Source of the DNA: a virus
Direction: 5' to 3' (one strand)
Length of the DNA: 64,000 bases
IMG/VR virus record: IMGVR_UViG_3300033407_000002
Coordinates: 1 to 64,000 of that record
In this document: positions 1 to 64,000 of the stretch, one piece after another
How positions within the stretch are numbered: position 1 is the first letter of the stretch
Layout: every line of letters begins with the position of its first letter
The notes under the pieces: model-generated
Told to the model about the DNA's origin: nothing
What the model saw: the letters and a program-made list of their open reading frames with translations, nothing else
Database searches by the model: none
Position numbers and translations under genes: made by a program

Positions 1-686
1 GATCTCCTGAACGGCCCGGACCGCCTTGCCAATATCGCCGCTCGTCCATCGGCAGATATCCAATCCGCTCTCTTTCTTGAACTTCGCGATTGCTTCAATA
101 GCCTCCCGCCCAGCCCGCACCTCCCCCTTTAACTGCCACTCCACCCGCTTCTCGACCTCCTTATCGAACCGATCCTTCGCCGATGCGACTCCCTTTGCGT
201 GCGCCTCGCGCACTGCCTTTTGTACCTCGTCCTGCTGGAGACTCCGCCGAAGTAAACAGGCCAGAAAACCGTAGGTCAGCGGCTGCGGTTCCATCGCCGT
301 AGCTGGTCGGCGGACCTTCAGGCCCACTCCGCCCGGCTCGAGCAGTCCCCATGTCGCGGGTAGCTCCTCGAGCTTGACCAGTCCTCGGCCGGCACATATC
401 CACCAGTAGTGACAATGCTTGGCGAATGCTTCGCTCTTATCCGGGTCTTGCAGTTCCTTTAGCCAGTCGGACCGGCTCGCTTTGATCTCGTGACCGTGCA
501 AATGCAGGCCCCGGCTCGGCCACAGCCCCATGGCGATCGCATCGCACGAACGGTTGGCCTCGAACCCTGCCGCATTGCGCACTTCTTCGATGAACGCCCA
601 CCGCTCTGGTCCTCGGCGGATATCCGATGCGTAGCGCGCCTTGAGCAGCCCGCGCAGTTCAGCGGTGGAATGCCTCGCTATCGCCA
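1..686 (-). CDS. PD-(D/E)XK nuclease, MmcB-like DNA-repair family (C-terminus runs off window start)
   Basis: Own translation of the minus strand from ATG 686-684: MAIARHSTAELRGLLKARYASDIRRGPERWAFIEEVRNAAGFEANRSCDAIAMGLWPSRGLHLHGHEIKASRSDWLKEL... It has a D...E-I-K nuclease core and stays open to position 1, so it is absent from the ORF track. Track ORFs 26..274(+) and 161..415(-) are shadow frames. Confidence 0.6.
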
Positions 687-691
687 TACCG

Positions 692-967
692 CTACCGATG
701 GTCCACCGCAGGGTAAATGTGCATGAATTCCTGATCCTCCAGGTCGTTGCGGATGGCTTCAAGCAGCTCTTCCGGCGTGTCGAAGTGCAAGCCCTCGAAC
801 CAATACCCGAGGCCTCTGCCGTCTACCACCTCAGCCGCAATCAGTTTCTCCAGTAACCACTCGTTCGCCGCTTCCTCCGACTCGAAAATGTGAATCGACG
901 GGTCTTCGTCTCCGGCAAGTACGCGAGCAAACCTTGTCGTCTGAGACATGAAAAACAAACCAACCAT
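692..967 (-). CDS. hypothetical protein
   Basis: 91-aa track ORF. Its stop lies 6 nt upstream of the next start. Acidic, balanced composition; no motif recognised. Confidence 0.5.
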   Translation of the reverse strand: MVGLFFMSQTTRFARVLAGDEDPSIHIFESEEAANEWLLEKLIAAEVVDGRGLGYWFEGLHFDTPEELLEAIRNDLEDQEFMHIYPAVDHR

Positions 968-1036
968 CAGTAGTCCTTTCGTATGATTTCAATTGACTAA
1001 ATGTTTCAATCCGCGTCCGCACTTTCTAGCGGACGA

Positions 1037-1261
1037 TTATCGCCACTGCTCTACGTCGATCGGCAGGAAGAACGCGACCCGAAACCTGAATCCACGATAG
1101 AACTTCCGCGTTACGTACTCGCCCTGCGGTGGTAGCGTATGCAGCCGAAACAGCCCCAGGCTGAACCGCCACCATCCGGCACCGTGCAAGTGCGATCGCT
1201 CAAAACCGAATACCGCGTTCCACCTGCCAACCTGCCACCTACCGGGATATCTCCGTATCAT
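1037..1261 (-). CDS. hypothetical protein (Trp/Arg-rich)
   Basis: Track ORF 1037..1303 trimmed to internal ATG 1261-1259, which sits just after the TGA (1265-1263) of the upstream gene. Confidence 0.35.
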   Translation of the reverse strand: MIRRYPGRWQVGRWNAVFGFERSHLHGAGWWRFSLGLFRLHTLPPQGEYVTRKFYRGFRFRVAFFLPIDVEQWR

Positions 1262-1262
1262 T

Positions 1263-1481
1263 TCACGCCATCTCCATGTCAAGCAGTTCTTCGCCGGAAT
1301 CAATGTAATCGCCGGTCGTCATTAGGTCCTCACGCTTGCCGGCAATGACCGCCGCGATGATCAGACCCCCGTCGACTCGCGCGGCCGCTTCCGCCGCTTT
1401 AAGCGGTGACTCGGCGCGGTGATGACGAAGGTACTTCAGGCCCGTGTCGTCATAGAAACCTATCACCGTGTACTGTTTCAT
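1263..1481 (-). CDS. hypothetical protein
   Basis: 72-aa track ORF, tightly packed in a minus-strand operon. Confidence 0.5.
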   Translation of the reverse strand: MKQYTVIGFYDDTGLKYLRHHRAESPLKAAEAAARVDGGLIIAAVIAGKREDLMTTGDYIDSGEELLDMEMA

Positions 1482-1483
1482 GC

Positions 1484-1948
1484 TCAGTAGCCCGCCGCTT
1501 CAAGTCGATCGGCGAACGCTTCGTAGGCGGGGAGGCGCTCAAGATAGTTGTCGTTCGTGAGTTCCGGTAACGCATCACGATCCAAGGCGCAACGACAGAG
1601 ACTCTCGTGCGGTACGCCGAAGTAATTGGCAAGATGAACAAACTGGCCCTTCCGAAGGCTATCGATAACCCACTCGAATCTTCCCATGTCCATCACTTCA
1701 ATGTCGAGCATGATCGACGTTACAGTCAGCTTACCTATCTGGTCCGGGAGGAACCTCTTTCCGGTCGCCTGCTGCACCGCGCATGTAGCGGCGCAGCCAT
1801 AGCAGACGCCACCGATAGAATACCCGAAGGACTCCATGCGGACCCGGAACGTCTCCCCCGGTATCTCTCGCAGCCCATCCACCATCGCCCTGACGGCTGC
1901 CGATGGCTTCTTTAGTATCTCTCGGAATGTCTTGGGTTGATTATCCAC
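1484..1948 (-). CDS. hypothetical protein
   Basis: 154-aa track ORF; no motif recognised. Confidence 0.55.
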   Translation of the reverse strand: MDNQPKTFREILKKPSAAVRAMVDGLREIPGETFRVRMESFGYSIGGVCYGCAATCAVQQATGKRFLPDQIGKLTVTSIMLDIEVMDMGRFEWVIDSLRKGQFVHLANYFGVPHESLCRCALDRDALPELTNDNYLERLPAYEAFADRLEAAGY

Positions 1949-1959
1949 CTACTGTCTCC

Positions 1960-2433
1960 TTATTCGTATTCGACTGCCATTCGGGCAATGATCTCCAGCG
2001 GTACGCCGTGCGTATTCCTGGCCGCGCATGCCCTGATCTCCGAAACCGTTTCCACCTTGCACTCGCGGAATGACACTTCGTACCGTGCCAGCCTTGCCGC
2101 CAGAACGTAGTTCCGGTACTCCCATTCGCGGATGTTCGTATTGTCGACGATGACCAAATTGACGCCGGCGCTCAGCGACTCAAGGAACTTCGACATACAC
2201 GCCGCATGCGCTTCGGCGATCTTGGCCGGGTTGAAGCGGTACACCAACGGACCGCTCGGTTCCTCTCGCACCATGAAGTAATCGTCGGCGCTGCACACAG
2301 CGCACGAATCACCTTCATGGACAAGCCATTTCGCGAGATCGGCCACCATGGTTGACTTTCCACTGCCCGGCACGCCACGCATTATGATCACCCGCCGCAG
2401 TTCTTTATCCACTTGCCACCTCCGTCTTTTCAA
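1960..2433 (-). CDS. P-loop NTPase / kinase-like ATP-binding protein (AAA_33 / polynucleotide-kinase-like)
   Basis: Walker A motif RVIIMRGVPGSGKST followed by a VIVDNTN Walker-B-like strand. The 157-aa size is typical of small phage kinases. Confidence 0.7.
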   Translation of the reverse strand: MKRRRWQVDKELRRVIIMRGVPGSGKSTMVADLAKWLVHEGDSCAVCSADDYFMVREEPSGPLVYRFNPAKIAEAHAACMSKFLESLSAGVNLVIVDNTNIREWEYRNYVLAARLARYEVSFRECKVETVSEIRACAARNTHGVPLEIIARMAVEYE

Positions 2434-2662
2434 ATACCTTGTCGACCATCGCGCCGAACATCTCTTTCATCCGCCGCTGGACCAAACTCTCGACGTACTC
2501 GTCACTGACCGTGATCATGATCGACTTCGGACTATACCCCTCGACCTTCAGGTCAACTACGTCTGGCCTTACAAGCGTTTTGCCGAGCCGGAACCCTATG
2601 TGCGTACTCAGATCCAGATTGCTACTCGACATCAACTTAAATACGTCGTCTAACTTTGCCAC
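2405..2662 (-). CDS. hypothetical protein
   Basis: Track ORF 2405..2833 trimmed to GTG 2662-2660, preceded by GGAGTAGGA and lying 4 nt after the stop of 2667..2963. The upstream part of the track ORF is Arg/Ser-rich shadow. Confidence 0.45.
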   Translation of the reverse strand: MAKLDDVFKLMSSSNLDLSTHIGFRLGKTLVRPDVVDLKVEGYSPKSIMITVSDEYVESLVQRRMKEMFGAMVDKVFEKTEVASG

Positions 2663-2666
2663 GATC

Positions 2667-2963
2667 CTACTCCTCAGGCCAGTGTGGATAATCCTCTCCC
2701 GTTTCAGCGCGGGAGAATACATTGAGCGTCCGCCGCAATTCGCCGCGCGTCGTGACGCAACAGAAATCAATCTCTTCGCCGTCCTCCATGACGCGGTGAA
2801 GCGACCACCAGTACCTCCGTAGACCAGACACATTCCAGTAGAGAAACAGGTCCGTTCCCGGAATCGACCACGTGTTGGGATCCTTCTTCGCCCATCCGCT
2901 CAGCCATTCCCGGTCAATATCCAGTTCGTCTCCGTCGACAGTTGCCGTTGTTTCGGTTTTCAT
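2667..2963 (-). CDS. hypothetical protein
   Basis: 98-aa track ORF; overlaps the next gene by 4 nt. Confidence 0.55.
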   Translation of the reverse strand: MKTETTATVDGDELDIDREWLSGWAKKDPNTWSIPGTDLFLYWNVSGLRRYWWSLHRVMEDGEEIDFCCVTTRGELRRTLNVFSRAETGEDYPHWPEE

Positions 2964-3319
2964 TGACGAAGTCCCTTCAAACTATCCAGTACCGCACTTT
3001 CCACCAACTCAACCGCGCTCTCGGTCTCCAGCATCCGCTCTGGATCGCACTCGGCGGCAACTAGCTCGCGGCAGTTTACCGGCAGATCGTTCTCGATCGA
3101 CTCGACCACGTAACCGGCCAAGTCACGAGCATGCTTGCGGTCGGCTGCCGTTACCTTGCCGCTTGATCCGCCGAGCCGGCTTTTCAGCGACTCCAATTGC
3201 TCGATCAGCGCCCCGATAACGTCGGCTACATTGGCAATCGCGATTCCCGACGCGGCCTGTACGACCTCGCGCTCATAGTCGCGGCGGTCTTCCTCGGTCA
3301 TAGTTAATTGCTGGCTCAT
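2960..3319 (-). CDS. hypothetical protein (first gene of an operon)
   Basis: 119-aa track ORF. RBS AGGAGAG lies 7 nt before the ATG. Preceded by the leader hairpin 3332..3364 and promoter motif 3387..3417. Confidence 0.6.
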   Translation of the reverse strand: MSQQLTMTEEDRRDYEREVVQAASGIAIANVADVIGALIEQLESLKSRLGGSSGKVTAADRKHARDLAGYVVESIENDLPVNCRELVAAECDPERMLETESAVELVESAVLDSLKGLRQ

Positions 3320-3331
3320 CTTTACTCTCCT

Positions 3332-3364
3332 GGCTTGAGGTTTTATTCCCGGCTGGTAAGGCCG
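3332..3364 (-). promoter_or_regulatory. conserved 5'-leader element: hairpin CGGC[CUUACCA]GCCG + AAAACCUCAAGCC
   Basis: Minus strand reads ACGGCCTTACCAGCCGGGAATAAAACCTCAAGCCAGGAG. One of three leader copies (also 8883..8916 and 9006..9044) with a conserved loop and covarying stems. Confidence 0.55.
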
Positions 3365-3386
3365 TGAGTTGTTTTCGTCTCCACAG

Positions 3387-3417
3387 TACCGACTGGATTA
3401 CCGCCGGAATGTGTCGC
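3387..3417 (-). promoter_or_regulatory. promoter-like motif GCGACA-N18-GTC (copy 1)
   Basis: Minus strand: GCGACA CATTCCGGCGG TAATCCA GTCGGTA. It ends 68 nt upstream of ATG 3319. Confidence 0.6.
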
Positions 3418-3454
3418 CGAAACGGTGATTATTCAGAAAGTTTTTGCGTGAGCG

Positions 3455-3925
3455 TCATGGCTTTCCATACCTCCATAATTCGACAACGTAGCCAAGCACC
3501 CACCATTGAGGCTTCTCTTCGCTGTCACCCTTCGGAAAAATGAACGCCATGTAATGATGATGCGGCGGCATTCCCTGGCAAGATTCAGCAGGCGATAGTC
3601 CATAGAATATCCTCGCGCCATCGAACGATCCAAAACGATCAGTTGCGCCGCCCGCTAAATCTGCTACATCGTTTAGGCTGTTAGCGCCCTTAAAATCTGC
3701 CGATGATGAATCGATCGCCGTTTTGCCACTGTGCTTCAAAAAGCCGTATTTGTAACCCTTCTCTGCCAACTTAATAAACTCTTCGTCTGTCCAGTGCATA
3801 CCACTCACTCCCCTGTTTGACTTTAGTTCGTAGCGTACCGAGTTATGAGTCAACCACGCGCGACCGCACTGGCAGGCGATCTCGTGCGAATGGTTTTGAC
3901 ATATCATGTCTGCAAATTTACTCAT
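3455..3925 (-). CDS. hypothetical protein
   Basis: 156-aa track ORF, the last gene before the promoter/leader region. Confidence 0.55.
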   Translation of the reverse strand: MSKFADMICQNHSHEIACQCGRAWLTHNSVRYELKSNRGVSGMHWTDEEFIKLAEKGYKYGFLKHSGKTAIDSSSADFKGANSLNDVADLAGGATDRFGSFDGARIFYGLSPAESCQGMPPHHHYMAFIFPKGDSEEKPQWWVLGYVVELWRYGKP

Positions 3926-4502
3926 CGCTTAACAACTCCGAGTGAACCTTAAACGCCAGAGCAATGCCGCCCTTTTCCACCGTATCGCCAGTGGTGGCGA
4001 ACTCATTGGCGTAGTCGACCGCAGCCTGCCACGGGTCGCCCATGAACGATCTTTGACCCTGCGCCATGCAGATGCTCGCGGCCTGCTCTTCCGTCGCACC
4101 GTGATCGAACAGCCTCTCCGATAGCCATTCCCCGGAATCCCACAGGGACTTCGATCGGTCCGGCATCATCTCGGCGACCTTGAGCACGCTCGGGTCTTCG
4201 CACTCGAGCCGCTCCTTATCCAGCCTCTGGCCGTTCTCCTCGGCCCAACGCTTGGCTTCCTCTACGGTATACGGCGGCTCGGAGTCCGTGACGTTGTCGA
4301 GACGCCAGCGTTCCATGTCGTGCGCCAGTTCGGATGCTGCGCGGCATTTTTCTTCGTCGTGGATTCCGTGCGCTTCGAGTGCCCACGTGCGCACGATCTT
4401 GGGTGCGATCCGGTCCTTCGCCCGGAGCACGAAAATAGGCTCGTCATCGGCTGCCTTGTTCAGGCAGCTCTCAGCGGAAGCTAGTTCGTTTGCTTTGATC
4501 AC
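3918..4502 (-). CDS. hypothetical protein
   Basis: 194-aa track ORF with 8-nt overlap coupling. Confidence 0.6.
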   Translation of the reverse strand: MIKANELASAESCLNKAADDEPIFVLRAKDRIAPKIVRTWALEAHGIHDEEKCRAASELAHDMERWRLDNVTDSEPPYTVEEAKRWAEENGQRLDKERLECEDPSVLKVAEMMPDRSKSLWDSGEWLSERLFDHGATEEQAASICMAQGQRSFMGDPWQAAVDYANEFATTGDTVEKGGIALAFKVHSELLSDE

Positions 4503-4744
4503 GATAAATCCCCTTTCTTAGTCTTCAAATACGCTAGTGACTCTTCGAACGCCTCTTCGTAGCCGCTGCCGAACCGCTCGTATAGCTTGCGCTGCAGGTC
4601 CTTCGGTAGCCGGAAGTAACATGCCCGACAATGACTCTTCATGCTTTGCTTGGCTTTCCCGCAGCCCTCGCACTTCGTTGAGCCCAACGAGTCGAGTATC
4701 TCAATCCGACGATCGACCGGTATGTCAGCCAATTTATTACCCAC
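4499..4744 (-). CDS. hypothetical Cys-rich (zinc-ribbon-like) protein
   Basis: 81 aa containing CEGCGKAKQSMKSHCRAC; 4-nt overlap with the next gene. Confidence 0.5.
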   Translation of the reverse strand: MGNKLADIPVDRRIEILDSLGSTKCEGCGKAKQSMKSHCRACYFRLPKDLQRKLYERFGSGYEEAFEESLAYLKTKKGDLS

Positions 4745-5063
4745 CTTTCTTGCGTTTCATTCCTGGCGTGTTTTTTCGATGCACGCGAACCATCGTTACC
4801 TGCTTCGACCCGTTGAACTGCTCGGCCTTAACCGTCGCGACCATGTTCCGGCTGAACCGCATCCACAGCCAGCGCGCGTCTCCGACGATACGGCATGCTC
4901 CTGGATCATCTCCGTAAAACCGGCACAGCTCGTCGAATACTTCCGTGACTTCTTCCGTCCATGCTCCGAGATTGTTGTCCCAGCCTTCGGAGTAGATGCG
5001 GACAATCCGAGCTGTTAACTGCCGATCCTTGCCGATTCGGAAGAGGGCGTTGAACTGAGTCAT
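4737..5063 (-). CDS. hypothetical protein
   Basis: 108-aa track ORF. Confidence 0.5.
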   Translation of the reverse strand: MTQFNALFRIGKDRQLTARIVRIYSEGWDNNLGAWTEEVTEVFDELCRFYGDDPGACRIVGDARWLWMRFSRNMVATVKAEQFNGSKQVTMVRVHRKNTPGMKRKKGG

Positions 5064-5127
5064 CGCTTAGCCTTCTTCCGAGATACCGGCTTCATCGGCC
5101 TATCGCCACATTCCGGGCACCAGTGAG

Positions 5128-5403
5128 TCATCCAGCTACCCCGAATTCCTTGGCAGCTTTAATACCCGCCTCGGCCATCGACGCGCGGAACGTCGCCTGA
5201 GCTACGTGCGACATATGGCATTCCATCGCTTCCTTGGCGTCCTGCAATGCCTGCGGCAAAGCCAGTTTGACTTCGGCCCGCAAGCACTGACTGGCTACGT
5301 CGTAGTCCGGCACCTTCAGGCCGTTCAAGCGAATGAAATCAGCGGCGGCTCTCGATGCGGCATCGGCGGCGATACCCACCAGTGCGTCTATGTGCTCTGA
5401 CAT
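5128..5403 (-). CDS. hypothetical protein
   Basis: Track ORF 5128..5577 trimmed to ATG 5403-5401 (MSEHIDALVG...). The upstream part overlaps 5388..5834 and is Arg-rich shadow. Confidence 0.5.
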   Translation of the reverse strand: MSEHIDALVGIAADAASRAAADFIRLNGLKVPDYDVASQCLRAEVKLALPQALQDAKEAMECHMSHVAQATFRASMAEAGIKAAKEFGVAG

Positions 5404-5834
5404 GATTGCTCCTTTGGCCAAACGGCCGGATCGACTTCCAGAATGCGGAGCATGTCCAGTACGTCGCGCCGAGTCTGCACCCTGCACAACTTGATACTGG
5501 CGCCGACTAACTCTTTTCTGAACATCCACCACTGTCCGCGACGGTCTCCGGTACGGTAAAAGATAAAGAAGTAACAATGATCATTCACCTCCATCGCGAG
5601 CGTCGAACACTTGCACCATGACGCAAGCCACGTTCCCGTCACCGGTTGATTGCCGTCTTTCGCGGCTTCCAACGCATCATCCAAGCCCTCGAGCCACTCT
5701 TCGAACCTGCCGCCAGTTCGCAGTTCATCCCACGGCGCGATGTCGCCATTGAGGTGCAGCCCAGCCACACCGGTACTGTTAGCCATCAACGTTTCGACGG
5801 CTAGAAGGCCCTCCACTAAACACTGACTTGACAT
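5388..5834 (-). CDS. hypothetical protein
   Basis: 148-aa track ORF. Confidence 0.55.
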   Translation of the reverse strand: MSSQCLVEGLLAVETLMANSTGVAGLHLNGDIAPWDELRTGGRFEEWLEGLDDALEAAKDGNQPVTGTWLASWCKCSTLAMEVNDHCYFFIFYRTGDRRGQWWMFRKELVGASIKLCRVQTRRDVLDMLRILEVDPAVWPKEQSCQST

Positions 5835-5836
5835 GA

Positions 5837-6331
5837 TTACTCCTTGGAAACTTCGGATACTTCGGTTTCTTTACCCGTCGATGCGGGCACCAACACTAGG
5901 CACCCGCTGACTATTGGCTCTTGCGTCTTTTCCACAACCGTAGCGATTGGCCCCGGCTGCACTTGGTAGTCCTCGTCGAACACACGGACGCGACAGCCCG
6001 CCGAGAACGGCCTGATGAATGTCACGTCGCAGGTTCGCCCATCGAGATTCCCTCCGCGAAACAAGCACGTCTGCTTAAACACTTCCCACGTGTCGTCCTG
6101 CACCGGCTTGAGAAAGAGTCCCGACAGGGTCATCAGTACCGGCTCCATCGCGTCCGACATCTTCTCCTTGCACTCCTGCTCAAAAACTGCCGCGTCCTTT
6201 TCGAAAACCGGCTCAATGTGATGGACGAATATATTGCACCCGGTACCACCCGCAGTGGCGCCCAACCAGCGACGGCACCGAACTCCGTCAATCAACATGG
6301 TCCTGTTGGTGTCCGTCATTGATATCTGCAT
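5837..6331 (-). CDS. hypothetical protein
   Basis: Track ORF 5837..6352 trimmed to ATG 6331-6329, preceded by GGGAGGG at an 8-nt spacing. Confidence 0.55.
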   Translation of the reverse strand: MQISMTDTNRTMLIDGVRCRRWLGATAGGTGCNIFVHHIEPVFEKDAAVFEQECKEKMSDAMEPVLMTLSGLFLKPVQDDTWEVFKQTCLFRGGNLDGRTCDVTFIRPFSAGCRVRVFDEDYQVQPGPIATVVEKTQEPIVSGCLVLVPASTGKETEVSEVSKE

Positions 6332-6380
6332 CGCTCTGTCCCTCCCGAACAAGTTTTGGTCGCACGTTAAGTCCCTGATG

Positions 6381-6411
6381 TAACGACCGAATTACTCGGA
6401 CAATGTGTCGC
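6381..6411 (-). promoter_or_regulatory. promoter-like motif GCGACA-N18-GTC (copy 2)
   Basis: Minus strand: GCGACA CATTGTCCGAG TAATTCG GTCGTTA; 50 nt upstream of ATG 6331. Confidence 0.6.
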
Positions 6412-6416
6412 GCAAT

Positions 6417-7508
6417 TTAGATATGACAATCGACGATTGTTACCCACTGATCGCCACGGAGCGATGCAACCAACTTGCCGAACTCTCCATCCCATTCGTT
6501 CTGCTCGTTGGAAGCCATGCCCCACCATCCCATCGTCCCCTTCTCGTACCACTTGCCGTCCATCACGACGGCCCAAGCGCTCAGCGACGGTGCGGACTCT
6601 ATCCACTGACCGACCAGCATGCCTTCTGGAACTTCTGGCAATTCAAAATTCGCCTGGCCAGCCCTTGCCCCAAGCGGCCATCGCACCGACGCCCACTCGT
6701 AATACACACCTCCTCGCGGTCGCTCATCGGGCGGCAACAATAGCCACGCGGCATAAGCCTCACGGTTCTGCACGATGGCAATCTCGAACTCTTGCTCGTT
6801 TAGCTCAGCCCGCTTCATGCACTCGACCACCCACTCGCGCCTTTTATCGACGTTTGCCTGCTTCATCGCTTGGCGATCCATGTCGCCAACGCGAGCCTGG
6901 TCTACTTTCGTTCCCAGAATCTCAAGCCTGCCTTCATAACGTCCGCCTACAGTCCACCAGTCCCACCGTTTATTTGGGTTCGTTCTGCGGACGATCTTGA
7001 CCACTTGCCCGAGATCCACCATCGCGTACCCAAACTTGTGCTTCTCGTTCAGCTTCTCGCCAAAGTACGCCACCTCGCTCTGGCTCTTCGCGAAGTCCAA
7101 GAAACTACCTACCTCTGCGGCTGGCAATTCCACTTCCTCGTACCCATCCGGAACGAACTGCACCTTGGCGCGATATCCCTTTCCGTCGTTCCAGTCGTCC
7201 GACCGCCAGTGCATGCCATTTCCCCAGCCGGTCCCGGCGATCGGTCCGATCGTTACCAGCTCCTCGTGCGTCGGGTCACGAAAGAATCGCTCGTCGCTGG
7301 GCAGATGATACTCGCCTTCGCTATCCCGATACCGGACGACTTTCAACGTCTCGAACTCTTTTCGCGTTTCCTCGGTTTCGTCGATATCCTGCACGTACTC
7401 GTCATCGGTGCCCGTACATTCGAACTCATGCCATGGCTGCAACAGAGCAGTCAAACTCTCGTATGTCGGCTGCTCGTCGGTGACTACCATCACGCTGAAG
7501 TGACTCAT
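6417..7508 (-). CDS. conserved-looking hypothetical phage protein
   Basis: 363-aa track ORF (MSHFSVMVVTDEQP...PWHEFECTG...); no catalytic motif recognised. Confidence 0.65.
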   Translation of the reverse strand: MSHFSVMVVTDEQPTYESLTALLQPWHEFECTGTDDEYVQDIDETEETRKEFETLKVVRYRDSEGEYHLPSDERFFRDPTHEELVTIGPIAGTGWGNGMHWRSDDWNDGKGYRAKVQFVPDGYEEVELPAAEVGSFLDFAKSQSEVAYFGEKLNEKHKFGYAMVDLGQVVKIVRRTNPNKRWDWWTVGGRYEGRLEILGTKVDQARVGDMDRQAMKQANVDKRREWVVECMKRAELNEQEFEIAIVQNREAYAAWLLLPPDERPRGGVYYEWASVRWPLGARAGQANFELPEVPEGMLVGQWIESAPSLSAWAVVMDGKWYEKGTMGWWGMASNEQNEWDGEFGKLVASLRGDQWVTIVDCHI

Positions 7509-7554
7509 TTACTCGGCTCCTTGGACTTGGTTTGCTGATGTAACTTCCTGTCAC

Positions 7555-7585
7555 TACCGACCGAATTCCACGAGAAGTGTGTCGC
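7555..7585 (-). promoter_or_regulatory. promoter-like motif GCGACA-N18-GTC (copy 3)
   Basis: Minus strand: GCGACA CACTTCTCGTG GAATTCG GTCGGTA; 47 nt upstream of ATG 7508. Confidence 0.6.
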
Positions 7586-7593
7586 CGACAAAC

Positions 7594-7620
7594 GAAAAAA
7601 GCCCGGGATAAACCGGGCTC
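7594..7620 (-). terminator. intrinsic terminator
   Basis: Minus strand reads GAGCCCGG-TTTATC-CCGGGCT followed by TTTTTT, 22 nt after the stop of 7642..8202. Confidence 0.55.
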
Positions 7621-7641
7621 ATCGTGATATTTAGCTCTGTT

Positions 7642-8202
7642 CTACTCGCTCGGCATGTCACATTCACTTCTCGGTTTTATGCAACCGTCTTCCATGTCTC
7701 GGCACCAGCCGTCCGGAACCTCGCCTCGACTGACTGCGGATTCATCACGCTTGCGCTGCCGGATGAAATTGCGGAAGCCGCCAAGAGTCTGTCGACTGTA
7801 CCTACCCGTCCCGCGTCCGTAGGCGCCGCGCTCTTCGCGAGCCTCGTACTGTTTTACCCAGCGGCATTGATCCGCCGCCGCCCAAAAATCTATCCCGCCA
7901 TCCAGGACAGTCAGCCGCAACTTCCCCGTGCGCTCGCTCTGTGCGATCACGTAGTACGTCCGCCCCTTGTACTCAACTTTCCCATAGACGGGGCTGTCGG
8001 CTAAGTCCTCTTTGACTTCCTGGCCGTCGAGCTGCCCGACGATGCCTGAAATCTTGTCGGCCTTCGCCGCACCAATCCACCACTGCTTGCGTCCGCCATC
8101 CCAGTGGCAACCGGCACCCTTGAGGCGATCCTTGATCGCATACGTGTTGCCGACTACGTAAATGCGGGCACCAACTTTTTCGGTCGCTACTTCGATTGTC
8201 AT
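7642..8202 (-). CDS. hypothetical protein
   Basis: Track ORF 7642..8376 trimmed to ATG 8202-8200 (MTIEVATEK...), with AGGAAAAAGGA upstream. The N-terminal track extension overlaps the sigma gene and is Arg/Ser-rich. Confidence 0.55.
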   Translation of the reverse strand: MTIEVATEKVGARIYVVGNTYAIKDRLKGAGCHWDGGRKQWWIGAAKADKISGIVGQLDGQEVKEDLADSPVYGKVEYKGRTYYVIAQSERTGKLRLTVLDGGIDFWAAADQCRWVKQYEAREERGAYGRGTGRYSRQTLGGFRNFIRQRKRDESAVSRGEVPDGWCRDMEDGCIKPRSECDMPSE

Positions 8203-8242
8203 CGTTCTGTCCTTTTTCCTAGATTGTTTTGTATCCCAATAC

Positions 8243-8273
8243 ATCCGACCCGATTTCCCGCATGTTGTGTCGG
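8243..8273 (-). promoter_or_regulatory. promoter-like motif (C)CGACA-N18-GTC (copy 4)
   Basis: Minus strand: CCGACA CAACATGCGGG AAATCGG GTCGGAT; 41 nt upstream of ATG 8202. Confidence 0.5.
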
Positions 8274-8299
8274 AAAATCCGGCTACTTTTCGGCCCGAT

Positions 8300-8869
8300 T
8301 TAGAACAGGCTCGGCTGGCTGGCTTCCGCCCGTGCATTGACCAATCCCTTAGTGACCAGCGAGCGAGCTGCGCCAAGCGTCACGCCAAGCTGCTCGGCGA
8401 TCTGCTGATACTCGGCTCCTTCGATGTATCGCAGACGAACCGCCGCCTGTTGCAGTTGCGGCAGCCGGTCCAGTATCCCGAGCACATGACCACACTCTTC
8501 GCGGACAACCATCGATTCGCGTACCTCGCGGTCGTCCGCCGCCGGCTGGTATCCGTCGCGGCTCTGCTCGGTCGCTACTCCGATGGCAACCTGCTCGGAT
8601 CGCAGTGATCGCTTGCCGGCTCCTAGGTGCGTTGTAACGGCTGTCTCGCATGCGCACTTGGCGATCGTCAGTACCCAGTGGCGGAGCTGATCGAGCGACT
8701 CGGCTCGGCAGGCTGCGGCTCCGGTAACCGCTTTGAGGCATACGGTCTGGTACAGGTCGTCGAGGTCGAACCGCTGATTCATGCGGCTTAGACGGCGGCT
8801 GTAGCGGGCGCGGATGGTTGATTCCAGGTCGGCTAGCGTTTCGCAGACGAGGTCCGGGGTGACTTGCAT
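8300..8869 (-). CDS. ECF-type (group 4) sigma-70 family RNA polymerase sigma factor, paralog 1
   Basis: Region 2 (RFDLDDLYQTVCLKAV...LRHWVLTIAKCA) and region 4 HTH (LDRLPQLQQAAVRLRYIEGAEYQQIAEQLGVTLGAARSLVTKGL). Track ORF 8300..9106 trimmed to ATG 8869-8867, just downstream of a leader element. Confidence 0.8.
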   Translation of the reverse strand: MQVTPDLVCETLADLESTIRARYSRRLSRMNQRFDLDDLYQTVCLKAVTGAAACRAESLDQLRHWVLTIAKCACETAVTTHLGAGKRSLRSEQVAIGVATEQSRDGYQPAADDREVRESMVVREECGHVLGILDRLPQLQQAAVRLRYIEGAEYQQIAEQLGVTLGAARSLVTKGLVNARAEASQPSLF

Positions 8870-8882
8870 TTGAGTAGCTCCA

Positions 8883-8916
8883 GGCTTGAGGTTTTCGTTT
8901 CCGTGGTAAGTCGGAA
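8883..8916 (-). promoter_or_regulatory. conserved 5'-leader element: hairpin UUCCG[ACUUACCA]CGGAA + AAAACCUCAAGCC
   Basis: Minus strand: TTCCGACTTACCACGGAAACGAAAACCTCAAGCCTGGAG, directly before ATG 8869. A TATATA -10-like box lies at 8930-8935. Confidence 0.55.
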
Positions 8917-9005
8917 ATGATTTGTGGTCTATATAGAAAGGCTTGTTTTCAGGCGGTTCAGGGCGCGAAAAGCGGTTATTTTCTGAAAGGTTTTCGGCTC
9001 TGGAC

Positions 9006-9044
9006 GCTTGAGGTTTTTCGTCGCTCCGATTGGTAAGGTCGGAG
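9006..9044 (-). promoter_or_regulatory. conserved 5'-leader element: hairpin CUCCGA[CCUUACCAA]UCGGAG + AAAAACCUCAAGC
   Basis: Minus strand: CTCCGACCTTACCAATCGGAGCGACGAAAAACCTCAAGC. This is a second, tandem copy upstream of the sigma gene. Confidence 0.55.
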
Positions 9045-9063
9045 GTGTCTTTCGTATACCTAC

Positions 9064-9092
9064 ATTCTAGCAGATTGCCGCGCGGCGAACAG
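9064..9092 (-). promoter_or_regulatory. sigma70-like promoter with extended -10 (TGcTAGAAT)
   Basis: Minus strand: CTGTTC-N17-(TGC)TAGAAT, about 20 nt upstream of leader element 9006..9044. Candidate host-RNAP early promoter for the phage sigma gene. Confidence 0.4.
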
Positions 9093-9134
9093 AGGTTTGA
9101 GCCCATAAAACGCTCGGATTTCGCGATTATTTGC

Positions 9135-10172
9135 CTACTTACTTATCGGCAAAATCGGGGTTCCGACATGGGGAAATTCGCGGATTTTCAGCTCGTCCGG
9201 AAACGTGGCAAAGTCATTGAATCCCTTCGTGTCGGCCTGCGAGAACTGCTTGAAGTGGAACGGCACCTTGGCGGCCGCGCACTGGTCCCTGAGCGACCGC
9301 GCCCAGTTGATGTCCATGGGCCTTGCCTTGGGGCCGCTTTCTCCGCCAACTATGACCCAGTTGATACCCGCTGTTCGGTCGCCCCACGCCACCGTTCCCC
9401 AATGCGCAGCAATCATGTCGAGTGGTCCCAACAGCGGCTCGCAGCTCAAGAAAAGCACCGGCGACAAATCCCTGCACCTGAGCAGTTCGGGTATCCGTTT
9501 TTCGGCGTACTCTTGGTTCTCCACGCTGGTTCCAAGGAAAACATTCTCGCGGCGCTTTGGTGTGGCCTTCGACGTAAACGCGCTGGCCAAGTCGCCTTGC
9601 CATCCCGGCCACATGCGGCGGATATTCTCCGGGCGTTTCGTCAAAACTAACCAGTCCAGGTTCGGCGTTGCGTCGATCAGCCTAAACAATCGCGACCGAA
9701 CATCGTCCATGGTGACTGGTTCGCCCTCGCACGGAACGCTACTAGCAACCCACTCAGGCTGCGCGTGGTGCCACCGCTGGTACAACTGCTCGCCTTTGTG
9801 ATTGTGGATCGGCCCTTGCCAATCTTCGAAAACGTCGGCCAAACTAGCGCAGAAGACGCGGGGTCGAGATCGGTCTATCCCGTATTCGCACTCCGGGCAT
9901 CTTGGCAGATCATGCTTGGCGTCTGCGCCACACTGGGCGCAAACCGGTATGTAAGCAGGGGCTGCCTCTCGGTTCCACTTCAGCGGCTTCTTCCACATCG
10001 CCTCAGACGCGACGACTCGGGTTCCGTTCGGCCCCCACACGCCAAGCGTCTTAGGGTTGCGTTTCGACATCGTATCCGCATAACACGAGGCACACCCCGC
10101 CGAAACCTTCGTGCAACCGCGGACGTGGTTAAATGTAGAATCACACCAAGAAATTGCCGTGTTCTCAGCCAT
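9135..10172 (-). CDS. phage Gp37/Gp68 family protein (DUF5131)
   Basis: The N-terminus ISWCDSTFNHVRGCTKVSAGCASCYA is the family signature; 345 aa. Confidence 0.8.
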   Translation of the reverse strand: MAENTAISWCDSTFNHVRGCTKVSAGCASCYADTMSKRNPKTLGVWGPNGTRVVASEAMWKKPLKWNREAAPAYIPVCAQCGADAKHDLPRCPECEYGIDRSRPRVFCASLADVFEDWQGPIHNHKGEQLYQRWHHAQPEWVASSVPCEGEPVTMDDVRSRLFRLIDATPNLDWLVLTKRPENIRRMWPGWQGDLASAFTSKATPKRRENVFLGTSVENQEYAEKRIPELLRCRDLSPVLFLSCEPLLGPLDMIAAHWGTVAWGDRTAGINWVIVGGESGPKARPMDINWARSLRDQCAAAKVPFHFKQFSQADTKGFNDFATFPDELKIREFPHVGTPILPISK

Positions 10173-10360
10173 CAGTATCGCCCCTCATACTTCTCGATAA
10201 TCTTCAGAGCCGTCGCCCGCTGTTTCTCGGACAGCTTCCCGGTCCACTTGTACGCCACGGAATCAATGTAGCCAGCTTCCCACTGCGTTACGTCGATATC
10301 GTCGCTATTGTCGATTGCTAGCAGTTCTTCTCGGATTTGTACGTCGGTCATCTCAGCCAT
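10172..10360 (-). CDS. hypothetical small protein
   Basis: Track ORF 10172..10705 trimmed to ATG 10360-10358 (MAEMTDVQIREELL...). TGATG overlap with the Gp37/Gp68 start. Confidence 0.45.
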   Translation of the reverse strand: MAEMTDVQIREELLAIDNSDDIDVTQWEAGYIDSVAYKWTGKLSEKQRATALKIIEKYEGRY

Positions 10361-10751
10361 CGAAACTCTTACCTTCCTCCCCGGTCGGCGGCCAACCACC
10401 GGCAGCCAGCGCGTCCGTACCGTACATCGCCCAATGTTCATGGAACTTCTGGCAATGCGCCACCGGATCAAACGATTCGCCGCGCACCTCGGCGCATGTC
10501 CACGCGATGATAAGCCCGCTAATGTCGTCCGCATGCGCGATACCATAGCTTGCCACCGCGTCACGTTTAAGCGGTGAATCAGCCTCCCAGAACGACCAGG
10601 CGTTCCGCATACCGGTCCCGAGCGTATGGTGGAATACCGTGCCGTCACTCGCGGCGCGGATCGCTCGCTTGTCCTGCTCGTCCATTGCGCTGACAAGCGT
10701 TTCAACGGCGCTCTTGATGGATGACGGGATTATGTCTCCATTGATGTTCAT
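10353..10751 (-). CDS. hypothetical protein
   Basis: Track ORF 10353..10823 trimmed to ATG 10751 (MNINGDIIPSS...). Confidence 0.5.
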   Translation of the reverse strand: MNINGDIIPSSIKSAVETLVSAMDEQDKRAIRAASDGTVFHHTLGTGMRNAWSFWEADSPLKRDAVASYGIAHADDISGLIIAWTCAEVRGESFDPVAHCQKFHEHWAMYGTDALAAGGWPPTGEEGKSFDG

Positions 10752-10774
10752 GCGATGTTCCTTGCTTTCCCAAA

Positions 10775-11236
10775 TTAACTCGCTTGGCGTTTCATCCCAA
10801 GAGAATACGGCACTGTTGCCCAATGGAAGTCAACGCCTTCCGCGCACGCTCGCGACCATCCGAACTCGTCCTCCCACGCACGACGAAGCATTTCGTCATT
10901 TTCTACCCACCTCTCAATTGCCTGCTCCGCCGCCTTGCGGGTCTTGAAGCCGCACTGGCCGCCTCCATCGGATGTTAACACCCACGACTTGCCATTCTTT
11001 TGAATCGAGAACCTAGAGCGGACGCGGACATACGGTTCTCTCGGAACTAACTCCAGAAACCTATGCTCATGCGCCGCCTTCATTGCCGACTCCAGGCATT
11101 CGTGGTCGATGTTTTTGGTCATCTCACCGAACCTAATCTGCACCAACCATCTACGGTCATACGTCCGGCTGATGAACCACTGGGGATGCCTCTCGTCAAG
11201 GACTCGTGCAATCTCGTCAATACTCAGATCGGCCAC
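10775..11236 (-). CDS. hypothetical protein
   Basis: 153-aa track ORF. Confidence 0.55.
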   Translation of the reverse strand: MADLSIDEIARVLDERHPQWFISRTYDRRWLVQIRFGEMTKNIDHECLESAMKAAHEHRFLELVPREPYVRVRSRFSIQKNGKSWVLTSDGGGQCGFKTRKAAEQAIERWVENDEMLRRAWEDEFGWSRACAEGVDFHWATVPYSLGMKRQAS

Positions 11237-11252
11237 CTAACACTCCTATCGT

Positions 11253-11552
11253 TCAATCTTCCCTCTGTACCCCGAGACCTTCGGCAATTACCTCAATCTC
11301 AGCCGCTTCGTACACCAGAAACTGCTGGTCGTAATCGAACATTCCCCAGCGACTCTCAATCAAGTCGACTGCCGGCGCATCGCCGTTGTATGAGCACGCA
11401 ATCAGCGATGCCTCAAAGAAATCCTGCGGCCCGCCGTCGCGCGAAATCACTTCCCCACGTCGATACAAGCCCGCCACAATACATGGCTTCCAATATGAGA
11501 ACACGGTCCCGACTGGAAGCCTGCAAAACTCATCGAACCCGACGATCTTCAT
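11253..11552 (-). CDS. hypothetical protein
   Basis: 99-aa track ORF. Confidence 0.5.
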   Translation of the reverse strand: MKIVGFDEFCRLPVGTVFSYWKPCIVAGLYRRGEVISRDGGPQDFFEASLIACSYNGDAPAVDLIESRWGMFDYDQQFLVYEAAEIEVIAEGLGVQRED

Positions 11553-12294
11553 GTATCGATTCCTCCAACAAGGATGCTAGACGCTTCACCATGAGCGCTT
11601 CATCAAGCGTTCCGTCCACGCGATTCGCAATCGCCGCGATGATTCGATCGCGGATCTTAAAGTCGAGTACGTCATACCCTAGCGCGACCATCACGTCTTC
11701 TGCAATCATCCTCGATACGGAAACACACTTGTCTTTATCTGCCAGCCATACGCCTTCCCCTGTCCTGTATGCGGAAAACGCCACTCTAGGCTTCTCGTCC
11801 ACCGCTGCCTTCTGGCCAGAGGTGCCGTCATCCACTTGCAATGCGGACGACAGCCCGAGACTTCCAACGGCACTCGGAGGCACCCATCCCTTCCATCGGC
11901 TTTCCCGATCCACTGCGGTCGGATCGTCGGTACATGCACCCGCTTGGCGGATCGCCGCCTCCCATGCCGTCTTGATCTGATCCGGCAGTTCGCCCCACGG
12001 AGGCATCGGATCGCCACGAAAATTCTTGTTGCCGGTGCTCCATGAATAAGCACGGTACGCACTGTGCGCTATATCGCTCCATGCCATTCCTGCCGTCGCC
12101 TGCTGCGAGTCAAGCAACAACTCCGCATCATCGCATACGAACATGATTCCCAGCGGCGGCGCGAAGTCATCGTCATCGCCTTCCCAGTCGTTCTCAGCAC
12201 CAACGACAGCTCGCCATCGCTCCTCCGCTTCCGAGTAATTCTTCGCCAGCACATAGGCTGGACGGTCGGCGTCTTGGACGTGAAACAACGGCAT
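11530..12294 (-). CDS. hypothetical protein
   Basis: 254-aa track ORF. The 305-aa plus-strand ORF 11063..11980 over it is Ser/Arg/Pro-rich shadow. Confidence 0.6.
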   Translation of the reverse strand: MPLFHVQDADRPAYVLAKNYSEAEERWRAVVGAENDWEGDDDDFAPPLGIMFVCDDAELLLDSQQATAGMAWSDIAHSAYRAYSWSTGNKNFRGDPMPPWGELPDQIKTAWEAAIRQAGACTDDPTAVDRESRWKGWVPPSAVGSLGLSSALQVDDGTSGQKAAVDEKPRVAFSAYRTGEGVWLADKDKCVSVSRMIAEDVMVALGYDVLDFKIRDRIIAAIANRVDGTLDEALMVKRLASLLEESIHEDRRVR

Positions 12295-12533
12295 GCGTAT
12301 TGTCCCTTCAGGAATTAAGCGGCACTAATAAAAAATGAGCGGAGGATTCAAAGCGACTGGACACGTGCTTAAAGCTTAAATACTTGTCGTCGCGGTGCTG
12401 CTCTTATCCGCTCGGCCTACAGTCCCGGCCATTTCAATCACGACCGATCAAAGCCAGCCTTCCACTGGACCCGAGCATCCGACAATGCCTTGCGGTCGTA
12501 TAAACCCGACCACCTTCGGTGTTTTACCTATAC

Positions 12534-12857
12534 TCAGCCAGGACAGTTTCTCAATGCAACGATGGCCTTTTCAAGCAGCGCTATGCACTCGCCGACTTCA
12601 CCGCGAATCGTGCAATAGTTCATCCTCACCGGCATGTTTTCACCGCCTCCAATTGAAATGCGGAGTATGCCCTGTTCGTCGTTTGGCATAAGGCGGCAAT
12701 GGATGTCGTTCGACTTCCAATCGGCCAATGACTTTTCTCCTGCCGCGCCAGTCGTGATCGTCGACGCGGCCGCCTTCTGTGCTGCGTCCGCCCGCTCGCG
12801 AAGTCGCTTGAGGAATTCGCCTCGGAGGCTGTGCGATTCATCGTCATGCGTTTGCAT
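12534..12857 (-). CDS. hypothetical protein
   Basis: 107-aa track ORF; ATG 12857 lies 22 nt after the U-run of the ncRNA locus. Confidence 0.55.
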   Translation of the reverse strand: MQTHDDESHSLRGEFLKRLRERADAAQKAAASTITTGAAGEKSLADWKSNDIHCRLMPNDEQGILRISIGGGENMPVRMNYCTIRGEVGECIALLEKAIVALRNCPG

Positions 12858-12878
12858 AAGTCATTCCCTAATGAAATG

Positions 12879-13021
12879 AAAAAACAAAAAGATCGGCGGG
12901 GATTACCCTCTCGGCATACTGGCTTACCTGCAATCCATCCCTTCACCCGTTAGCCTCCCGGGAAGCCAACGCGCCTCGTTCGATCGCGCCTCCTCGAAGG
13001 AACTGCACGCGCCACCGATCC
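12879..13021 (-). ncRNA. candidate structured RNA, module C (closing helix + short hairpin + U-run)
   Basis: The 5' GGAUCGGUGG (13021-13012) can pair with CCGCCGAUC (12899-12891). That segment is preceded by hairpin GGG-UAAU-CCC and followed by UUUUUGUUUUUU. It starts with the same 12-mer GGATCGGTGGCG as module A. Confidence 0.35.
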
Positions 13022-13244
13022 AAGCGAGCGCTGCGGATTCGAACCGCTTCCCCAACCTGCTGGCCACGGCCTTAGGCACGCTGGGTTTAACCTGTGGTCT
13101 CCGTGGAAACCCGCTCGTAAGTGCTCTGCCGTCTCTCCGGCTGAGCAGTACGTCAAGCCTTGATTCGGTGGCTTCTCCCTACCCCAATTACTAGACATTT
13201 GAGAGCCGTCTTGAATTGGTAAGTCATCCAGCTCTACGCTTACT
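13022..13244 (-). ncRNA. candidate structured RNA, module B (canonical tRNA T-arm sequence, CUUACCA-loop hairpin)
   Basis: Minus strand carries GCGG-TTCGAAT-CCGC (13047-13033, an exact GGTTCGAATCC T-loop 11-mer). It also carries hairpin AGAGC...TGA[CTTACCAAT]TCA...GCTCT (13235-13202) and a 10-bp hairpin TGCTCAGCCG-GAGAGA-CGGCAGAGCA. No coding potential is convincing. Confidence 0.35.
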
Positions 13245-13430
13245 AAAAGGATCGGGCAGGATTCGCACCTGCACTCAGGGACTCTTCTCAATGCCATAGT
13301 TCGGCCACCTTCGCGCGATGGCGAGTCAGGTTAGCGCCGTTCAGCTTGAGGTTGGTACTTCTGATCGCCTTCGACCGACTTCAATTAGGTCCGCATCTAC
13401 AGGCTAGCGTCTACATGCCGCCACCGATCC
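13245..13430 (-). ncRNA. candidate tRNA-like RNA, module A (acceptor-like helix + T-arm + U-run, ~182 nt)
   Basis: The 5' GGAUCGG (13430-13424) is perfectly complementary to CCGAUCC (13255-13249). That segment directly follows T-arm GCAGG-UGCGAAU-CCUGC (13272-13256) and is followed by UUUU. The 5' end lies about 8 nt downstream of promoter motif 13443..13473. Confidence 0.45.
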
Positions 13431-13442
13431 GGTCTCCAACCA

Positions 13443-13473
13443 CATAGACCGATTTACCCAGCAAGTATGTCGC
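13443..13473 (-). promoter_or_regulatory. promoter-like motif GCGACA-N18-GTC (copy 5), drives the ncRNA locus
   Basis: Minus strand: GCGACA TACTTGCTGGG TAAATCG GTCTATG. Confidence 0.55.
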
Positions 13474-14015
13474 TACCCGCCGCGAATTTTATTCCACCGC
13501 CGTATCCGGCGCTCCTCCTTCGACTCCCGGCACTGCTTGGCGAATTCCATGTCGGCCAACCTATCGTCGGCAAGCACCTCATCCCTACGCTTCCTCTCCT
13601 CCGGCCCCTCGTAGACAACGCCATCGCTCTCATACAGTCCGGCCGGCGAACTACCGGCCACCTGTCCAATACCCACGTACGGCGCTACCTCCCGAATCTT
13701 CGCCAGCGAAAGCAGCCCCACATTGCGGCACGATAGCAGCTCCGAATCCGGCACATTCCTAACCGATCCAATCGTCACATAGCCGCGTGACTCCAGACCG
13801 TTGGCCATCCGGGTCGGCAGCACACTTGCCAGCGGCGTACAGTCCTCCATATTCCACTCGCGCGATGACGCCAGATCCTCGGATCGCTTCCGCCGCGCGT
13901 AACGAATGAACTCCCGGCAGGCTTGCACGTACTTCCGCTGCTGCATTAGCACCCGGACTTCACCCATTACCCTGGAGAAGTCCTCCATCCATGCATAGCC
14001 TACTTCTTTGTGCAT
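13473..14015 (-). CDS. RNA polymerase alpha-subunit C-terminal-domain-like (HhH) protein
   Basis: LPTRMANGLESRGYVTIGSVRNVPDSELLSCRNVGLLSLAKIREV aligns by eye with the alpha-CTD pattern L-V-R-S-A-N-C-L...I-G-D-L...E-L-L...N-L-G-K-K-S-L-x-E-I. Track ORF trimmed to ATG 14015 (MHKEVGYAW), 8 nt after the upstream stop. Confidence 0.6.
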   Translation of the reverse strand: MHKEVGYAWMEDFSRVMGEVRVLMQQRKYVQACREFIRYARRKRSEDLASSREWNMEDCTPLASVLPTRMANGLESRGYVTIGSVRNVPDSELLSCRNVGLLSLAKIREVAPYVGIGQVAGSSPAGLYESDGVVYEGPEERKRRDEVLADDRLADMEFAKQCRESKEERRIRRWNKIRGG

Positions 14016-14023
14016 CTGCGCGA

Positions 14024-14344
14024 TTACTCCTGCTCGTCGTACAGGCGGCGCCAGTCCCGTAGCGTGAACCGCTGCCACATGTGACGCTCATAGGACACTC
14101 GACCGAAGGCCGCTATGCCACGCAAAAGTGACCCTCGATTTCCAGTCTCTATCTCGTCCAGCAACCCCAGTCGGTCCCGGCATGTCCGACTGTTGCAGAC
14201 TAACGCCCAGGCCATCAACCCGAAAAACAACAGCCAGCCGAAACCAGTAAGCACCACTACAGCCATGCGATCACCTCTATCCCGATTAAGAGTAGCCGAG
14301 CACTTCAGCCGTTCAATGCTAGGACCGTAGAGTCGGCCAGACAT
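14024..14344 (-). CDS. hypothetical membrane protein (1 TM)
   Basis: Track ORF 14024..14470 trimmed to ATG 14344 (MSGRLYGPS...). TM segment AVVVLTGFGWLLFFGLMAWALV. The start is uncertain. Confidence 0.4.
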   Translation of the reverse strand: MSGRLYGPSIERLKCSATLNRDRGDRMAVVVLTGFGWLLFFGLMAWALVCNSRTCRDRLGLLDEIETGNRGSLLRGIAAFGRVSYERHMWQRFTLRDWRRLYDEQE

Positions 14345-14375
14345 GTCGCGCCGGATCACGATCTGAGCGGTACTC

Positions 14376-14855
14376 TTACCCGTTGTCCTTGCCGGCCGAT
14401 TCTTCCTCGCGCTTCTTTTTGTTCTCTTCGATCTTCTTTGGATCGGGTTTGTACTTGCCGGTCGATTCAATGCCGGTACCCTCGAGCATCGATTGCTTAG
14501 CGTCGGCCTCGGACATGCCGTGCTCCTGTAGAAACGCGACTAGCTTTTCGGCTTCGTCGATTTCGTCTTCTCCCCAGACAACCTCTGGCTCGCCACCTTC
14601 CGGTTCCTCGGCCTCTTCGGCGGTTTCTTCGATGGGTTTCGTTTCCGTAGCCTCGGTCTCAACTGACTCGGTCTCAACGTCCTCGGGCTTACCCTCCTCC
14701 GCGACTTCGGTTTCATCAGCCATCACGTCCTGCGCCGGGCTTTGTTCGTCACCTTCAACTACCAGATCACCAGCAGACCAAAGCATCTTGTTGCTCTGGC
14801 TTTTTACCGGTGGTGTATCGTCGGCTTCATTTACTTCATCTGCTTTTTCCGTCAT
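14376..14855 (-). CDS. highly acidic protein (scaffold-like or decoy-like; function unknown)
   Basis: 159 aa with long Glu/Asp/Thr-rich tracts; 4-nt overlap with the portal stop. Confidence 0.55.
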   Translation of the reverse strand: MTEKADEVNEADDTPPVKSQSNKMLWSAGDLVVEGDEQSPAQDVMADETEVAEEGKPEDVETESVETEATETKPIEETAEEAEEPEGGEPEVVWGEDEIDEAEKLVAFLQEHGMSEADAKQSMLEGTGIESTGKYKPDPKKIEENKKKREEESAGKDNG

Positions 14856-17800
14856 AGCAATAGCTCCGCTTGTACGACCCAGTATGAACCAACCTGTTTC
14901 CCGTCCGACATTATCGGCTTGCGGTCCACGCCTGTAACCTTGTATTTACTGTTCCGGTTCAAAACGACCTCATGCTGGTGCAATGATTCGTGGCCGAGCG
15001 CTACGTCTGGAGACAGCGCCTTAGTCCCTTTCGGCAGACTGATCTCGAACCTCCCTGTCTGGCCAGAGTCCACATTGTTGGCAAATCCATCGGCCACATT
15101 CTGCATCGTAGACGTCGAACCAAACCCTTTATCCGTGAGCGTCTTACCAATAAAGGACTCAGGATCACTGCCGAGCATGTTTTCAAAATCCCCGCCGCCG
15201 CGATAAACCGTCATCGGCTCGGCCAATTCCGGCGCTCTCTGAAATGCCCCGTCCAGATCCTTGATCTTTTGCTTGTTGTCCGAATCCATTTTCTGCTTGC
15301 CGCGCAGACCGTCGTTCATGTCGGAAAAACTACCGCCGGTATAGACCGCGATCGCGTCAATATCCTTTTCCGATGCTCCCTTGGCCCACTCTCCGAACTG
15401 CTTGTTGTGCAGTTCCGCCGAATCCTTGCCGGTCATCGACGAGGTGCCGATCTGGCTTTCCCACTTATGGCCACTGGCCAGCACAAACTCATTTGCCGTG
15501 CGGTCTACCTTAGGTTTTCCGGTTCCGCCTGACTTTAGATCGTCCGCCTGCGCCCGCATCCTCTTGGCATCACCACTCCATTTCGCCGCCAGTTCCGGGT
15601 TTAACTCGGCAAACTTCTTGGACTTGTCCTCGAGACGATCCGCTTCGGCGGTCAGTCCAGCGATCTCCTTCTTGACCTTGGGCGACAGTTCTTTCGGTGC
15701 CTCCTTTTTCGGTTCACCTGGAGCCTCCTCTTTCGGAGCCTCCTTTGGTTTCTCCTTTGTCTCGTCCTTCTTGCCGGCGGCCGGAGTCTCATCGCCACCA
15801 CCCGCTAATTTCGGAAACAGTTTTTTCGCTGAGGCTATGGACCCCGCAGCGGCTGCCACATTGCCCGACGATACCCATCTGCCGTTTGCGTCTCGCGGCT
15901 GATTCGGGTTGTACGCCTTGGCAAGACTGCCGCCGATGGCATCCACAATCGCCTTGACCAACCCGGCATCGACTCCCTTGCTTGCCCCCGCGTCGTGCTG
16001 CCGGAACTCGCTCTGAAGATGACCGACCACCGCCGACAATTCGCGGATGCTCTGACCGACATCATGCGAGACCGCCGCCTTCTGCAACTCCCTCAGTTCG
16101 GCGGACAGCGATTCGACTTGGCTCTTGATCGCAACGGTCTGCGGATCCTCAAAATCCACCCTCTCGGAAAATGCGGACTTGGCCAGCGCAATCCCCGGAG
16201 CACTGACCGGCTCACGTACCGGCCTGGTCGCGCCGCGCAACGGTACCCGGACCCTCTGCCCCCCAACGACCACGACCGCATAGGACAAGCTCGCCGCCGA
16301 ATTCAGTAGTTCATTACGTGGATCCGGTACAGACCCATGCTTCTGAATGTACCCAAGCGTCACATGCGGCTGATAATCCGGGTACGTTTCCACGACCGGT
16401 AGTGCCGCCAAGAGCCGGTCATGCGCTCCGTGGATCGCGGTACCCAGCACTTCGACCTTCAGTACGTTTTCGTCGTCGTTCTCGAACAGGCCACTTGGTC
16501 CGAATGTCACGTCAATCTGATCCAGCCGACGAACCTGGTCCACCACTTCTTTCAGCGGCGTTCCGACGATTCCATACAAGAGCGTTACGTGCGGCCATTC
16601 TTCCAGACCGTCTCCGACCATCGAGTCGGGATCGATCTTGGCTTGTTCGGCTTTGACCAGCTCCAAGACCGACGGCGGCAATTCGAGCATCACTGCTCCC
16701 GGCTTCTCCTCGGCCGGAGTGCCTCGCAATAAGCGGTCGCGTACTTCCCCCTCGGGCAATAGCGCCGCGATCTCCTCAATGCCCGCACCACCCGCTACCG
16801 CCCGATCGTCCCAGTAAACGTCCGCGAACACCTTGCCGCTTGGCATGTCGTTTAGCGCTACGTCCGGATTCTCGTTGATGCCGTCGTACGGTATCCCATG
16901 CGAATCGAGCCAACCTCGCAATAGTTCGTTGTCCTCCCGACAGGTGAAGATCACGATCCGGCAGCCGGCGCGCTTCAGGCGATGGAGCTTATCGACCGCC
17001 GACGATATCGGTTCACCTATTGTCTCGACATGAAACGAGCCGTCGTACTCGGCCAGCGTCCCGTCGAGGTCAACCGCAACGACTGGTCCGGGGCGCTCTG
17101 ACCTTCCGGGAATCGCCTTGGATAGCGACTTGCCGAACGACCGCGCAAACGGCGACGTGAGCCCGGCGGCACTACCATTGCCATTCGCCGCTCCTCCCAC
17201 TCCACCGTCTAGCGGAGGCTGACCCTGCTTCTTTGGCGGCTGCGGTTCGTCGACAACCAGACCAGTCGATGTGACTCGAGCATCGTCCCGCCAATCTCCA
17301 AACGGCTGTAATCCACGGATCGCCCGCCACTCACGCATGGTCCTAACACCGGCGGTCAAGTCGGTCGTTAACTGCTGCTCGATCAGCGTTGGATCGTCTA
17401 GCGGCTGCGTCTCGAACTCGACGCTGACTGTTGCCCCTTCGTCCTGCGCGAGCATCGTCCATTCGCCGCCAAGTAGGTCCAGGTCCCCTTGCACGACCGT
17501 TAGCGTTTGCATCAACGACGCGGCCAAACTGCCATAAGTCATATTGTCCGATAGACCGGCCGCCGATTCACCGACACCATGTCCGGCCAGTATGGACCGC
17601 TGCAACTGATCGAATGCCTGGACGTACTCCATGTCCACCGGCGCGGTATCGCGGCTCAACGTCGCACCGCCTCCCATCGCTATGGCCGATTGGTCGGTAT
17701 CCTCGTCCTGCAACTTTCGGTTGAGCCGCTTTTCCGCCGCGTCCAGCTCCGGCTCGCTGATCGTCTTATCTTCGAACGACACGAACCCCAGCGGCCGGGG

Positions 17801-18544
17801 TCCTCGCTTGAGCTGTTTCCACCTGGTCATGTCGACCATCAGAGCCGAGTCAATCCACCAGCCAACCGCATCGGTCGGACTCTTGCCGTCGCCCCTAAGG
17901 TAAGGGTGCGGCAGGCGGATCACGCTCAGGGATTCGACCGGCAGTATCGCGCCGGAGAGCATGCGAATGAGCGGATTGACGATGAAACCTAATCCGGCCT
18001 GGTAGTGCAGTAGCCGGATTCCGCCGTTGGGACAGTTCTCATACTGGCCGGGGTAGACCGGCTGAGTCAGCGCCATGGGAATGATATACCGCGCCGCTGT
18101 CCGGCTGCCGTCTTGCGTCGGTCGGTTCCAGATCAGGCAGCATCCGTGCAGGTGCAATTGCTGGATATATTCCCAGCGGAACATGGCTCCTGACTCGGTC
18201 CGGTTTGGCTGGTCGACCATGCGCGCGACCCAGTTATCTTCCGGCACGGTATCGGCTGAGCCGTCTTGCGCCATGGACTTCCAGATCGAGCCCCATTTCT
18301 TTCTGGCGGCCTTGCGCTTGGCGGTTTTGGCCGGTTCGGCGGAGTATACGTAGCCGTGGGCACGCGCGGCTTGTCGGCCAAGGACCGCGATCGCTACGTA
18401 GTTCCAGCCCTGGTAGCTTTTACTTTCCTTATTGTGGTCCGAGCCCCATTGGCCGATATTATGGTGGCCGAGTACGTCGGCTATTGCCTCGTGATAGGCG
18501 GGATCGGACTGGACCTGAAGGCCGGCCGGTAACTTGAATGCCAT
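14852..18544 (-). CDS. portal protein fused to HAD phosphatase, 2H phosphoesterase and ADP-ribosyltransferase domains
   Basis: A single 1230-aa ORF directly downstream of the terminase genes. Residues 1-435 are portal-like. Residues 485-585 are HAD (VAVDLDGTLA, VIFTCRE, KVFADVYWDD). Residues 615-770 are 2H, with two HxT motifs (PHVTLLY, PHVTLGY). A Lys/Glu-rich linker and an NPNQPRDANGRW motif follow. Residues 1015-1230 are an R-S-E ADP-ribosyltransferase (VYRGG, GFGSTS, QHEVVL). Confidence 0.85.
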   Translation of the reverse strand: MAFKLPAGLQVQSDPAYHEAIADVLGHHNIGQWGSDHNKESKSYQGWNYVAIAVLGRQAARAHGYVYSAEPAKTAKRKAARKKWGSIWKSMAQDGSADTVPEDNWVARMVDQPNRTESGAMFRWEYIQQLHLHGCCLIWNRPTQDGSRTAARYIIPMALTQPVYPGQYENCPNGGIRLLHYQAGLGFIVNPLIRMLSGAILPVESLSVIRLPHPYLRGDGKSPTDAVGWWIDSALMVDMTRWKQLKRGPRPLGFVSFEDKTISEPELDAAEKRLNRKLQDEDTDQSAIAMGGGATLSRDTAPVDMEYVQAFDQLQRSILAGHGVGESAAGLSDNMTYGSLAASLMQTLTVVQGDLDLLGGEWTMLAQDEGATVSVEFETQPLDDPTLIEQQLTTDLTAGVRTMREWRAIRGLQPFGDWRDDARVTSTGLVVDEPQPPKKQGQPPLDGGVGGAANGNGSAAGLTSPFARSFGKSLSKAIPGRSERPGPVVAVDLDGTLAEYDGSFHVETIGEPISSAVDKLHRLKRAGCRIVIFTCREDNELLRGWLDSHGIPYDGINENPDVALNDMPSGKVFADVYWDDRAVAGGAGIEEIAALLPEGEVRDRLLRGTPAEEKPGAVMLELPPSVLELVKAEQAKIDPDSMVGDGLEEWPHVTLLYGIVGTPLKEVVDQVRRLDQIDVTFGPSGLFENDDENVLKVEVLGTAIHGAHDRLLAALPVVETYPDYQPHVTLGYIQKHGSVPDPRNELLNSAASLSYAVVVVGGQRVRVPLRGATRPVREPVSAPGIALAKSAFSERVDFEDPQTVAIKSQVESLSAELRELQKAAVSHDVGQSIRELSAVVGHLQSEFRQHDAGASKGVDAGLVKAIVDAIGGSLAKAYNPNQPRDANGRWVSSGNVAAAAGSIASAKKLFPKLAGGGDETPAAGKKDETKEKPKEAPKEEAPGEPKKEAPKELSPKVKKEIAGLTAEADRLEDKSKKFAELNPELAAKWSGDAKRMRAQADDLKSGGTGKPKVDRTANEFVLASGHKWESQIGTSSMTGKDSAELHNKQFGEWAKGASEKDIDAIAVYTGGSFSDMNDGLRGKQKMDSDNKQKIKDLDGAFQRAPELAEPMTVYRGGGDFENMLGSDPESFIGKTLTDKGFGSTSTMQNVADGFANNVDSGQTGRFEISLPKGTKALSPDVALGHESLHQHEVVLNRNSKYKVTGVDRKPIMSDGKQVGSYWVVQAELLL

Positions 18545-18556
18545 GGGGTGGATCTC

Positions 18557-18578
18557 TCTCCGCTAGAGTAAGCGGAGA
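18557..18578 (-). promoter_or_regulatory. perfect 8-bp hairpin overlapping the portal Shine-Dalgarno region
   Basis: Minus strand: TCTCCGCT-TACTCT-AGCGGAGA followed by GAGATCCACCCC-ATG (18544). The 3' arm contains GGAGAGAG. Confidence 0.35.
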
Positions 18579-18632
18579 CGATACCACTGGCGGGGAGCAA
18601 TCTAAAGGTTTACCGGGAGGCGAGCGGTCCGC

Positions 18633-18974
18633 TCAGTAATCTCCGGGCTGCATGATCGTCATTCCGCCCTTGTCGTTGGGCATGATCCACACCGTTCCGG
18701 CGATCGTATCCTCGAGCTTCGCGAAGTCGCAACCGCCACGGCTTTTGGCCGCCTCCATTTGGCGTCTGACCTCCATCACGCAGTCCATTAGCAGCGGTAC
18801 TAAGCACTGGTCATAGTTCCGCGCTCCTTTCTCGGACTCTCCAGCGCAGGCCGCATGGATCGCGCTAGTAATCAGCAGCCACGGGTACCGCTCTGGGTAC
18901 GGGTGGACCAAAACGCCGTCTTCGATGGCGGACTCGGTAGTGTAAAGGCTAACGACATTCATGGCGGGCTCCAA
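18633..18974 (-). CDS. hypothetical protein
   Basis: 113-aa track ORF; promoter motif 26 nt upstream. Confidence 0.55.
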   Translation of the reverse strand: MEPAMNVVSLYTTESAIEDGVLVHPYPERYPWLLITSAIHAACAGESEKGARNYDQCLVPLLMDCVMEVRRQMEAAKSRGGCDFAKLEDTIAGTVWIMPNDKGGMTIMQPGDY

Positions 18975-18999
18975 AGGTTAGTGGATTTGACTGATGCAC

Positions 19000-19030
19000 T
19001 ACCGACTGGATTGCGGCCAGAATGTGTCGC
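19000..19030 (-). promoter_or_regulatory. promoter-like motif GCGACA-N18-GTC (copy 6)
   Basis: Minus strand: GCGACA CATTCTGGCCG CAATCCA GTCGGTA, just after the terminase stop. Confidence 0.6.
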
Positions 19031-19035
19031 GGATT

Positions 19036-20745
19036 CTATCTAGCGTTGAAATGTTTATGCGCTCTCTGGCAGCATTCCTGGGAGTGGTCGACTTTCATAC
19101 TCGGATCTTGGAACTGCGATGTTACCTCGCAGACCGAACAACAGTAGTCGCTACCCGGCGCTACGGGATGCTCGCAACCGGGAGCTGTGCAGATCGTCTG
19201 GACTTTCGCGCTTAGACCGGCCATTATCGCTGCCCTTGGCTTCTTCTTCCCGAGAGTCCCCTCTAGCATCAAGTGAGCGCCGGCTGCGGCGTCTACCTGA
19301 TCCTTGAATTTTCCGTTCGGGAAGAACTGCATTTGCTGCTTGAACACCGGAGTCCATTTGTCGTTCACAATGAACACTCGCCCTAGCCTCACATCCCTAG
19401 CCAGTGGCTTTGCTCGAGCATCCTTGTTGCCTACCGGTCGGACCGATTCGAAATTAACACCGCGCATATGCTTCTCGGTCGATCTCGCCGAGAGCTTGCC
19501 GCCGGAACCTCCCTCCTCCTCCATGCCGAACCGATAGCGGTCGAAACCGTATCGCGCTATGTCAACATCCTTGGCGAGTACAAGCTGAGTCTCCACGTCA
19601 TCCACATCCCACTGTCCGGCAATCACGTTCAGGATGTAGTAGTCGACGTGCTCCTCACCGAACTTATCCCTCCGAGTCTTCTTCCCAACCAAAACAAGAG
19701 CGGTTTCGCAACCCGCACCCTCGGTCGCCGCCTTGTCGACGAACCGCACCACTGCGTCCAGTTCAGGGACATCCTTAGCCTCTATGTCAATCAAGCACTC
19801 TGGCTTGAATATCCTCCCGGCGATTGCCTTGGGGTCCTGTTGCAATTGTGCCGGCGCATCATCCCCAAGCTCCCTCTCCATGTCGTCTACGATTTCGCCG
19901 GTCAGCCGCAAAGGATCCAGTAGCTGCCCGGTTTCCGTCCGCCAGTCTCCACCGTAGCCGTAATCCTTCATTGCCAAACTAGGGTCGAATCGCATCGGAA
20001 AGCGAATGATCGTCCAAGGCTCATCCCTACCCTCGAGCTGTGCCGACTCGTTCGCCTCGTACGCAATGGAACTCGGGTCATCCGGTGCCAATCGCTGTTG
20101 AGAAATGATATGCACAACTCCCTTTGTTCGCCCTCGCGTAGAGAGTTGACGGCGGTAGAACGTCTTCATGTCGTTCTTAACCTTCTCGTCGTAGGCATCT
20201 CGCGCGTTGAGCGGGTCCTCCCAAAGCACGAATCGCGGGTGCTCTCCGGTGACTCGCCCGCGCCGGGTCGTAGCCAGCCGCCATCCACCGGACTTATTCC
20301 GGTAGTTGCTCTTAGCCTTCGTGTCGTCCCGGAACTCCAGGTTATGCCACAGCGTACGAAACCATGGAGACTCCATTAGTGACTTTGCGTCCGATGCGTC
20401 GCGCGATGCCAAGTCTCGGTCGTAGCTAATACTGAGCACCCCGACTCGCGGATCCAGTGACCATATCCACGCTGGAAACACGACCGATATCAGGGACGAC
20501 TTTAGGGTCTCAGGCGGCAGATTGATGCAAAGCCGCGAGATCTTCCGGTAGTAAGCGGCCTCGAGATAGTTGCAAACGACCGGGATATACCCGGACATAA
20601 TGAGATCGCCGTCCACCCTCGGGACCGCTGGCCACGCATACTGAAGGAAATTGACCAGTCGGCGGCATGATCCACGGACGGTCGACCTAAGTTGCGGGTT
20701 CTGAGCTAACTGATCCGCCGTCGGCCTGAACGAGACCAGCTCCAT
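19036..20745 (-). CDS. terL: terminase large subunit
   Basis: 569 aa immediately upstream of the portal. Variant P-loop INLPPETLKS, nuclease-half motifs (VDKAATEGAG...ALVLVGK, EEEGGSGGK, DQVDAAAGA) and a C-terminal Cys cluster. Confidence 0.8.
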   Translation of the reverse strand: MELVSFRPTADQLAQNPQLRSTVRGSCRRLVNFLQYAWPAVPRVDGDLIMSGYIPVVCNYLEAAYYRKISRLCINLPPETLKSSLISVVFPAWIWSLDPRVGVLSISYDRDLASRDASDAKSLMESPWFRTLWHNLEFRDDTKAKSNYRNKSGGWRLATTRRGRVTGEHPRFVLWEDPLNARDAYDEKVKNDMKTFYRRQLSTRGRTKGVVHIISQQRLAPDDPSSIAYEANESAQLEGRDEPWTIIRFPMRFDPSLAMKDYGYGGDWRTETGQLLDPLRLTGEIVDDMERELGDDAPAQLQQDPKAIAGRIFKPECLIDIEAKDVPELDAVVRFVDKAATEGAGCETALVLVGKKTRRDKFGEEHVDYYILNVIAGQWDVDDVETQLVLAKDVDIARYGFDRYRFGMEEEGGSGGKLSARSTEKHMRGVNFESVRPVGNKDARAKPLARDVRLGRVFIVNDKWTPVFKQQMQFFPNGKFKDQVDAAAGAHLMLEGTLGKKKPRAAIMAGLSAKVQTICTAPGCEHPVAPGSDYCCSVCEVTSQFQDPSMKVDHSQECCQRAHKHFNAR

Positions 20746-21079
20746 ACCTATTCAGCCACTCCGTCTGCTCGTCCGGCGAGAGCATCTCGAGAAACTCGGT
20801 CAACGTATCCCGCTGACCAATGTTGTTATTGATGATCACTTGCGGCTTGTGATCCTGGAACATTTCGACCGTTTTCAGATTCTGCCGATGAGCCGTCTGA
20901 ATGCACTTGATCGCACCCAATACATACCGCTCCTTGCCACTGGCCATGATCGCCGCGCACTTATCGATCGCGGTCTTCATTAACTTCTCGTCGACCGGCC
21001 AACCTCGCTTGATCGCCTTAGCCAAAGCTACCAAGTCCGACCGCTCGTGGTGCGGATCCTCCAATAGCCCCTGTGACAC
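20687..21079 (-). CDS. hypothetical protein (small-terminase candidate by position only)
   Basis: 130 aa, GTG start with GGGGAG RBS; overlaps the terL start. Confidence 0.4.
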   Translation of the reverse strand: MSQGLLEDPHHERSDLVALAKAIKRGWPVDEKLMKTAIDKCAAIMASGKERYVLGAIKCIQTAHRQNLKTVEMFQDHKPQVIINNNIGQRDTLTEFLEMLSPDEQTEWLNRYGAGLVQADGGSVSSEPAT

Positions 21080-21271
21080 CGGTTTTCTCCCCTGACCCCT
21101 GACTCTCCAACTGCCCCGTCAATACACGGAACCCTCAAATACTCACGGCTATCTTGAGACACCCCCCTCTATTAGTCAAGCTCGCGATAATCGGTATCGG
21201 CTTAGAACTTGCCGTGTTTCATCACCTACTGGCTACCGCTGAACACCCGCCATATACTTACAGTCGCCGGC

Positions 21272-21574
21272 TCAGCGGCCTTGTGACTGAGACTCCCTGG
21301 CGATCTTAGCCGCCGTTTCCACGTCCGTGATTAGATTCGTCTGCTTGACGATGATCGGCGTTCCCACCCCCAGCGCCTGCGTCATGATGAACTTGATCGC
21401 GGCCTGATCCCCCGCCTTGGCCCGCTCGACCTGCTTGGCCATGATCTCCTTTACGTCCTCGGCGGTGATCGAATTGACCATCGCGGCGCGCAACCCCGCC
21501 TGCCAATTGAGCGTGTCGTTCGTCGTCTCGGCCAACTGCCGGTCGACCTCAGCCAGTTTCAGTGATGTCCCCAT
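21272..21574 (-). CDS. hypothetical protein (weak resemblance to DUF5681 / small-terminase-associated motif)
   Basis: 100 aa. AKAGDQAAIKFIMTQALG resembles the A-x-x-GD-x-x-A-x-K...G motif seen in small-terminase-like phage proteins. Confidence 0.5.
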   Translation of the reverse strand: MGTSLKLAEVDRQLAETTNDTLNWQAGLRAAMVNSITAEDVKEIMAKQVERAKAGDQAAIKFIMTQALGVGTPIIVKQTNLITDVETAAKIARESQSQGR

Positions 21575-22538
21575 GATTCGGCTCCACTCCCGCGTTTAGA
21601 AAATAAAGATCGATGTACTTAAACCGGCTCTTGCGCTTCGACGGATCCGGCGCTTCGCCATGCAGCCGCAAGTCGCCCGCTACCCGGATCGCCTTGGGTA
21701 ACCGCGTTACCAGCCCCTCGGCCTGCAATTCAGCCAGAACGGTTCCGTACCTCCGGCTTATGGGCGCGGTTCTCTTGGCCGACGATACGCCCATAAGTAC
21801 GCACAACTGAGCCCGAGTCAACTGCCGGTGATGCCGGAATAACTCCAGAGCCTGAACAGCCCTAATACTCAGATGCTCCGGCCATCCCTTTTCACGCTTC
21901 CACTGGTTCCAGCGATTGTTGCGGACCTCGGCCAGTGAGTCACAGCCTGCCTCTCGCACGGCTACCATAGTCCGTCGTCCGACCCTCTTACGGGAGTGCT
22001 CGCTACGTCGATTGTTCGGCAACCCTAGTTTCCGGCGCAGCCTGCCGACTCGGTGCCGATCTACGGTCCGTCCCGTCTTGGCTGTTAGCTCGCGGCGGAT
22101 CTCGTTATCACTCCATCCAGCGCGGTGCCGCTTTCGGATACCCGCGATGACCTGAGCATCGGTGGCAGATCTCCGCTTTTGATTCAGTCCCAAGCGGACC
22201 GCCTGCATGTAGACCTGTCTTACGGTTCGCTTGAGTCGCTTAGCGCACCATGGCGCGCCACGCTCCCGGTAGTTCTGCTTCAGTACAGATCTCTGCTTAT
22301 CGGTCCAGTATGTATTGCGGCCGCGCTGTACTCCTATGCGTTTGGCTCGGCTCTTGATGGACGAAACAGAGCGGCCCATGAGCTTGGCTGTTTCGCTTAG
22401 CCTCAGCCTCGGATAGTTGCGGCGCAGTATCGCGTCTTGCTTGGCTGTCCATCGCTCGGGTATCAAAACAACACTCCCTGGCGAGTTCGCTTGCGCACTA
22501 GCGGGATGTACGCCTCGTTCAGCTTGATCATGGGCCAA
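21549..22538 (-). CDS. Arg-rich DNA-binding protein with tandem Myb/SANT-like helix-turn-helix repeats
   Basis: Repeats RWTAKQDAILRRNYPRL...SIKSRAKRIG and YWTDKQRSVLKQNYRERG...QVYMQAVRLG, plus a third degenerate copy; 329 aa. Confidence 0.6.
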   Translation of the reverse strand: MAHDQAERGVHPASAQANSPGSVVLIPERWTAKQDAILRRNYPRLRLSETAKLMGRSVSSIKSRAKRIGVQRGRNTYWTDKQRSVLKQNYRERGAPWCAKRLKRTVRQVYMQAVRLGLNQKRRSATDAQVIAGIRKRHRAGWSDNEIRRELTAKTGRTVDRHRVGRLRRKLGLPNNRRSEHSRKRVGRRTMVAVREAGCDSLAEVRNNRWNQWKREKGWPEHLSIRAVQALELFRHHRQLTRAQLCVLMGVSSAKRTAPISRRYGTVLAELQAEGLVTRLPKAIRVAGDLRLHGEAPDPSKRKSRFKYIDLYFLNAGVEPNHGDITETG

Positions 22539-23017
22539 TGCCGCTATTCAGCCGTCGGCTTTCCTGATAGTACAAATCTAACTCTAGCAATTCCCCTGGC
22601 GTTCGGTGTCGCGGCCCCCATTTGCATGGGTTCATGTTGATATATCGCGCGCGATTCAGTTCACGAACCGCCGCAGTGAGAGCCAATGCGTTGTCCGCCT
22701 GCTTGGCCTTGATCCGGAGGTATGGCAGGCATGGCATACAAGGCGTCGGCAGCGATACGACTCTTGGCCGTCCAGCGAAGCATTAGCCGTGGGTTATTTA
22801 GTTTTTTGAGCTGTCCTGGCGTAGGATGTATCACCATCAGATGCCCGCCGAAAAGCTCCTTGGCAAGTTCGACTGCGGCAGACTCGACTTGCTGAATTGA
22901 TACGTTTACGGCATAACTCACGCCATCGCGGCTCCTGCCGTTGTTTTTTAGACGCTCAACGCGGATGCAGCCATCGGAATCTACGACGCCAGCGAGGTAA
23001 GCGATATCTGTGTTCAT
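22528..23017 (-). pseudogene. free-standing LAGLIDADG homing endonuclease, apparently frameshifted
   Basis: ATG 23017 overlaps the MTase stop (ATGA). MNTDIAYLAGVVDSDGCI... reads to ...AADALYAM, then the family-like continuation LPYLRIKAKQADNALALTAAVRELN lies in the +1 frame (track ORF 22528..22737). The shift is at the ATGCCATGCC tract near 22730-22740. Confidence 0.6.
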
Positions 23018-24240
23018 AATGGCAAACGCATTTGCTGAAGTCGCTTCTTTTGCAGTTCGGTATACGCCTCGCATATCTCGCACCCAATCCAGTCCCGACC
23101 CAGATCCTGCGCGACTTGTGCCGTGGTTCCCGATCCCAAGAAGGGGTCAAGTACGCGACCTCTCCGTGTTGCCCCGCCACACTGACAAGCTGCATGGAAG
23201 CCGCGGTCGATGTAACTAGTGACGTGCCGCTCCGCATCGCGATTGCCGACTACCTGCTCGTAGCGGTCGGACTTGTACTCATCTGAATGCTGCAGATCGC
23301 GGTCTTGAAACTGCCGAGAATTTCTTCCGGGCAGTTTTGTTTTCTCGCCTGGCCTGGTTGGCCTGCGCTCCGAGTCAACGACTCGTACCCATGGCTTTCC
23401 GCATTCGAGGCAGACGGTTTCGGGGCATCCTGCGAGAATGCAGGGTTCTACGAGCTTTCGAGGAAACGCGGCAAAGTGCTGGCCACTATAACTTTCTGCA
23501 GGAATGGTCCAAACCGATCTCTTGTTTCGGCGGTCGACTAAGTCAGTGACATGATCCTGGAAGTGGGCATTCTGCTTCGACTTGGTCTTTCCATTGCGTG
23601 TGTTACTGAGCGCCTTGGGTGCCTGCGCCCGTCCGCGACTATGCGTATTCTCGCTGCACGGCTCGCTGATAGCGTACCAGTCGTAGAAATATTTCCGCCG
23701 CTTCGCCAGAAGAAACAGATACTCATGGGCAGTCGTACAGCGATCCCGGACCGACGATGGCATCGGTGAGGGTTTTTCCCAGATTATGTCCTGTCTCAAA
23801 ACCCAACCAGCATCCTGGAGAGCAAACGCAAGCCTCCATGGAATGCCAAGCATGTTTTTTGGTGCGCGACCTGTGTTTTTCGACGGTCCCGTAATCGCTT
23901 TTCCAAGCGGTGCCGCTTTACATTGCCCGCCAGAAATTGTGCTAAGCCTTGCATTGCCTTCCTGGCCTCGAGATTGAGCGCCCCAACTCCCTGAATAAGT
24001 TTCTCCGATGTTTAGCCATAGCGTGCCATGGTCCGCAAGAACCCGCTTCACCTCAGAAAACACGCTGGCCAGTTCGGCGATGTATTCACCTGGCGTTTGC
24101 TCCAAGCCGATCTGTCCGTCTGCGCCGTAGTCTCTCAGGCCCCAGTAAGGAGGACTCGTGATACAACAGTCGATCGAACTGTCGGGGATCGACTTGAGAG
24201 TCTGCCGATTGTCTCCGATGAGGACTTGATTCAACTCCAT
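23014..24240 (-). CDS. DNA methyltransferase (N6-adenine/N4-cytosine, beta class)
   Basis: Motif IV ITSPPYWGLRDYG near the N-terminus and motif I VLDPFLGSGTTAQVA near the C-terminus; 408 aa. Confidence 0.85.
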   Translation of the reverse strand: MELNQVLIGDNRQTLKSIPDSSIDCCITSPPYWGLRDYGADGQIGLEQTPGEYIAELASVFSEVKRVLADHGTLWLNIGETYSGSWGAQSRGQEGNARLSTISGGQCKAAPLGKAITGPSKNTGRAPKNMLGIPWRLAFALQDAGWVLRQDIIWEKPSPMPSSVRDRCTTAHEYLFLLAKRRKYFYDWYAISEPCSENTHSRGRAQAPKALSNTRNGKTKSKQNAHFQDHVTDLVDRRNKRSVWTIPAESYSGQHFAAFPRKLVEPCILAGCPETVCLECGKPWVRVVDSERRPTRPGEKTKLPGRNSRQFQDRDLQHSDEYKSDRYEQVVGNRDAERHVTSYIDRGFHAACQCGGATRRGRVLDPFLGSGTTAQVAQDLGRDWIGCEICEAYTELQKKRLQQMRLPL

Positions 24241-27200
24241 TAGACCGCCGTCCTTAACTGCAACTGCCTCTGACCCATCGACTCCAGTAGACTCTTTGCG
24301 AGAGCAAGCCCCATGGACTCGCCGGCATCGCTAAGCGAACAAAGACCGTCACTAGAAAAACGGCCGTCAATTGATTCCGATGCCTGGATTTTCGCACCCA
24401 TCAACTCAACCAACCGCTGCTCCATACACGCCTCGTAGTGCATGTGGATTACCTTGCACGGCTCCGACTGTCCGATCCGGTACGCCCGGCCACTGGCCTG
24501 CCGCGTCGTCGAAGTCGATAGCGAATTCTGCCACCAAACTAAAGTCGCGAAGTTGTACTTATATCCGCCGTTCCCATCCCGCAGAAACAAATCGAGCCCC
24601 GTTTCGACCAGACGGGCATTGGAGATAATCACATCGCACCCCGGCGCATTACGAGCTATCCACTCCTCACGCTTCTTGGTCGACACTGCTTGGCTCCTGA
24701 GTACCTTGACCCGTAAACCGACCCTCTCTAGTAAGGACTCCAAGCGGACCTGAACATCACGCTTTTGCGTCATTTCTACAAAGATCCATACCTGACGGCC
24801 GGCCCGCGATTCAGCCCGGACCGTTTCTATCAACTCCCGCTCCTTGGGCCGTATCGTCGTCCGGCTCAAATTGCCCGGCGTTACCAAGTCGCACCACTCC
24901 CCGAACTCATCCTGATACCCGATCGAATCCCAGCCGTATGGAAAATCCGGATATCCGATTAAGCAGTGAACGAGCCGGCTCAAAAGGCTCATATCCTTCT
25001 TCTCCATCGCTACCTTTATCGCCCCCGCCATAGCCCGCTCGAGCTTGCGATACTCGGCCGCTTGCTCGCAGTCCATCGCCACTGACCGGACTGTCTTCTC
25101 CATCGATGGCAGTTCATCCGATACGTCAGCCAGACTGAGGAAAACTGACTTATCCAAGACGTGATCGCCGAACAAACTGGGCATGATTCCCGGCCGTACC
25201 TTGACAGTCGTTCGGCCCTTGCTGCCGCGACTGGTACGGTTCGATTCACCGAGCTTAGAGCGGACCGTCTTCTCCAGCCGGCCGTAGCGGCGAACAAACT
25301 CGGTCGTCTGACTGTAACTAAATCCGAGAGTCTTCAGTGTGGCTGGACTGCTCCGCCATAACAGATGGAAGATTGAATGCGCGTAGCCGTTTAAGTACGT
25401 TCCGGTGAGCGGCAGAACGTGGTCGACCGACTTTACTAATTTCGATGCTGAGCATGCTATCGCACTGGAGGCGGCACACGCAGTGTGCACTTCGTCGAGT
25501 ATCGCGTACTGGAACATCCCCCGCATTTTCTTGTGTATGTAGGTCGCGACCGGCCACCTGTCTAGTTCATGCGTCCACTGCCATAGCGGCGACTTGCACC
25601 CGGCGCAGTCGTGCTTCGTCTTCCCGAGGTCCTCGAGCGTCAGGAACTCGTAGCCGTCATCGCAGTCCTCGTTCCTCTTTCGCGGCTGGATATGACAGAC
25701 GGCGCAGTGCAGCGAACTACCGGTTACCGACTCCACTACGGCCGGCTCCCATGGCGTACCGAGCTTGGCCATCGACTCGCTGACAATGTAATACTCGGAG
25801 CCAGCCGGACTCACCCTGGAGCGTGCTAGTGGTATCAACTCGCGGTAGCGCTCGATGATTCTTGCAGTAGCCGCCGGCACGATAGCCGATATCTCGCGAG
25901 ACCACTTGGCTACCAGGTGCGGCGGACACATCACGATCGCTCGGTAGGGCCGGCAGGCAGCATGCGCATGGACGGCTAGCGTTGAAACAGAGGTGTTGTG
26001 AGTGACAATGCAGTCGTCCGTGACATAGAGATTCCTTTTAGTGCTTACCTTAATGCACTGGCATTCAGCCCAGCCAGCGTCTTGGATGTCACGAATGGAT
26101 CTTGCGGGAAGATACTTGGAGTTTGGCTTCCACTCCTTCTTTTTCCAAGACGATCTCGACGGGCTGATCGTGCTTGGCAGGCTTACGTTGATCCTGTAGT
26201 TCAACTGCCCTTCTTTTCTTTCGCCCTTGTACGAGAAGTACGGAACTCTCTGTGCGATAGAAGCACGACCGCCGATACTCCATACCAAAAATCGCACACC
26301 TTGAGCTAACTGCGGCGATACTGTGCTGTATTCGATGCCGCTTTTATAAAAGAACCCGTCCGTATCCAGCAGCCCCTGGAGCAACTGAACCCGTTGCTTC
26401 CAACTAGCGAACATATAGTCATGTGGAATGAACTTACTTTCAGCCCGCTTTTCCATGAGCCCAAGTGATTTGATTGCTCGAACTACTTCGTTTTTCTGCC
26501 CCTTCGTCTTACTGACAATACCGTAGTTCGCCCGCTCAGGATCTCTCCCTCGCTTCCTGAAAGTCGCTGTGCTTGGCAGCACCAATTCGATTAACTTCAG
26601 AATGTCGGGGTAAAACGTCGTGAAAGAAACAGTGTGATTTGTAAAGTGACCGTCACCAAGCAGCACTCCCAGCAAATACGGATCAAGTGGCAGTTTCTTG
26701 TCCTCTCCCCCTAGATTCAACAAAGGCAGGAAGAACTGACTCTGCAATGCGTAGCCCCCCTTGCCTCGCTTCAGAACACACTTGCCCTGCATTTGCCCTG
26801 CCGAGAGAACCTTGCCACCGGTCCCCCTGAATCGCTCGTTCGGCGTACGAACTAGCCACAAATGCTCATGGCAGCACCGCGTCTTTCCGCCGTCACTGGT
26901 GGTCACTTCAACAATCTGCTTAACGCCCTGGGGAAACACCCCCTCCACAAGCCCGACTCCACCATCAGGATCCACAACTTGGTCGCCGACCTTCATTTCG
27001 CCCATCAACTTCCATCCGGTCGGAGTCAACACCTTACAATCCAGCGGCTGTGCTTTTCCAGCCCCGATCTCGCCGATAAGATTGACGGTCCTTTGACCGG
27101 CGCGCATGGCTTTTACCATCGCGCAGATGGCATCGTACTGACCTCCGATCGGACGGCGGTTCTCAGGCGATAACTCGATAGACCGATCCCCTCGACGATG

Positions 27201-27278
27201 AAGCGGATCAAAGATGCTCTCTATCTTGGCCGATAACTCGTCGGCGTACTCAAGCATGTACTCTGCTACTGCACTCAC
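24240..27278 (-). CDS. SNF2/DEAD-like helicase, interrupted by an intein in the Walker A motif
   Basis: GTG start. GEIGAGK | intein | TSVSTL restores GxGKT. Also DExH (AILDEVH) and SNF2 motif VI (QASGRAYRIGQSEPCKV). The spliced product would be 659 aa. Confidence 0.85.
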   Translation of the reverse strand: MSAVAEYMLEYADELSAKIESIFDPLHRRGDRSIELSPENRRPIGGQYDAICAMVKAMRAGQRTVNLIGEIGAGKAQPLDCKVLTPTGWKLMGEMKVGDQVVDPDGGVGLVEGVFPQGVKQIVEVTTSDGGKTRCCHEHLWLVRTPNERFRGTGGKVLSAGQMQGKCVLKRGKGGYALQSQFFLPLLNLGGEDKKLPLDPYLLGVLLGDGHFTNHTVSFTTFYPDILKLIELVLPSTATFRKRGRDPERANYGIVSKTKGQKNEVVRAIKSLGLMEKRAESKFIPHDYMFASWKQRVQLLQGLLDTDGFFYKSGIEYSTVSPQLAQGVRFLVWSIGGRASIAQRVPYFSYKGERKEGQLNYRINVSLPSTISPSRSSWKKKEWKPNSKYLPARSIRDIQDAGWAECQCIKVSTKRNLYVTDDCIVTHNTSVSTLAVHAHAACRPYRAIVMCPPHLVAKWSREISAIVPAATARIIERYRELIPLARSRVSPAGSEYYIVSESMAKLGTPWEPAVVESVTGSSLHCAVCHIQPRKRNEDCDDGYEFLTLEDLGKTKHDCAGCKSPLWQWTHELDRWPVATYIHKKMRGMFQYAILDEVHTACAASSAIACSASKLVKSVDHVLPLTGTYLNGYAHSIFHLLWRSSPATLKTLGFSYSQTTEFVRRYGRLEKTVRSKLGESNRTSRGSKGRTTVKVRPGIMPSLFGDHVLDKSVFLSLADVSDELPSMEKTVRSVAMDCEQAAEYRKLERAMAGAIKVAMEKKDMSLLSRLVHCLIGYPDFPYGWDSIGYQDEFGEWCDLVTPGNLSRTTIRPKERELIETVRAESRAGRQVWIFVEMTQKRDVQVRLESLLERVGLRVKVLRSQAVSTKKREEWIARNAPGCDVIISNARLVETGLDLFLRDGNGGYKYNFATLVWWQNSLSTSTTRQASGRAYRIGQSEPCKVIHMHYEACMEQRLVELMGAKIQASESIDGRFSSDGLCSLSDAGESMGLALAKSLLESMGQRQLQLRTAV
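25995..27053 (-). mobile_element. intein (353 aa) with LAGLIDADG homing endonuclease; Ala1 / WCT class-3-type
   Basis: Residues 76-428 of the helicase. Block A is AQPLDCKVLTPTGW (Ala at position 1). Block B is ...CCHEHLW (Trp at B:12). LAGLIDADG motifs are LLGVLLGDGH and LLQGLLDTDGF. Block F is ECQCIKVS (Cys at F:4). Block G is IVTHN|T (Thr at G:5; HN with Thr at +1). Confidence 0.8.
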
Positions 27279-27412
27279 TTAGCATCCTCGCTGGCATTCC
27301 TCGCGTTCACACAATCGTCGCAATCGCCGCCCGCCGATTCTGTTCTGCGGCCGCATGTCGGACATACGTAAATGTCGGCATTGTCTTCTTGGTCCGGTTC
27401 GGTCGCGCTCAT
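27275..27412 (-). CDS. small zinc-ribbon protein (45 aa, not in ORF track)
   Basis: Own translation: MSATEPDQEDNADIYVCPTCGRRTESAGGDCDDCVNARNASEDAK. ATGA overlap with the upstream stop and GTGA overlap with the helicase start. Confidence 0.5.
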   Translation of the reverse strand: MSATEPDQEDNADIYVCPTCGRRTESAGGDCDDCVNARNASEDAK

Positions 27413-27951
27413 ACAAAAACCCGCCTTTGTTTAATCAACTTACTCACGATCACATCCACTTCCGCGCTCTCGAACTTCGCCACGTTTACCTCATAGCCAA
27501 AGCCGTTCGTGCCGCCGATCTTCGACCACCGATCCAGCTCCCCGCGTATCTGCGGAAGCCACGCCCTGAGCATCGGCGTGCTAATCCGGCTCGACATCAA
27601 ATACCGCCAGAGCGCCTCGTCAACCGGACCCAATAACAACTGCTCGTCGGCCGCTACGATCAATACCGATGCCGTCGAATAACCCGGCAGCCGAGCTATC
27701 GATACCCGGTAACCATCCTCGGAACACTTACTCACCCCGAACCCGGCCACGCTGACGCGGAACTCATTGCTGCCCCGCACCATCGCGCCAATCGCCCGAG
27801 CCACCATCGCTGGCGCGGCCACGTAAGCCAGTAACATCGCCGAGTCATCCATCCGCTCCGCAAACGCCACGGCCCGACCAGGCAAGTCGACCGCCTTACC
27901 GCTCGCATTCCACCTCTGAAACCTCACCTCCCGAACCGTCGACAATGTCAT
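27409..27951 (-). CDS. hypothetical protein
   Basis: 180-aa track ORF between the methyltransferase and the helicase. Confidence 0.55.
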   Translation of the reverse strand: MTLSTVREVRFQRWNASGKAVDLPGRAVAFAERMDDSAMLLAYVAAPAMVARAIGAMVRGSNEFRVSVAGFGVSKCSEDGYRVSIARLPGYSTASVLIVAADEQLLLGPVDEALWRYLMSSRISTPMLRAWLPQIRGELDRWSKIGGTNGFGYEVNVAKFESAEVDVIVSKLIKQRRVFV

Positions 27952-28825
27952 CTATCACCCCGCTTGCATCAACCTTGCGAATCAATAATTGAATCCGCTC
28001 CTCGATCACCTGCGTTACATAGCCGCCCGCCTTCGTCGTTTCCTTGACCCGCTCCACCTTGCGGCTCGTACCGCGAACCACATGCGGCGGCCGGCCCGGC
28101 TTGGCTACTCTGCCATTGAGATACCCAGCGGCTAACAACAACGCCTTGTGCCCATCCCCAAGCTCCAGTGGCGGCCTCAACTGACGACTCTCCCGATGAT
28201 TGCCAGTCATCGATTCAATCGCTCTATCGGTCCGCATTAACTTCAACAACTCTTGATCGGTGTACTGCTGTTTGCGGAACGCGAACATCACGCCAGCCCG
28301 CGCATCACGAACCGACAATTCGCTGGTCGACCGCAGGAAACCCATGTGAGTAAACTCATCGTTGATCGGCCTACGGCGCTTCGTGGCAATCACTACGCAC
28401 TCGTCGTAATCCCGCAACTCCTCCGGGAAGTCGAACGACTCCACGTCCGCATAGAGGTTATGGACCATCTTTCGCAGACCGCCGCCACGGACCCGAGAAC
28501 GCGGCACGACATAGATCAATATCCCCTGCGCAACCAGTATGTTCGTGGCCCGCGACAAGAACGTAGACTCCAGCCTTTCGGAGTACCCTAACTCACTGTC
28601 GTATGGCGGATTGAGATACAGCACGCTCGCGCCGCCACTCCCGTAAGTAGCCGACAGGAAGTCAACGCTACCCGTTACATGCGCTCGCGGCAGCCGCCGC
28701 ATGAGCGCCTCGGACCGGCCTACCTCAAGCTCAGCCGCTACGATCCGCTCTTGCGGTACTCCCAGCCGGATAGCCATCCGCTCGATCGCATGACCTTCAC
28801 CGGCGCATGGATCACAAAGAACCAT
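27896..28825 (-). CDS. N6-adenine DNA methyltransferase (gamma-like); true start probably upstream of the first ATG
   Basis: Motif I VLCDPCAGEGH and motif IV LYLNPPYD. The frame stays open a further 43 codons upstream (to 28954) and reads ...EKLGFYPCPLPVIDRISQLISPHPQ. Confidence 0.8.
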   Translation of the reverse strand: MVLCDPCAGEGHAIERMAIRLGVPQERIVAAELEVGRSEALMRRLPRAHVTGSVDFLSATYGSGGASVLYLNPPYDSELGYSERLESTFLSRATNILVAQGILIYVVPRSRVRGGGLRKMVHNLYADVESFDFPEELRDYDECVVIATKRRRPINDEFTHMGFLRSTSELSVRDARAGVMFAFRKQQYTDQELLKLMRTDRAIESMTGNHRESRQLRPPLELGDGHKALLLAAGYLNGRVAKPGRPPHVVRGTSRKVERVKETTKAGGYVTQVIEERIQLLIRKVDASGVIDDIVDGSGGEVSEVECER

Positions 28826-28960
28826 TTGCGGGTGCGGACTAATGAGCTGGCTGATTCGGTCGATGACCGGAAGCGGACACGGGTAGAAACCTAACTTCTC
28901 TCGAGCGGCTAAACGGGCGATTGCTTGGGTTCCTTTTCGGTCGACGAATGATCTCTACAC

Positions 28961-28991
28961 GTCAGACCGAAAATCAACTCAAGTATGTCGC
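28961..28991 (-). promoter_or_regulatory. promoter-like motif GCGACA-N18-GTC (copy 7)
   Basis: Minus strand: GCGACA TACTTGAGTTG ATTTTCG GTCTGAC. The predicted start site coincides with the beginning of the open frame of the methyltransferase. Confidence 0.5.
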
Positions 28992-29386
28992 GCCCAGCCG
29001 GATTGCACCGCCTTTAATGCCTCTTCAAATGCTTCGCGGTGATACGGATACTGCGTGTCGAACAACCAGAACGGGCGATCCCGCTGGGAGGTCAGTACGA
29101 AATCAATACACCAATCGCTCACGGCATTCGGCCAAACATGAGAATGGTAGGCGTTGACGAGCTTCCGCATCGTCTCTACGTCGCCGGACACCTTCAGCAG
29201 CCCATCCTCTTCCGTCTCCATGTCAAGCTTTGGAAAGTAGCTCAACTCATTGATTGGCCTGATCGTTCCGTCAGAGTCCAATCCGACAGGCTCCAGTTCA
29301 GGTCCGCTTGGCGGTCGCAATGCCGACAAGCCCAGAAGGCCCGACGCTGCATTGATTAGAAACGTCCGTCGCTCGTACATGCTCAC
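28979..29386 (-). CDS. secreted protein with twin-arginine (Tat) signal
   Basis: N-terminus MSMYERRTFLINAASGLLGLSAL matches S/T-R-R-x-F-L followed by a hydrophobic region. Confidence 0.6.
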   Translation of the reverse strand: MSMYERRTFLINAASGLLGLSALRPPSGPELEPVGLDSDGTIRPINELSYFPKLDMETEEDGLLKVSGDVETMRKLVNAYHSHVWPNAVSDWCIDFVLTSQRDRPFWLFDTQYPYHREAFEEALKAVQSGWARHT

Positions 29387-29396
29387 CTCGTTGCAG

Positions 29397-29558
29397 TCAA
29401 AGCCGTCCCGTCAGAAGCAATATCAACAGAATGATCAGGAGCACTCCGACAAGGCCACCGGGACCGTATCCCCAGTTTCGGCTATGCGGCCAAGTTGGCA
29501 ACGCCCCGAGCAGCAACAGGATCAGAATGATTATGAGAATGGTTGAAAGTGAGATCAT
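29397..29558 (-). CDS. DUF3309-family small membrane protein (53 aa, not in ORF track)
   Basis: Own translation: MISLSTILIIILILLLLGALPTWPHSRNWGYGPGGLVGVLLIILLILLLTGRL. GALPTWP...WGYGP is the family signature. ATGA overlap with the upstream stop. Confidence 0.65.
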   Translation of the reverse strand: MISLSTILIIILILLLLGALPTWPHSRNWGYGPGGLVGVLLIILLILLLTGRL

Positions 29559-29980
29559 GGCTTGTCTCCTTGAGTGGCTCTGAGATACATCAATTCCAGT
29601 AAGCCGGTAATAGCTTCTCTAGCCGCATCGTCAACATCGCCTTTACTTGTTTCGACCGAGCCGATCCAGCGACGTTCAGCTTCACAAGGCACTTCTAAAC
29701 CAAAGAGTTTTCCCGGTAACTTGTTCTGAAACATATACGAGAGTCTCTCTATGTCGGGAGAACCCACAAATCGCAGGCTTCCTCCGAGCGGCGTTAATCG
29801 CATCGCTGCAAACGCGGGCAGTTTATGCCAGCCGTCCCACTTCATGTTGTCCCATTGGTCACGGGACAGGTTTTCCTCAGCGAGAAACCGATCTACGGCC
29901 TTAGCCCGAATGCCGGCTACCATCTCCACGAACGACCGTTTTTCATGTGACATGGTTGCGTCGGCGGAAAGGTGGTTCAT
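29555..29980 (-). CDS. hypothetical protein
   Basis: 141-aa track ORF. Confidence 0.5.
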   Translation of the reverse strand: MNHLSADATMSHEKRSFVEMVAGIRAKAVDRFLAEENLSRDQWDNMKWDGWHKLPAFAAMRLTPLGGSLRFVGSPDIERLSYMFQNKLPGKLFGLEVPCEAERRWIGSVETSKGDVDDAAREAITGLLELMYLRATQGDKP

Positions 29981-29986
29981 GGTTGC

Positions 29987-30295
29987 TCAGCGACCTACGT
30001 AAGGACCAAGTGGCGTCTTGTAACCCACGCCACCAACAGCCTGATGATTCGTGCGAGAGAAATAGAACCCAACAATGAGAAACATTACGTTGACTAAATA
30101 AATGTTTTCTATTTTCATTATCGTCGTTGCGACAACACTGAATGTAATTGTCAATGCAATGAGAGCTTGTGTGTACTCCCAAACCAAACTGACATTACGC
30201 TGTCCCTTTGTGACGCGGTTTTCTTCCGCAGTTGTCGTTGGAGGAAGTGTAGTCTTATCTTCTGAGTCGATGATAGTTTCAGGCGTATCTGTCAT
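29987..30295 (-). CDS. hypothetical membrane protein (2 TM, holin-like topology)
   Basis: 102 aa. TM segments ALIALTITFSVVATTI and VNVMFLIVGFYF. Lies in a locally AT-richer stretch. Confidence 0.5.
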   Translation of the reverse strand: MTDTPETIIDSEDKTTLPPTTTAEENRVTKGQRNVSLVWEYTQALIALTITFSVVATTIMKIENIYLVNVMFLIVGFYFSRTNHQAVGGVGYKTPLGPYVGR

Positions 30296-30681
30296 TGGTT
30301 CTCTGGAAGCCTAGGGACTTCCTCTACTGGATTAACTAAAGGTTCGGGAACAACTAAAGGTTCTTGCTCTCCATTATCTTCACGCTCAGGTAATGTTGAA
30401 GACACAACTTCATTCCGTGCTTCTATCTCTTCGATGGTTTCTCTTGTAAAAAATCGTCGAGGTATAACGACATTTGGATTCGCTTTAAAGAACTGATGCC
30501 ACTTTCGTTCACTTAATTCTTGAGCTGCCGTCAGTGCTTCGCGATGTGCGATGATATCGAGCCGCGTTGCATGAGTGATGTAGCCAGTGATCCCGATCAC
30601 CGACAGTACGATCACGAATACGATCGCGTCAACGATCGGATTCTTCTTCCACCTCGAAACCCAACCCTCTGAATATGGCAC
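30292..30681 (-). CDS. hypothetical N-terminally anchored membrane protein
   Basis: 129 aa. TM segment IVDAIVFVIVLSVIGITGYI followed by an acidic/Pro-rich tail. Confidence 0.5.
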   Translation of the reverse strand: MPYSEGWVSRWKKNPIVDAIVFVIVLSVIGITGYITHATRLDIIAHREALTAAQELSERKWHQFFKANPNVVIPRRFFTRETIEEIEARNEVVSSTLPEREDNGEQEPLVVPEPLVNPVEEVPRLPENQ

Positions 30682-31000
30682 GCAAAACTTTCTTTATTAC
30701 TGTTTTAGCGAACTCCGTGACCTCGAGCGTGAAGTAACCAACGAATACCGCCACGGCCAAATAATAGATAGGACCAACAATGGAATCAGGACTGCGGCCA
30801 ATCCACAAAGCAACGCCTCCAAAACTGACAATTCCAGACGAAAGTATGCTACCGAGGCTGCGATGGAAACCAGGATAAGTTTGATCGCGAAGCAAGCGAG
30901 CCAATCCACCCAGGCAGCCGAACAGAAGCACCGCTGCGTAGTAAACGATTTCCGTTCTTTCAAATTCCACTTCATCGCATCCCGGCCTTCGGAGTTGCAT
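30629..31000 (-). CDS. hypothetical multi-pass membrane protein (holin-like)
   Basis: 123 aa with 3 predicted TM segments. The alternative frame 30697..31020 was judged less likely. Confidence 0.45.
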   Translation of the reverse strand: MQLRRPGCDEVEFERTEIVYYAAVLLFGCLGGLARLLRDQTYPGFHRSLGSILSSGIVSFGGVALWIGRSPDSIVGPIYYLAVAVFVGYFTLEVTEFAKTVIKKVLRAIFRGLGFEVEEESDR

Positions 31001-31003
31001 CTA

Positions 31004-31120
31004 TCACAAGCACGCGGCAACCACCGCCACGATCACAGCACCGACGAGCACGAGCACAATCGCACCAGTTGCCCCAGCGATGGTTCGCACGTCGTCCTCG
31101 TCATCAAAATCCGCGTTCAC
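31004..31120 (-). CDS. small single-TM protein (38 aa, not in ORF track)
   Basis: Own translation from a GTG (GTGA overlap with the upstream stop): VNADFDDEDDVRTIAGATGAIVLVLVGAVIVAVVAACL. Confidence 0.35.
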   Translation of the reverse strand: MNADFDDEDDVRTIAGATGAIVLVLVGAVIVAVVAACL

Positions 31121-31488
31121 TTCCAAACTCGCTTCCGATTTTCGAACGGGTAAACTTGCCGATTGTCACTCTCTGGATTTTGTGTCGTCCATGTTTCCAC
31201 GATGGTATCAGAGTAAATCACCAGTCGCTTTTCACGCTCTGGGTAATGGTCGTAAGCAGGAGGAGCGTAGTGGAAGTACACGGCATCATGGAAGATGGTT
31301 ATGTCTCTCGCTCTCCGGTAGTCCTCGCAAACATAAGTTCCACATTCAGTTCGCCGCCAGCAAATTACCTGTGTAAACTGCGGGAAGCCCACCTCGGTAG
31401 CTAGGTGATTTATCTCGACTGCGTCACAGGACGCAGGTTCCTTTCCCTCGCTGGAAAACAGAGCTAGAAGTAAAATCAGCGATGGCAT
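31117..31488 (-). CDS. secreted protein (signal peptide)
   Basis: 123 aa; N-terminus MPSLILLLALFSS. Confidence 0.5.
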   Translation of the reverse strand: MPSLILLLALFSSEGKEPASCDAVEINHLATEVGFPQFTQVICWRRTECGTYVCEDYRRARDITIFHDAVYFHYAPPAYDHYPEREKRLVIYSDTIVETWTTQNPESDNRQVYPFENRKRVWK

Positions 31489-31530
31489 CGAACTAACCTC
31501 CGCAGCCCAGTCGCTCCGTACACTGCACGC

Positions 31531-31776
31531 TTATCGAACCAACCTCCGCACGAAACTCCTTACCGGCTGCCGAGCAACAATCCGCTGCCGAGTCGCCTGA
31601 ATCGTCGCGGTTACTCTCGTCGCCACAACAGACCGACTGACAGCCGATGACCTGGCAACTACCGGAGCCACCGCGCGAACCCGTATCGAACATTCGCCAT
31701 TGGCGCACTGAGCGTCCGCCTGCGAACAAGTGAAGCTGCAAGCCACCAACGCCGCCAAACAACCTAAACGTCGCAT
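31531..31776 (-). CDS. small secreted Arg/Val-rich protein
   Basis: Track ORF trimmed to ATG 31776 (MRRLGCLAALVACSFTCSQADAQC...), with AGGAA 8 nt upstream. Confidence 0.45.
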   Translation of the reverse strand: MRRLGCLAALVACSFTCSQADAQCANGECSIRVRAVAPVVARSSAVSRSVVATRVTATIQATRQRIVARQPVRSFVRRLVR

Positions 31777-31815
31777 TACCATTTCCTTCCTAGATCCCAG
31801 AACTCCAAAACACCA

Positions 31816-31846
31816 ACCCGACGACCGCAAAAAACACTCAAGTCGC
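31816..31846 (-). promoter_or_regulatory. promoter-like motif GCGACt-N18-GTC (copy 8, weaker)
   Basis: Minus strand: GCGACT TGAGTGTTTTT TGCGGTC GTCGGGT; 40 nt upstream of ATG 31776. Confidence 0.4.
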
Positions 31847-32446
31847 CAGCTCGTAAAACCCTTCAAACCATATCACAGGATCGGACAATGTCACCGGCTC
31901 GTTCAGCATCGCCGCTTCCATGCTCCCGAATAATTTCAAAAGCATTTCGATCATTGCGATAATCTGCGGCATCTTCTCAATGAGTAAATCGATCAACTCC
32001 CGTAGCTTATCGGGGTCTATCTGCGCATCGACGGAGGCAACTGACATACCACCTTCGTTCACGAAATCTAGGCATTGCTCCTCCACCGCTGAGCGTATCG
32101 CTGGCCTCACTGCCATTGTCAATCGCGACAGGAGCTTCTTTCCAAATGGCTCGTTGCTCTCCCGAATCGCTTGCTGCACCGCACCTGAGAACGTCATTCG
32201 ATTCCGGCCGAATATCGCGGTCGCATCCACATCCGTCGTCGTCTCCGCAGATTCAGCAGGCTCGGATCGAGCAGATAAAAGAGCCACTTGCTTCCTGTTG
32301 GCTTCGCATTGCGGACAAGGACATTCGACATGCCGAGCGACCCTGTCAGCTTGCACCCCCTGAGCGTCAACCGCCTGAGCCTTAACCGACTCGCCAAGCG
32401 AACCGATCAGTAAACACGCGCACAGAACACCTATCAAACCACGCAT
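31838..32446 (-). CDS. secreted protein (signal peptide)
   Basis: 202 aa; MRGLIGVLCACLLIGSLGESVKAQA; CPCPQC motif after the signal peptide. Confidence 0.55.
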   Translation of the reverse strand: MRGLIGVLCACLLIGSLGESVKAQAVDAQGVQADRVARHVECPCPQCEANRKQVALLSARSEPAESAETTTDVDATAIFGRNRMTFSGAVQQAIRESNEPFGKKLLSRLTMAVRPAIRSAVEEQCLDFVNEGGMSVASVDAQIDPDKLRELIDLLIEKMPQIIAMIEMLLKLFGSMEAAMLNEPVTLSDPVIWFEGFYELAT

Positions 32447-32471
32447 GAAAAACCCCTTTGATTTTGTTGGA

Positions 32472-33182
32472 TCACTCTTTAACCGCTAAAAAATAAGTAA
32501 GCGTCTGGCCATCAACCTGCCTCTGAACGCGGCTCGCGTCCACATGACTCGGCAGCCGATGCCCCAGCGAAACCACTCTGGTCCCTGACTTGATTTTCGG
32601 CCAAGCGGCTTCAATCAATTCCGGGAATAGGAACATCGTCACAACGTCTGCATCAAATGCCGGCGTGTCCAGAATATCGCGCTCCAGCACGAGCACCCTA
32701 TCCGTCACGCCAGCCTCTATCGCATTGGCTCTTGCGAGTTTCGCTGACTCGGGATTCAACTCCAGACCAACCGCCTGTACCCCATAGCGCACCGCCGCTG
32801 CAATCAGAATCCGTCCATCGCCGCAACCCAAATCAACCAGCAACTCTCCCGGCTCGGGCGACACAATCGCCAACATCGCATCGACGGCACCCTTGGGTGA
32901 AGGTTCCAGTCTCGTATCGGCCAGCGGATTGTGTACCGGCTTCACGGCCTCGGGAAGCCGAGTCTCTCGCCGCTCGGCCTTCGTCACAACCGGCGTAAAC
33001 AACCACTGTTGTCTCTGCGCGGCCAACATCGTTTCGATCCTGTTGCACATCTCGCACCACGGATTCGAGCAGACTCGCGACGTATAAGTACCTCTCCCGT
33101 ATCGCACCGACTGGGCGTGGCCGACGCTGGCGCAGTCTCCCGCGATCACGAGAGCGATCAGTGCCGACAGGAACCTATTCAT
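32472..33182 (-). CDS. class I SAM-dependent methyltransferase carrying an N-terminal signal peptide
   Basis: MNRFLSALIALVIAGDCASVGHAQ, then a Cys motif CSNPWCEMC, then SAM motif I LLVDLGCGDGRI and the post-I segment VGLELN. Confidence 0.7.
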   Translation of the reverse strand: MNRFLSALIALVIAGDCASVGHAQSVRYGRGTYTSRVCSNPWCEMCNRIETMLAAQRQQWLFTPVVTKAERRETRLPEAVKPVHNPLADTRLEPSPKGAVDAMLAIVSPEPGELLVDLGCGDGRILIAAAVRYGVQAVGLELNPESAKLARANAIEAGVTDRVLVLERDILDTPAFDADVVTMFLFPELIEAAWPKIKSGTRVVSLGHRLPSHVDASRVQRQVDGQTLTYFLAVKE

Positions 33183-33364
33183 TCTCCTCCTCCCGCTTCC
33201 CGCTCATCGTCCTGTAGTCGCGAAAACCGATCGAACAATAATGCCACGCGCACGACGAGCAATGCCGGAAACGCGATGGCCAAAACGGAATAAGCCACGG
33301 CACCAACGGCCAGCGACACGAGTGCGATTTTAATCATCTGGCAAGCTCCCAGTCCCAGCCCCAA
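33179..33364 (-). CDS. small membrane protein
   Basis: 61-aa track ORF with 2 hydrophobic segments. The start is uncertain (alternative ATG 33337). Confidence 0.4.
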   Translation of the reverse strand: MGLGLGACQMIKIALVSLAVGAVAYSVLAIAFPALLVVRVALLFDRFSRLQDDEREAGGGE

Positions 33365-33368
33365 ATGT

Positions 33369-33602
33369 TCATAAAACCCTACTACCTACCGCCGCCGCGA
33401 CTTCGACTACATTCAGAAACCAAAATAAATACCACTGCCACTTGCGTTCCTGATGCCACCATGCAACAGCTAACCCACCCATAAACAAATGGGCTACGTC
33501 AACATAAACATGTAACCACGAAAAGGCTTCTGGCTCCACTTCAAACGCTAGCCATATTCGCGATGCAGCCAAGACTAATCCGAAGGCTATTGTTGGTACC
33601 AT
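33369..33602 (-). CDS. small membrane protein
   Basis: Track ORF 33369..33698 trimmed to ATG 33602 (MVPTIAFGLVLAASRIW...); TGATG overlap with the upstream stop. Confidence 0.45.
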   Translation of the reverse strand: MVPTIAFGLVLAASRIWLAFEVEPEAFSWLHVYVDVAHLFMGGLAVAWWHQERKWQWYLFWFLNVVEVAAAVGSRVL

Positions 33603-34348
33603 CACAGCCCCTTTGCAGCCGCGCGCATGATCGCCAAATACGGCCCCGTCTCGGTCGGATTCACCTGATTGATCGCCGCCGCAATGTGCCGTCTCCAACC
33701 CTCAAGCCAATCCGTACTTGGCACCGTGCGCGTTAGCATCACCCGCTCTATCTCCGCGACTATCGCCTGCTTGGCCTCCGCAAGATTCGGACACAAGCCG
33801 CGACTGCACAACTCTTCGAGCCTTTCGCACGTTCCATCGATTGCAGTCTTCAGTCTCGCGGCAGTGGTCGGATCGTTCAGTTCCGCCGATCTCTCTGAAC
33901 TGATCTTTGTTACCCAGTCGAGTTCGGGCACTGGTGGCGGAGGCGGAGGAGGAGGTGGCGGTGGCGGTGGCGGATCAGGCTTACCTTCGATCTCGACCGT
34001 AATCCAGATCGGCAGCCCCTCCCCGCGTTGCGACACGTAAAACCGCTGGCCAGATTCCCCGCGAATCAGAAACTGACCAGGCCGGAATTCCTCGTGCACG
34101 GTCGGCGGAAACGGAGCTGCAACATCATGCACCTCGATCCACTTGACGCCTGGCAACGCATCCAGCAGCACCCCGCGACCCTGCTTCTCCGATAGCTCCT
34201 CGACGAGAATCACCACGCCATCACCATCGGGCGTTACCGTGGCATGCCTGGCGGACAGGAACGTAACCTGATACTGTCCTTCGACCCCAAAAGCCGATGC
34301 AAACAGCGATGCAACCAGAACAATCGCAGAGAAGCCGACTCGTATCAT
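33602..34348 (-). CDS. secreted protein with a 14-residue poly-proline linker
   Basis: Trimmed to ATG 34348 (ATGA overlap with the protease stop). Signal peptide MIRVGFSAIVLVASLFASAFG. The P14 tract is encoded at 33932-33973. Confidence 0.6.
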   Translation of the reverse strand: MIRVGFSAIVLVASLFASAFGVEGQYQVTFLSARHATVTPDGDGVVILVEELSEKQGRGVLLDALPGVKWIEVHDVAAPFPPTVHEEFRPGQFLIRGESGQRFYVSQRGEGLPIWITVEIEGKPDPPPPPPPPPPPPPPVPELDWVTKISSERSAELNDPTTAARLKTAIDGTCERLEELCSRGLCPNLAEAKQAIVAEIERVMLTRTVPSTDWLEGWRRHIAAAINQVNPTETGPYLAIMRAAAKGL

Positions 34349-35289
34349 GTGCCACTTCCCCCGGTAGTTTTTGCAAGAATCCAAGTGATGATATTTTTCG
34401 ACACGATCACTACCCCGTCTCCGAAACGCGGATCGCGACCAACCGGCCCCGCGTCCTTAAGGAACTCTTCGGAGCGCAAGAACGCGACCAGCTCGCGCAT
34501 GCCCATGTAGACGTCCATTCCGAGCTGCTTCATCGCTTGCCGAAGCAACAGCAAATCTCCAGCGGCTGTAGGTGACGCCATGCTCGTTCCTGACATCAGC
34601 ACAAGATCGTTATTCAGGCCGCACGAAATGATTCCACCGCCACCTGCGGCTAAGTCAATCGCCGGTCCACCACTGGAAAATCCCGACAAAGAACCGTCTT
34701 GGTTCGTCGAACTGACCGCTACATTCGTCGGACTGATCGCCGGCGCAATCACCGTATTGGATCCGTTGAACCCCGAATTACCACCCGAAAACAACAGCCA
34801 CTTGCCGGACTCAACGATGCGTTTCATCGCCCTCTCTGTTCCGGAATCAACGGACTGCCCGCCGCCCCAGGAACAGTTCACTACATCGCCTTCTTGATCC
34901 GCTGCCCAGTCCAGACCGGCAATCGTGTTGGAACCGCTGCCGTTATCCCCGAGTACCTTACCGACCTTGATTCCAGCTCCGGGAGCACCACCAATTCCAT
35001 TCCGACCGGCCATACTGCCGATGGTATGAACGCCATGGGAGTGCCTATCCGTGATGTTCGACGAACCGCCGCCGGTGAAATTCTTGCCGTCCAGCGGCTC
35101 GGGCAACGACGGATGAGCTTTCCATCCCGTATCGAGACTAATGCCGATACATCCGCGCCCATCGATCCCCGCATCCCACACCGGTTGCATCAGCGCCGGC
35201 GGCCGGGTCCATGGCGTTGCGCCCTGCATGACCATGACGTTCGTGTGAACGTACGTATCCGGCGGGACCCCGTAAATCGGCTGAGTCAT
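34345..35289 (-). CDS. subtilisin-like serine protease (peptidase S8)
   Basis: Catalytic triad motifs GISLDTG (Asp), HSHGVHTIGSMAG (His) and GTSMASPTAAG (Ser), plus the oxyanion-region NCSWGGG; 314 aa. No obvious signal peptide. Confidence 0.85.
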   Translation of the reverse strand: MTQPIYGVPPDTYVHTNVMVMQGATPWTRPPALMQPVWDAGIDGRGCIGISLDTGWKAHPSLPEPLDGKNFTGGGSSNITDRHSHGVHTIGSMAGRNGIGGAPGAGIKVGKVLGDNGSGSNTIAGLDWAADQEGDVVNCSWGGGQSVDSGTERAMKRIVESGKWLLFSGGNSGFNGSNTVIAPAISPTNVAVSSTNQDGSLSGFSSGGPAIDLAAGGGGIISCGLNNDLVLMSGTSMASPTAAGDLLLLRQAMKQLGMDVYMGMRELVAFLRSEEFLKDAGPVGRDPRFGDGVVIVSKNIITWILAKTTGGSGT

Positions 35290-35320
35290 GCGCGTTTAAA
35301 CCCCTAAACGAAGATGATCG

Positions 35321-35677
35321 CTACGAAAGCTTTTCCAGCAGCAACCGAATCAACTTCTGTAGCAGTGCCACAGCCACCGGATTCATTGCCGCCGATGCTG
35401 CAACCTCATCCGCTCGCGGCGCGTATAGCACCGACTCCAGAGCCGCCGAACATCCCTCGATCGTGTCGGGCGTTGCCGTCGCTACTGCCTCCATTGCCGT
35501 CACCGGCTCCTCTGGCGTCTGCTCTAGATACTCGCCGAGACTCCCCAGCGCGCAGCCGCTGTGCTTGAGGACATCGGCCTTGCGAGCGAGAAAGTCGCCC
35601 GACCTGGCGATCTTGATCAGTTCCAGCGCGCAACTGACCTGCAGAACGGCCGCAAACTTACAGGGGCACTCGGTCAT
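35321..35677 (-). CDS. hypothetical protein
   Basis: 118-aa track ORF. Confidence 0.5.
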   Translation of the reverse strand: MTECPCKFAAVLQVSCALELIKIARSGDFLARKADVLKHSGCALGSLGEYLEQTPEEPVTAMEAVATATPDTIEGCSAALESVLYAPRADEVAASAAMNPVAVALLQKLIRLLLEKLS

Positions 35678-35796
35678 TTAGGATTCCCTTTTGCGATAAG
35701 TCGCTTGAGCAGCACCTCACGCATCGCCGCGGCCTTAGCCCGGTCGGCGCGCCGGATCTTCCGGATCCGCTCAAGCGTTTTCTTTGGTAGCTTCAT
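35674..35796 (-). CDS. small basic protein (40 aa)
   Basis: Track ORF 35674..35913 trimmed to ATG 35796 (MKLPKKTLERIRKIRRADRAKAAAMREVLLKRLIAKGNPK). Confidence 0.35.
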   Translation of the reverse strand: MKLPKKTLERIRKIRRADRAKAAAMREVLLKRLIAKGNPK

Positions 35797-35839
35797 GCGG
35801 TCCAAGTGACGACCGCCGCGCGACAATCGCAAGCCCACG

Positions 35840-36082
35840 CTAGCCGTGCGGTCGCAAATCAACGACCGACCACATGCCGGCGTGCCGCTGCCTACCCCGC
35901 TCGATCCGGACATAGACCATGTCCGGCAGTAGAGAATGACCGGCTACGGTGCCGATCGATCGGATCATCGAAAGATTGCCGGGAGTTCGGCGAACATATA
36001 CCTGCTCACCGACCCCCGGAATCCGATCACTTGCGGGCGACAAGAATGCCCGCTGTCGTGCTGTTCTTGCGGCCACGCTCAA
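35840..36082 (-). CDS. hypothetical protein
   Basis: 80 aa; TTG start overlapping the upstream TGA (TTGA). Confidence 0.4.
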   Translation of the reverse strand: MSVAARTARQRAFLSPASDRIPGVGEQVYVRRTPGNLSMIRSIGTVAGHSLLPDMVYVRIERGRQRHAGMWSVVDLRPHG

Positions 36083-36957
36083 CCCACCAATTCGTATTCG
36101 TACTCCTGGAATTCAACCGGCTCCTGTCCCGGTAGACTCACGATAGCCACGTTGTCATCCCGGACCGTCGCTTCGTACGTATCGCCCGGCTGAAGACTGT
36201 CCGACTGGCCAGCGAAGGTCATGATCTTGATCTTCTTGGTTTCGGCCGGCATCTCTCCCGGTTCAGCCCGGTGCTCGGCAGCCGTACTCGGCAACTGCTG
36301 AACAAGCTTGGCAATCGCCGCGCCTCCGAGCCCCTTGATGGACGCGAACCCCTTGGGGTAGTTCTTCCAGTTCCCGTTGCCCAGGTCTACTAGATCGGCC
36401 ATCGTCAAGGCCCCGGTATTGGCAAGCAGGCCCTTCTGACGCTCGGTCAAGTCGAGCGCCTTGATATCGGTCGGTAGCGGCAACGCCTGGTCCTTCTTGG
36501 TCTCCACCTTCGGAGGATCCTCAACGACTTCAAAGTCCGCATCGATCGCTTCGCCGTATCCCTCCTCGTCCTCAAGGTCGTTGGTACCGACCGCTTCACC
36601 GCGCACACCCTGCCGGACCTCCCGCTTGTCCTGCCGCTGAATCGCACGCTTAACCTCTTCGGCTTCGTCCTCATCGTCCTCCGGCTCGTCCTCCTCATCC
36701 GGCTCATCCTCGCTGGCAAACGGAAGCCTTCCCTGCGGATCCGGCTTGGGCGGTCCGCCGGAAATCAGGTCGTTGAGATCCGCCGACAGCGTATCCATCG
36801 CCTTCTTCTTTTCGAGCGACTTATCCCGCGCATACAGGTAATCGGTCCGGGCCTGCTCCACATGATGGCTCAACGCCCGGATCTGCTGCAAGAACTCATG
36901 CTCTTTTTCGAGTGCCTCCAGTTTCGCCTTGGGCACTTCAATCGTCGGTATATCCAT
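36079..36957 (-). CDS. acidic protein with an alpha-CTD-like / helix-hairpin-helix segment
   Basis: Trimmed to ATG 36957 (MDIPTIEVPK...). Coiled-coil N-terminus, an Asp/Glu-rich linker, then LDLTERQKGLLANTGALTMADLVDL...IKGLGGAAIAKLVQQL. Confidence 0.55.
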   Translation of the reverse strand: MDIPTIEVPKAKLEALEKEHEFLQQIRALSHHVEQARTDYLYARDKSLEKKKAMDTLSADLNDLISGGPPKPDPQGRLPFASEDEPDEEDEPEDDEDEAEEVKRAIQRQDKREVRQGVRGEAVGTNDLEDEEGYGEAIDADFEVVEDPPKVETKKDQALPLPTDIKALDLTERQKGLLANTGALTMADLVDLGNGNWKNYPKGFASIKGLGGAAIAKLVQQLPSTAAEHRAEPGEMPAETKKIKIMTFAGQSDSLQPGDTYEATVRDDNVAIVSLPGQEPVEFQEYEYELVG

Positions 36958-36970
36958 TTCATCCTCGTAA

Positions 36971-37519
36971 TTAAATAATGACCCGAAGGTCGGGCTGAAG
37001 TGTTCGATCTGACTTCCCGAAGAGCGTCCATGGCACCTCGACCCCATGCCGCGCGCAGTCGTCGCGACTCAGTGAACGAAGGTCCGCCGATAGAAACTCC
37101 CGCCATATTTCCATTTCGGGATGAACTGGCATCGCGTACGTTATGGCCGCCTCCTCTTTCGTTTTGAGTATTCTGGCATTCCAGTGGAATAGAAAAAAAC
37201 ACCGCACGTCGTAGAGCGATTTATCAAACATGTAGTTGAGCTGCCGCCGCCGACTACCCCGAGTCTCATCGCGGTACGGCGCAAGATTGAAACTCGCCTG
37301 ACTGCATACCTTGCAGTCGAAGCAGACCGGCACCGGCCCCCTGAACACCCCCTCGAAGTCCGGGCGCGAGGGAATCACCTGCCACTCGCCGCCACTCCGC
37401 ATCGTGGCCTGCACGCCTGAGCGGCGAATGTCGGCGATCTTATTCTGCCGGTACTTCTGCAGCCGGTCCTGAACGATACCCTCAAACTCGGTACCGCTAA
37501 GCTTCGTCATCGTCGTCAT
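36971..37519 (-). CDS. PD-(D/E)XK nuclease, RecU/Holliday-junction-resolvase-like
   Basis: Trimmed to ATG 37519, preceded by GGGAGGAGGGGAG. The core reads PDFEGV...VCFDCKV. Sits next to the RecT/exonuclease module. Confidence 0.6.
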   Translation of the reverse strand: MTTMTKLSGTEFEGIVQDRLQKYRQNKIADIRRSGVQATMRSGGEWQVIPSRPDFEGVFRGPVPVCFDCKVCSQASFNLAPYRDETRGSRRRQLNYMFDKSLYDVRCFFLFHWNARILKTKEEAAITYAMPVHPEMEIWREFLSADLRSLSRDDCARHGVEVPWTLFGKSDRTLQPDLRVII

Positions 37520-38336
37520 CACTCCCCTCCTCCCGCTCGCGGTCCGCGATGATATCCCGGTATTCGTACCGCTCGATCTCGCCACAGCCCTCCGCCTGAA
37601 GGATAGGACTCGGAAAACCCGCCGGCGTTAGCCCGATAACGTAAACATGTCGGCCAATACTTGTTCGGCTGAGCATCCACAGAACATCCACCGCCCGGTC
37701 CATGATCTTCGTATCGCCCCAACAGGCTATGGACTTATCGCAGTACCGTGTCATCCACCGCAGCCAGAGCATGCCGACTCCCGTTACCGGATAGGACAGC
37801 CGCTTGACTTCCGACTCGGCCAGTACGCGCGCACTGAACAGACTGCCGACCGCCACGAACGACGCGCCGCGCGATTCGGCATGCTTTCGAATAGCCGACA
37901 ATTCCCGGTCGGTCGTCTCGCTTTCACCAAAGCTATCGCGGTAACCCGCCGCTGCGGTAATGTAATGCAGCTTCTCGCCATGTCCACCCAGATGGATCCA
38001 TACGCAGTACCGATGGCGCCGGCCCTCTGGGTCCTTGCCAACCACCGCGCCAAACCGCTCATCGCCCACTACGCGATAGTCCACACGCTCATATGCGTAC
38101 TGCGCATCGCCCGCATCGCCGCCGATCCACAGAGCCTGACCGCGACCCAGCCGTTCGATAATGGCCGCTATCTTCTCCGGACTTCCTGGCGGCGACTCGA
38201 CCGGTCTTGGCAATCGCGTCGCCTCATAGCCAAGATCGTCCCCGAAAGCTTTAGACCACTCGAACACGTTTTGAGGGAACCGAATTAGTCCCTTGCGTTT
38301 GCCCATGCGTTGCACTACTCCACACATGTCATTCAA
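37497..38336 (-). CDS. hypothetical protein (possibly DUF1643-like)
   Basis: 279 aa. YCVWIHLGG...TDRELSAIRKHAESRGASFVAVGSLFSAR is loosely DUF1643-like. Poly-Asp C-terminus. Confidence 0.55.
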   Translation of the reverse strand: MNDMCGVVQRMGKRKGLIRFPQNVFEWSKAFGDDLGYEATRLPRPVESPPGSPEKIAAIIERLGRGQALWIGGDAGDAQYAYERVDYRVVGDERFGAVVGKDPEGRRHRYCVWIHLGGHGEKLHYITAAAGYRDSFGESETTDRELSAIRKHAESRGASFVAVGSLFSARVLAESEVKRLSYPVTGVGMLWLRWMTRYCDKSIACWGDTKIMDRAVDVLWMLSRTSIGRHVYVIGLTPAGFPSPILQAEGCGEIERYEYRDIIADREREEGSDDDDDEA

Positions 38337-38499
38337 GCCACGTTTCTCATTGCAGTAAAGACCAGCGCGAGACTGAAGCCCAGTTCCGGATGACGGCTGT
38401 CCACGTAGACGCGCCGTATCGCCATCCCCACATAACTAGGCCAGAAAACGTAGATGAACGTGTGACCTCCCGAGATAAATGAGATCCCTTCCTTGCGAC

Positions 38500-39609
38500 T
38501 CATAGCGCCGCCCGGCGGCTATCAACGGCTCGCTCGAGGAACCTCTTTTCGTCGGGCCCGAGCGACTTGGATTTCTTGATCGACAGCCGGACGATCTCGA
38601 GATCCTCTTCGGAATCGCATGCATCCACTCGCCGGCGGAAGTCGCCGATGATATCCGGCTCATCGTCCGCCACTTGACTTACGTGCTGGTCCGCTGCCTT
38701 CTCAGTCGTCTTCTCGACCGACTTATCAGCGGCCTTGTCCTGCGGCTTATCCTTCCCCGTTTCCGCCGCCTCTTCCTTGCGGTCCCCTTTACCACTCTCA
38801 GCCTGCCGCTGATCCCTGTTCGCCTTCTTCTTTTCCAGATCGTCAGTTAGTCCGTCCATGTCGGTATCGACTTGCGGCTGCTTGGGTACCGCCACTACGA
38901 AATCCGCATCGACCGTATACGCCTCTCCCATGTCCGCCGCGTTGCTGGCATCGATCGCCGCCTGAAGCTCGATCGACTTGGGTAGGTACTTGAGCACCTG
39001 AAGCAGCGCCACTTTGCGCGCGTACATCTCCCAGTTGTTCTCATTCGCGTACGAGTAATGCTTCTTCCCGACCTTGTTGTACCTGTCTCGATGTGTGACC
39101 ACCGACGGCATATTCCACACTTCGATGATTGGCCAGTCGCCCCCCTTGCTCCGACCGATCGCGTAGACGTGCGTGATCTTGTCCTTCGATCCGCATGGCT
39201 TGTGCTTCAGGAACGGCGAATCCCCAAGCTCGCAGTCATACCAGTCCCCGTCGTAAATGGCACCAGTCCAAGCACTGCCTCGACCACTGCGATTGAGCAG
39301 TTCAATCAGTCCCATCCACCCCGGAACGAACGTCGCCGTTGTCCCGTACGGCACAATCCAGCCCTGACCGCCTACCCCAATCTCCAGCCCCATCTGTGAA
39401 GCGACAATGACCGACGCAGCCACCGATTCAAACGTGCATAAATGCAGTTTGGGCTCGGCACTGAACGCCGTCAGTGCCAGCCGAGCCATGCGATCGGGTG
39501 TCATGTGCTTGGGTAGCACTAGACCGATCTGCTTCTTGAGCGTCTCCAAGTGATTGCTGAGCAGTGTCAGCGCGTTCTTCGGTTTCGGTTCCTGAGCTGT
39601 TGCGACCAT
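38500..39609 (-). CDS. recT: RecT-family single-strand annealing recombinase
   Basis: PDRMARLALTAFSAEPKLHLCTFESVAASVIVASQMGLEIG...GWIVPYG...FVPGWMGLIELLNRSG is a typical RecT core. The C-terminal tail is Lys/Asp-rich. Confidence 0.85.
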   Translation of the reverse strand: MVATAQEPKPKNALTLLSNHLETLKKQIGLVLPKHMTPDRMARLALTAFSAEPKLHLCTFESVAASVIVASQMGLEIGVGGQGWIVPYGTTATFVPGWMGLIELLNRSGRGSAWTGAIYDGDWYDCELGDSPFLKHKPCGSKDKITHVYAIGRSKGGDWPIIEVWNMPSVVTHRDRYNKVGKKHYSYANENNWEMYARKVALLQVLKYLPKSIELQAAIDASNAADMGEAYTVDADFVVAVPKQPQVDTDMDGLTDDLEKKKANRDQRQAESGKGDRKEEAAETGKDKPQDKAADKSVEKTTEKAADQHVSQVADDEPDIIGDFRRRVDACDSEEDLEIVRLSIKKSKSLGPDEKRFLERAVDSRRAAL

Positions 39610-40520
39610 TACCCCACCCTTACTTTCCCGTTGTGCGGCTTGAGCTTGCGCTTGCCACCGCGATTTGATTTGAAACTAAACCACTGACCACCAGAGGTAA
39701 CTAGAAATTCCGCGCCTTCCGCCTCTTGAACAAGACGATTGCGGCAGCGCTCCAGCGCCCGTGAGTCCGACTCGATTGACTGCTCGAGCGTTAGCATTTC
39801 GGCGACTAACCCACTGGCTCGCTCGTCTAGGTGCGCGGCGTCCATCGGCACTACTGGATAGACTCTTTTTAAGGCTTCGTGTGTCGCGTCGGAATCATCA
39901 ATTGGCGGTTCGACACCGCCAACCACGTACGCCCAGAACTGCGAATACTCCTCAAGCATCGCGCTGATCAACCCGTCATGCCGTTTGACGGGGACTACAT
40001 GGATATCGAATCCGTGGAGACCGACCAGATATCCCTTACTCCAGCCGGTTACCGCCAATTGGTGCTGAACTTGGATCGAGTTCTTTAGCGGCGCTTTGCC
40101 CGATTTCGAATCCCAGTGCCGCCCCATCCAGCCCGATAAATTCTTGAACTCCAATACAACAGGTTCGCCTTCCTCAGTCATCCAGGCATCGAGCGAAGCG
40201 GTCAGATACGGTAGTTTTATATTGCGCCGGTAACTGTAGTCCGGATCAAACTGGATATCCCAACCGCGCTCAAGTCGGCACAGTCCGGCTATGTATGGCT
40301 CGGCCAATTTGCCTTTCTCGAACATGCGAAGCGTCTCTGCGGTACGCTCCGGCGAAAGACCTTTGCTTTTTTCGGCCCAGAGCGCATACCAACTAGACGA
40401 CGCAGCGTAGCCATGACCAAGGAGACCTGGACCGTCGCTAGATCCGATCGACGCGGCCCTACCATTTAACCATTGCGACTGGTCGCTGTGCTTTACGATG
40501 ATGCTGGATTCGGTCGCCAT
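39609..40520 (-). CDS. YqaJ-like viral recombinase exonuclease
   Basis: N-terminal WLNGRAASIGSSDGPGLLG and ...EKGKLAEPYI...; 1-nt overlap with the recT start. Classic exo/annealase pair. Confidence 0.8.
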   Translation of the reverse strand: MATESSIIVKHSDQSQWLNGRAASIGSSDGPGLLGHGYAASSSWYALWAEKSKGLSPERTAETLRMFEKGKLAEPYIAGLCRLERGWDIQFDPDYSYRRNIKLPYLTASLDAWMTEEGEPVVLEFKNLSGWMGRHWDSKSGKAPLKNSIQVQHQLAVTGWSKGYLVGLHGFDIHVVPVKRHDGLISAMLEEYSQFWAYVVGGVEPPIDDSDATHEALKRVYPVVPMDAAHLDERASGLVAEMLTLEQSIESDSRALERCRNRLVQEAEGAEFLVTSGGQWFSFKSNRGGKRKLKPHNGKVRVG

Positions 40521-40537
40521 GTGTTTTGCTCCACATA

Positions 40538-40568
40538 CTACGACCGATTTTCTGCGAGCTTATGTCAC
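40538..40568 (-). promoter_or_regulatory. promoter-like motif GtGACA-N18-GTC (copy 9)
   Basis: Minus strand: GTGACA TAAGCTCGCAG AAAATCG GTCGTAG; 18 nt upstream of ATG 40520, with GGAG in between. Confidence 0.5.
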
Positions 40569-41105
40569 GTCTTTCGGACCATTTCTCGGATTCTCTTCAT
40601 CAGCGTTGGTAACGATCGTTCCAGACCTCGTAACGCCAACCAGCGGTGGCCTGTTTAGATTGTCCGGGTCGACCTCGAATCGCACCAGCCTTTCCAGCAT
40701 ATCCACGTCAATACTTTTGTAGTTGAGCTTCCCCGTTCGGTCGAACCTTCCCCACCCGAGCATCTCCGTATCACTCGGATCAACACCAACCATCCGCAAT
40801 ACGGACACCCCAAAATGCCTTACGCATATCTGCTCGTTGAACCCAACAGACATCACATGGATTTTCCAAAGTGTGTCTCGCTGCGAGTCTCCTACTTCTC
40901 CTTCTCGCGTCTTTACTTCGATCATCATGATCCCCTGCGCGTCACGAGTTCCCTCTGATCCCACTCGACATAGGAAACGGTGGACATACAAATCAACGTC
41001 AGTGGCGGCTATTCCGCAGTCCCGACCATTCGATGGAAGCCTTTCATTATCCCGAAACCACGCCATGAACGGAACATCACTTCCGAAACGCCTCGAGCGA
41101 GTCAT
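40560..41105 (-). CDS. hypothetical protein, PD-(D/E)XK-nuclease-like
   Basis: Trimmed to ATG 41105 (ATGA overlap with the upstream stop; GGAGGG RBS). The core reads DVDLYV...IMMIEVK. Confidence 0.5.
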   Translation of the reverse strand: MTRSRRFGSDVPFMAWFRDNERLPSNGRDCGIAATDVDLYVHRFLCRVGSEGTRDAQGIMMIEVKTREGEVGDSQRDTLWKIHVMSVGFNEQICVRHFGVSVLRMVGVDPSDTEMLGWGRFDRTGKLNYKSIDVDMLERLVRFEVDPDNLNRPPLVGVTRSGTIVTNADEENPRNGPKDVT

Positions 41106-42610
41106 TTCATTACCCTCCATACGATAATCTCACGAGTCAGAACCAAACAACGCTTATTCTCCTTGGACCACTCGACCATCTGAGCGTTGCATTGCTGCGA
41201 CTCATACGGGACCGAGTAACGCATGTCGACGGGTAGCTTGACTAGCCGCAACATATCGCCGATATGGTCGGTAAACTGACGCCCCGGCGCATTCCATTGA
41301 GTCGGCTGGATAATGAGAGCGATGTAAGCGTCAGCAACGCGAGACCGCTTTAGCTTCTCCGCGTACTGCTTGATGAGGGATGAAAGCGAATCGTTAAACG
41401 CTTCCAATTTCATATTCGACAAGTCGGTCGCGTCCTTGCTGTACCTGCCTTCCGCTTGCTTCCAGTACGGTGGGTCGAGGTAGACCAACCGCACGTCCTT
41501 CCATTGCGGCGGCGACAAGACGCCTTCCGTCACATCGTGCGTCCGAAGGTCGTAGCGAATGTCAACCGGCTTACGGTCGGAAACCAAGTAGCGCCGCAGG
41601 CGAGACTTGCACAGGTCGATTGCCGATCCGCCGCCAGCGAACGGATCGATCACAACGTCGAATGGCTTAGTGTAGAGGTACAACAGATTGTCGAGCCAAG
41701 TGATTTCCGTATTCCCGAAGTGGCTCACTTGGTCGCTGCGGTCCTGTTGCTTCCAGATGTTGTAGACGGGTGGCCTGAAGTGCTCGTCAACGTGGTTGGC
41801 GCGGACCAACAGTCGCTTGTCGAGCTTGTAGACGCCAAGGCTGTTGGAGTCTCCGTCGTCATCGTCCTCGAATTCCATGTCATCCACTGGAGTTTCAGTG
41901 AGTGACCTAGTTTCCGACAACTCTTCGCTTTCGCCACCGGTGGCGTTTCCGAAGAACTGTAGTGTTTTGAGGAACTCACTAACCGGACCGGCAGCATACC
42001 CTACCGCCTCGGCAATCTCCCCCTGCGTGTAGCAGGCCAGCCACATATCGAACGCGGTCTGCCGAAGTTCGGCCTTCAGGTCTTTGTCGATGCGGCTTGT
42101 GGCATCTTTAATGTAACTGATGCTCCGGCTGTAGTCCGCCGCCATTTCCCGCTTCAATTCGGCGCGGCCCGCCTGGTCGAGCTTGTCCATCTTCGCTCGG
42201 TATTCGTCGCGAATCAGCTTACCTAGTTCGCGCTCGGTCTGCGGCAATCCATGCCGAAAGTTAGAACGTGCGGCCTTCCGGCGGATCGCATACATGTCCA
42301 CCGTCCCATCGGAGAGAACGAATCCGCTGGTATCCAGAATCTCCGCGTCGATTGCCTGGAGCTTCTGTTTCTTATGAGCCATCCACCTATGCCAACCGTC
42401 GAGCAAAATATTCTCGTGATTGACGAGGATCGGAGGGAAGCCACCACCTTCTATCGACAAGGCGTATTCGTTAACCTTCTCGGGGCTCTGCGACTCCGAC
42501 CGCGTGTAATACGACTTGTCAAAAACTACGTCATCGACGCCGAGCGTCTTAGTTACAGCCACTGATATATTTCTCCATGCTTTGCGTCCATACCGAACCG
42601 CCATCACCAC
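41102..42610 (-). CDS. ParB-like nuclease domain fused to a DNA N6-adenine methyltransferase
   Basis: ParB N-terminal motif FPPILVNHENILLDGWHRW. MTase motif I VVIDPFAGGGSAID and motif IV VYLDPPYW. The exact start is uncertain (GTG 42610, ATG 42604 or a later GTG). Confidence 0.8.
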   Translation of the reverse strand: MVMAVRYGRKAWRNISVAVTKTLGVDDVVFDKSYYTRSESQSPEKVNEYALSIEGGGFPPILVNHENILLDGWHRWMAHKKQKLQAIDAEILDTSGFVLSDGTVDMYAIRRKAARSNFRHGLPQTERELGKLIRDEYRAKMDKLDQAGRAELKREMAADYSRSISYIKDATSRIDKDLKAELRQTAFDMWLACYTQGEIAEAVGYAAGPVSEFLKTLQFFGNATGGESEELSETRSLTETPVDDMEFEDDDDGDSNSLGVYKLDKRLLVRANHVDEHFRPPVYNIWKQQDRSDQVSHFGNTEITWLDNLLYLYTKPFDVVIDPFAGGGSAIDLCKSRLRRYLVSDRKPVDIRYDLRTHDVTEGVLSPPQWKDVRLVYLDPPYWKQAEGRYSKDATDLSNMKLEAFNDSLSSLIKQYAEKLKRSRVADAYIALIIQPTQWNAPGRQFTDHIGDMLRLVKLPVDMRYSVPYESQQCNAQMVEWSKENKRCLVLTREIIVWRVMK

Positions 42611-42641
42611 CTAGGACCGAATGACTCGCCGCCCATGTCGT
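42611..42641 (-). promoter_or_regulatory. promoter-like motif aCGACA-N18-GTC (copy 10)
   Basis: Minus strand: ACGACA TGGGCGGCGAG TCATTCG GTCCTAG, abutting the ParB-MTase start (leaderless or a later start). Confidence 0.45.
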
Positions 42642-43060
42642 CACTTTTCTGATTTTCCCGCCACTACATCCCTTGGCGATAGATTCAAATGCACCATCAA
42701 CACCGCATCCTGACGGCTCGCATTGAACGCCTTTTCGAAAATAACCACCGCAAGAGACGCGGCAGCCTGACGACTGAACTGAACCTCGTCATCCCCGCGA
42801 ATCCCCGCTAGATCCGCGATCGCCAGCAAGCCGACATCCTTTGCGGACAGCCGCGCGACCGCGCCCAAATGCTCCTCCAGCCAGTGGTGCGATTCGTGAA
42901 AAACGTAGTAGCCGCGCTCATCGGGTTCGCCGCACAGTGCTTGCAAAACGTCCTGGACCTTGAGCCGGCCAGTGGGCCACGTATCTGAACTGAACGCATA
43001 CCCGCCGCTGTCCGTGTGTATGATCAGACTGCCGTAAACCCATGCCGGCGAAATTAGCAT
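42641..43060 (-). CDS. hypothetical protein
   Basis: Track ORF 42641..43090 trimmed to ATG 43060 (MLISPAWVYG...), preceded by GGAGGA at 8 nt. The earlier ATG lies inside the promoter motif. Confidence 0.5.
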   Translation of the reverse strand: MLISPAWVYGSLIIHTDSGGYAFSSDTWPTGRLKVQDVLQALCGEPDERGYYVFHESHHWLEEHLGAVARLSAKDVGLLAIADLAGIRGDDEVQFSRQAAASLAVVIFEKAFNASRQDAVLMVHLNLSPRDVVAGKSEK

Positions 43061-43078
43061 CGTTGTGTCCTCCGGTGG

Positions 43079-43109
43079 CATAGACCGCAAAACGGCGAGA
43101 GTGTGTCAC
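43079..43109 (-). promoter_or_regulatory. promoter-like motif GtGACA-N18-GTC (copy 11)
   Basis: Minus strand: GTGACA CACTCTCGCCG TTTTGCG GTCTATG; 19 nt upstream of ATG 43060. Confidence 0.5.
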
Positions 43110-43555
43110 TACTGGCGACGAAGCGATTCGCGAATCACAGTCTGAAGGATGTCTTGCTCCTCCTGCTCAGCCAGTCCCTTGGCTTGCAGTTCTGCGATTT
43201 TCTGACTGCGAGCCCTTTGTTCATGGATCTCGCACATCCGGCTTGTCAATATTTGCAGTCGAAACGGCGTGTAAATCTGCGAGTACGGATTCTTGGCCCT
43301 GGCTTGTTCGGCCAATGTTGCCACCAATTCCTTAAGCGGGTCGTCGATCGCTTTCAATACGTCGTCGAGTTCCAGCGACTGACCGCTAAACCACAACTGC
43401 TGGTACGCATCCAGTATCTGCCTTGCTGGATCGCTATCCAGCCACTCCAGACACACTTGCTCCAGTGCGACGTGAGCGACACGCGGCAATACGATAATCA
43501 ACTCCAAAAGCTCCCGCTCAATCGACGATAGTTCGCTTAGACGTGCGTTTTGCAT
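43109..43555 (-). CDS. primase C-terminal (DnaB-binding) domain-like protein
   Basis: Trimmed to ATG 43555. ERELLELIIVLPRVAHVALEQV...ARQILDAY resembles the DnaG helicase-interaction domain, and it sits directly after dnaB. Confidence 0.45.
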   Translation of the reverse strand: MQNARLSELSSIERELLELIIVLPRVAHVALEQVCLEWLDSDPARQILDAYQQLWFSGQSLELDDVLKAIDDPLKELVATLAEQARAKNPYSQIYTPFRLQILTSRMCEIHEQRARSQKIAELQAKGLAEQEEQDILQTVIRESLRRQ

Positions 43556-43562
43556 CTTTAAG

Positions 43563-44882
43563 TTACATTTCCTCGTATTCGAAGTCCTCGAACTTGGTTG
43601 CCGAAGCATGCCAGCGCACCTTCAACACCCCTTCGCCACCGTGGCGATTCTTTAAAATGTGCAGTTCCTTCGTCCCCTTGGACTCCTCCGGTGTATGGAT
43701 CGCGATAATCGAATCCGCGTCCTGCTCCAGCGAACCGGACCCCTTGAGGTCCTCCGCCCTGGGAACCCTGCCGCCGCCGTCCCGATTCAACTGACACAAC
43801 AGCAAAACCGGGATCCCAAACTCCCGAGCCACGTTGTTCTTCACTAACTTAGACACCTCTTCTAACTGCTCATGTCGCGGTTTCCGGTAATCGCTCGGAA
43901 CTATTAACTGCACGTAGTCAATCACCACCGCCGCAATCGGTCCCCGGCTCATCGCCAACCGAACCGCCGCCACGATGTTTCGGACCGTCGCCGTTTCCGG
44001 CGCGTAAAACGAAACCGGGTAACTGAGCGAATCGACAAACGCCCCTATCCGGTCCACCTGCTCTTGGGTAATCGTGCCGTTGCGGATCGACTTGGAATCC
44101 ACCCCCGAGACCGCGCACAGTAGCCGAGTCGTTAGCTCCGTGTCCTTCATTTCCAGCGAGACGACCAGTACCTGATTGCCGTCGATCGCCATGTTGGACG
44201 CTATCTGCATCGCCATCGCGGTCTTTCCCTGACCCGGACGCGCGGCGAGTATGATGACCTCCGACTCGCACAGTCCGCCCATCGCCTCGTCCAGACAGCG
44301 AATGCCGGTCGGTATCCCGTGACCGGTCCCGAGCGTTACCGCGTTCTGGATCCGCTGGTGAGTCCGGACAGCCGACTCCCGTAGCGTCAATATCTCGATC
44401 TTCTTCTGAGACTGGATATTGAGAATCTGCGATACCAGTTTCTCCGTGATGCCGTCCACGTCCGGCTTTTCTTCGTATAGTTTGCCGATGGCCTTGGTGA
44501 CGACCTGGATCGTCCGCCGGTGGCGCGACATTTTCGCGACCTCCTCGGCGTAGAACTCGATATTGGACGCTGTCGGCGTGGCGTTAACACACTGAGCGAT
44601 AGCCGCCGCACCAAAGCCCGAGTCCACCAGTCCGTACCGACGGAACTTGGTCAGCAGTAACTGCACGTCGCCAACCGGCTGGCCGAGTTCATGCAGCGAT
44701 ACAATCGCGTCGAACACCTGCCCATGAATGTCGCCGTAGAAATCGCCGCCGGTCAGTAGGGTGCTGGCGATGTCGACCGCGCTGGCCGGATCCAGAATCA
44801 TGGATCCCAGTACGCACTGCTCCAGCGAGATATCGTTGGGCGGCACTCTATCCAGCATGGTGGGAGCCGTGGCGGCCGGCAT
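43563..44882 (-). CDS. dnaB: replicative DNA helicase DnaB
   Basis: N-terminal PPNDISLEQCVLGSMILDP, Walker A AARPGQGKTAMAMQIA, Walker B VVIDYVQL and the RecA-like C-terminus LKGSGSLEQDADSII; 439 aa with no intein. Confidence 0.9.
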   Translation of the reverse strand: MPAATAPTMLDRVPPNDISLEQCVLGSMILDPASAVDIASTLLTGGDFYGDIHGQVFDAIVSLHELGQPVGDVQLLLTKFRRYGLVDSGFGAAAIAQCVNATPTASNIEFYAEEVAKMSRHRRTIQVVTKAIGKLYEEKPDVDGITEKLVSQILNIQSQKKIEILTLRESAVRTHQRIQNAVTLGTGHGIPTGIRCLDEAMGGLCESEVIILAARPGQGKTAMAMQIASNMAIDGNQVLVVSLEMKDTELTTRLLCAVSGVDSKSIRNGTITQEQVDRIGAFVDSLSYPVSFYAPETATVRNIVAAVRLAMSRGPIAAVVIDYVQLIVPSDYRKPRHEQLEEVSKLVKNNVAREFGIPVLLLCQLNRDGGGRVPRAEDLKGSGSLEQDADSIIAIHTPEESKGTKELHILKNRHGGEGVLKVRWHASATKFEDFEYEEM

Positions 44883-44891
44883 CGGCTAGTC

Positions 44892-45512
44892 CTATCTATT
44901 CCGGGTGCGGAAACTGGGCCACTTGCACAGAAACCGAACCGAACCGTGATTGAGCCGGTCCGCGACCTGGAGGCCGATACGTCGATCGAAGTCCATCAGG
45001 TCGTGAGCGTTGGCGGTAACGATAGTCGGCTTCTTATGCCGATACCGATAGTCGACAATGAGATACAGAAACCGCATTTGCCAATCGGTCAGATTCCCGC
45101 TGTTCTCCGCAAGTCCCTTAGGCGGTAGCGGGTCACTAAGCCAGAGTAAGTCGGGCTGGGTGTACCGCCGCGCTGTCTGATACTCGGTATCGCGACTGCC
45201 CATCGCATCCCTGGCTGCGGCGAACAGTTCCTCTCCGTTCTCCCATGCCACGCTGAACCCCGCCTTAAAAACGGCGCTGGCCACGCAGAAGCTCAGGTGA
45301 TCCTTGCCGGTACCCATGGTTCCGATCAGCACGAGCCCACCGCCGCTTTCAATCATCGCCGCTGGATTCGCGGCAACCTCCCTTAGCTTGTCCACCAACA
45401 TGGCCTGCGCGGGCTCATCTCCAACTTGGTAATTGTCGAATGTCGCGCCCGACAACCTCGGACCGATGCGCTCGACTAATGACATCCACGCCGCTTTTTG
45501 AAACTGATCCAT
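44892..45512 (-). CDS. DnaC/IstB-like AAA+ helicase loader
   Basis: Trimmed to ATG 45512. Walker A LIGTMGTGKDHL and Walker B-like LLWLSDP. Confidence 0.65.
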   Translation of the reverse strand: MDQFQKAAWMSLVERIGPRLSGATFDNYQVGDEPAQAMLVDKLREVAANPAAMIESGGGLVLIGTMGTGKDHLSFCVASAVFKAGFSVAWENGEELFAAARDAMGSRDTEYQTARRYTQPDLLWLSDPLPPKGLAENSGNLTDWQMRFLYLIVDYRYRHKKPTIVTANAHDLMDFDRRIGLQVADRLNHGSVRFLCKWPSFRTRNR

Positions 45513-45522
45513 ACTTTGCCTT

Positions 45523-46692
45523 TCATACAAAACCGGATTTAACTTCGTCCCCCGGAACAAACAACGCGCTGTTCCTGTAATCGTTATCCTTCCATGCTTC
45601 TTTGTGGTCCTCCCAGCAGCAGCCGTTTAGCCACGGTTCGGGACCCTTTACATAACGTCCCTGGCCGACCGGACTAGCCGCATACTCCGACGCTCGGCGA
45701 ACCAGATGCGATGCCCACGAACCGTCCTCCTCGGGCGGCTCCACCAGCGCCAGAGAATCAATGGCCCTATTCCACGCGACATAGGCCGCGCCCTTGTTGG
45801 TCCGTCGCTTCGGAGGATAGACCGCCCAGAACTCCTCGAACTCCTCCGAGTACCGTCCGGCTTTCTTAGCCAGCAGGCTTTTCATCAGACCGACCAGTGA
45901 CCGCCGCTGCGAAGTGGGGCAGGCGTCAAATAGAATCCTTGCCACTTGCAATTTGTCTGAATCGCTGATGGCCGCTTTGAGCTGCTCTTGGTCGATCTCC
46001 ATGCCCGAGAGCATGGCTTGACCGCTGCACGAGCATTCCGGCTCACTCGGCTCGCTTGGCTTATCGCCGTACAGGTCCGCTAGCTCGCGTGCCACCTCGC
46101 GCCGCGAACTCTCCGATAGACCGCCGACCATTGCCATAATCTTGGCTCTGACCGCTCGCTCCCGGTCCTCTTGCGTCTCTTCCAGGGTCTCTTCCTCAGC
46201 GTCCCGGGCGGTGTCCTGCGGCTCAACTGGCGGACTGCTTGGTCCGTAGACCGCCTCGATATTCTCAGTGATGCGGCTCTGCTCCGGCCGGCTTGGCCGA
46301 TGCTCCGCGATGACTTCCTCTACCTGCTTGACCGTGACCTTTTCACCGCCGCTGACTCTCTGCTTGACTTCCTCGATGGCCTCCTCGGGAACGTCGGACG
46401 AGGACAATTTCACCATGACAGTCAGTCCCAAATGTCCATTTAGTGGACATTTGCCGAACGTCTCGGCCACCCGCATGTAGTTGTTTGCATTGGATTTCTT
46501 GAGTCCCACGTCCTCCTGGAGCCATCTTTCAAACTGTCCGTGCCCCAGTAATTGCTTGGCCCGGATGAGGGATCGGCCTATGTCGATGGCCTCCTCGGCG
46601 ATGGACCCTAGTGAACTGCGGATGCGCTGTGCCAGGTGGCGTACTTCCGATGCGTGACCATTGAGGGACTCATAGACAGAGATCATTTTCAT
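45523..46692 (-). CDS. DUF3102-domain replication-associated (initiator/organiser-like) protein
   Basis: N-terminal AEEAIDIGRSLIRAKQLLGHGQFERWLQEDVGL is DUF3102-like. C-terminal FEEFWAVYPPKRRTNKGAAYVAWNRAI is a phage replisome-organiser-like motif. Confidence 0.6.
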   Translation of the reverse strand: MKMISVYESLNGHASEVRHLAQRIRSSLGSIAEEAIDIGRSLIRAKQLLGHGQFERWLQEDVGLKKSNANNYMRVAETFGKCPLNGHLGLTVMVKLSSSDVPEEAIEEVKQRVSGGEKVTVKQVEEVIAEHRPSRPEQSRITENIEAVYGPSSPPVEPQDTARDAEEETLEETQEDRERAVRAKIMAMVGGLSESSRREVARELADLYGDKPSEPSEPECSCSGQAMLSGMEIDQEQLKAAISDSDKLQVARILFDACPTSQRRSLVGLMKSLLAKKAGRYSEEFEEFWAVYPPKRRTNKGAAYVAWNRAIDSLALVEPPEEDGSWASHLVRRASEYAASPVGQGRYVKGPEPWLNGCCWEDHKEAWKDNDYRNSALFVPGDEVKSGFV

Positions 46693-46743
46693 AGACTCCG
46701 GCGGATAGAGGTGGACAAGTGACGAGAAAAGCGGGTCTTCAAG

Positions 46744-47085
46744 TTACGCGCCGCTGAGCGAAGTTCCATGTTGCGCCGGGCGCGTAAACCTAATCGCCGG
46801 ATGCGCGTCAATTGCGATCTTGACACCCCTGGATGCCCGACCGATATACATGTAGCAGTCCGCTACATTGAGCCGGCTGCCGATGGTCGCCACAAACTCC
46901 CCCGGCTTATCGGGATAGGCCAGTCCGCCGGTAATCTGGTCGAGCTTATCCAGGACGGTAAACGGCAGCCGACTCAGCACCGCAAGAGAGAACGCGCAAC
47001 CCAGATCCGAAGATCCGCGAAAATGCAGCTCAAAAAGATTTTGAGCTAAAAGAGATTCGTTCGGTCGAATATAGAGATAAAGCAT
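46744..47085 (-). CDS. hypothetical protein
   Basis: 113-aa track ORF. A faint CsrA-like stretch (GVKIAIDAHPAIRFTRP) is not sufficient for a call. Confidence 0.5.
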   Translation of the reverse strand: MLYLYIRPNESLLAQNLFELHFRGSSDLGCAFSLAVLSRLPFTVLDKLDQITGGLAYPDKPGEFVATIGSRLNVADCYMYIGRASRGVKIAIDAHPAIRFTRPAQHGTSLSGA

Positions 47086-47220
47086 GGCACTTCCTTTCTA
47101 AACCCGCTCGGCGCATCCATCGCGCCAAGCGGCTAACCAGTCCATCTGCCACGGCGCATTCCCGAGCGCCACGGCTTCGTGCGGCCAATCTTTGACCGCC
47201 TCCTTACTTCACGCTTTCGA

Positions 47221-47787
47221 TCACTCTTCAAACCCCGGCAGCGAATACTGCCCCAGTTCCGCCCTCGCTTGTCGGACCGCTTGGCATACGCTGGTCCTCG
47301 CGGCCGCTATTGTCACCCCGAGTTCTTCCGCGATCTGTTGATACGACCGCTGCTCGAGGAACCGCATTCTCAGCACGGCCTGACGCTGGGGCGGCAATCG
47401 GTCCAGACATGCCAGCATGTGCCGGCACGCTTCACCATGGACCAGCTCACTGGACTGTTCGCACCACGGCTCCACGTACGGCAGGTCACCGGAAGTGGCT
47501 ACGATGGCTCGCTCCCGCATGGTCGACCGCTTGCCGCTGAGCCGATGGGTCGCGATCGCCGAACGGAACACGTTGGCGGCGATTTTCAGAATCCAGTTCC
47601 GGCACTCGGCTGCGGACTGAGCCTGGCATCGCTCGTGATTCCGGTAAGCTCGCCAGCAGACCGACTGATAGAGGTCGTCCACATCGAACCGATGGCTCAC
47701 TCCCGAGAGCGCGCCGCGGTAGCGTTGTTCGATGATGGGCTGTACTTCCGACAAGACTTCGACAAGATCGTCCGATCCAACAGACAT
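47221..47787 (-). CDS. ECF-type sigma-70 family sigma factor, paralog 2
   Basis: RFDVDDLYQSVCWRAY...CRNWILKIAANVF (region 2) and LDRLPPQRQAVLRMRFLEQRSYQQIAEELGVTIAAARTSV (region 4). Confidence 0.8.
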   Translation of the reverse strand: MSVGSDDLVEVLSEVQPIIEQRYRGALSGVSHRFDVDDLYQSVCWRAYRNHERCQAQSAAECRNWILKIAANVFRSAIATHRLSGKRSTMRERAIVATSGDLPYVEPWCEQSSELVHGEACRHMLACLDRLPPQRQAVLRMRFLEQRSYQQIAEELGVTIAAARTSVCQAVRQARAELGQYSLPGFEE

Positions 47788-47824
47788 GCCACTTCCCTTA
47801 GCTAGTTTCTCTGCTCACCACGAG

Positions 47825-47850
47825 CGCGCGAAGCAATCGAGCTTCGCGCG
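47825..47850 (-). promoter_or_regulatory. perfect 10-bp hairpin between the two sigma genes
   Basis: CGCGCGAAGC-(6 nt)-GCTTCGCGCG with no U-run. Possible processing, attenuation or protein-binding site. Confidence 0.4.
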
Positions 47851-47860
47851 AAACAGTCGA

Positions 47861-48397
47861 CTACCTGGACAGTTCACGCACGTTATCAAGTCCTCTGGTT
47901 ACCAGAGTCCGAGCAGCGCTGACGGTTATTCCCATGCGATCGGCGATTGCCGGGTATCCCAGTTCCTCGAGATATCGCATGCGGATAGCGGCCGCTTGAC
48001 GCTGGGGAATTTGGTCGAGACTCCGCTGTACGATTTGGAACTGACCGGCGGTTTCCTCGGCTGCCTCGATCGCCTGTAGTGGCTGCGGCTCTGGAGCAAC
48101 CGCCTCATCGCCGGCATTGCTCTGGACCAGTACCGGTCGCTTCTGGGTCCCTAGTTCCTTCTGCAGTTCCGAGAGCATCGTGTGTTTGGCGATGACCAAT
48201 ACCCAGTTCCGTAGGTCTTCCATGGACTTGGCGCGGCACGTATCGGCGGCTCGGGTGGCTTTCATCGCGGTAACCTGTACCAGGTCATCCGCGTCAAACC
48301 GCGACTGGATCGGCGATAGACGGTTTCTGGCTCGCCGGCGGACTTCCGGGGCTGTCTGCTCCAGCGCGGCATGAATATCGAGGGGCTCGGATGACAC
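47861..48397 (-). CDS. ECF-type sigma-70 family sigma factor, paralog 3
   Basis: RFDADDLVQVTAMKAT...LRNWVLVIAKHTM (region 2) and LDQIPQRQAAAIRMRYLEELGYPAIADRMGITVSAARTLV (region 4). Confidence 0.8.
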   Translation of the reverse strand: MSSEPLDIHAALEQTAPEVRRRARNRLSPIQSRFDADDLVQVTAMKATRAADTCRAKSMEDLRNWVLVIAKHTMLSELQKELGTQKRPVLVQSNAGDEAVAPEPQPLQAIEAAEETAGQFQIVQRSLDQIPQRQAAAIRMRYLEELGYPAIADRMGITVSAARTLVTRGLDNVRELSR

Positions 48398-48429
48398 TGT
48401 CGGGATTCCTTGAGAAGTGTGGTGGGGGA

Positions 48430-48741
48430 CTACGAAACGTCTTTGGTGACTGGGTTGGATGGTTTGGGACCGCCGAAACCACGCTGGCCGAACTTACCTT
48501 CCGTCATCCGTTCCTGCTCGGTCGTTTTGCCGGCCTTGATGGCCCGCAGCGTTGCGTGATAGCACTTCGGATGGCACTGGCGAATCTGATCCCACTTGAG
48601 GAATTCGCCCTTCTCGCCGAATACAGCGACTAGTGGCTCCAAACATGCCACGCAGAGATGTTCCAGCTCCGCCTTTTCAATCCGCTGCCTTGCTGATTCG
48701 CGCACCTGAAGAACCCTTTTTTCAAACACAGTCACCTGCAT
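48430..48741 (-). CDS. Cys4 zinc-ribbon-like protein, first gene of the leftward early operon (candidate switch regulator)
   Basis: 103 aa. CVACLEP...CHPKCY; paralogous in pattern to the divergent gene 48937..49302. Confidence 0.55.
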   Translation of the reverse strand: MQVTVFEKRVLQVRESARQRIEKAELEHLCVACLEPLVAVFGEKGEFLKWDQIRQCHPKCYHATLRAIKAGKTTEQERMTEGKFGQRGFGGPKPSNPVTKDVS

Positions 48742-48936
48742 GGATGCACCTCAAATGTTGAAACATCCATGCGGAAATTTATTTATCGTCCATATTTTAA
48801 GGAGTGTAAAACAGTTTGTAAACAGGTGTGCAATCGATTTGAGAAAAATGGCTGCAATCTGTTTATTGCTCCGCTCCATAAGTCTTTTCCATACTGGTAG
48901 TTGCGTCCGCGCAAAATAACCCGAAAATGGCCCGTC
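48742..48936. promoter_or_regulatory. AT-rich divergent switch region with operator-like repeats
   Basis: TGTAAAACAG (48805-14), TGTAAACAG (48817-25) and inverted CTGTTTA (48859-65). A 9-bp inverted repeat GCATGGATG/CATCCATGC (48738-46 / 48764-72) spans the leftward start codon. Confidence 0.5.
48794..48822 (-). promoter_or_regulatory. sigma70-type leftward promoter (TTTACA-N17-TAAAAT)
   Basis: Minus strand: -35 TTTACA (48822-17), 17-nt spacer, -10 TAAAAT (48799-94). The -35 overlaps an operator-like repeat. Confidence 0.5.
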
Positions 48937-49302
48937 ATGGACGAACAACAAGTGCTTAAAAAGCTCCTAGCAGCTCAGAAGGCGTTAGACCAAGCGATAG
49001 CCGCCATGCGACCGAAGCCCGCTGTAGCTAATGCATCCGATCCGATTTGCCTGTACTGCGAAGAACCGATCCTTCCGGGCGATAAACTCAAGCGTGGGAT
49101 TCACGATGCCTGCTACCAAGACGCTCGGATACTAGTTAAAGACCCGAATACTCCAGACACATGGAAATCGCTGGAGGAAGAGGGATTCATTCCGCCTCCC
49201 GCAAAGCGTGGTCGCCCCAAGGTGCGACGCAAGGCGACCGCCGCCGCCACGAAGCAGGCCGATCAGGCCGTCAAGAAGTCTCGAGGGAAATCCACCAACT
49301 AA
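48937..49302 (+). CDS. Cys-rich zinc-ribbon-like protein with basic RGRP tail (candidate repressor/regulator)
   Basis: Track ORF trimmed to ATG 48937 (MDEQQVLKK...). CLYCEEP...HDACY, then KRGRPKVRRK. Confidence 0.55.
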   Translation: MDEQQVLKKLLAAQKALDQAIAAMRPKPAVANASDPICLYCEEPILPGDKLKRGIHDACYQDARILVKDPNTPDTWKSLEEEGFIPPPAKRGRPKVRRKATAAATKQADQAVKKSRGKSTN

Positions 49303-49312
49303 GGAACCTCCG

Positions 49313-50146
49313 ATGAGCAAAGTTCCCACGAAAATCGCTGACCGCATTGTGGCTGGCATCAAGCGGTTTCAGCCCATACTCTCCTCAGCCAAGACGCGAG
49401 ACGTCGGGGAATCCGATACGGTCACTATCGTGGTCGACATGCTGGCCGATATCTTCGGCTACGACAAATACGCCGAAATCACCTCCGAGCACGCTATCCG
49501 GGGGACCTACTGTGACCTGGCAACCAAGATCGACGGCGCTCTACAGATGCTCATCGAGGTCAAAGCGGTCGGAACCGACCTGAAAGAATGGCACGTCAAG
49601 CAGGCAATTGACTATGCCGCCAACCAGGGCGTTGACTGGGTCATCCTGACCAACGGCTTATCCTGGAAAGTTTTCAAAGTCACATTCGCCAAGCCGATCG
49701 GACAAGAACTGGTCCTGTTTATCGAATTCTGCTCTCTCAACGCACGGACCGCCAAGGACGTCGAATCGCTCTACCTGCTGTGCAAAGAGGGCTGGATCAA
49801 GTCTGCCCTGGGAGAGTTCCACACGCAGAAGGAAGCCCTCAACCGCTTCTTGCTCGGCGCGATGATCCTGAGCGAGCCGATCCTGCAGGTCTTGCGGCGG
49901 GAGCTGCGCAAGCTATCGCCGGATGTCCGCGTCGATACCCAAGAGATCGCCACCGTCCTTGTCAACGAAGTGCTCAAGCGGGAAGTCACCGAAGGCGATC
50001 AAGCCAAAGACTCCGCAAAGAAGCTTGCCCGGTTCGCTTCCAAACTACTCGCTAAGAAGCCCAAGCCAGCTACAGAAGCCGACGTTCCAGCAACACCTAG
50101 CGACGTTCCGGACGAACCGATACTGACCGATCCAAACGAGCCATAA
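49313..50146 (+). CDS. HsdR-N-terminal-like (HSDR_N_2) PD-(D/E)XK nuclease-domain protein
   Basis: Trimmed to ATG 49313, after AAGGAACC. The core reads DMLADIFGYDKY...YCDLATKIDGALQMLIEVKAVG...QAIDYAANQGVDWVILTNGLSWKVF. Confidence 0.7.
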   Translation: MSKVPTKIADRIVAGIKRFQPILSSAKTRDVGESDTVTIVVDMLADIFGYDKYAEITSEHAIRGTYCDLATKIDGALQMLIEVKAVGTDLKEWHVKQAIDYAANQGVDWVILTNGLSWKVFKVTFAKPIGQELVLFIEFCSLNARTAKDVESLYLLCKEGWIKSALGEFHTQKEALNRFLLGAMILSEPILQVLRRELRKLSPDVRVDTQEIATVLVNEVLKREVTEGDQAKDSAKKLARFASKLLAKKPKPATEADVPATPSDVPDEPILTDPNEP

Positions 50147-50372
50147 AACGGCGGCCGTCCATGGCCGTCCTAGCGTCGTCAGTGAATCAGGTTGGTCCCG
50201 CCCCAACTAACGTCCCCTGTTGCATCCTCGCCTTGAAACTTCGGCGGTCGCCCGTCTTATATCCGTAGGCTCAATTGGATGCCGGCCCGGCATTCTGGAC
50301 GCCCTGTTGGGAACCTAAGTCCCTCTCAGCCGGGAGGTGCGCGTCATCTGGCCGCGCTGCTGATCTACCATT

Positions 50373-50723
50373 TCAGCCCGCCAAACTACGTGAGCCTACC
50401 TGTATTTGCAACTCCGGGGCCCAGTCCGGCCAGTACAGACAGACGGCATGTTCGCTTCTGGCACGGCCATTCCAACTGCGGAACATCTTGGCCGCCTCCC
50501 GGACGGTTAGCCGCTGCTCGATCGTCGTAATCTCCCCGGTCTCCAGGTCGGCCACCAATACCCGCCACTGTCTCTTTGGCTTGCGGCGAATCACCGCTCG
50601 ATGCCCGCTAGCCATTGCCAGTTCCCGTGCCAGTTCCCGCGCCGCGCCGGTCCCCTGGACTTCCACCGTTACACGCTCGCCGCTATGGCGGTCGGTGTAC
50701 TCGATCTCAAACACTACGTTCAT
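50373..50723 (-). CDS. hypothetical protein
   Basis: Trimmed to ATG 50723 (MNVVFEIEY...), preceded by AAGGAG. Confidence 0.5.
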   Translation of the reverse strand: MNVVFEIEYTDRHSGERVTVEVQGTGAARELARELAMASGHRAVIRRKPKRQWRVLVADLETGEITTIEQRLTVREAAKMFRSWNGRARSEHAVCLYWPDWAPELQIQVGSRSLAG

Positions 50724-51061
50724 GTAGAACTCCTTACTCACCCCCGTCATGGGAAATTTAAGACATCAAACCTGCTAAGAATTAACGGTTGCGTCGATTT
50801 TGTCCAGCGCCGCGACACGTTTGGTCACTGATAGCAAAACACTTAAATCCCCTAGCGAACGGACCTTGCGCGCGGTTGAAAAGTTGTCGGCTCCCCGGCC
50901 GGCTTCCCTTTGGTGCCCGACTGTCTACCGGCACTCCACGGAGGTACGCCACCGCTCGAGAACTGCGGCAATGAGTGGCAACGATATGGCAACGACGGCC
51001 CCCAAAACAGCCTCATTTCGTGCCCTGCCTAACATGTTTTCCCTGTGAAAACCGCTACCGG

Positions 51062-51110
<49 letters not shown>

Positions 51111-51271
51111 GCCAAAAACCCTAGGAAATCAAGGACTTTCACGCTTTTTAAGAATCAGCCGCGTGGACCAAAAAGCATGACTGGCAACGCTTTTGGCAAC
51201 ACGCCCTTCCAGTCCCTATAAACTTATCGCTTTCCTGAGACGGATTTTCCGGGGAAGTTGAAAGCGATAAC

Positions 51272-52291
51272 ATGCGCAAGCCGTTCTACCGCAAGAGCCG
51301 CAATAAGTGGTTCGTCGTCAACGCCCACGGCAAGTTTCTCCCCCTGCATGAAGATGAGACCGAAGCCTATCGACTCTGGAATCAGATGCTCGAGCTATCG
51401 CGGCAACCCGGAGACCCGCGACTAACCGTCCTGTCGCTCTGTAGCCTCTTCCTGAGCGAACATGAGGTCTTACTTAAACCCGACCGCTACAAGCACCTGG
51501 AGCACTACGTGACGACGTTTGGCGTCGATAAAGGACATCTACTCTGCCGGGACATCACCAAGGCTACAATCGTCTCCTGGGTAGACTCCCATGCGGCATG
51601 GGGCGACTGGTCCCGGCGCGATGCCATCGCGTCCGCAAAGTATGTCTTCCGCTGGGGACTGAGCCACAAGTACATAGCGGACAACCACATAGCCGAACTG
51701 CCCAACCCACGACCGGAATCACGCGAGCGCGTTCTAACCGATGAGGAACACGCTCTGCTGATAACCGCCGCTCGGAAGCAGAAGGAGAACGGCAAGGAAT
51801 TTACGCTAGTCCTCATTGCCAGCCGCTGCGGAGCGCGACCCAAGCAGATCCGCGAAGTGACCGCCGGCAACGTCTTTGGCAATACGTGGGTCTTCAAGAA
51901 GCACAAGACACGCGGCAAGACAGGCAAACCGCTCGTAGTCTACCTACCGCCCTGCCTGGCCGTTCTGACGGCTATGCTGGTCCGCATGCACCCGACCGGT
52001 CCCTTATTCCGCCAAGCGTCCGGAAGGCCCTGGAGCAAGGACACCATCGCACGGCGGCTACTGAGGCTTCGCCGCTCGATCAATTTAGACGATCAGGTAA
52101 TCATGTACGCTTACCGGCATACTTACGCGACCAATGCCATGATGGCCGGATTATCCACGGCGGAGGTCGCAACGCTCTTGGGACATTCCGACACAAGAAT
52201 GGTCAGCGAAGTCTACGGGCACCTGGACCAGAACAACCAGCACATGCTCGGCGTGGCGGCTAGGAGTTACCGGCGCGCCGCAGAGCCTTGA
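51272..52291 (+). CDS. int: tyrosine recombinase / phage integrase
   Basis: 339 aa. C-terminal catalytic region AYRHTYATNAMMAGLSTAEVATLLGHSDTRMVSEVYGHL (H-x-x-R, LGH, catalytic Tyr). Confidence 0.9.
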   Translation: MRKPFYRKSRNKWFVVNAHGKFLPLHEDETEAYRLWNQMLELSRQPGDPRLTVLSLCSLFLSEHEVLLKPDRYKHLEHYVTTFGVDKGHLLCRDITKATIVSWVDSHAAWGDWSRRDAIASAKYVFRWGLSHKYIADNHIAELPNPRPESRERVLTDEEHALLITAARKQKENGKEFTLVLIASRCGARPKQIREVTAGNVFGNTWVFKKHKTRGKTGKPLVVYLPPCLAVLTAMLVRMHPTGPLFRQASGRPWSKDTIARRLLRLRRSINLDDQVIMYAYRHTYATNAMMAGLSTAEVATLLGHSDTRMVSEVYGHLDQNNQHMLGVAARSYRRAAEP

Positions 52292-52577
52292 CCAGCGCCG
52301 GGTGGAGCGGAACCACGTTTACCTTCGGGGGCGGCTCCACGGCCTCGACCGGATGATAGCCGGTTACCCGCGCGAGTGCTTCTTCGGGTATGCGGTACGT
52401 TTTCCGCTTGGTACCCGAGCCGATTGTGACGCTCGGGAGCTTGCCGGCGGCCACCATATTGCGAACGGTGGCCGCTGAGCACTGTAGTTTTTCGGCCACC
52501 TGAGCCGGTGTAAGCATGTTTTCCACGGCATTCCTCCTAACCTTCCCATGGTTAGGACCTACGATTGCCGTGCTCAT
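52260..52577 (-). CDS. xis: excisionase-family (MerR-like HTH) DNA-binding protein
   Basis: MLTPAQVAEKLQCSAATVRNMVAAGKLPSVTIGSGTKRKTYRIPEEAL is the excisionase HTH signature. Convergent with int. ATGA overlap with the upstream stop supports start 52577. Confidence 0.65.
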   Translation of the reverse strand: MSTAIVGPNHGKVRRNAVENMLTPAQVAEKLQCSAATVRNMVAAGKLPSVTIGSGTKRKTYRIPEEALARVTGYHPVEAVEPPPKVNVVPLHPALVKALRRAGNS

Positions 52578-52954
52578 GTCGTGCGGAACACTTCGATATC
52601 ACCCTCAGGCGGCGGTTCTTCCATGATAAGCACCCGGCTCCGCGTATCGGGAAGCCAGTTGAACCACCGGAAGCCAAGGAAGCCTGCCGCATCGGCTACG
52701 TGGTCTATCGTGATCTCGAGGTTTATCGGGTTCTCCGCGCCACCGCTGATATCGTTGGCTATCAACAGAGCCTGCCGACTTTCCGGCTCACCGCCAAGAT
52801 ACTGAAGTAGGAATACTTCATGCGGCGCATAGACATTCTGGCCGGCATAGACGACCAAAGCCTTCATGCCGAGCTTCATTAGCGGCTCCCTGAGGATGTT
52901 CGCATGCACCCTCGGGATGTCTAGTTCGTCTATCGGAGTCCAGTCTATGATCAT
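52574..52954 (-). CDS. hypothetical protein
   Basis: Track ORF 52574..53281 trimmed to ATG 52954 (MIIDWTPIDEL...), 3 nt after the upstream stop. Confidence 0.5.
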   Translation of the reverse strand: MIIDWTPIDELDIPRVHANILREPLMKLGMKALVVYAGQNVYAPHEVFLLQYLGGEPESRQALLIANDISGGAENPINLEITIDHVADAAGFLGFRWFNWLPDTRSRVLIMEEPPPEGDIEVFRTT

Positions 52955-52956
52955 CG

Positions 52957-53367
52957 CTACCACACTTTGATTCTTGCCTCTACCGTTGTTTGCTCTACCA
53001 CTACCAAGCTCGGGTCCGCCAAGTAAATCATGCCGCCACAATGACACCTTGGCTTCTGTGACACATCCTCCGTTTCCCATGAATTCGCTGAAATTCGGCT
53101 GAGGTGACCGCACAAATAGCACTTTGCGTCCACTATGCCACGCAGTTTCGCTGCCATCGGCAGAACGACTTGCCGCGTACGCTTCTCTCCGCTCTTTTCG
53201 ACGTGACCACGCTTCTTTCCGTCGAGACCACGGCGAAGGATTTCTTGGTGAATCTCCGCTAGAAGTGGGTGGTTCTTCCATGCGTTCGCCATCGCCAAAA
53301 TAGAGGCGTCGGCAAGGGTCGATAACTCTTTGCCCGCATGCTTGCCTGCTGGAATTATCATTTTCAC
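52957..53367 (-). CDS. DUF3820-like protein
   Basis: N-terminus MKMIIPAGKHAGKELSTLADASILAMA resembles the FGK(Y/H)xGxxL...YL motif of DUF3820. Cys cluster at the C-terminus. Confidence 0.5.
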   Translation of the reverse strand: MKMIIPAGKHAGKELSTLADASILAMANAWKNHPLLAEIHQEILRRGLDGKKRGHVEKSGEKRTRQVVLPMAAKLRGIVDAKCYLCGHLSRISANSWETEDVSQKPRCHCGGMIYLADPSLVVVEQTTVEARIKVW

Positions 53368-53406
53368 GTCGCTCCCGTTATTTAGTATCCTGCTCGTTCC
53401 TGCAGG

Positions 53407-53437
53407 AATGGACCAAATATGCCGGGCAATATGTCGC
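53407..53437 (-). promoter_or_regulatory. promoter-like motif GCGACA-N18-GTC (copy 12)
   Basis: Minus strand: GCGACA TATTGCCCGGC ATATTTG GTCCATT; 40 nt upstream of ATG 53367. Confidence 0.5.
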
Positions 53438-53818
53438 TGCTACATGACCCTATATGACATAGTCCTAAATCGCCTAGCGCGCACCGCCCCCTTACATCCC
53501 TGGTTGATGCCACCAGCGTCCGCTGGTAACGGGATAGTTAGTACGCTATAGCTCAGACGATTCAGCCCTGTCCTAGCGCCAGTATGTGTATCAACCGAGG
53601 TCAAGAGTTGTCGGGGTTTGGACAGTGCTCTCACTGGGGTTACTGGCAGTCGGTTTGCTGGGTTGCGATTCCATCACCCAGGGCTTGGGATTTATTAGGT
53701 CCCTCGTGCGATTGGCCGGCCGGTGCTCTTTTCCCCCGCCGTGTTTTAAGAGCTTTCCCTAATTCGCCTATCGCGTTCGCTATTCGTTCGTCGAATCAAA
53801 TTGCTCTACGCGACCTTA

Positions 53819-53853
53819 GAAACGAAAACAGCCACTAGGTGACCCAGCGGCTG
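53819..53853 (-). terminator. intrinsic terminator
   Basis: Minus strand: CAGCCGCT-GGGTCACCT-AGTGGCTG (8 bp, including one G-U pair) followed by TTTTCGTTTC. Confidence 0.45.
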
Positions 53854-54063
53854 CTTTCTATTCTCAGAACCTGATGGTGGGCGTGCGCGGTGAACGTGAG
53901 GAAACCGTGCAGGCACTCAGGTGCGAGCTTCAGATTATACACGTTCGTGCGACAAATCCCACCAAGGATCTTAGGTCACGCGAGAAAAGTTACCGACATG
54001 CGGGACAGACTGCAAGCTCTAGATAGGTCGCATGGACCGGAATACGGAAATTAGTTCTCGGCG

Positions 54064-54303
54064 TCAGCGCGTCTGGACAGTGGCTGGCAAACGCTCACCA
54101 CCCTCCCCGCCGCGTCTGGGCCTAACGTAGCGGTGGCCACTTGCCTCACCTGGACCCGTATAGCAGATCAACCATCGCCCGCCGTCAGTGTCCTCTATCA
54201 AAAGTCGGCTCCCGCTGTGGGTCGCGCACCAAGAGAGGATCTTCAGCACTTTGATCGAGTCGCTGCCGATTGTGATTTTATCGCCGATGGAGAGTTTGGT
54301 CAT
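54064..54303 (-). CDS. hypothetical protein
   Basis: 79-aa track ORF. Confidence 0.45.
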   Translation of the reverse strand: MTKLSIGDKITIGSDSIKVLKILSWCATHSGSRLLIEDTDGGRWLICYTGPGEASGHRYVRPRRGGEGGERLPATVQTR

Positions 54304-54312
54304 CCGATTGTC

Positions 54313-54528
54313 CTATTCATCGTTCCAGCATTGGCACGGCATACCTACCGGCTGAATGCAACCGCATGAACTGCAAAACAGTTGCAATATGTTGAGACGC
54401 TGCTGGGCGGTCATATCCGCCATTTGGTTTGCAACGTCCGCAGTTTCGCTACCGACGGCTTCCCATGGGCCGTTCGGTTCTCTTCGGACCTTGAGTTGAC
54501 CGTCAACAATTCTCGATTCGTAGAACAT
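54313..54528 (-). CDS. hypothetical Cys-rich protein
   Basis: 71-aa track ORF; CSSCGC...CQC. Confidence 0.45.
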   Translation of the reverse strand: MFYESRIVDGQLKVRREPNGPWEAVGSETADVANQMADMTAQQRLNILQLFCSSCGCIQPVGMPCQCWNDE

Positions 54529-54547
54529 AATCAGCCTGACTCCACTA

Positions 54548-54889
54548 CTATGCGTACCACTTCTTAACAGCTTTCCATGCCTCTACGGTCTGATTGCATC
54601 CGAGCGCTAACAGCAATTCACACAGCAATTCATCGGCGATTTGGTGCCCATCCTCGGAGCCTTGGTCTGCCGTCTCCTCCTTGATTTTGTTTGCAAATAC
54701 CGTGTCTTTCACCGGGATAAGCCAATCGTGCCCGCCGGACACTTTGCCCGCCACCCAAGCCGCGGACGCATCCCAGCCTTTCTGGATCTCCGGCGATAAG
54801 TGCTCCCACTGCGGAAGCGGACCGCCGGCGTGATTCGCGTACGCCTCATAGGCTTCTTGGGCTAATAGCATTCCGAGACTCCGTCGCAA
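54548..54889 (-). CDS. hypothetical protein
   Basis: 113-aa track ORF. Confidence 0.5.
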   Translation of the reverse strand: MRRSLGMLLAQEAYEAYANHAGGPLPQWEHLSPEIQKGWDASAAWVAGKVSGGHDWLIPVKDTVFANKIKEETADQGSEDGHQIADELLCELLLALGCNQTVEAWKAVKKWYA

Positions 54890-54964
54890 TTACATGTGCG
54901 TTTTTTGGTCGTTCCCGTGTCGGCAATCGGCACAGCGGCCGGCGCGGGGTGGGTAGGTGATCAT

Positions 54965-55258
54965 CTAAACTAAGCGATACGAAACGTAATAGGTTTTCTG
55001 GCAATAAAAAGAAGTATCCTGATTGCCGCCCGTGCTGCGTCTGAGCAGTCCATCGAGCCACATTCGCCGCAGCGTCGCGGCCAGGTCGGGGCAGGACGCT
55101 GGGCCAATCGTGTACTGCCTCAGCGCAACACCGAATTCGGCAGCGTACGCCTCTTCCATCTCACCCTCGCCCACCATCACACGCTTGTACGATCGCTTGC
55201 CGATGTAGGCCAAGAGCCAATCACGCTTCTGGTGATATTTACGTCGAGTCTTCACCAT
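54965..55258 (-). CDS. hypothetical protein
   Basis: 97-aa track ORF. Confidence 0.5.
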   Translation of the reverse strand: MVKTRRKYHQKRDWLLAYIGKRSYKRVMVGEGEMEEAYAAEFGVALRQYTIGPASCPDLAATLRRMWLDGLLRRSTGGNQDTSFYCQKTYYVSYRLV

Positions 55259-55261
55259 GGT

Positions 55262-55426
55262 TCAGCCTTCGATTGCCTGCAATGCATCCTTAGGTTTGTT
55301 GGCTGGTGCCAGCCAAACTGTATCCATCCACCAGCCGCTTTTAGTGTCGCCCAAAAAATCCTCTTTCTTTTCGAGCTTGGCCCCCATCTCGATCAGTCTC
55401 TCAGTCGCTTCGCGTTCTGTCATCAT
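55262..55426 (-). CDS. small hypothetical protein (54 aa, not in ORF track)
   Basis: Own translation: MMTEREATERLIEMGAKLEKKEDFLGDTKSGWWMDTVWLAPANKPKDALQAIEG. GGAG RBS; a promoter motif ends 54 nt upstream. Confidence 0.45.
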   Translation of the reverse strand: MMTEREATERLIEMGAKLEKKEDFLGDTKSGWWMDTVWLAPANKPKDALQAIEG

Positions 55427-55479
55427 TCTTCTCCAGGTTAGGCCTGCGGGCCGTGCAAGTTAGTGTTCTGTCGATACCC

Positions 55480-55510
55480 TACCGACTAGATTACCAGCAA
55501 TTTGTGTCGT
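55480..55510 (-). promoter_or_regulatory. promoter-like motif aCGACA-N18-GTC (copy 13)
   Basis: Minus strand: ACGACA CAAATTGCTGG TAATCTA GTCGGTA. Confidence 0.55.
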
Positions 55511-55523
55511 CTTGTTGGCGGAA

Positions 55524-55970
55524 TTACCCGGAAATTTCCCGAATACTCACTCCCCGAATCGGATAGTCCCCACGCCGGCGCATGTACCGCTGAACAGCCC
55601 CCACGCATGGCGGCAACATTACCGGCAGTTTCCGGACGCTAAACCGACCCAAGAACTCCCGGTCAAACTGGCCCCAGTCAAAGCGATGCTTAAGCCAGAG
55701 CATCTGTTCCAGTCCCGGACGCTCGACCATCAGGCTCTGCTTGAGCAGGTCTCCGCTCTGCACCCGATGACAGCGGGAACACATTAAAACCACCACCCTG
55801 CGGTCCTCGATTCGCGGCATGCTCACGATATGGCACCGCTCGATCAGCCACGGCGCATGCCACGGCTCCGGCCGGTCCTCCTGGGTCCTCCCGCAGTACC
55901 AACACCATGGGTAGTCGGTGTCCTGCAACATGCTCGCGTAGCCGCGCGGTTCCGCCAGTGCGTGCTTCAT
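55524..55970 (-). CDS. HNH-like zinc-finger endonuclease
   Basis: 148 aa. CWYCG...ERCHIV...CSRCH resembles an HNH/Cys4 arrangement. Confidence 0.5.
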   Translation of the reverse strand: MKHALAEPRGYASMLQDTDYPWCWYCGRTQEDRPEPWHAPWLIERCHIVSMPRIEDRRVVVLMCSRCHRVQSGDLLKQSLMVERPGLEQMLWLKHRFDWGQFDREFLGRFSVRKLPVMLPPCVGAVQRYMRRRGDYPIRGVSIREISG

Positions 55971-55988
55971 CCGTCAATCCTCCGGTTA

Positions 55989-56019
55989 TCTAGACCGGAT
56001 TATTCGGACGGTATGTCGC
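55989..56019 (-). promoter_or_regulatory. promoter-like motif GCGACA-N18-GTC (copy 14)
   Basis: Minus strand: GCGACA TACCGTCCGAA TAATCCG GTCTAGA; 19 nt upstream of ATG 55970, with GGAGGA in between. Confidence 0.55.
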
Positions 56020-56275
56020 GCCAGCGCTTGAGCCATGCCGTGCATTCAGACCACCAGCGGTTGAGCCACGCCTGCCGCTTGCGGCAGCCGCACTGCTTGC
56101 CAGTTAGCCGCTTGTAGAGCCGCTTGAATTGCCGTCCGCCTATCGGGTCGATAACGCGGGCGAACTTCGTCCCTAAACCGTACCTGACGAATTTGCAACT
56201 CGGGCACTTGGGCTCAGTTACGTTTGGCCCTAATCGTAACTGCGTGCCGCACCTTGGGCAGTCAAAGAATAACAT
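56000..56275 (-). CDS. zinc-ribbon protein
   Basis: 91 aa; CPRCG...CPSC. Confidence 0.45.
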   Translation of the reverse strand: MLFFDCPRCGTQLRLGPNVTEPKCPSCKFVRYGLGTKFARVIDPIGGRQFKRLYKRLTGKQCGCRKRQAWLNRWWSECTAWLKRWRDIPSE

Positions 56276-56984
56276 ACGACATGGCCACGCCTGTTAGGTC
56301 GCACCAGTCCTCGTCAGGGGCGATGAATGTGGTTTGATTGGGATATTTCAAATGCAAACTAGAATTATCGCTTGTCTGGCCACTTGTATTGATTGTTGAG
56401 TCGAAAGTATAGCTTTCATCGATAGACTCTTCTTCCAACGTAGGAAATTCGCACCGTACATCCACTCCGAATGTAATATCTTTTATCCATTGGATTACAG
56501 CTCGCGGCACTCCTAGAAGATTAGGTTTTCGTACCCCCGATATTACCTTTGTGATCAGATGTATTTTGTAGGGAAAGGTGCTTGTGTCATTTCCCCAAAA
56601 TATACTGAATTGTCTGTTGTATCTTGTATTGCCCCCGTCCGTGTCGCATAGATTATCAATAAACACTTGGGTTGCTGCTGTATCGCACGACACTTGATAA
56701 ATGCCGTTTATGTTTGCACAGTCGTAGCAATCGACGGTGGCTACTTGCAGTATTCCGGATATGGTTACTTGGACATCAGGTATCGAAAGAAACCAGTTGT
56801 CAATTGGAACGAAGTACTTGCACGAATTTTCTATTGCTGGACATTCCTCCTCGCCGCACTTCGCTAAATGCCCGCTGGCCGTCCGCGTCAAATGCCCACT
56901 CGTCAGCTTCAAGTGGCCCATGAGCAGCCGCGACCAGTCAGGACGCCAGTGCGGTCGATAGCTCGGAAGAATCAATCCGCTCAC
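56262..56984 (-). CDS. tail-fibre / receptor-binding-like protein (hypothetical)
   Basis: Trimmed to GTG 56984 (GTGA overlap with the upstream stop). N-terminal SGHL repeats. The C-terminal two thirds lie in a visibly AT-richer, Asn/Ser/Thr/Cys-rich segment. It is the last gene of the tail block. Confidence 0.5.
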   Translation of the reverse strand: MSGLILPSYRPHWRPDWSRLLMGHLKLTSGHLTRTASGHLAKCGEEECPAIENSCKYFVPIDNWFLSIPDVQVTISGILQVATVDCYDCANINGIYQVSCDTAATQVFIDNLCDTDGGNTRYNRQFSIFWGNDTSTFPYKIHLITKVISGVRKPNLLGVPRAVIQWIKDITFGVDVRCEFPTLEEESIDESYTFDSTINTSGQTSDNSSLHLKYPNQTTFIAPDEDWCDLTGVAMSYVIL

Positions 56985-58561
56985 ACGCAGTCCTCCGCCG
57001 TATCGATGGTCGTGTAAGTCGTGCCGTCCTTGGTTTGCCGGAGGGTTGGATCGACCCATGCGACACCGACAACATACGGGCCAAGTGCGTAGTAATCGTC
57101 GCCCTCCTTAACGCACATGCCGCGGTAGCCGCTCGTCAAGCCGGCAAAGTGGCCAAGCGGATCTTTGAGCGTTGCTCCCGTTTCGATCTCGGTATCATCG
57201 GCTAGATTGCGAATCGTCGCCGTTCCCGTTCCGCCGCTGATCGTTCCAGTGAGCGTGTAAAGGTACGTCGCGTTGCCTGCTGTTTCACCCCGGTAGAAGC
57301 TCGTGATCCGCCACGCCTCATCCCGATAACTGTATTCCGCTTCGCCCTTCTGACCGGATAGGCCGTTGATGACTAGCTTCATCGGATCCGATAGCGTCGT
57401 CGGTACCGGCACGTCTCCCGCCGTGTACTCAGCCGCCTGCAAAACGGTAAAGTCCGTAGTCGTCGTTATCGTCTCCGTCGGCATGTCGTCCGACAACTCG
57501 AACTGAATCCGCCGCTTCTCGACCGGCAAAATCGCGATGAGTTCAAACCACCCCGCATTGTCGTTCCATGCCACAATACCGTCGTCGCCGCTGAGCCCGA
57601 TCAGGTTGTGCGGATTGTGAATCGTCGGTCTTGGCGTTGGCAGGAACGAAAATGGATACGGCGTCAGCGCTACGAAACTGGACGTGGTTATCGGATCCTG
57701 ATCCGCCACCTTTCCCTGCGTCGTGGACCCTACCGAAAACCCGTGCGTATCGGCACTGAACGTGATGAGCGACCACATCGCATATTGGTCAATTTCCGAC
57801 AGCCAATACTCATCCCCAATCTTCACCGCCCATCCCACCGCGCCCACGAACCCCTTCTTGAGCCCCGTGTTGTAAACCGCGATCGGCTCGCCGGCCAATA
57901 TGCCGAACTCGCCGCTAACCGTGATCGTCGCCGCCGCAACCTGACCCACTCCAGCCGCCAAGTTGCTGGTCAAAACGAACACATGCCCCTTGCCAACTCC
58001 GCTCGCCAGATCGGTGAGCTTCGGTATCGGAGCTACCCAGCACAATCCCTCTCGCGCGGTGAGCGAATCGCTACTGAGCATCACCACCTGTTTCTGGTCC
58101 TGCACGTCGCCGTTGGCTACTGCGTACTCGGGCGTGCTAAACCGACTGGCTACTCCTCCGCCGGCTGAGGTGTCCGGATAGAGCACCTTGCCGCGCAGTG
58201 CCGATAGCGGGTTGGTTGCATGACCGACTCTCGCAAGCGCCGGAAAGTCGCTGGTGACGCTGCCGAACCGCTGCGTAGTGTCCGTTGCTCGGCTGCCACG
58301 GATGCGCGCCGGTCCGTTGACGCACAGCACCGCTCGGGACCTGGTCGCATTGCTGCCGTCGGGAGCCTGAGAGGTATACGGCGAAACACCCATCACGTCC
58401 GTCAAGGGATGCCGCTGTGAAGTTAAAAAGTCCTGCTGGAGAGCTGGGAAAATGTAGCACGGTGCAAACGGCTCGATGTCAAACTCACTGCCGTTGAAGA
58501 CCGGAAACCAGCGCGACGACTCGCGATAGGTCGATGGTATTTTTCCATTGAGCGTTGTCAT
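56981..58561 (-). CDS. tail/baseplate structural protein (hypothetical)
   Basis: 526-aa track ORF, translationally coupled within the tail block. Confidence 0.6.
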   Translation of the reverse strand: MTTLNGKIPSTYRESSRWFPVFNGSEFDIEPFAPCYIFPALQQDFLTSQRHPLTDVMGVSPYTSQAPDGSNATRSRAVLCVNGPARIRGSRATDTTQRFGSVTSDFPALARVGHATNPLSALRGKVLYPDTSAGGGVASRFSTPEYAVANGDVQDQKQVVMLSSDSLTAREGLCWVAPIPKLTDLASGVGKGHVFVLTSNLAAGVGQVAAATITVSGEFGILAGEPIAVYNTGLKKGFVGAVGWAVKIGDEYWLSEIDQYAMWSLITFSADTHGFSVGSTTQGKVADQDPITTSSFVALTPYPFSFLPTPRPTIHNPHNLIGLSGDDGIVAWNDNAGWFELIAILPVEKRRIQFELSDDMPTETITTTTDFTVLQAAEYTAGDVPVPTTLSDPMKLVINGLSGQKGEAEYSYRDEAWRITSFYRGETAGNATYLYTLTGTISGGTGTATIRNLADDTEIETGATLKDPLGHFAGLTSGYRGMCVKEGDDYYALGPYVVGVAWVDPTLRQTKDGTTYTTIDTAEDCV

Positions 58562-60306
58562 CGCTTGTCCTTGCTCTCGTCCTGCTTGGCCAGTTGCCGC
58601 GTCAATTTCTCCATCGTCGCCAATCTAGCCACCGCCCTACGCCGCTCCTCATAACTCTGGAGATTGATCAGTCCTTCGATCTCGCGGTAGATCGACGTGC
58701 CGCAAAAACCCTCGGAGTCAATCTCGTAAACCACCTGCGCTATTCGTCCGTCGGGTGATGCCGGCACAATCCACGGATACGTCCCGCTGGCCGGTACCTT
58801 CGGCTCATACTCCCGCAGCGCATGGGCGAGGTATAGGTCTAGCTCCTTGTTGACCTCCGGCAGATTGTCCTTTCTCCCGACCGCCTTGTTGTTCCACTCC
58901 GGGACCACGTCCTCGCGCGACTCCCATGCCACGATTGACTTATCGAATCCCCCCGGAACTATCGCACGCTTGTGATGCCGATAAGCGGCGCGCGTCTTGA
59001 GACTGCGGAAATTACAAGCGACCCTCAACCGGATATCGGGCCAGAACGTAATCCTCGGCATGACAATGAACTGCCACCGCTCGGCCGCTCTAGGATGCAG
59101 CCGGTAAACGGGATCCCCGAACATCACGATCCCCCGATCGTTGTCAATCTGGAATCCCTTGGAGTAGATCAACTTGCTGACCGTTGACGTTACGCTGCCG
59201 TCGTCGTTGATCAGCGGCTTACCCGGCTTATCCAGGTCATCGCTAAAACGCGGTACGTTGTTTTTTCCGCCGTCCTCGGAGTAAAACACGCCGAACACCT
59301 GCGGCGGCTTGCGGGTGACTAACTCCGCGTCAAGCGCCCCAGCGCCACCCGCTACCTGCTGCTCGAGGGTTAGTTTCAGGAAGTCAAGTTGGTGATCCAG
59401 TAGCGGCAGCAATTGCCGAATGGAGGTTACGTCCTCATTGGTTCCCGGCATTTTTTCCATGCCGGTCGGCAGCCGCAAGGCAAACCACTTCCAAACCGTT
59501 TCCGCCGCCAATCTTCGGCCGTATCGCGGCAGACCATGGAAGCTCTCTGGCAGGATGTATCCCCATCCACCCTTGGGCGCGTAACTGAGCTTGTCGATCG
59601 GTTTGATTTTATTGTCGACGTCCAGTCCCACCGGCTCAAGCCGCAAATCCAACTGCCACTGCTGCGGACCGGTCGCGATGGCCACGTAGTACGGCTTGGG
59701 TCCGAAGTCCTGAGCGGTGCTAACGGAACTACTGGGTATGTTCGGCAGATCCTGACCATGGCCGTCGGGGTAGATCACGAACGAGTCGTTGTCGGCGCGT
59801 GGTGCCACATGGGATTCCACCTCTTGGCAAAGCTGGTCCAGTGCGCTATCGACGCGAGTCTCAAACTCCCAGTTTACATAAGGGAATGTACCGTTTGGCA
59901 TGTTGGAAACGTCGTACCTAGTCTCGCCGACTGCCTCGAAACACAGCTCCGCTAATTGCCGTGGAGTCTTGCGCGTCGACTCGATGATCTTGCCGCCTCT
60001 CCGCACGTTATAGGTGCCAGAAACGAAGCCGAACTTCCACTTCCATCGCCGGTCGAATATCGAAACCGTCAGAGTCTGATAACCGCTCCCATCGATTTGA
60101 GGCGACACGTCGGCCATGCGGCACTGGCTGAAAGAGACCTTGCGAACTCCATCCCCGAATGTCATTAAGTGCGGCAGTCGATCGATCTGAGTTCCCGGCA
60201 GAATGGATATCGTACAGACCGACGGCGATACTCCGCGAGACAGCGGAAAGCTCGCCGACTCCACCGCCTTGATATTGCCGAACTGAAAGTAAGGAGTAAG
60301 AGCCAA
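58558..60306 (-). CDS. tail/baseplate structural protein (hypothetical)
   Basis: 582-aa track ORF with 4-nt overlap coupling. Confidence 0.6.
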   Translation of the reverse strand: MALTPYFQFGNIKAVESASFPLSRGVSPSVCTISILPGTQIDRLPHLMTFGDGVRKVSFSQCRMADVSPQIDGSGYQTLTVSIFDRRWKWKFGFVSGTYNVRRGGKIIESTRKTPRQLAELCFEAVGETRYDVSNMPNGTFPYVNWEFETRVDSALDQLCQEVESHVAPRADNDSFVIYPDGHGQDLPNIPSSSVSTAQDFGPKPYYVAIATGPQQWQLDLRLEPVGLDVDNKIKPIDKLSYAPKGGWGYILPESFHGLPRYGRRLAAETVWKWFALRLPTGMEKMPGTNEDVTSIRQLLPLLDHQLDFLKLTLEQQVAGGAGALDAELVTRKPPQVFGVFYSEDGGKNNVPRFSDDLDKPGKPLINDDGSVTSTVSKLIYSKGFQIDNDRGIVMFGDPVYRLHPRAAERWQFIVMPRITFWPDIRLRVACNFRSLKTRAAYRHHKRAIVPGGFDKSIVAWESREDVVPEWNNKAVGRKDNLPEVNKELDLYLAHALREYEPKVPASGTYPWIVPASPDGRIAQVVYEIDSEGFCGTSIYREIEGLINLQSYEERRRAVARLATMEKLTRQLAKQDESKDKR

Positions 60307-60309
60307 CCG

Positions 60310-63189
60310 CTATCCTCCCACGACGCCGCCGCCACCATTGACGAAGCTAGTCGAGTTGTAACTGACCGCCACCGATTGCTCCCGCTTAAAGACGCCCTGC
60401 GAGCCGAAGTCAGCATCCATGAATCCGGGATACGAGTGCCACCGGAGATCGGCAATCGTGATCAGCGGATCTCGGATAACCGCGTCCTCGCTCTGCAGCA
60501 CGATCGGAGCCGGCGCAAACCGGATTAGTCCCAACTCGCTGAAGTCCAGCTCGCCGCCCACACCTATTCGCATGGCATCTGCCAGTCCCCACTTCGCTCC
60601 GTCACTACTGCTGGTCGGCACGTCGCCGCCGCCGCCGAAAAAGTCGTCGAAGAACGCCTCGTCAATCGTACCTTCCGCAATGTACGTTGCATCGCTCCCC
60701 ACCAGCGCGAACGTATCGGCGGTGAGTACCTCGATAATGAAATACTTGTCCGCGAACCCGAATATGCCGCGCACGAATACCAGGTCGCCGCTGGCCAGTC
60801 CATGCGCTACGCTCGTGATGATCAGCCGATCGTTAATGTCCGCCGACAATGTCGTGATTTCTCCTTGCAGTCCCAAGTTCCCGGCCGCCATGTATCGCAA
60901 GATAGCATTGCGCACCGAGAGCTGATTGATATTCCCCACGCCGCGAATCGAGACCGCTCCACCGCTCACGAACATCGCGACCGGCACCGAGCCGCACCGA
61001 AGCGTTCCACCGTTGGATTCGACATACGCGACCGTTGCCGACTCGCCCCACTCAAGTACCGCATTGCTATCGGTCCCCGGAGAAAACCGCAGTTCATCGA
61101 TCGTCGTTACCAGTCCGGTCCGTCCCGAGAACAGCACGCTCGCTGAATTGACCTGCACGCTCGCAAGGTCCCCAGCAAGTCCAATCGTGTAGAGCGTCTG
61201 CGTTCCGGCGGTTGACGAGTAGACTACCGACACATCCGCCTCCTGAGCCTGGGTATTGATGCGCACGACCGTCGGTCCGTCGCCGTCGTCCCCCAGTCCG
61301 ATGCGGATCGCGATCTTGGTCCCCAGATCCGACAGCGACAATTCCTGCGGCAGCGTTTCAGTTGACCCGTCCTCGCGCGTTTCAGGTAGTCCTATCATGC
61401 CTCCGGAGTATCCCCGGTAAACATCTAGTCCAGCGATGGCCGGCACGTTGGCGATTCCATATAGGCACGGGACCGATCCAGATTCAAAGACCGCAGTATC
61501 GGTACTGGCCGGTACGTTCCCCAGCGACCAGTTGGCCGCGTTGGTCCACCAGTTCGGACCGGTCGGCGACGTGATTTCCACCTCGGTCGCCGTGACCGAA
61601 TCGGTGATCGTCAGGCTCGCACCGCTGCCGGTTATCAGGCTCACCGCCTGCGCCGCAAGAGTTCCTTGGAAACTGACCAGCCACGGTCCGCCGTCGTTGC
61701 CATCGACCGCCGCATTGCCCGCTCCGATGCTCGCCAGTGCCTCCAGTGCCGTTTGAATCGTGGCCGCTGAAGCGTTGTAGGCTAGTCCCGCCGTTGTATT
61801 GGCCCCGTAGGTCAGCGTGAACGTGCCGCCGTCCGGATCGCTATGCAGCGCTACCTGCTGGAGTCCGTTGCGTGCCGCGCGGGAGCTTTGAACCGTACGG
61901 ACCTCGATCGCATCGCAGCCGACCAGGGTATGAGTCAGCGTTACAATGCCGGTATCGTACGGCTCATCGGAAGTCAGTTCGATCACGAGCGGCTGATTGG
62001 TTGCCTTGGTCAGCAGCGTAGCCGTCCACGGAATGGCCGCGGTGGTCAATTCCGTGTTGATGTCCCCGATCACGACGGTTGCGATTGGCATGGCGGCGGT
62101 CGATACCCCGTCGTAATTGAGCGTGATATTGCCCGAAGCGAATCGCGGCAGATTATGCACCGTGATTCGGAGCACCGTCTGGACCGGCTCGGTCGCTCCC
62201 GCTGTTTCGGTCAGTGTCGGCGTTGTCTCACCGGCCACCGTTTCGACCGTGAGGGTTTCGACGTCGGTTCCAATCAGGGTCGAGGTCATGGCGATCGACA
62301 GCGATCCATCGGATGCCGCCTGCACGTCCACGTTACCGCTCAGAGCGGGTATCGATTCCAGCGCCGCCTGTACCTGCGCCGCCGATGCCGCGCCGGTAAA
62401 GTAGTGACTTTCCACGCCGCCGAACAGGAACCGCATGAGGTGCTCGGAGTCATCGTCCAGCGCGGTCATGGCGTAAGTTGTGCGAGTGATACCGCCGCGC
62501 ACTGTGACTTCATAAGCCGCCGTAGCCGTGCCGGTACTATCGGTGGAAAACGCAACGAGCAGATCCGCGTCCGTTCCCGCAAGAGATCCCTGGAACTCTA
62601 CGGTGTAGCCGGCCGTGTGACTGCCGCTGACCGCCACGTTACCCGCTCCGATACTCGTCAGTGCCTCCAGCGCGGTCTGGACGGTCGCGGCGGCGGCGTT
62701 GTACGCAACACTCGTGGAGTCATCCTGATACCGCAGCGATAGCGTTCCGGCGGTCGGAGTTCTAGGCCACTTGATAATCTGCTGCTCGTTCTGCGCGGTG
62801 CGACCGGCTTGCAGTTCGATAACTTTGACGCTCGAGGAACTCGCTTCGCTTGCCGATAGCTCCACGTCGATCGGAGCACCCGTACTAACCCCGCGCGCGA
62901 CCAGTGACCATATACCGCTGACCAGTTCGGCGGCCAGGGATTCAATCGTTTGGCTCGAGCCGCCGCCCAGTCCGCCACCGGCGTACGCATCGGAGAGTCC
63001 CTCGCAGACCGTCTCGGCGCGCTCTTGATCGGTCAATCCCACGGGGTCGATCGATGCCGAATAGGTATAGGTGAAATTCTGGCCGCCGACTCTCAGGACC
63101 CATACCGAGCCGGGGGAGATATTCGACGGCTGAAAGGCTTTCACCGCTACGCGCGGCGGCGCGATACCCAGCCATTTGTTCGATGCCAT
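60310..63189 (-). CDS. large tail structural protein with internal ~90-aa repeats
   Basis: 959 aa. Repeats include YNAAAATVQTALEALTSIGAGNVAVSGSHTAGYTVEFQGSLAGTDADLLV, YNASAATIQTALEALASIGAGNAAVDGNDGGPWLVSFQGTLAAQAVSLIT and AASAAQVQAALESIPALSGNVDVQAASDGSLSIAMTSTLIGTDVETLTV. Confidence 0.65.
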   Translation of the reverse strand: MASNKWLGIAPPRVAVKAFQPSNISPGSVWVLRVGGQNFTYTYSASIDPVGLTDQERAETVCEGLSDAYAGGGLGGGSSQTIESLAAELVSGIWSLVARGVSTGAPIDVELSASEASSSSVKVIELQAGRTAQNEQQIIKWPRTPTAGTLSLRYQDDSTSVAYNAAAATVQTALEALTSIGAGNVAVSGSHTAGYTVEFQGSLAGTDADLLVAFSTDSTGTATAAYEVTVRGGITRTTYAMTALDDDSEHLMRFLFGGVESHYFTGAASAAQVQAALESIPALSGNVDVQAASDGSLSIAMTSTLIGTDVETLTVETVAGETTPTLTETAGATEPVQTVLRITVHNLPRFASGNITLNYDGVSTAAMPIATVVIGDINTELTTAAIPWTATLLTKATNQPLVIELTSDEPYDTGIVTLTHTLVGCDAIEVRTVQSSRAARNGLQQVALHSDPDGGTFTLTYGANTTAGLAYNASAATIQTALEALASIGAGNAAVDGNDGGPWLVSFQGTLAAQAVSLITGSGASLTITDSVTATEVEITSPTGPNWWTNAANWSLGNVPASTDTAVFESGSVPCLYGIANVPAIAGLDVYRGYSGGMIGLPETREDGSTETLPQELSLSDLGTKIAIRIGLGDDGDGPTVVRINTQAQEADVSVVYSSTAGTQTLYTIGLAGDLASVQVNSASVLFSGRTGLVTTIDELRFSPGTDSNAVLEWGESATVAYVESNGGTLRCGSVPVAMFVSGGAVSIRGVGNINQLSVRNAILRYMAAGNLGLQGEITTLSADINDRLIITSVAHGLASGDLVFVRGIFGFADKYFIIEVLTADTFALVGSDATYIAEGTIDEAFFDDFFGGGGDVPTSSSDGAKWGLADAMRIGVGGELDFSELGLIRFAPAPIVLQSEDAVIRDPLITIADLRWHSYPGFMDADFGSQGVFKREQSVAVSYNSTSFVNGGGGVVGG

Positions 63190-63198
63190 TGCGCGGTC

Positions 63199-63939
63199 CT
63201 AACCGATTAAATAGTGCGGCTCGCCGATGAGCCGGATTGGGAATTGGTAGTTGTACGTCCAGCTCAGCGGCCGGTTGATGTAAGCGGTATTGCCGCCGGA
63301 GAGCGTTTCGGGTCCAGATCCATCGATATCAGGTAACTGGTCGACCAGTGCATGCGGCCAGATTGGTGGCGGCGGTATGGGGTTACCGACGTAGAGGATC
63401 GAGCTACCCGACTGCGTTGCGAAGCAAGTCGTGTGGGTGCGGAGTTGTTGGCGGACTCCCGGACCGCGATTGACTTCTCGGCAGCCCCATCGCATGCCAC
63501 CGCCGCGGATGGAGAGGTTTTCGGTGAAGTCGATATAGATCGATTGTCCGGCTAGGATTGGCCGAATCCCCTTGACCGCCACGGTATAGGTCCGGTACGA
63601 GACGTATTCACCGGATCCGCCGTCGGGGAATTCCGGGAGCTGCGCTATTCTTGTGCCGCCAAGGCAGTCGCGGCTCAGTAGCGCGTGATGGCTGAGGCTT
63701 CCGGAGGTATGTTCCAGGACGAGGTCTTGTCCGTGGCGGGAGTAGGCTTCCTCGAAAGCGGCGATGATTGGTGCCATGCCGGTCGCGGATCCGGTACGAT
63801 TATGCAAGCGGCCTCGGATACTCCAGGTTTCATCGAAGGAGAGGATTTGGCCGAGCTTGTTTACGTCCCTGGGAGTCCGGCGGATTTGCAGGTTTCCTTC
63901 GGCGATGCGGTGTCGGTAGTTTCCGTATCGGACTCGCAC
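63199..63939 (-). CDS. tail/baseplate structural protein (hypothetical)
   Basis: 246 aa, GTG start; same block. Confidence 0.55.
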   Translation of the reverse strand: MRVRYGNYRHRIAEGNLQIRRTPRDVNKLGQILSFDETWSIRGRLHNRTGSATGMAPIIAAFEEAYSRHGQDLVLEHTSGSLSHHALLSRDCLGGTRIAQLPEFPDGGSGEYVSYRTYTVAVKGIRPILAGQSIYIDFTENLSIRGGGMRWGCREVNRGPGVRQQLRTHTTCFATQSGSSILYVGNPIPPPPIWPHALVDQLPDIDGSGPETLSGGNTAYINRPLSWTYNYQFPIRLIGEPHYLIG

Positions 63940-64000
63940 TCGGGTTTTCCTGGAAACTGCTGGCCATATGGACTTGGATCGCTAGGATTATCAGAGAGGG

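Follow-up and report, generated by a model that had tools for sequence, protein, structure and literature searches.

A two-block DNA element with the core GACA-N18-GTC was found in about twenty copies in a phage genome, and these elements are very likely promoters, at which host core RNA polymerase would be directed by one of three ECF-type sigma factors encoded by the phage. The motif as such, first described in a sequence-only reading, is confirmed, and the promoter interpretation given to it there is supported.

The phage is uncultivated, has a genome of ~100 kb and infects Planctomycete bacteria. The genome is circular (100,080 bp); the window, that is the whole stretch of 64,000 nt analysed, is part of it, and a further 17.7 kb outside the window were looked at. 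The presence of an integrase and an excisionase-like gene (start 52526; HTH_17/excisionase match) indicates a temperate phage.

When every 4-mer followed by a gap of 10–25 nt and a 3-mer was counted (~262,000 dyads per strand), GACA-N18-GTC ranked first on the minus strand, with 23 occurrences where 3.8 were expected (p=2.5e-11, Poisson), and 8 were counted on the plus strand. The block distance, previously described as invariant, was shown to be sharp, since gaps of N16, N17, N19, and N20 gave only 0–5 matches per strand. All 14 copies reported earlier carried the minus-strand sequences given for them, and 13 of these passed a leave-one-out matrix test (12.9–35.8 bits). The remaining one, 31816–31846, failed (-15.1 bits) and by this measure is not a motif member; it reads GCGACT, without the A at position 6. 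Exact GCGACA was present in only 9 of the 14, with CCGACA, GTGACA, ACGACA, and GCGACT elsewhere, variants that the bracketed consensus given earlier had permitted. As a full set, the list lacked at least six sites, two in the window (14319–14349 and 52552–52582) and four outside, the latter being full sites, co-oriented and intergenic, in the 17.7 kb of the same genome beyond the window. A matrix scan of both strands gave 13 hits of ≥14 bits on the minus strand and one on the plus strand, compared to a mean of 0.12 in first-order Markov random sequence. Eighteen sites scored ≥22 bits, each of them intergenic and on the coding strand, and the next highest score was 15.6. Matches of 13–16 bits that are intragenic or antisense (39887, 45776–45806, and two beyond the window) count against the promoter reading. 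The sites in the window were as follows:

3387–3417, minus strand: class A, GCGACACATT...AATCCAGTCGGTA, 34.8 bits, intergenic, 67 nt before ATG 3319
6381–6411, minus strand: class A, GCGACACATT...AATTCGGTCGTTA, 39.4 bits (highest-scoring site), 49 nt before ATG 6331
7555–7585, minus strand: class A, 33.1 bits, 46 nt before ATG 7508, intrinsic terminator immediately upstream
8243–8273, minus strand: class A, CCGACACAAC...AAATCGGGTCGGAT, 25.6 bits, follows the sigma-3 stop, 40 nt before ATG 8202
19000–19030, minus strand: class A, 33.3 bits, right after the large-terminase stop and ahead of the 109-aa and portal-fusion genes
55480–55510, minus strand: class A, ACGACACAAA...AATCTAGTCGGTA, 29.6 bits, 53 nt before ATG 55426
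13443–13473, minus strand: class B, GCGACATACT...AAATCGGTCTATG, 34.2 bits, 145 nt before ATG 13297
28961–28991, minus strand: class B, GCGACATACT...TTTTCGGTCTGAC, 25.4 bits, 135 nt before ATG 28825
55989–56019, minus strand: class B, GCGACATACC...AATCCGGTCTAGA, 31.4 bits, 18 nt before ATG 55970
40538–40568, minus strand: class B-like, GTGACATAAG...AAATCGGTCGTAG, 29.9 bits, 17 nt before ATG 40520 of a RecE-like gene
43079–43109, minus strand: class B-like, GTGACACACT...TTGCGGTCTATG, 26.6 bits, 18 nt before ATG 43060
53407–53437, minus strand: B/C intermediate, GCGACATATT...ATTTGGTCCATT, 29.4 bits, 45 nt before ATG 53361
42611–42641, minus strand: class C, ACGACATGGG...CATTCGGTCCTAG, 23.9 bits, exact class C pattern, ahead of a ParB/methyltransferase-like gene (start 42562)
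14319–14349, minus strand: class C, GCGACATGTC...CTACGGTCCTAG, 22.5 bits, exact class C pattern, absent from the earlier list, 52 nt before ATG 14266
52552–52582, minus strand: class C, ACGACATGAG...CGTAGGTCCTAA, 15.5 bits, exact class C pattern, absent from the earlier list, before the excisionase-like gene
31816–31846, minus strand: doubtful, GCGACTTGAG...GTCGGGT, leave-one-out -15.1 bits, intergenic, co-oriented

The motif was not equally frequent inside genes or in antisense orientation: by independent gene calls, 15 of the 18 coding-strand dyad matches were intergenic compared to an intergenic share of 10.2% of the DNA (p=8e-13), and none of the five antisense matches was. In agreement with what had been proposed on strand and position, the good sites all lay on the coding strand and were either intergenic or overlapped the final codons of the preceding gene. 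Motif copies often adjoin that gene's stop codon. Start codons follow the end of the motif at 17–145 nt, and ATG 43060, a start chosen earlier, is also the start in the independent ENA gene call. Besides, a purine tetrad was found at positions 37–40, 10 nt past GTC, in 12 of 19 sites compared to a background of 8% (p=2e-9). Its position is independent of the distance to the start codon, and this fixed placement fits a transcription start. Directly before one of the sites the following feature was found:

7593–7620, minus strand: intrinsic terminator, 8-bp G+C-rich stem and T6

This terminator closes the upstream unit right before the predicted promoter at 7585, an order that calls for a promoter there.

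The conserved span of 27–31 bp consists of two unequal blocks and, between them, a spacer of 9–10 nt without conservation. Three sub-classes were found instead of the two described earlier: class A (CGACACA with GTCG(G/T)TA), class B (CGACA(T/C)A with GGTCTA), and class C (CGACATG with GGTCCTA, in the pattern CGACATG-N15-GGTCCTA). The exact 14-nt patterns were confined to the minus strand, with four occurrences for class A and three for class C. The two blocks covary (positions 7–8 versus position 28, permutation p=0.0017); this could come partly from site duplication, as the sites at 3417 and 19030 are similar even in the spacer. Class B is not uniform, and features of different classes are combined in several sites, which counts against the promoter reading. 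The same holds for the genes 3′ of the copies, whose functions do not follow the classes cleanly. In block 2, C23-G24 lies immediately 5′ of G25-T26-C27, and C-G directly 5′ of the short -10 is known to be favoured by ECF sigmas (PMC6372665). In its two-block layout, its orientation, and its placement the motif is as expected of ECF promoters, in keeping with the earlier description of the motif as ECF-promoter-like and not sigma-70-like.

The three genes previously described as ECF-like sigma genes all exceeded the cut-off of TIGR02937 (sigma70-ECF). Their products, of 178–189 aa, have no sigma regions other than 2 and 4, and a profile built from them matched the sigma-E, SigH, and SigW structures. 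Judged by sequence, the three are paralogues. The genes and the sigma-70-like promoter ahead of two of them are:

47861–48397, minus strand: sigma-1, ECF-type, 178 aa, TIGR02937 67.4 bits compared to a cut-off of 42.9, Sigma70_r2 and r4_2
47221–47787, minus strand: sigma-2, ECF-type, 188 aa, 32% identity to sigma-1; orthologue in the related contig L153 64% identical
8300–8869, minus strand: sigma-3, ECF-type, 189 aa, true start ATG 8869 (ENA gene call), 39% identity to sigma-1
48794–48822, minus strand: sigma-70-like promoter TTTACA-17-TAAAAT, 10/12 matches, in the divergent region ahead of the sigma-1/sigma-2 operon

The last of these was the best sigma-70-like box in the 20-kb stretch of 44–64 kb. 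It was one of two such boxes proposed earlier; the other, at 9064–9092, is weak: its -10 is of the extended type (TGcTAGAAT), its -35 is poor, and the scan did not report it. The 5.8-kb operon containing sigma-1 and sigma-2 has this best box and no motif copy, which supports the promoter reading. No sigma gene in the window is preceded by the motif (0/3), which counts against it; autoregulation is common among bacterial ECF sigmas (PMC7826278).

Comparison with three related lineages (L153, L151, and L144) supports a tie between the motif and the phage sigma clade. In contig L153, the tandem sigma genes are orthologues of those of the phage, with identities of 42% and 64%. Within 5.7 kb, G[CT]GACACA-N16-GTC occurs there four times, always on the coding strand and never antisense; of the motif, only the blocks are conserved at this level of protein identity. 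L151, a prophage-like region in a Pirellulaceae genome bin, encodes a sigma that belongs to this clade; a single motif copy, GTGACACG...AATCTAGTCGGTA, lies in the gap directly 3′ of the terminase gene. L144 also encodes a same-clade sigma (E=1e-16) and contains GCGCAATC-N16-GTC(T/C)AC, with a different first block and identical spacing, one copy being located past the terminase gene; the motifs of L144 and L151 at this place are syntenic with the site at 19000–19030. A diverged sigma, a changed first block, and a kept geometry, as in L144, are expected for co-evolution of sigma and promoter. In the short stretches available from L147 and L149 a clear motif was not seen, which counts against the promoter reading.

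These data also bear on whether the sites could be asymmetric binding sites of a phage regulator, e.g., a lysogeny repressor, that blocks or modulates transcription in the manner of stoperators. The phage is temperate, the copies are intergenic and co-oriented as stoperators are, and GAC/GTC (CGAC/GTCG in class A) forms a short inverted repeat whose halves are separated by about two helical turns. However, the symmetry covers only 3–4 bases and in classes B and C does not extend past GAC/GTC, and the unequal blocks, the free spacer, and the purine block at a fixed 10 nt do not suit such a site. The sub-classes are paralleled by an equal number of sigma paralogues (three), the first block is altered in L144 where the sigma has diverged, and the terminator followed by the motif at 7593–7585 needs a promoter; such a role thus appears unlikely.

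It is quite improbable that the sites are promoters of a host (Pirellulaceae) ECF sigma and that the phage sigmas have another purpose or other sites. Planctomycetes have many ECF sigmas (PMC7826278). The closest subfamily to the phage sigmas is the Planctomycete-specific ECF subfamily, yet they fall under its cut-off, and the lack of motif-based autoregulation would fit a host sigma as well. However, inspection by eye of 29 motif-free gaps gave no alternative repeated motif for the phage sigmas. The motif accompanies the phage sigma clade in L153, L151, and L144. The first block shifts with the diverged sigma, and around more remote sigma homologues, among them that of a Planctomycetota genome bin, the motif was absent. 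That the element is an intergenic repeat acting in RNA processing or stability, module-boundary recombination, replication, or packaging is highly improbable: sites often touch an upstream stop codon and such junctions are also typical of module boundaries, but the 5′ leaders are not more stably folded than shuffled sequence (z=0.5, 1.0), there was no Rfam match, there is no contiguous repeat, the start-codon distance varies, and the blocks alone are conserved in L153.

If the elements are promoters read by the phage sigmas, block 1 (G-C-G-A-C-A-Y-R, positions 1–8) would be the -35 element for sigma region 4, and block 2 (C-G-G-T-C, positions 23–27), with A/T-rich positions 18–22 just 5′, the ECF-type -10 for sigma region 2. 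Initiation would occur ~10 nt past the C of GTC, within the conserved purine run, and the simplest match would assign sub-classes A, B, and C to the three paralogous sigmas. The sigma-70-like promoter at 48794–48822 would drive the operon containing sigma-1, sigma-2, and replication genes, and the phage sigmas would next activate ~20 further transcription units. We infer initiation itself, the pairing of sigmas with classes, and the timing; an early phase on host sigma followed by a phage-sigma cascade is plausible.

Bacterial ECF (group 4) promoters (E. coli sigma-E, B. subtilis sigma-W, M. tuberculosis SigH and SigL) are read by sigmas that, like those of the phage, have regions 2 and 4 only, and they share with the motif two blocks at fixed spacing and a short GTC-containing -10 after C-G (PMC6372665). 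Paralogues differ in specificity in these systems, as is predicted for the phage. The phage sigmas differ in being phage-borne, in forming a small divergent clade, and in having no anti-sigma factor detected among the phage genes and no motif-autoregulated sigma gene in the window. Of 1.84 billion representative proteins, just 59 reach E≤1e-10; the nearest database matches are ≤42% identical, and one of these could be sigma-3 of the phage itself. Phage ECF sigmas are not covered by the ECF classification (PMC7826278). The usual ECF -35 contains AAC, from which GCGACA(Y)R differs, and this counts against the promoter reading. Stoperators of cluster A mycobacteriophages (L5) are single 13-bp blocks bound by repressor. 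They are likewise numerous, asymmetric, intergenic, and oriented with transcription in a temperate phage, but the present sites consist of two blocks with 16 nt between them and a start-like purine block, and three predicted cognate sigma genes accompany them.

Among phages, the late promoters of Salmonella phage 7-11 (GTAAtg-16-aCTA) are read by the sigma gp47, and related phages keep promoter positions with a changed consensus (PMC8948821), the same pattern as between our phage and L144. With 7-11 gp47 as with phiEco32 gp36, the host core enzyme is directed to a consensus specific to the phage, which in 7-11 is bipartite, before phage genes, and early genes depend on host sigma-70, a layout similar to the one proposed here. 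Those phages are virulent, with one sigma and about 6–8 mapped, experimentally proven promoters, whereas the present phage is temperate and has three paralogous ECF sigmas and ~20 predicted sites in three sub-classes. In Bacillus phage SPO1, gp28 serves the middle genes and gp33/34 the late genes. Its early genes depend on host sigma, followed by successive phage sigmas, each with its own promoter consensus (PMC13401047), a succession like that proposed here. Those of SPO1 do not form a set of ECF-type paralogues and its cascade has a temporal order, whereas classes A, B, and C are defined from sequence and do not separate the genes by function. Gene control by phage-encoded sigmas is of a known kind (SPO1, phiEco32, 7-11), of which the present phage would be a new and well-defined example.

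An unbiased count of dyads in the window (every 4-mer combined with a gap of 10-25 and a 3-mer) placed GACA-N18-GTC on the minus strand at rank 1 of approximately 262,000 dyads, with 23 occurrences observed compared to 3.8 expected (p=2.5e-11). The plus strand held 8 occurrences. Neighbouring spacings gave 0-5, which agrees with the invariant distance between two blocks described in a sequence-only reading of the window. All 14 sites listed in that reading were shown to carry the sequences ascribed to them, and 13 of them were recovered in a leave-one-out scan with the 14-site matrix (12.9-35.8 bits); the remaining one, 31816-31846, scored -15.1 and is a doubtful member. The list was also incomplete, as two window sites (14319-14349 and 52552-52582) had been overlooked. 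Four further full copies, all intergenic and on the coding strand, were present in the 17.7 kb beyond the window and are an out-of-sample confirmation of the motif. The information content of the motif was approximately 24 bits, and scores with a 19-site matrix were bimodal: 18 sites reached at least 22 bits, all of them intergenic and on the coding strand, and the next best match reached 15.6. The sole sizeable antisense match, GCGACATAGG...TTGGTCCGTC at 45776-45806 (plus strand, 15.6 bits), lies inside the DUF3102 gene and is oriented antisense toward the sigma genes; it could be explained by chance, about 0.1 such matches being expected per strand. No second shared motif was seen by eye in 29 motif-free gaps.

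The location of the motif was compared with independent ENA gene calls covering 55.8 kb, of which 10.2% was intergenic. At least half of the match was intergenic for 15 of the 18 coding-strand occurrences of GACA-N18-GTC (binomial p=8e-13) and for none of the 5 antisense occurrences. The motif is thus co-oriented with the genes and located upstream of them, as proposed earlier, and is not as frequent within genes or in the antisense orientation. The loose form [CT]GAC[AT]-N18-GTC was found in 20 of 49 gaps of at least 30 nt, with the doubtful site 31816-31846 counted in. Start codons were found 17-145 nt past the motif end, and a canonical terminator (7593-7620) was located directly upstream of the site at 7555-7585.

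In a motif numbering from 1 to 40, positions 1-8 read G-C-G-A-C-A-Y-R with G3, A4, C5 and A6 invariant, and positions 23-27 read C-G-G-T-C with G25, T26 and C27 invariant. The spacer between them is G+C-rich in the middle and A/T-rich at positions 18-22 (TAAT and AAAT types). The fixed spacing and the short (C)GTC-type -10 block correspond to the two-block organization of an ECF promoter, with a -35 sequence that is atypical. A feature absent from the sequence-only description is a purine tetrad (GGAG, GGGA, AGGA and the like) at positions 37-40, present in 12 of 19 sites compared to a background of 8% (p=2e-9). This tetrad lies 10 nt past the C of GTC at any distance to the start codon, from 17 to 145 nt. 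If C27 is the -10 position, as in sigma-E-type promoters, position 37 (G in 13 of 19 sites) is the predicted +1; in three sites located 17-18 nt from the start codon, GGAG would double as ribosome-binding site. Recognition of the motif by sigma-70 was rejected: GACA resembles the end of TTGACA, yet no TATAAT-like sequence follows 16-18 nt downstream.

Exact patterns and comparison of the sites divided the motif into three sub-classes instead of the two previously distinguished. Class A, CGACACA-N16-GTCG(G/T)(T/A)(A/T), comprised 8 sites in total, and its 14-base pattern CGACACA-N16-GTCGGTA occurred in four exact copies, all of them on the minus strand. Class C (CGACATG-N15-GGTCCTA) was found in three exact copies, likewise with none on the plus strand, and class B was looser, combining CGACA(T/C)A with GGTCT(A/G). 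Position 28 covaried with positions 7-8 (permutation p=0.0017), these positions having been picked post hoc in sites of which some may share ancestry. Genes for replication, recombination and structural proteins were spread over classes A, B, and C, and downstream functions were not sorted by class.

The window (56.9% G+C) is phage DNA with most genes on the minus strand. Exact matches of its proteins placed it on the ENA contig ERZ27256991:k141_4721222 (100,221 nt), which showed a k-mer overlap of 141 nt at the ends, and the offsets of two genes on this contig differed by 100,221 nt minus 141; the genome is therefore circular, with a size of 100,080 bp. A second, near-identical assembly is a JGI contig of 100,207 nt. 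Loci L021-L023 belong with the window to this source genome, of which 81.7 kb was assembled by joining the window to flanks of 9.2 kb and 8.5 kb, with overlaps identical to the window. Several of its genes are listed here.

8300-8869: sigma-3, ECF-type sigma gene
14852-18544, minus strand: 1230-aa protein with RNA-ligase-like and Alt-like ADP-ribosyltransferase matches
19036-20745: large terminase
47221-47787: sigma-2, ECF-type sigma gene
47861-48397: sigma-1, ECF-type sigma gene
51272-52291, plus strand: tyrosine integrase

Further products of the window included RecE-like, RecT-like and DnaB proteins, DNA methyltransferases and an excisionase-like protein. The large terminase showed at most 32% identity to any cultured-phage terminase, and a megablast search of the portal region against GenBank phages gave no match. 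A portal domain was present in the counterparts of the 1230-aa protein in L144 and L147, two loci from relatives. The Alt-like domain forms the C-terminus of the 1230-aa protein, and a 201-aa protein (13473-14078, minus strand) matched the alpha-subunit C-terminal domain at 24.4 bits, barely above the cut-off of 23.8; both are candidates for action on the host RNA polymerase. A 1012-aa helicase/primase-like protein (24240-27278, minus strand) seems, from its translation, to carry an intein-like insertion directly behind the P-loop (GAGKAQPLD-C-KVLTPTGW...). No tRNA genes or Rfam families were found, even when the thresholds were relaxed for two gene-free regions. A stretch 160 nt upstream of the integrase gene (51060-51114, plus strand) resembles the 3′ half of a tRNA gene, with a T-arm read as GCACG-TTCAAAT-CGTGT followed by an acceptor strand, and an integrase that targets tRNA genes may use it as the core of its attachment site; neither ARAGORN nor Rfam reported anything there.

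The three sigma genes scored 48.6, 67.4, and 61.6 bits with the ECF superfamily model TIGR02937 (cut-off 42.9). Their products (178-189 aa) contain regions 2 and 4 only, with matches to Pfam Sigma70_r2 and r4_2, and a profile of the three matched the solved ECF structures of sigma-E, SigH, and SigW, which confirms the earlier assignment of three ECF-like sigma factors. The closest subfamily was a Planctomycete-specific ECF, with scores below its cut-off. The three are paralogues (32-39% identity) within a small and divergent clade, represented by 59 of 1.84 billion representative proteins at E<=1e-10. The nearest matches outside the query's own cluster were at most 42% identical, and the best of these, a 189-aa protein, could be sigma-3 of this phage itself. 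A tblastn search with sigma-1 against GenBank phages gave one partial weak match and no similar sigma.

Sigma-1 and sigma-2 were located in a 5.8-kb motif-free operon preceded by TTTACA-17-TAAAAT (48794-48822), which scored best among the sigma-70-like boxes there; this is the arrangement expected of a phage sigma cascade of the SPO1, phiEco32 or 7-11 type, in which a host-type promoter drives the unit with the sigma genes. The second sigma-70-like box proposed previously, at 9064-9092, was weak: in the 265-nt gap upstream of sigma-3 (8870-9134) only a weak extended -10, TGcTAGAAT (9064-9072), was detected. Transcription continuing from the class B site (13443-13473) could also extend into sigma-3. 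The same gap contains, on the minus strand, repeated GAAAACCT-type words at 9005-9019, 8983-8995, and 8883-8896, and a looser one at 8940-8952; these words and TGcTAGAAT may be regulatory sites. Within the 73-nt gap between sigma-1 and sigma-2, a perfect 10-bp G+C-rich hairpin without T-run, CGCGCGAAGC-tcgatt-GCTTCGCGCG (47825-47850, minus strand), could determine the proportion of one sigma to the other. Autoregulation of the sigma gene is common but not universal for ECF sigmas, and the same is true of a co-encoded anti-sigma factor. In the window, the gaps ahead of the three sigma genes contained no motif; among relatives, L153 (site 231) and L144 (site 14414) showed the arrangement of an autoregulated sigma gene. 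No anti-sigma factor was recognized, and the small proteins encoded next to the sigma genes, including the Cys-rich 103-aa product of 48430-48741, had no Pfam or NCBIfam match.

A terminase search detected metagenomic relatives, among them Aureliella and Pirellulaceae genome bins, which suggests a Pirellulaceae host. The locus L153 showed the same operon order as the window (sigma, sigma, 114-aa gene, DUF3102 gene, DnaB gene), with protein identities of 42% for sigma-1, 64% for sigma-2 and 59% for DUF3102. Within its 5.7 kb, G[CT]GACACA-N16-GTC occurred four times on the coding strand and not on the opposite strand, one copy being located 60 nt upstream of the sigma operon. Past the phage-type motif at 231-261, and ahead of the first sigma gene (321), a sigma-70-like TTGCAT-16-TATAGT was read at 272-300, and this operon may have both a host-type and a phage-type promoter. 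In L151, from a Pirellulaceae genome bin, with a terminase 42% identical and a sigma from the same clade, GTGACACG...AATCTAGTCGGTA was found in the gap directly 3′ of the terminase gene, comparable to the window site at 19000-19030. L144 (terminase 53% identical; order terminase, portal, sigma; sigma match E=1e-16) did not contain the window's own motif. Instead, GCGCAATC-N16-GTC(T/C)AC was found with identical geometry (positions 1-3 GCG, positions 25-27 GTC). Its copies were located 3′ of the terminase gene, ahead of the sigma gene and in a further two to three gaps; CAATC-N16-GTC occurred six times on the coding strand and not on the opposite strand. L144, L145, and L146 were identical and thus offered no variation for footprinting. 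No clear motif was detected in L152 or in short stretches of L147 and L149, and it was absent near distant sigma homologues (at most 29% identity or short matches only) in genome and metagenome scans. IMG/VR searches with sigma-1, the terminase and an alignment of the three sigmas gave no relatives; a scan of IMG/VR gave no match to the strict class A pattern, only singletons with a looser 14-base pattern, and none of 120 loci with two matrix matches. Except for L153, the sigmas of the relatives were about equidistant from all three window sigmas, and therefore sequence similarity gives no assignment of sigmas to classes.

The motif and the sigma clade were conserved together in L153, L151, and L144, and the motif sites most probably serve as promoters for the ECF sigmas that the phage itself encodes. 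Three other explanations are disfavoured by the division into two blocks, the purine block that resembles a start site, the terminator found next to a site and the co-evolution of motif and sigma clade. Stoperator-like sites bound by a regulator are improbable on these grounds. Promoters served by ECF sigmas of the host are about as improbable, and a repeat without a role in initiation is less probable still. For promoters read by the phage sigmas, the further proposal that each of the three reads one sub-class only is tentative, and somewhat doubtful at present. Discrimination between sigma-class pairs would rest on positions 7-8, within the -35 block, and on positions 28-30, which follow GTC; the result would be a three-channel self-contained program, perhaps a cascade, in a temperate Pirellulaceae phage. 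We infer that such a cascade would run from early to late.

The long 5′ leaders past the sites at 13443-13473 and 28961-28991 did not fold better than shuffled sequences, and these leaders thus gave no sign of the ncRNA locus mentioned in the sequence-only reading. That locus may be a gene-free stretch of about 630 nt (53438-54063, minus strand), which takes up the upstream portion of the 702 intergenic nt at 53362-54063. This stretch opens with a weak motif variant, CCGAGAAC...TTCCGGTCCATG (54031-54061, 6.2 bits), and contains a terminator-like hairpin with a T-run (53819-53854). No Rfam family matched, and a small RNA some 200 nt long could be encoded here.

With approximately 20 sites in three promoter classes and a set of three sigma paralogues, the genome offers a clean, testable regulon; in its relatives sigma and promoter change together, and the sites improve the annotation of gene starts and operons in this phage group. 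Among the papers searched, none described such a phage or any Planctomycete-phage transcription program. If each sigma reads one class, the phage would provide the first described example of such a program, together with a natural series of ECF sigma-promoter pairs that are close relatives yet mutually orthogonal; the related loci would show how such pairs co-evolve (GCGACA compared to GCGCAATC, in identical geometry). Compact orthogonal sigma-promoter parts could be derived from it, provided that the classes are indeed specific. Phage-encoded sigmas that have promoters of their own are classic and have long been known from SPO1, phiEco32, and 7-11. The example presented here belongs with these, as an ECF-type case with three paralogues in a temperate phage of a Planctomycete host. 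Phage ECF-type sigmas are explicitly missed by the ECF classification (PMC7826278). The change of the first block between the window and L144, with position and geometry kept, resembles phages 7-11 and phiEco32, for which the same was shown experimentally (PMC8948821).

Follow-up and report, generated by a model that had tools for sequence, protein, structure and literature searches.

A hairpin loop and an adjoining box in phage sigma-factor leaders as candidate recognition sites of a phage-encoded antisense sRNA

Introduction

Several groups of phages rely for their middle and late transcription on ECF-like sigma factors of their own; to our knowledge, what limits the synthesis of these factors is largely unknown. 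In regulation of the OxyS-fhlA type, a loop of the sRNA kisses a loop of the mRNA, a second site lies at the ribosome binding site (RBS), and translation is blocked. Among phage antisense RNAs, c4 of P1 and P7 blocks expression of icd-ant / ant (PMC8198154), and the CI RNA of P4 pairs with two leader sites, seqA and seqC, shutting off the early operon (PMC4825925). For c4, Citron and Schuster are reported to have found in 1990 that an RNA change in one close relative goes with a corresponding change of its target, which makes the phages heteroimmune.

Here, we analyze a stretch of 64,000 nucleotides from an uncultivated phage (positions 1 to 64,000 of IMG/VR record IMGVR_UViG_3300033407_000002; hereafter, the window), in which three leader copies combine a short hairpin with a linear box. 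We put at roughly 60% the probability that an antisense sRNA of ~120 nt, encoded by the phage and acting in trans, recognizes these leaders at two sites, the hairpin loop and the box. The most likely mechanism would be two-site antisense repression of translation by an RNA that belongs to no known family.

Results

All hairpin and box elements lie on the minus strand, which is the gene-sense strand of nearly all genes here, and read 5' to 3' as a 4-6 bp hairpin with loop CUUACCA, the segment AAAACCUCAAGC and, in copies A and C, a Shine-Dalgarno (SD) sequence and ATG. Copy A consists of the hairpin CGGC[CUUACCA]GCCG (3350-3364; 43.8 bits with the covariance model described below), the box AAAACCUCAAGCC (3344-3332) and, 1 nt 3' of the box, the SD GGAG (3330-3327); its ATG at 3319 opens a 119-aa gene (2960-3319) that heads the 3319 operon. 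Copy C (hairpin UUUCCG[ACUUACCA]CGGAAA, 8898-8917, 40.7 bits; box AAAACCUCAAGCC, 8895-8883; SD, 8881-8878) precedes an ECF-like sigma gene, paralog 1, with its ATG at 8869 (8300-8881 including the SD, minus strand), which has 26 homologs and matches Pfam Sigma70_r4_2 at 2e-11 and r2 at 5e-5. Farther upstream, copy B (hairpin CUCCGA[CCUUACCAA]UCGGAG, 9024-9044, 39.8 bits; box AAAAACCUCAAGCG, 9018-9005) is followed by a degenerate SD (CCAGAG), with no intact SD/ATG and no ORF after the box. Folding yields one 4-6 bp hairpin per copy and predicts the remainder of the leader to be unstructured; sequestration of the SD by the box was rejected, with only CUC:GAG (3 bp) pairable and folds that keep the SD open. 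The sequences quoted in the first-pass annotation are indeed at the positions it gave, and in two copies (A and C) SD and start codon do come directly after the box. Its hairpin-to-box gap of 6-9 nt applies to CCUCAAGC, but just 2-5 nt separate the hairpin from the A-run. The element is absent ahead of the two other sigma paralogs searched (47221-47787 and 47861-48397).

The signal resides in the combination of loop and box and not in the loop alone: CCUCAAGC occurs 9 times against 2.4 expected, a count reached by 0 of 100 shuffles, and CUUACCA by itself is not enriched (5 vs 3.5 expected). We find support for the two elements acting together. A covariance model of hairpin plus box, of the kind that the first-pass annotation had proposed, scores the three copies at 40-44 bits, with the next match in the window at 11 bits; across everything searched, such scores are limited to the window copies and to leaders ahead of sigma in three related phages, and all else stays at or below 17 bits. 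As an empirical null for the stems we searched 596 Gb of genomes for CTTACCA-N6-14-AAACCTCAAGC; of the ~90 matches, all due to chance, ~10% have a flanking stem of at least 4 bp and ~3% one of at least 6 bp; the window copies have 6, 6 and 4 bp. The exact-motif matches themselves (6 in IMG/VR and 88 in GTDB genomes) were dismissed as chance, given that ~150 are expected and that they fall in unrelated taxa, without SD/ATG and with background stem lengths. Single-sequence folding energies of the hairpins are unexceptional (z -0.35 to -1.4), as expected because the stems are so short. Rfam 15 returned nothing relevant for the window at the gathering threshold or for window positions 8800-13600 at E<=1, nor did Rfam for four related phages (L095, L096, L097 and L100) at E<=0.1.

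The hairpin is retained in ten related leaders, although the sequences of its stems are unrelated. L100 has the window's own loop (CCCGGC[CUUACCA]GCCGGG), L095 and L096 share another (ACCGAC[CUCGCAA]GUCGGU and ACUGAC[CUCGCAA]GUCGGU, the latter including a U-G pair), and further versions are found in L097 (GUUGG[GUUUACCG]CCAAC), L116 (CAUCGG[ACUUAUCAC]CCGAUG), L118 (GCGG[CUACCAA]CCGC) and L119 (GAACAC[18 nt]GUGUUC). These compensatory stem changes bear out the earlier description of conserved, structured, promoter-proximal RNA elements; the loop, which had been called invariant, is so within this genome but not across relatives, two of which carry CUCGCAA. In five of the six full copies of the element (window copies A and C, L095, L096 and L100), box and SD are 1-5 nt apart.

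Copy A is served by a phage-specific ECF-type promoter, GCGACAC-N17-GTCGGT (3388-3417, minus strand), assigned from the motif count in the 73-kb merged contig, where motifs of this type occur 8 times on the sense strand and 0 times on the antisense strand. A loose form occurs 12 times against 1.06 expected, and the class is also present in L095 and L096. An upstream block, CTTTCTGAATAATCACCGTTTCGGCGACAC (3411-3440, minus strand), read directly from the sequence, is common to copy C and L095/L096. Copy C joins the block to a second promoter type, GCGCCCT-N17-GCC-TTTCTATATAG (8929-8990, minus strand), a layout also seen ahead of sigma in L095, L096, L100 and L117, of which pattern search confirmed L100 only and the other three were read by eye. 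Copy B, the ortholog of the single sigma leader in L095/L096, has a sigma-70 type promoter with the extended -10 TGCTAGAAT (9064-9072, minus strand), homologous to TGTTAGAAT (L095) and TGGTAAAAT (L096) ahead of sigma. AGAC, noted earlier near each predicted start site, is indeed present at each copy but is no general start-site motif of this phage's promoters.

Every copy is promoter-proximal and the phage has promoter classes of its own, both of which would suit a model in which loop motif and box are double-stranded sites for a DNA-binding regulator, in either orientation, and the sRNA locus described below is an inverted pair of such sites; concerted change of the sites with regulator specificity would also yield lineage-specific switching. 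We nevertheless judge this very unlikely. The spacing of the motifs varies (12-17 nt in leaders, ~25 nt at the sRNA gene), the loop motif always sits within a hairpin, whose stems differ and hold G-U pairs (L096 leader, sRNA) that make sense only in sense-strand RNA, the box lies downstream of the transcription start and beside the SD, and the 7 remaining ECF-type promoters lack the motifs. Loop and box were likewise rejected as the -35 and -10 of a promoter for the phage sigma: their spacing is 10-17 nt, L095 and L096 have no loop motif, and the transcripts would lose the SD; the real sigma-type promoter class is GCGACAC-N17-GTC. Still less credible, to our minds, are terminators of antisense transcription. 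Each hairpin does precede a T-rich tail on the plus strand, where a terminator scanner lists all three (as it does, antisense to the leader, the hairpin of L095), but the tails are weak (e.g., GTGTCTTTCG), terminator-like sites occur at shuffled expectation (10 vs 9.7), no plus-strand genes or promoters converge on the elements, and the conserved loop and box would be left unexplained.

An sRNA-like gene of ~120 nt is found at L103:11083-11202; it shares contig and strand with the leaders but lies 98 nt past the window's left end, and alignment places homologs at L095:7766-7876 and L096:9642-9755; the hits of the sRNA model in three lineages are all three its training sequences. From 5' to 3', the candidate RNA carries an invariant CUCCG (anti-SD), GGCUUGAGG (anti-box), a 3' hairpin with loop CUGGUAA (anti-loop) and a U-tract. 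The anti-box is largely single-stranded; RNAalifold puts part of it into pairs inside the sRNA, which speaks against the antisense reading. The helices hold G-U pairs that would be A.C mismatches on the opposite strand, and the internal structure lacks statistical covariation support because there are just three sRNA lineages. A conserved -10 (TACAAT, TACAAT and TATAAT) lies 8-9 nt ahead of the first conserved helix; the -35 regions are poor, and a consensus scanner calls no promoter. At the 3' end, GCCGGACCGCGAATCCGGC is followed by ATCCGTTTTA in the L095 sRNA, which is flagged as terminator-like, and the L103 sRNA has a 3' stem of just 4 bp with GUUUUCUUCUC 9 nt further 3', where the scanner flags no terminator. 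In L095 and L096, the gene precedes the sigma leader by ~250 nt and is read from the same strand. In the window contig, it stands at the distal end of the 3319 operon, downstream of both sigma (by ~9 kb) and copy A (by ~3.4 kb).

Some multiple testing applies, because visual inspection led to the L095/L096 sRNA and the L103 copy came from a set of four antisense box matches. Within the window, three sense-strand GCUUGAGG sites (28730, 33707 and 39957) were rejected as anti-box candidates, all being inside long ORFs. The sRNA has the core GGAC-N4-AAUCCGGCA. Core-pattern scans of IMG/VR and metagenome contigs gave chance matches only, two of them coding-region matches to the hairpin core, and Rfam has no relevant family match in L103 at E<=1.

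The sRNA is complementary to exactly the two conserved leader motifs, antiparallel and collinear. Against copies A, C and B, the box run is 9, 9 and 8 nt and the loop run 7, 6 and 6 nt, a fit matched by 0, 0 and 1 dinucleotide shuffles per 20,000. The box of copy A can pair with GGCUUGAGG over 9 Watson-Crick positions (-18.1 kcal/mol), that of copy C by a 9-nt match (-18.0 kcal/mol), and UUACCAG of copy A can pair with 7 nt of the sRNA loop. The L095 sRNA fits its own leader box over 9 nt (41 of 20,000 shuffles; all three sites, 4 of 20,000), and the L096 sRNA fits its own over 8 nt (186 of 20,000; with the SD site GGAGAC:GUCUCC added, 1 of 20,000). The three lineages have three different combinations of box and loop, namely CCUCAAGC with CUUACCA in the window, CCUCAAGC with CUCGCAA in L096, and CCCUAAGC with CUCGCAA in L095, and each sRNA bears the anti-box (GCUUGAGG or GCUUAGGG) and anti-loop (CUGGUAA or CCGCGAA) that fit its own leader. 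Predicted specificity switches independently at box and loop across these lineages. Seed complementarity that co-varies with the targets among relatives is a hallmark of trans-acting base-pairing sRNAs of the enterobacterial Hfq type. Duplex energies at the box site are -14.4 to -18.1 kcal/mol for matched types vs -7.9 to -10.4 for mismatched ones, and those of the loop-loop contact -4.9 to -6.1 vs about 0 to +1; we adopted site-level energies, raw duplexfold values of full-length RNAs being inflated and uninterpretable.

Several observations bound this pairing. Random 7-nt loops reach 6 bp at p ~0.001 and 4 bp at p ~0.05, and in L095/L096 loop and anti-loop match over only 4 bp, shifted by one nucleotide relative to the register in the window. 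In a scan for any two complementary sites against the 75-nt sigma leader, chance chains total 15-17, equal to the true 9+6, so that raw complementarity is no genome-wide outlier. The reverse complement of the sRNA resembles the leaders at short islands only; the sRNA is therefore not an inverted duplicate of a leader. In pointing to a same-strand GGUAAG as complement of the loop, the first-pass annotation had looked in a promising direction, but a far better complement to both elements is provided by the sRNA gene 98 nt outside the window. The related pieces that it had noted at 12.9-13.4 kb are present as described, a hairpin GAGCUG[..ACUUACCAAUUCAAGA]CGGCUC (13202-13235, minus strand), which the leader model does not recognize, and UACCAACCUCAAGC (13344-13357, minus strand), which scores 8 bits. 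The two are in reversed order and 110 nt apart; the leader model does not take them for a copy of the element, but they might be extra sRNA sites. Apart from T-arm-like fragments, this non-coding locus has no detectable sequence homolog in the relatives.

A conserved loop on variable stems beside a conserved linear box is also the classic anatomy of a protein-binding RNA operator, in which a phage or host protein would read the loop and the single-stranded box, as known for N with boxB, for T4 gp43 or RegA, and for coat proteins. Such an operator could be a nut-like site, and the first-pass annotation had indeed likened the elements to the antitermination sites nut and put: as in lambdoid nut (and HK022 put), a promoter-proximal hairpin with a conserved loop adjoins a conserved linear box in more than one early operon. 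Moreover, there is a terminator-like hairpin (7620-7599) behind the sigma operon, and many early proteins have no recognizable domain, so that a binder is conceivable. The analogy to nut is not borne out in its details. No boxA-like element (CGCUCUUA / UGCUCUUUA) occurs within 1 mismatch near 3317-3440 or 8867-9100, and boxA-like matches across the window are below chance (22 vs 34 expected). The linear box of nut lies 5' of its hairpin but here 3' of it, and boxB has a 5-bp stem with a purine-rich, GNRA-like pentaloop, in contrast to the pyrimidine/A-rich loops of 7-9 nt seen here; the present element, moreover, adjoins an SD and has a complementary RNA partner. HK022 put consists of two adjacent large stem-loops (about 65-70 nt) that act in cis on RNAP without a protein, whereas each copy here has a single hairpin of 4-6 bp. 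A Pfam comparison of 19 early proteins revealed no N-like, RNA-binding or antiterminator domain, although small ARM proteins would escape Pfam, and no ARM, KH, S1 or NusG-like protein was detected among the early genes. There is no terminator between copies B and C. Given that closely related phages differ in loop and box and that the RNA partner differs accordingly, an operator would require an additional co-evolving protein, and we consider this explanation quite improbable.

The full box (..YYAAGC) and the sRNA were seen in one and the same clade only; more distant sigma leaders retain only the hairpin, AAACC and the SD. No sRNA homolog was found within ±10 kb of these distant leaders, and targeted anti-loop searches for an sRNA in L097 and L116-L119 were negative; a generic two-site complement scan for discovery in the same genomes is powerless because its noise equals the signal. 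Protein-guided locus searches of IMG/VR and JGI metagenome contigs (with sigma, the 119-aa protein and the sigma alignment) yielded no relatives. Since the hairpin is kept in relatives without a detected sRNA, it may have an sRNA-independent role.

This distribution also fits a generic leader cassette, in which the hairpin shields the mRNA against decay that starts from its 5' end, the A/C-rich AAAACC... tract stays unstructured and serves ribosomes as a standby site or enhancer, the copies are duplicated promoter-leader modules, and the complementarity to the sRNA is incidental or the sRNA-like element has another role. The hairpin begins ~10-15 nt from the likely transcription starts, copies A and C are clearly duplicated modules (the same upstream block, at 62 nt from the loop in both), and two-site complementarity of such size is common. 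What a cassette of this kind does not explain is a constant loop over three differently stemmed copies, complements to both motifs in a conserved intergenic element, and the switching of these complements with the leader in L095/L096, and we regard it as unlikely to be the explanation of the elements. Its assumptions are compatible with recognition by an antisense sRNA, and the two are not mutually exclusive.

Discussion

The leaders described here contain conserved elements, a conserved sRNA-like gene occurs in three lineages, and sRNA and leader are collinearly complementary with lineage-specific switching. From these sequences we infer expression of the sRNA, pairing in vivo and a repressive outcome, the direction of regulation being read solely from position. 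The complex might nucleate by a loop-loop "kiss", after which an 8-9 bp box duplex would form directly 5' of the SD, possibly together with a CUCC:GGAG contact. Such a duplex could keep out the 30S subunit, so that neither the ECF-like sigma nor the protein encoded first in the 3319 operon would be translated efficiently; the translational block may in turn lead to mRNA decay or polarity. That the box adjoins the SD points to control of translation initiation. The 3319 operon is under an ECF-type promoter specific to the phage and has the sRNA gene at its far end, so the circuit could provide negative feedback or a timer on the sigma cascade, or an immunity-like brake.

More tentatively, and with somewhat less than even confidence, we suggest that an undescribed family of phage regulatory RNAs gates the phage sigma cascade. 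One sRNA would read a modular address of two or three parts (loop, box, SD) on several leaders, with loop and box evolving independently, and would act as an RNA-based, heteroimmunity-like or timing switch on the ECF-type sigmas of ~100-kb uncultivated phages. If the antisense model holds, it would describe an RNA-level brake on a phage sigma, with an explicit and easily engineered code of a 7-nt loop and an 8-9-nt box, and synthetic biology could draw on its natural specificity variants as orthogonal pairs of sRNA and leader. The two-site antisense principle of P1 c4 and P4 CI, with heteroimmune variants, would then apply to an unrelated RNA family and to targets of an unrelated sort as well. 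A practical lesson for annotation is to look for a complementary small RNA, also past the analyzed window, whenever a phage has covarying leader hairpins.

Among known systems, P1/P7 c4 likewise is a phage antisense RNA in which two short, separate segments address two leader sites of a phage regulatory operon, one of them beside the RBS. The present candidate combines an anti-box of 8-9 nt with an anti-loop of 4-7 nt in collinear order. The Rfam C4 family (P1/P7 c4, P4 CI) has no match in the window, L095, L096, L097, L100 or L103. The c4 RNA targets an antirepressor, whereas the targets here would be an ECF-like sigma and a sigma-dependent operon, with three target leaders. RNAs of the C4 type are processed by RNase P from the transcript that holds their targets; in the window contig, the sRNA gene lies ~9 kb from the sigma leader and is not co-transcribed upstream of it. 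In L095 and L096, the sRNA is encoded just upstream of its target and in the same orientation, which is the arrangement of P4. However, P4 CI is processed from the leader transcript itself and acts by premature transcription termination, whereas the box next to the SD suggests translational control here, and the two RNAs have no similarity in sequence or structure. OxyS-fhlA offers the mechanistic parallel of a loop-loop contact combined with a second site at the RBS. OxyS is a host stress sRNA that uses two kissing loops; the RNA proposed here would be phage-encoded and self-targeting, and would engage one of its two sites through a linear seed instead of a second loop.

Leader hairpins and their adjacent box

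The window comes from a 100,221-bp contig of an uncultivated tailed phage whose terminase shares at most 32% identity with those of Rhizobium phages; a search of the phage collection gave no nucleotide match. The leader elements are on the minus strand, where the window has nearly all its genes, and read 5' to 3' as promoter, 10-15 nt, hairpin, 2-5 nt and a linear motif, the box (A)AAAACCUCAAGC(C/G). Three copies are present, A, B and C (hairpins at 3350-3364, 9024-9044 and 8898-8917). In copies A and C, GGAG and ATG follow directly after the box: C stands upstream of the gene for an ECF-like sigma factor (sigma paralog 1; 8300-8869, minus; Pfam Sigma70_r2/r4) and A upstream of the gene for a 119-aa protein, the first of the nine-gene 3319 operon. 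Copy B, located 120 nt upstream of C, is not followed by an ORF of its own. Two more sigma paralogs stand in tandem at 47221-47787 and 47861-48397 (minus; phmmer E 1e-38 and 1e-29 against paralog 1), and the element is absent from their leaders.

The leader elements exceed chance, and the hairpins and box described in the first-pass annotation were confirmed and extended by enrichment, a stem null, a covariance model and relatives. The motif CCUCAAGC occurs 9 times against 2.4 expected, a count reached in 0 of 100 shuffles; the CUUACCA heptamer alone is not enriched in the window, and the signal is the combination of loop and box, not the heptamer. Stems were judged against ~90 chance co-occurrences of both motifs in 596 Gb of genomes (the database scan was otherwise fruitless), where a flanking stem reaches at least 4 bp in ~10% and at least 6 bp in ~3%; the window copies have 6, 6 and 4 bp. 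The covariance model of hairpin plus box, run on the genome and its relatives, scores the three copies at 40-44 bits, the next window match at 11 bits, the copies in the related loci L095, L096 and L100/L098 at 41-42 bits, and all else in any locus at 17 bits or less.

Sigma leaders of related phages

Homologs of the sigma protein, 7 close and 18 more distant, are all metagenomic. The relatives' DNA comprised eleven loci, ten with readable upstream DNA, and synteny from the portal fusion to sigma is retained among them. A stem-loop immediately 5' of an AAACC tract and the Shine-Dalgarno sequence (SD) is found in seven of the ten readable leaders: CCCGGC[CUUACCA]GCCGGG (L100), ACCGAC[CUCGCAA]GUCGGU (L095), ACUGAC[CUCGCAA]GUCGGU (L096), GUUGG[GUUUACCG]CCAAC (L097), CAUCGG[ACUUAUCAC]CCGAUG (L116), GCGG[CUACCAA]CCGC (L118) and GAACAC[18 nt]GUGUUC (L119). 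Of the others, L117 is ambiguous, L102 has no stem-loop and the L101 sequence is too short to judge. Given that the hairpin is kept on unrelated stems across these leaders, it represents a conserved RNA structure. Its loop, previously called invariant, is similar across the family but reads CUCGCAA in L095 and L096. Only the window/L095/L096 clade has the UCAAGC half of the box; L100 carries the variant CCCCAAGG. Since distant relatives retain the hairpin with no sRNA detectable within ±10 kb, it may also have an sRNA-independent role, e.g. 5' stabilisation.

The portal gene itself (14852-18544, minus; 1230 aa) encodes a portal protein with fused-on 2'-5' RNA ligase/Acb1-like and ADP-ribosyltransferase (ART, exoenzyme toxin) domains, with NUDIX replacing or accompanying the ART domain in relatives. 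The portal leaders of the window (18545-18632, minus) and L095 (3625-3690) have a common layout, GGUAAACCUU..CCCCGCC..GCUUAC.., which the leader model does not recognise; that of L095 ends in CUUACCCCAAGC-GGAG, resembling a fused loop and box.

Promoters and probable origin of the copies

The promoter of copy A is GCGACAC-N17-GTCGGT. The class GCGACAC-N17-GTC(G/T)(G/T/A) has eight sense-strand occurrences and no antisense one in 73 kb (first bases at 39887, 19030, 7585, 6411 and 3417, minus, and beyond the window at -242, -1611 and -4187), and also in L095 and L096. A loose form occurs 12 times against 1.06 expected, and one-mismatch GCGACAT versions lie at 13473 and ~28990 (minus). The layout is that of an ECF-sigma promoter; it is presumably read by the phage sigma, and the class probably marks out the regulon of that ECF-like factor. 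A 201-aa protein (13473-14078, minus) with an RNA polymerase alpha C-terminal-domain-like segment (Pfam RNA_pol_A_CTD, E 2.5e-5) may be relevant to phage promoter usage.

Copy C has a third, conserved promoter-like layout (8929-8966, minus), GCGCC..-N17-GCC-N3-5-TAtAgTAG(G)AC, which recurs upstream of sigma in L100 (186-222, confirmed by regex) and, by eye, in L095 (~7895-7935), L096 (~9772-9815) and L117 (~9915-9955). It is a parallel to the GCGAC/GTC class, and a different sigma paralog may recognise it. Copy B is preceded by an extended -10, TGCTAGAAT, and homology of the region upstream to the L095 sigma promoter region identifies B as the ancestral sigma leader. Copies A and C have their upstream block in common, and in both of them 62 nt separate block and loop. 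The C module therefore looks like one of the A type that entered the old sigma leader by recombination at the box, so that copy B was left with a decayed SD. L095:7500-7560 and L096:7215-7290 hold a conserved non-coding ACCCAACUGUGAAGCGA(A)GGGCAGAGCGCCUAGCAGGG, in both cases immediately behind an ECF-type promoter.

A candidate partner sRNA

In L095 and L096 a conserved non-coding element (7766-7876 and 9642-9755, respectively), noticed by eye, precedes sigma by ~250 nt. The L095 element contains GCUUAGGG, the exact complement of its own box CCCUAAGC, and the L096 element GCUUGAGG, the exact complement of its own box CCUCAAGC. Their homolog in L103, which extends the window's contig (L103 x = window 10968 - x), is an sRNA-like gene at 11083-11202 on the gene-sense strand (window -115 to -234). 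This gene is found 98 nt outside window position 1, where a 224-nt gap follows the final gene of the copy-A operon; directly after it come an ECF-type promoter and the gene for an HNH endonuclease (L103:11290-11952).

The L103 element comprises a TACAAT -10, three helices, GGCUUGAGGCC, and then GGA-CUGGUAA-UCC and GUUUUCUUCUC. At the equivalent position the L095 and L096 elements carry GGA-CCGCGAA-UCC, and the leader loop of these two phages is CUCGCAA. All three elements align with 71% column identity and have G-U-containing helices in common; in each, a -10 hexamer precedes the first helix by 8-9 nt. Rfam gave no family match, the fold had no statistical support from the three lineages, and the 3' stem of the window-contig sRNA is weak, with no terminator called by the scanner. 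Part of the anti-box may, in the modelled fold, be paired internally. A weak sRNA-model match beyond the window (L103:12728-12839, minus strand of the locus; 11 bits, E 0.85), with a similar 3' module, AUGGAC-aCGCAAA-UCCGG..CGCUUUUUC, falls within an ORF on the strand that does not carry the genes and is probably chance.

A separate locus of ~550 nt (12880-13450, minus), apparently non-coding and behind a GCGACAT-N17-GTC promoter, has two T-arm-like motifs, GCGGTTCGAATCCGC and GCAGGTGCGAATCCTGC, pieces resembling the box and the loop, GGUAAG, and, close to a 3' U-tract, GGGUAAUCC. Neither ARAGORN nor Rfam found a match in it; at a comparable place, L096 carries two tRNA genes (7410-7517, 7820-7896). 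The locus could consist of degenerate tRNA-like genes, be a tRNA fragment of the attP type, or serve as a target or sponge for an sRNA.

Complementarity and specificity switching

The L103 sRNA is complementary to the boxes of copies A, C and B over 9, 9 and 8 nt and, 3' of these runs, to their loops over 7, 6 and 6 nt; when the sRNA was dinucleotide-shuffled 20,000 times, an equal or better fit arose in 0, 0 and 1 cases. The L095 sRNA matches its own leader box over 9 nt (41/20,000 shuffles; 4/20,000 for three sites) and the L096 sRNA over 8 nt (186/20,000; 1/20,000 when a 6-bp GGAGAC:GUCUCC pairing of the SD with the invariant CUCCG region is added). The L095/L096 loop-loop match is 4 bp only (p ~0.05). 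Pairings of differing box types stay at background level. Box-site energies are -14.4 to -18.1 kcal/mol when types match versus -7.9 to -10.4 when they differ, and loop-loop energies -4.9 to -6.1 versus about 0 to +1 kcal/mol. The three phages represent three combinations (box1/loop1, box1/loop2 and box2/loop2), and each sRNA fits its own leader at both sites in antiparallel-collinear order, sRNA 5'-antiSD, antibox, antiloop-3' against leader 5'-loop, box, SD-3'. When two-site complements to a 75-nt leader were scanned for without bias, chance gave the same total length; the case is therefore built on homology, motif-exact targeting and switching together, not on complementarity alone.

An origin of the sRNA locus as an inverted leader copy was ruled out, since its reverse complement resembles the leaders only at the complementary islands. 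The 5' end of leader C, AGACCAC (8924-8930, minus), is complementary over 7 nt to GUGGUCU in the sRNA central helix; this match is confined to copy C and may be chance.

Proposed mechanism and relation to known systems

The leader elements had been likened to nut/put antitermination sites, but they lack defining features of both; we instead consider them, with moderate confidence, to be targets of the putative antisense sRNA. The sRNA 3' loop would kiss the leader loop, an 8-9-bp duplex beside the SD would follow, possibly with a CUCC:GGAG contact, and 30S subunits would be kept off both the sigma mRNA and the opening cistron of the 3319 operon, which is sigma-dependent. In the window contig the sRNA gene is placed at the end of this operon, which suggests that it acts on the sigma cascade by negative feedback or as a timer, or that it has an immunity-like role.

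By the Rfam model, the sRNA does not belong to the C4 family. The c4 RNA pairs at two sites, a' and b'. Antisense control of a phage regulatory operon is exerted by c4 of P1/P7 (PMC8198154) and by CI of P4 (PMC4825925). The circuit proposed here from sequence resembles both in its two-site antisense control, its action on a phage regulatory operon and its heteroimmune variants, and it resembles OxyS-fhlA in employing a two-site kissing sRNA.
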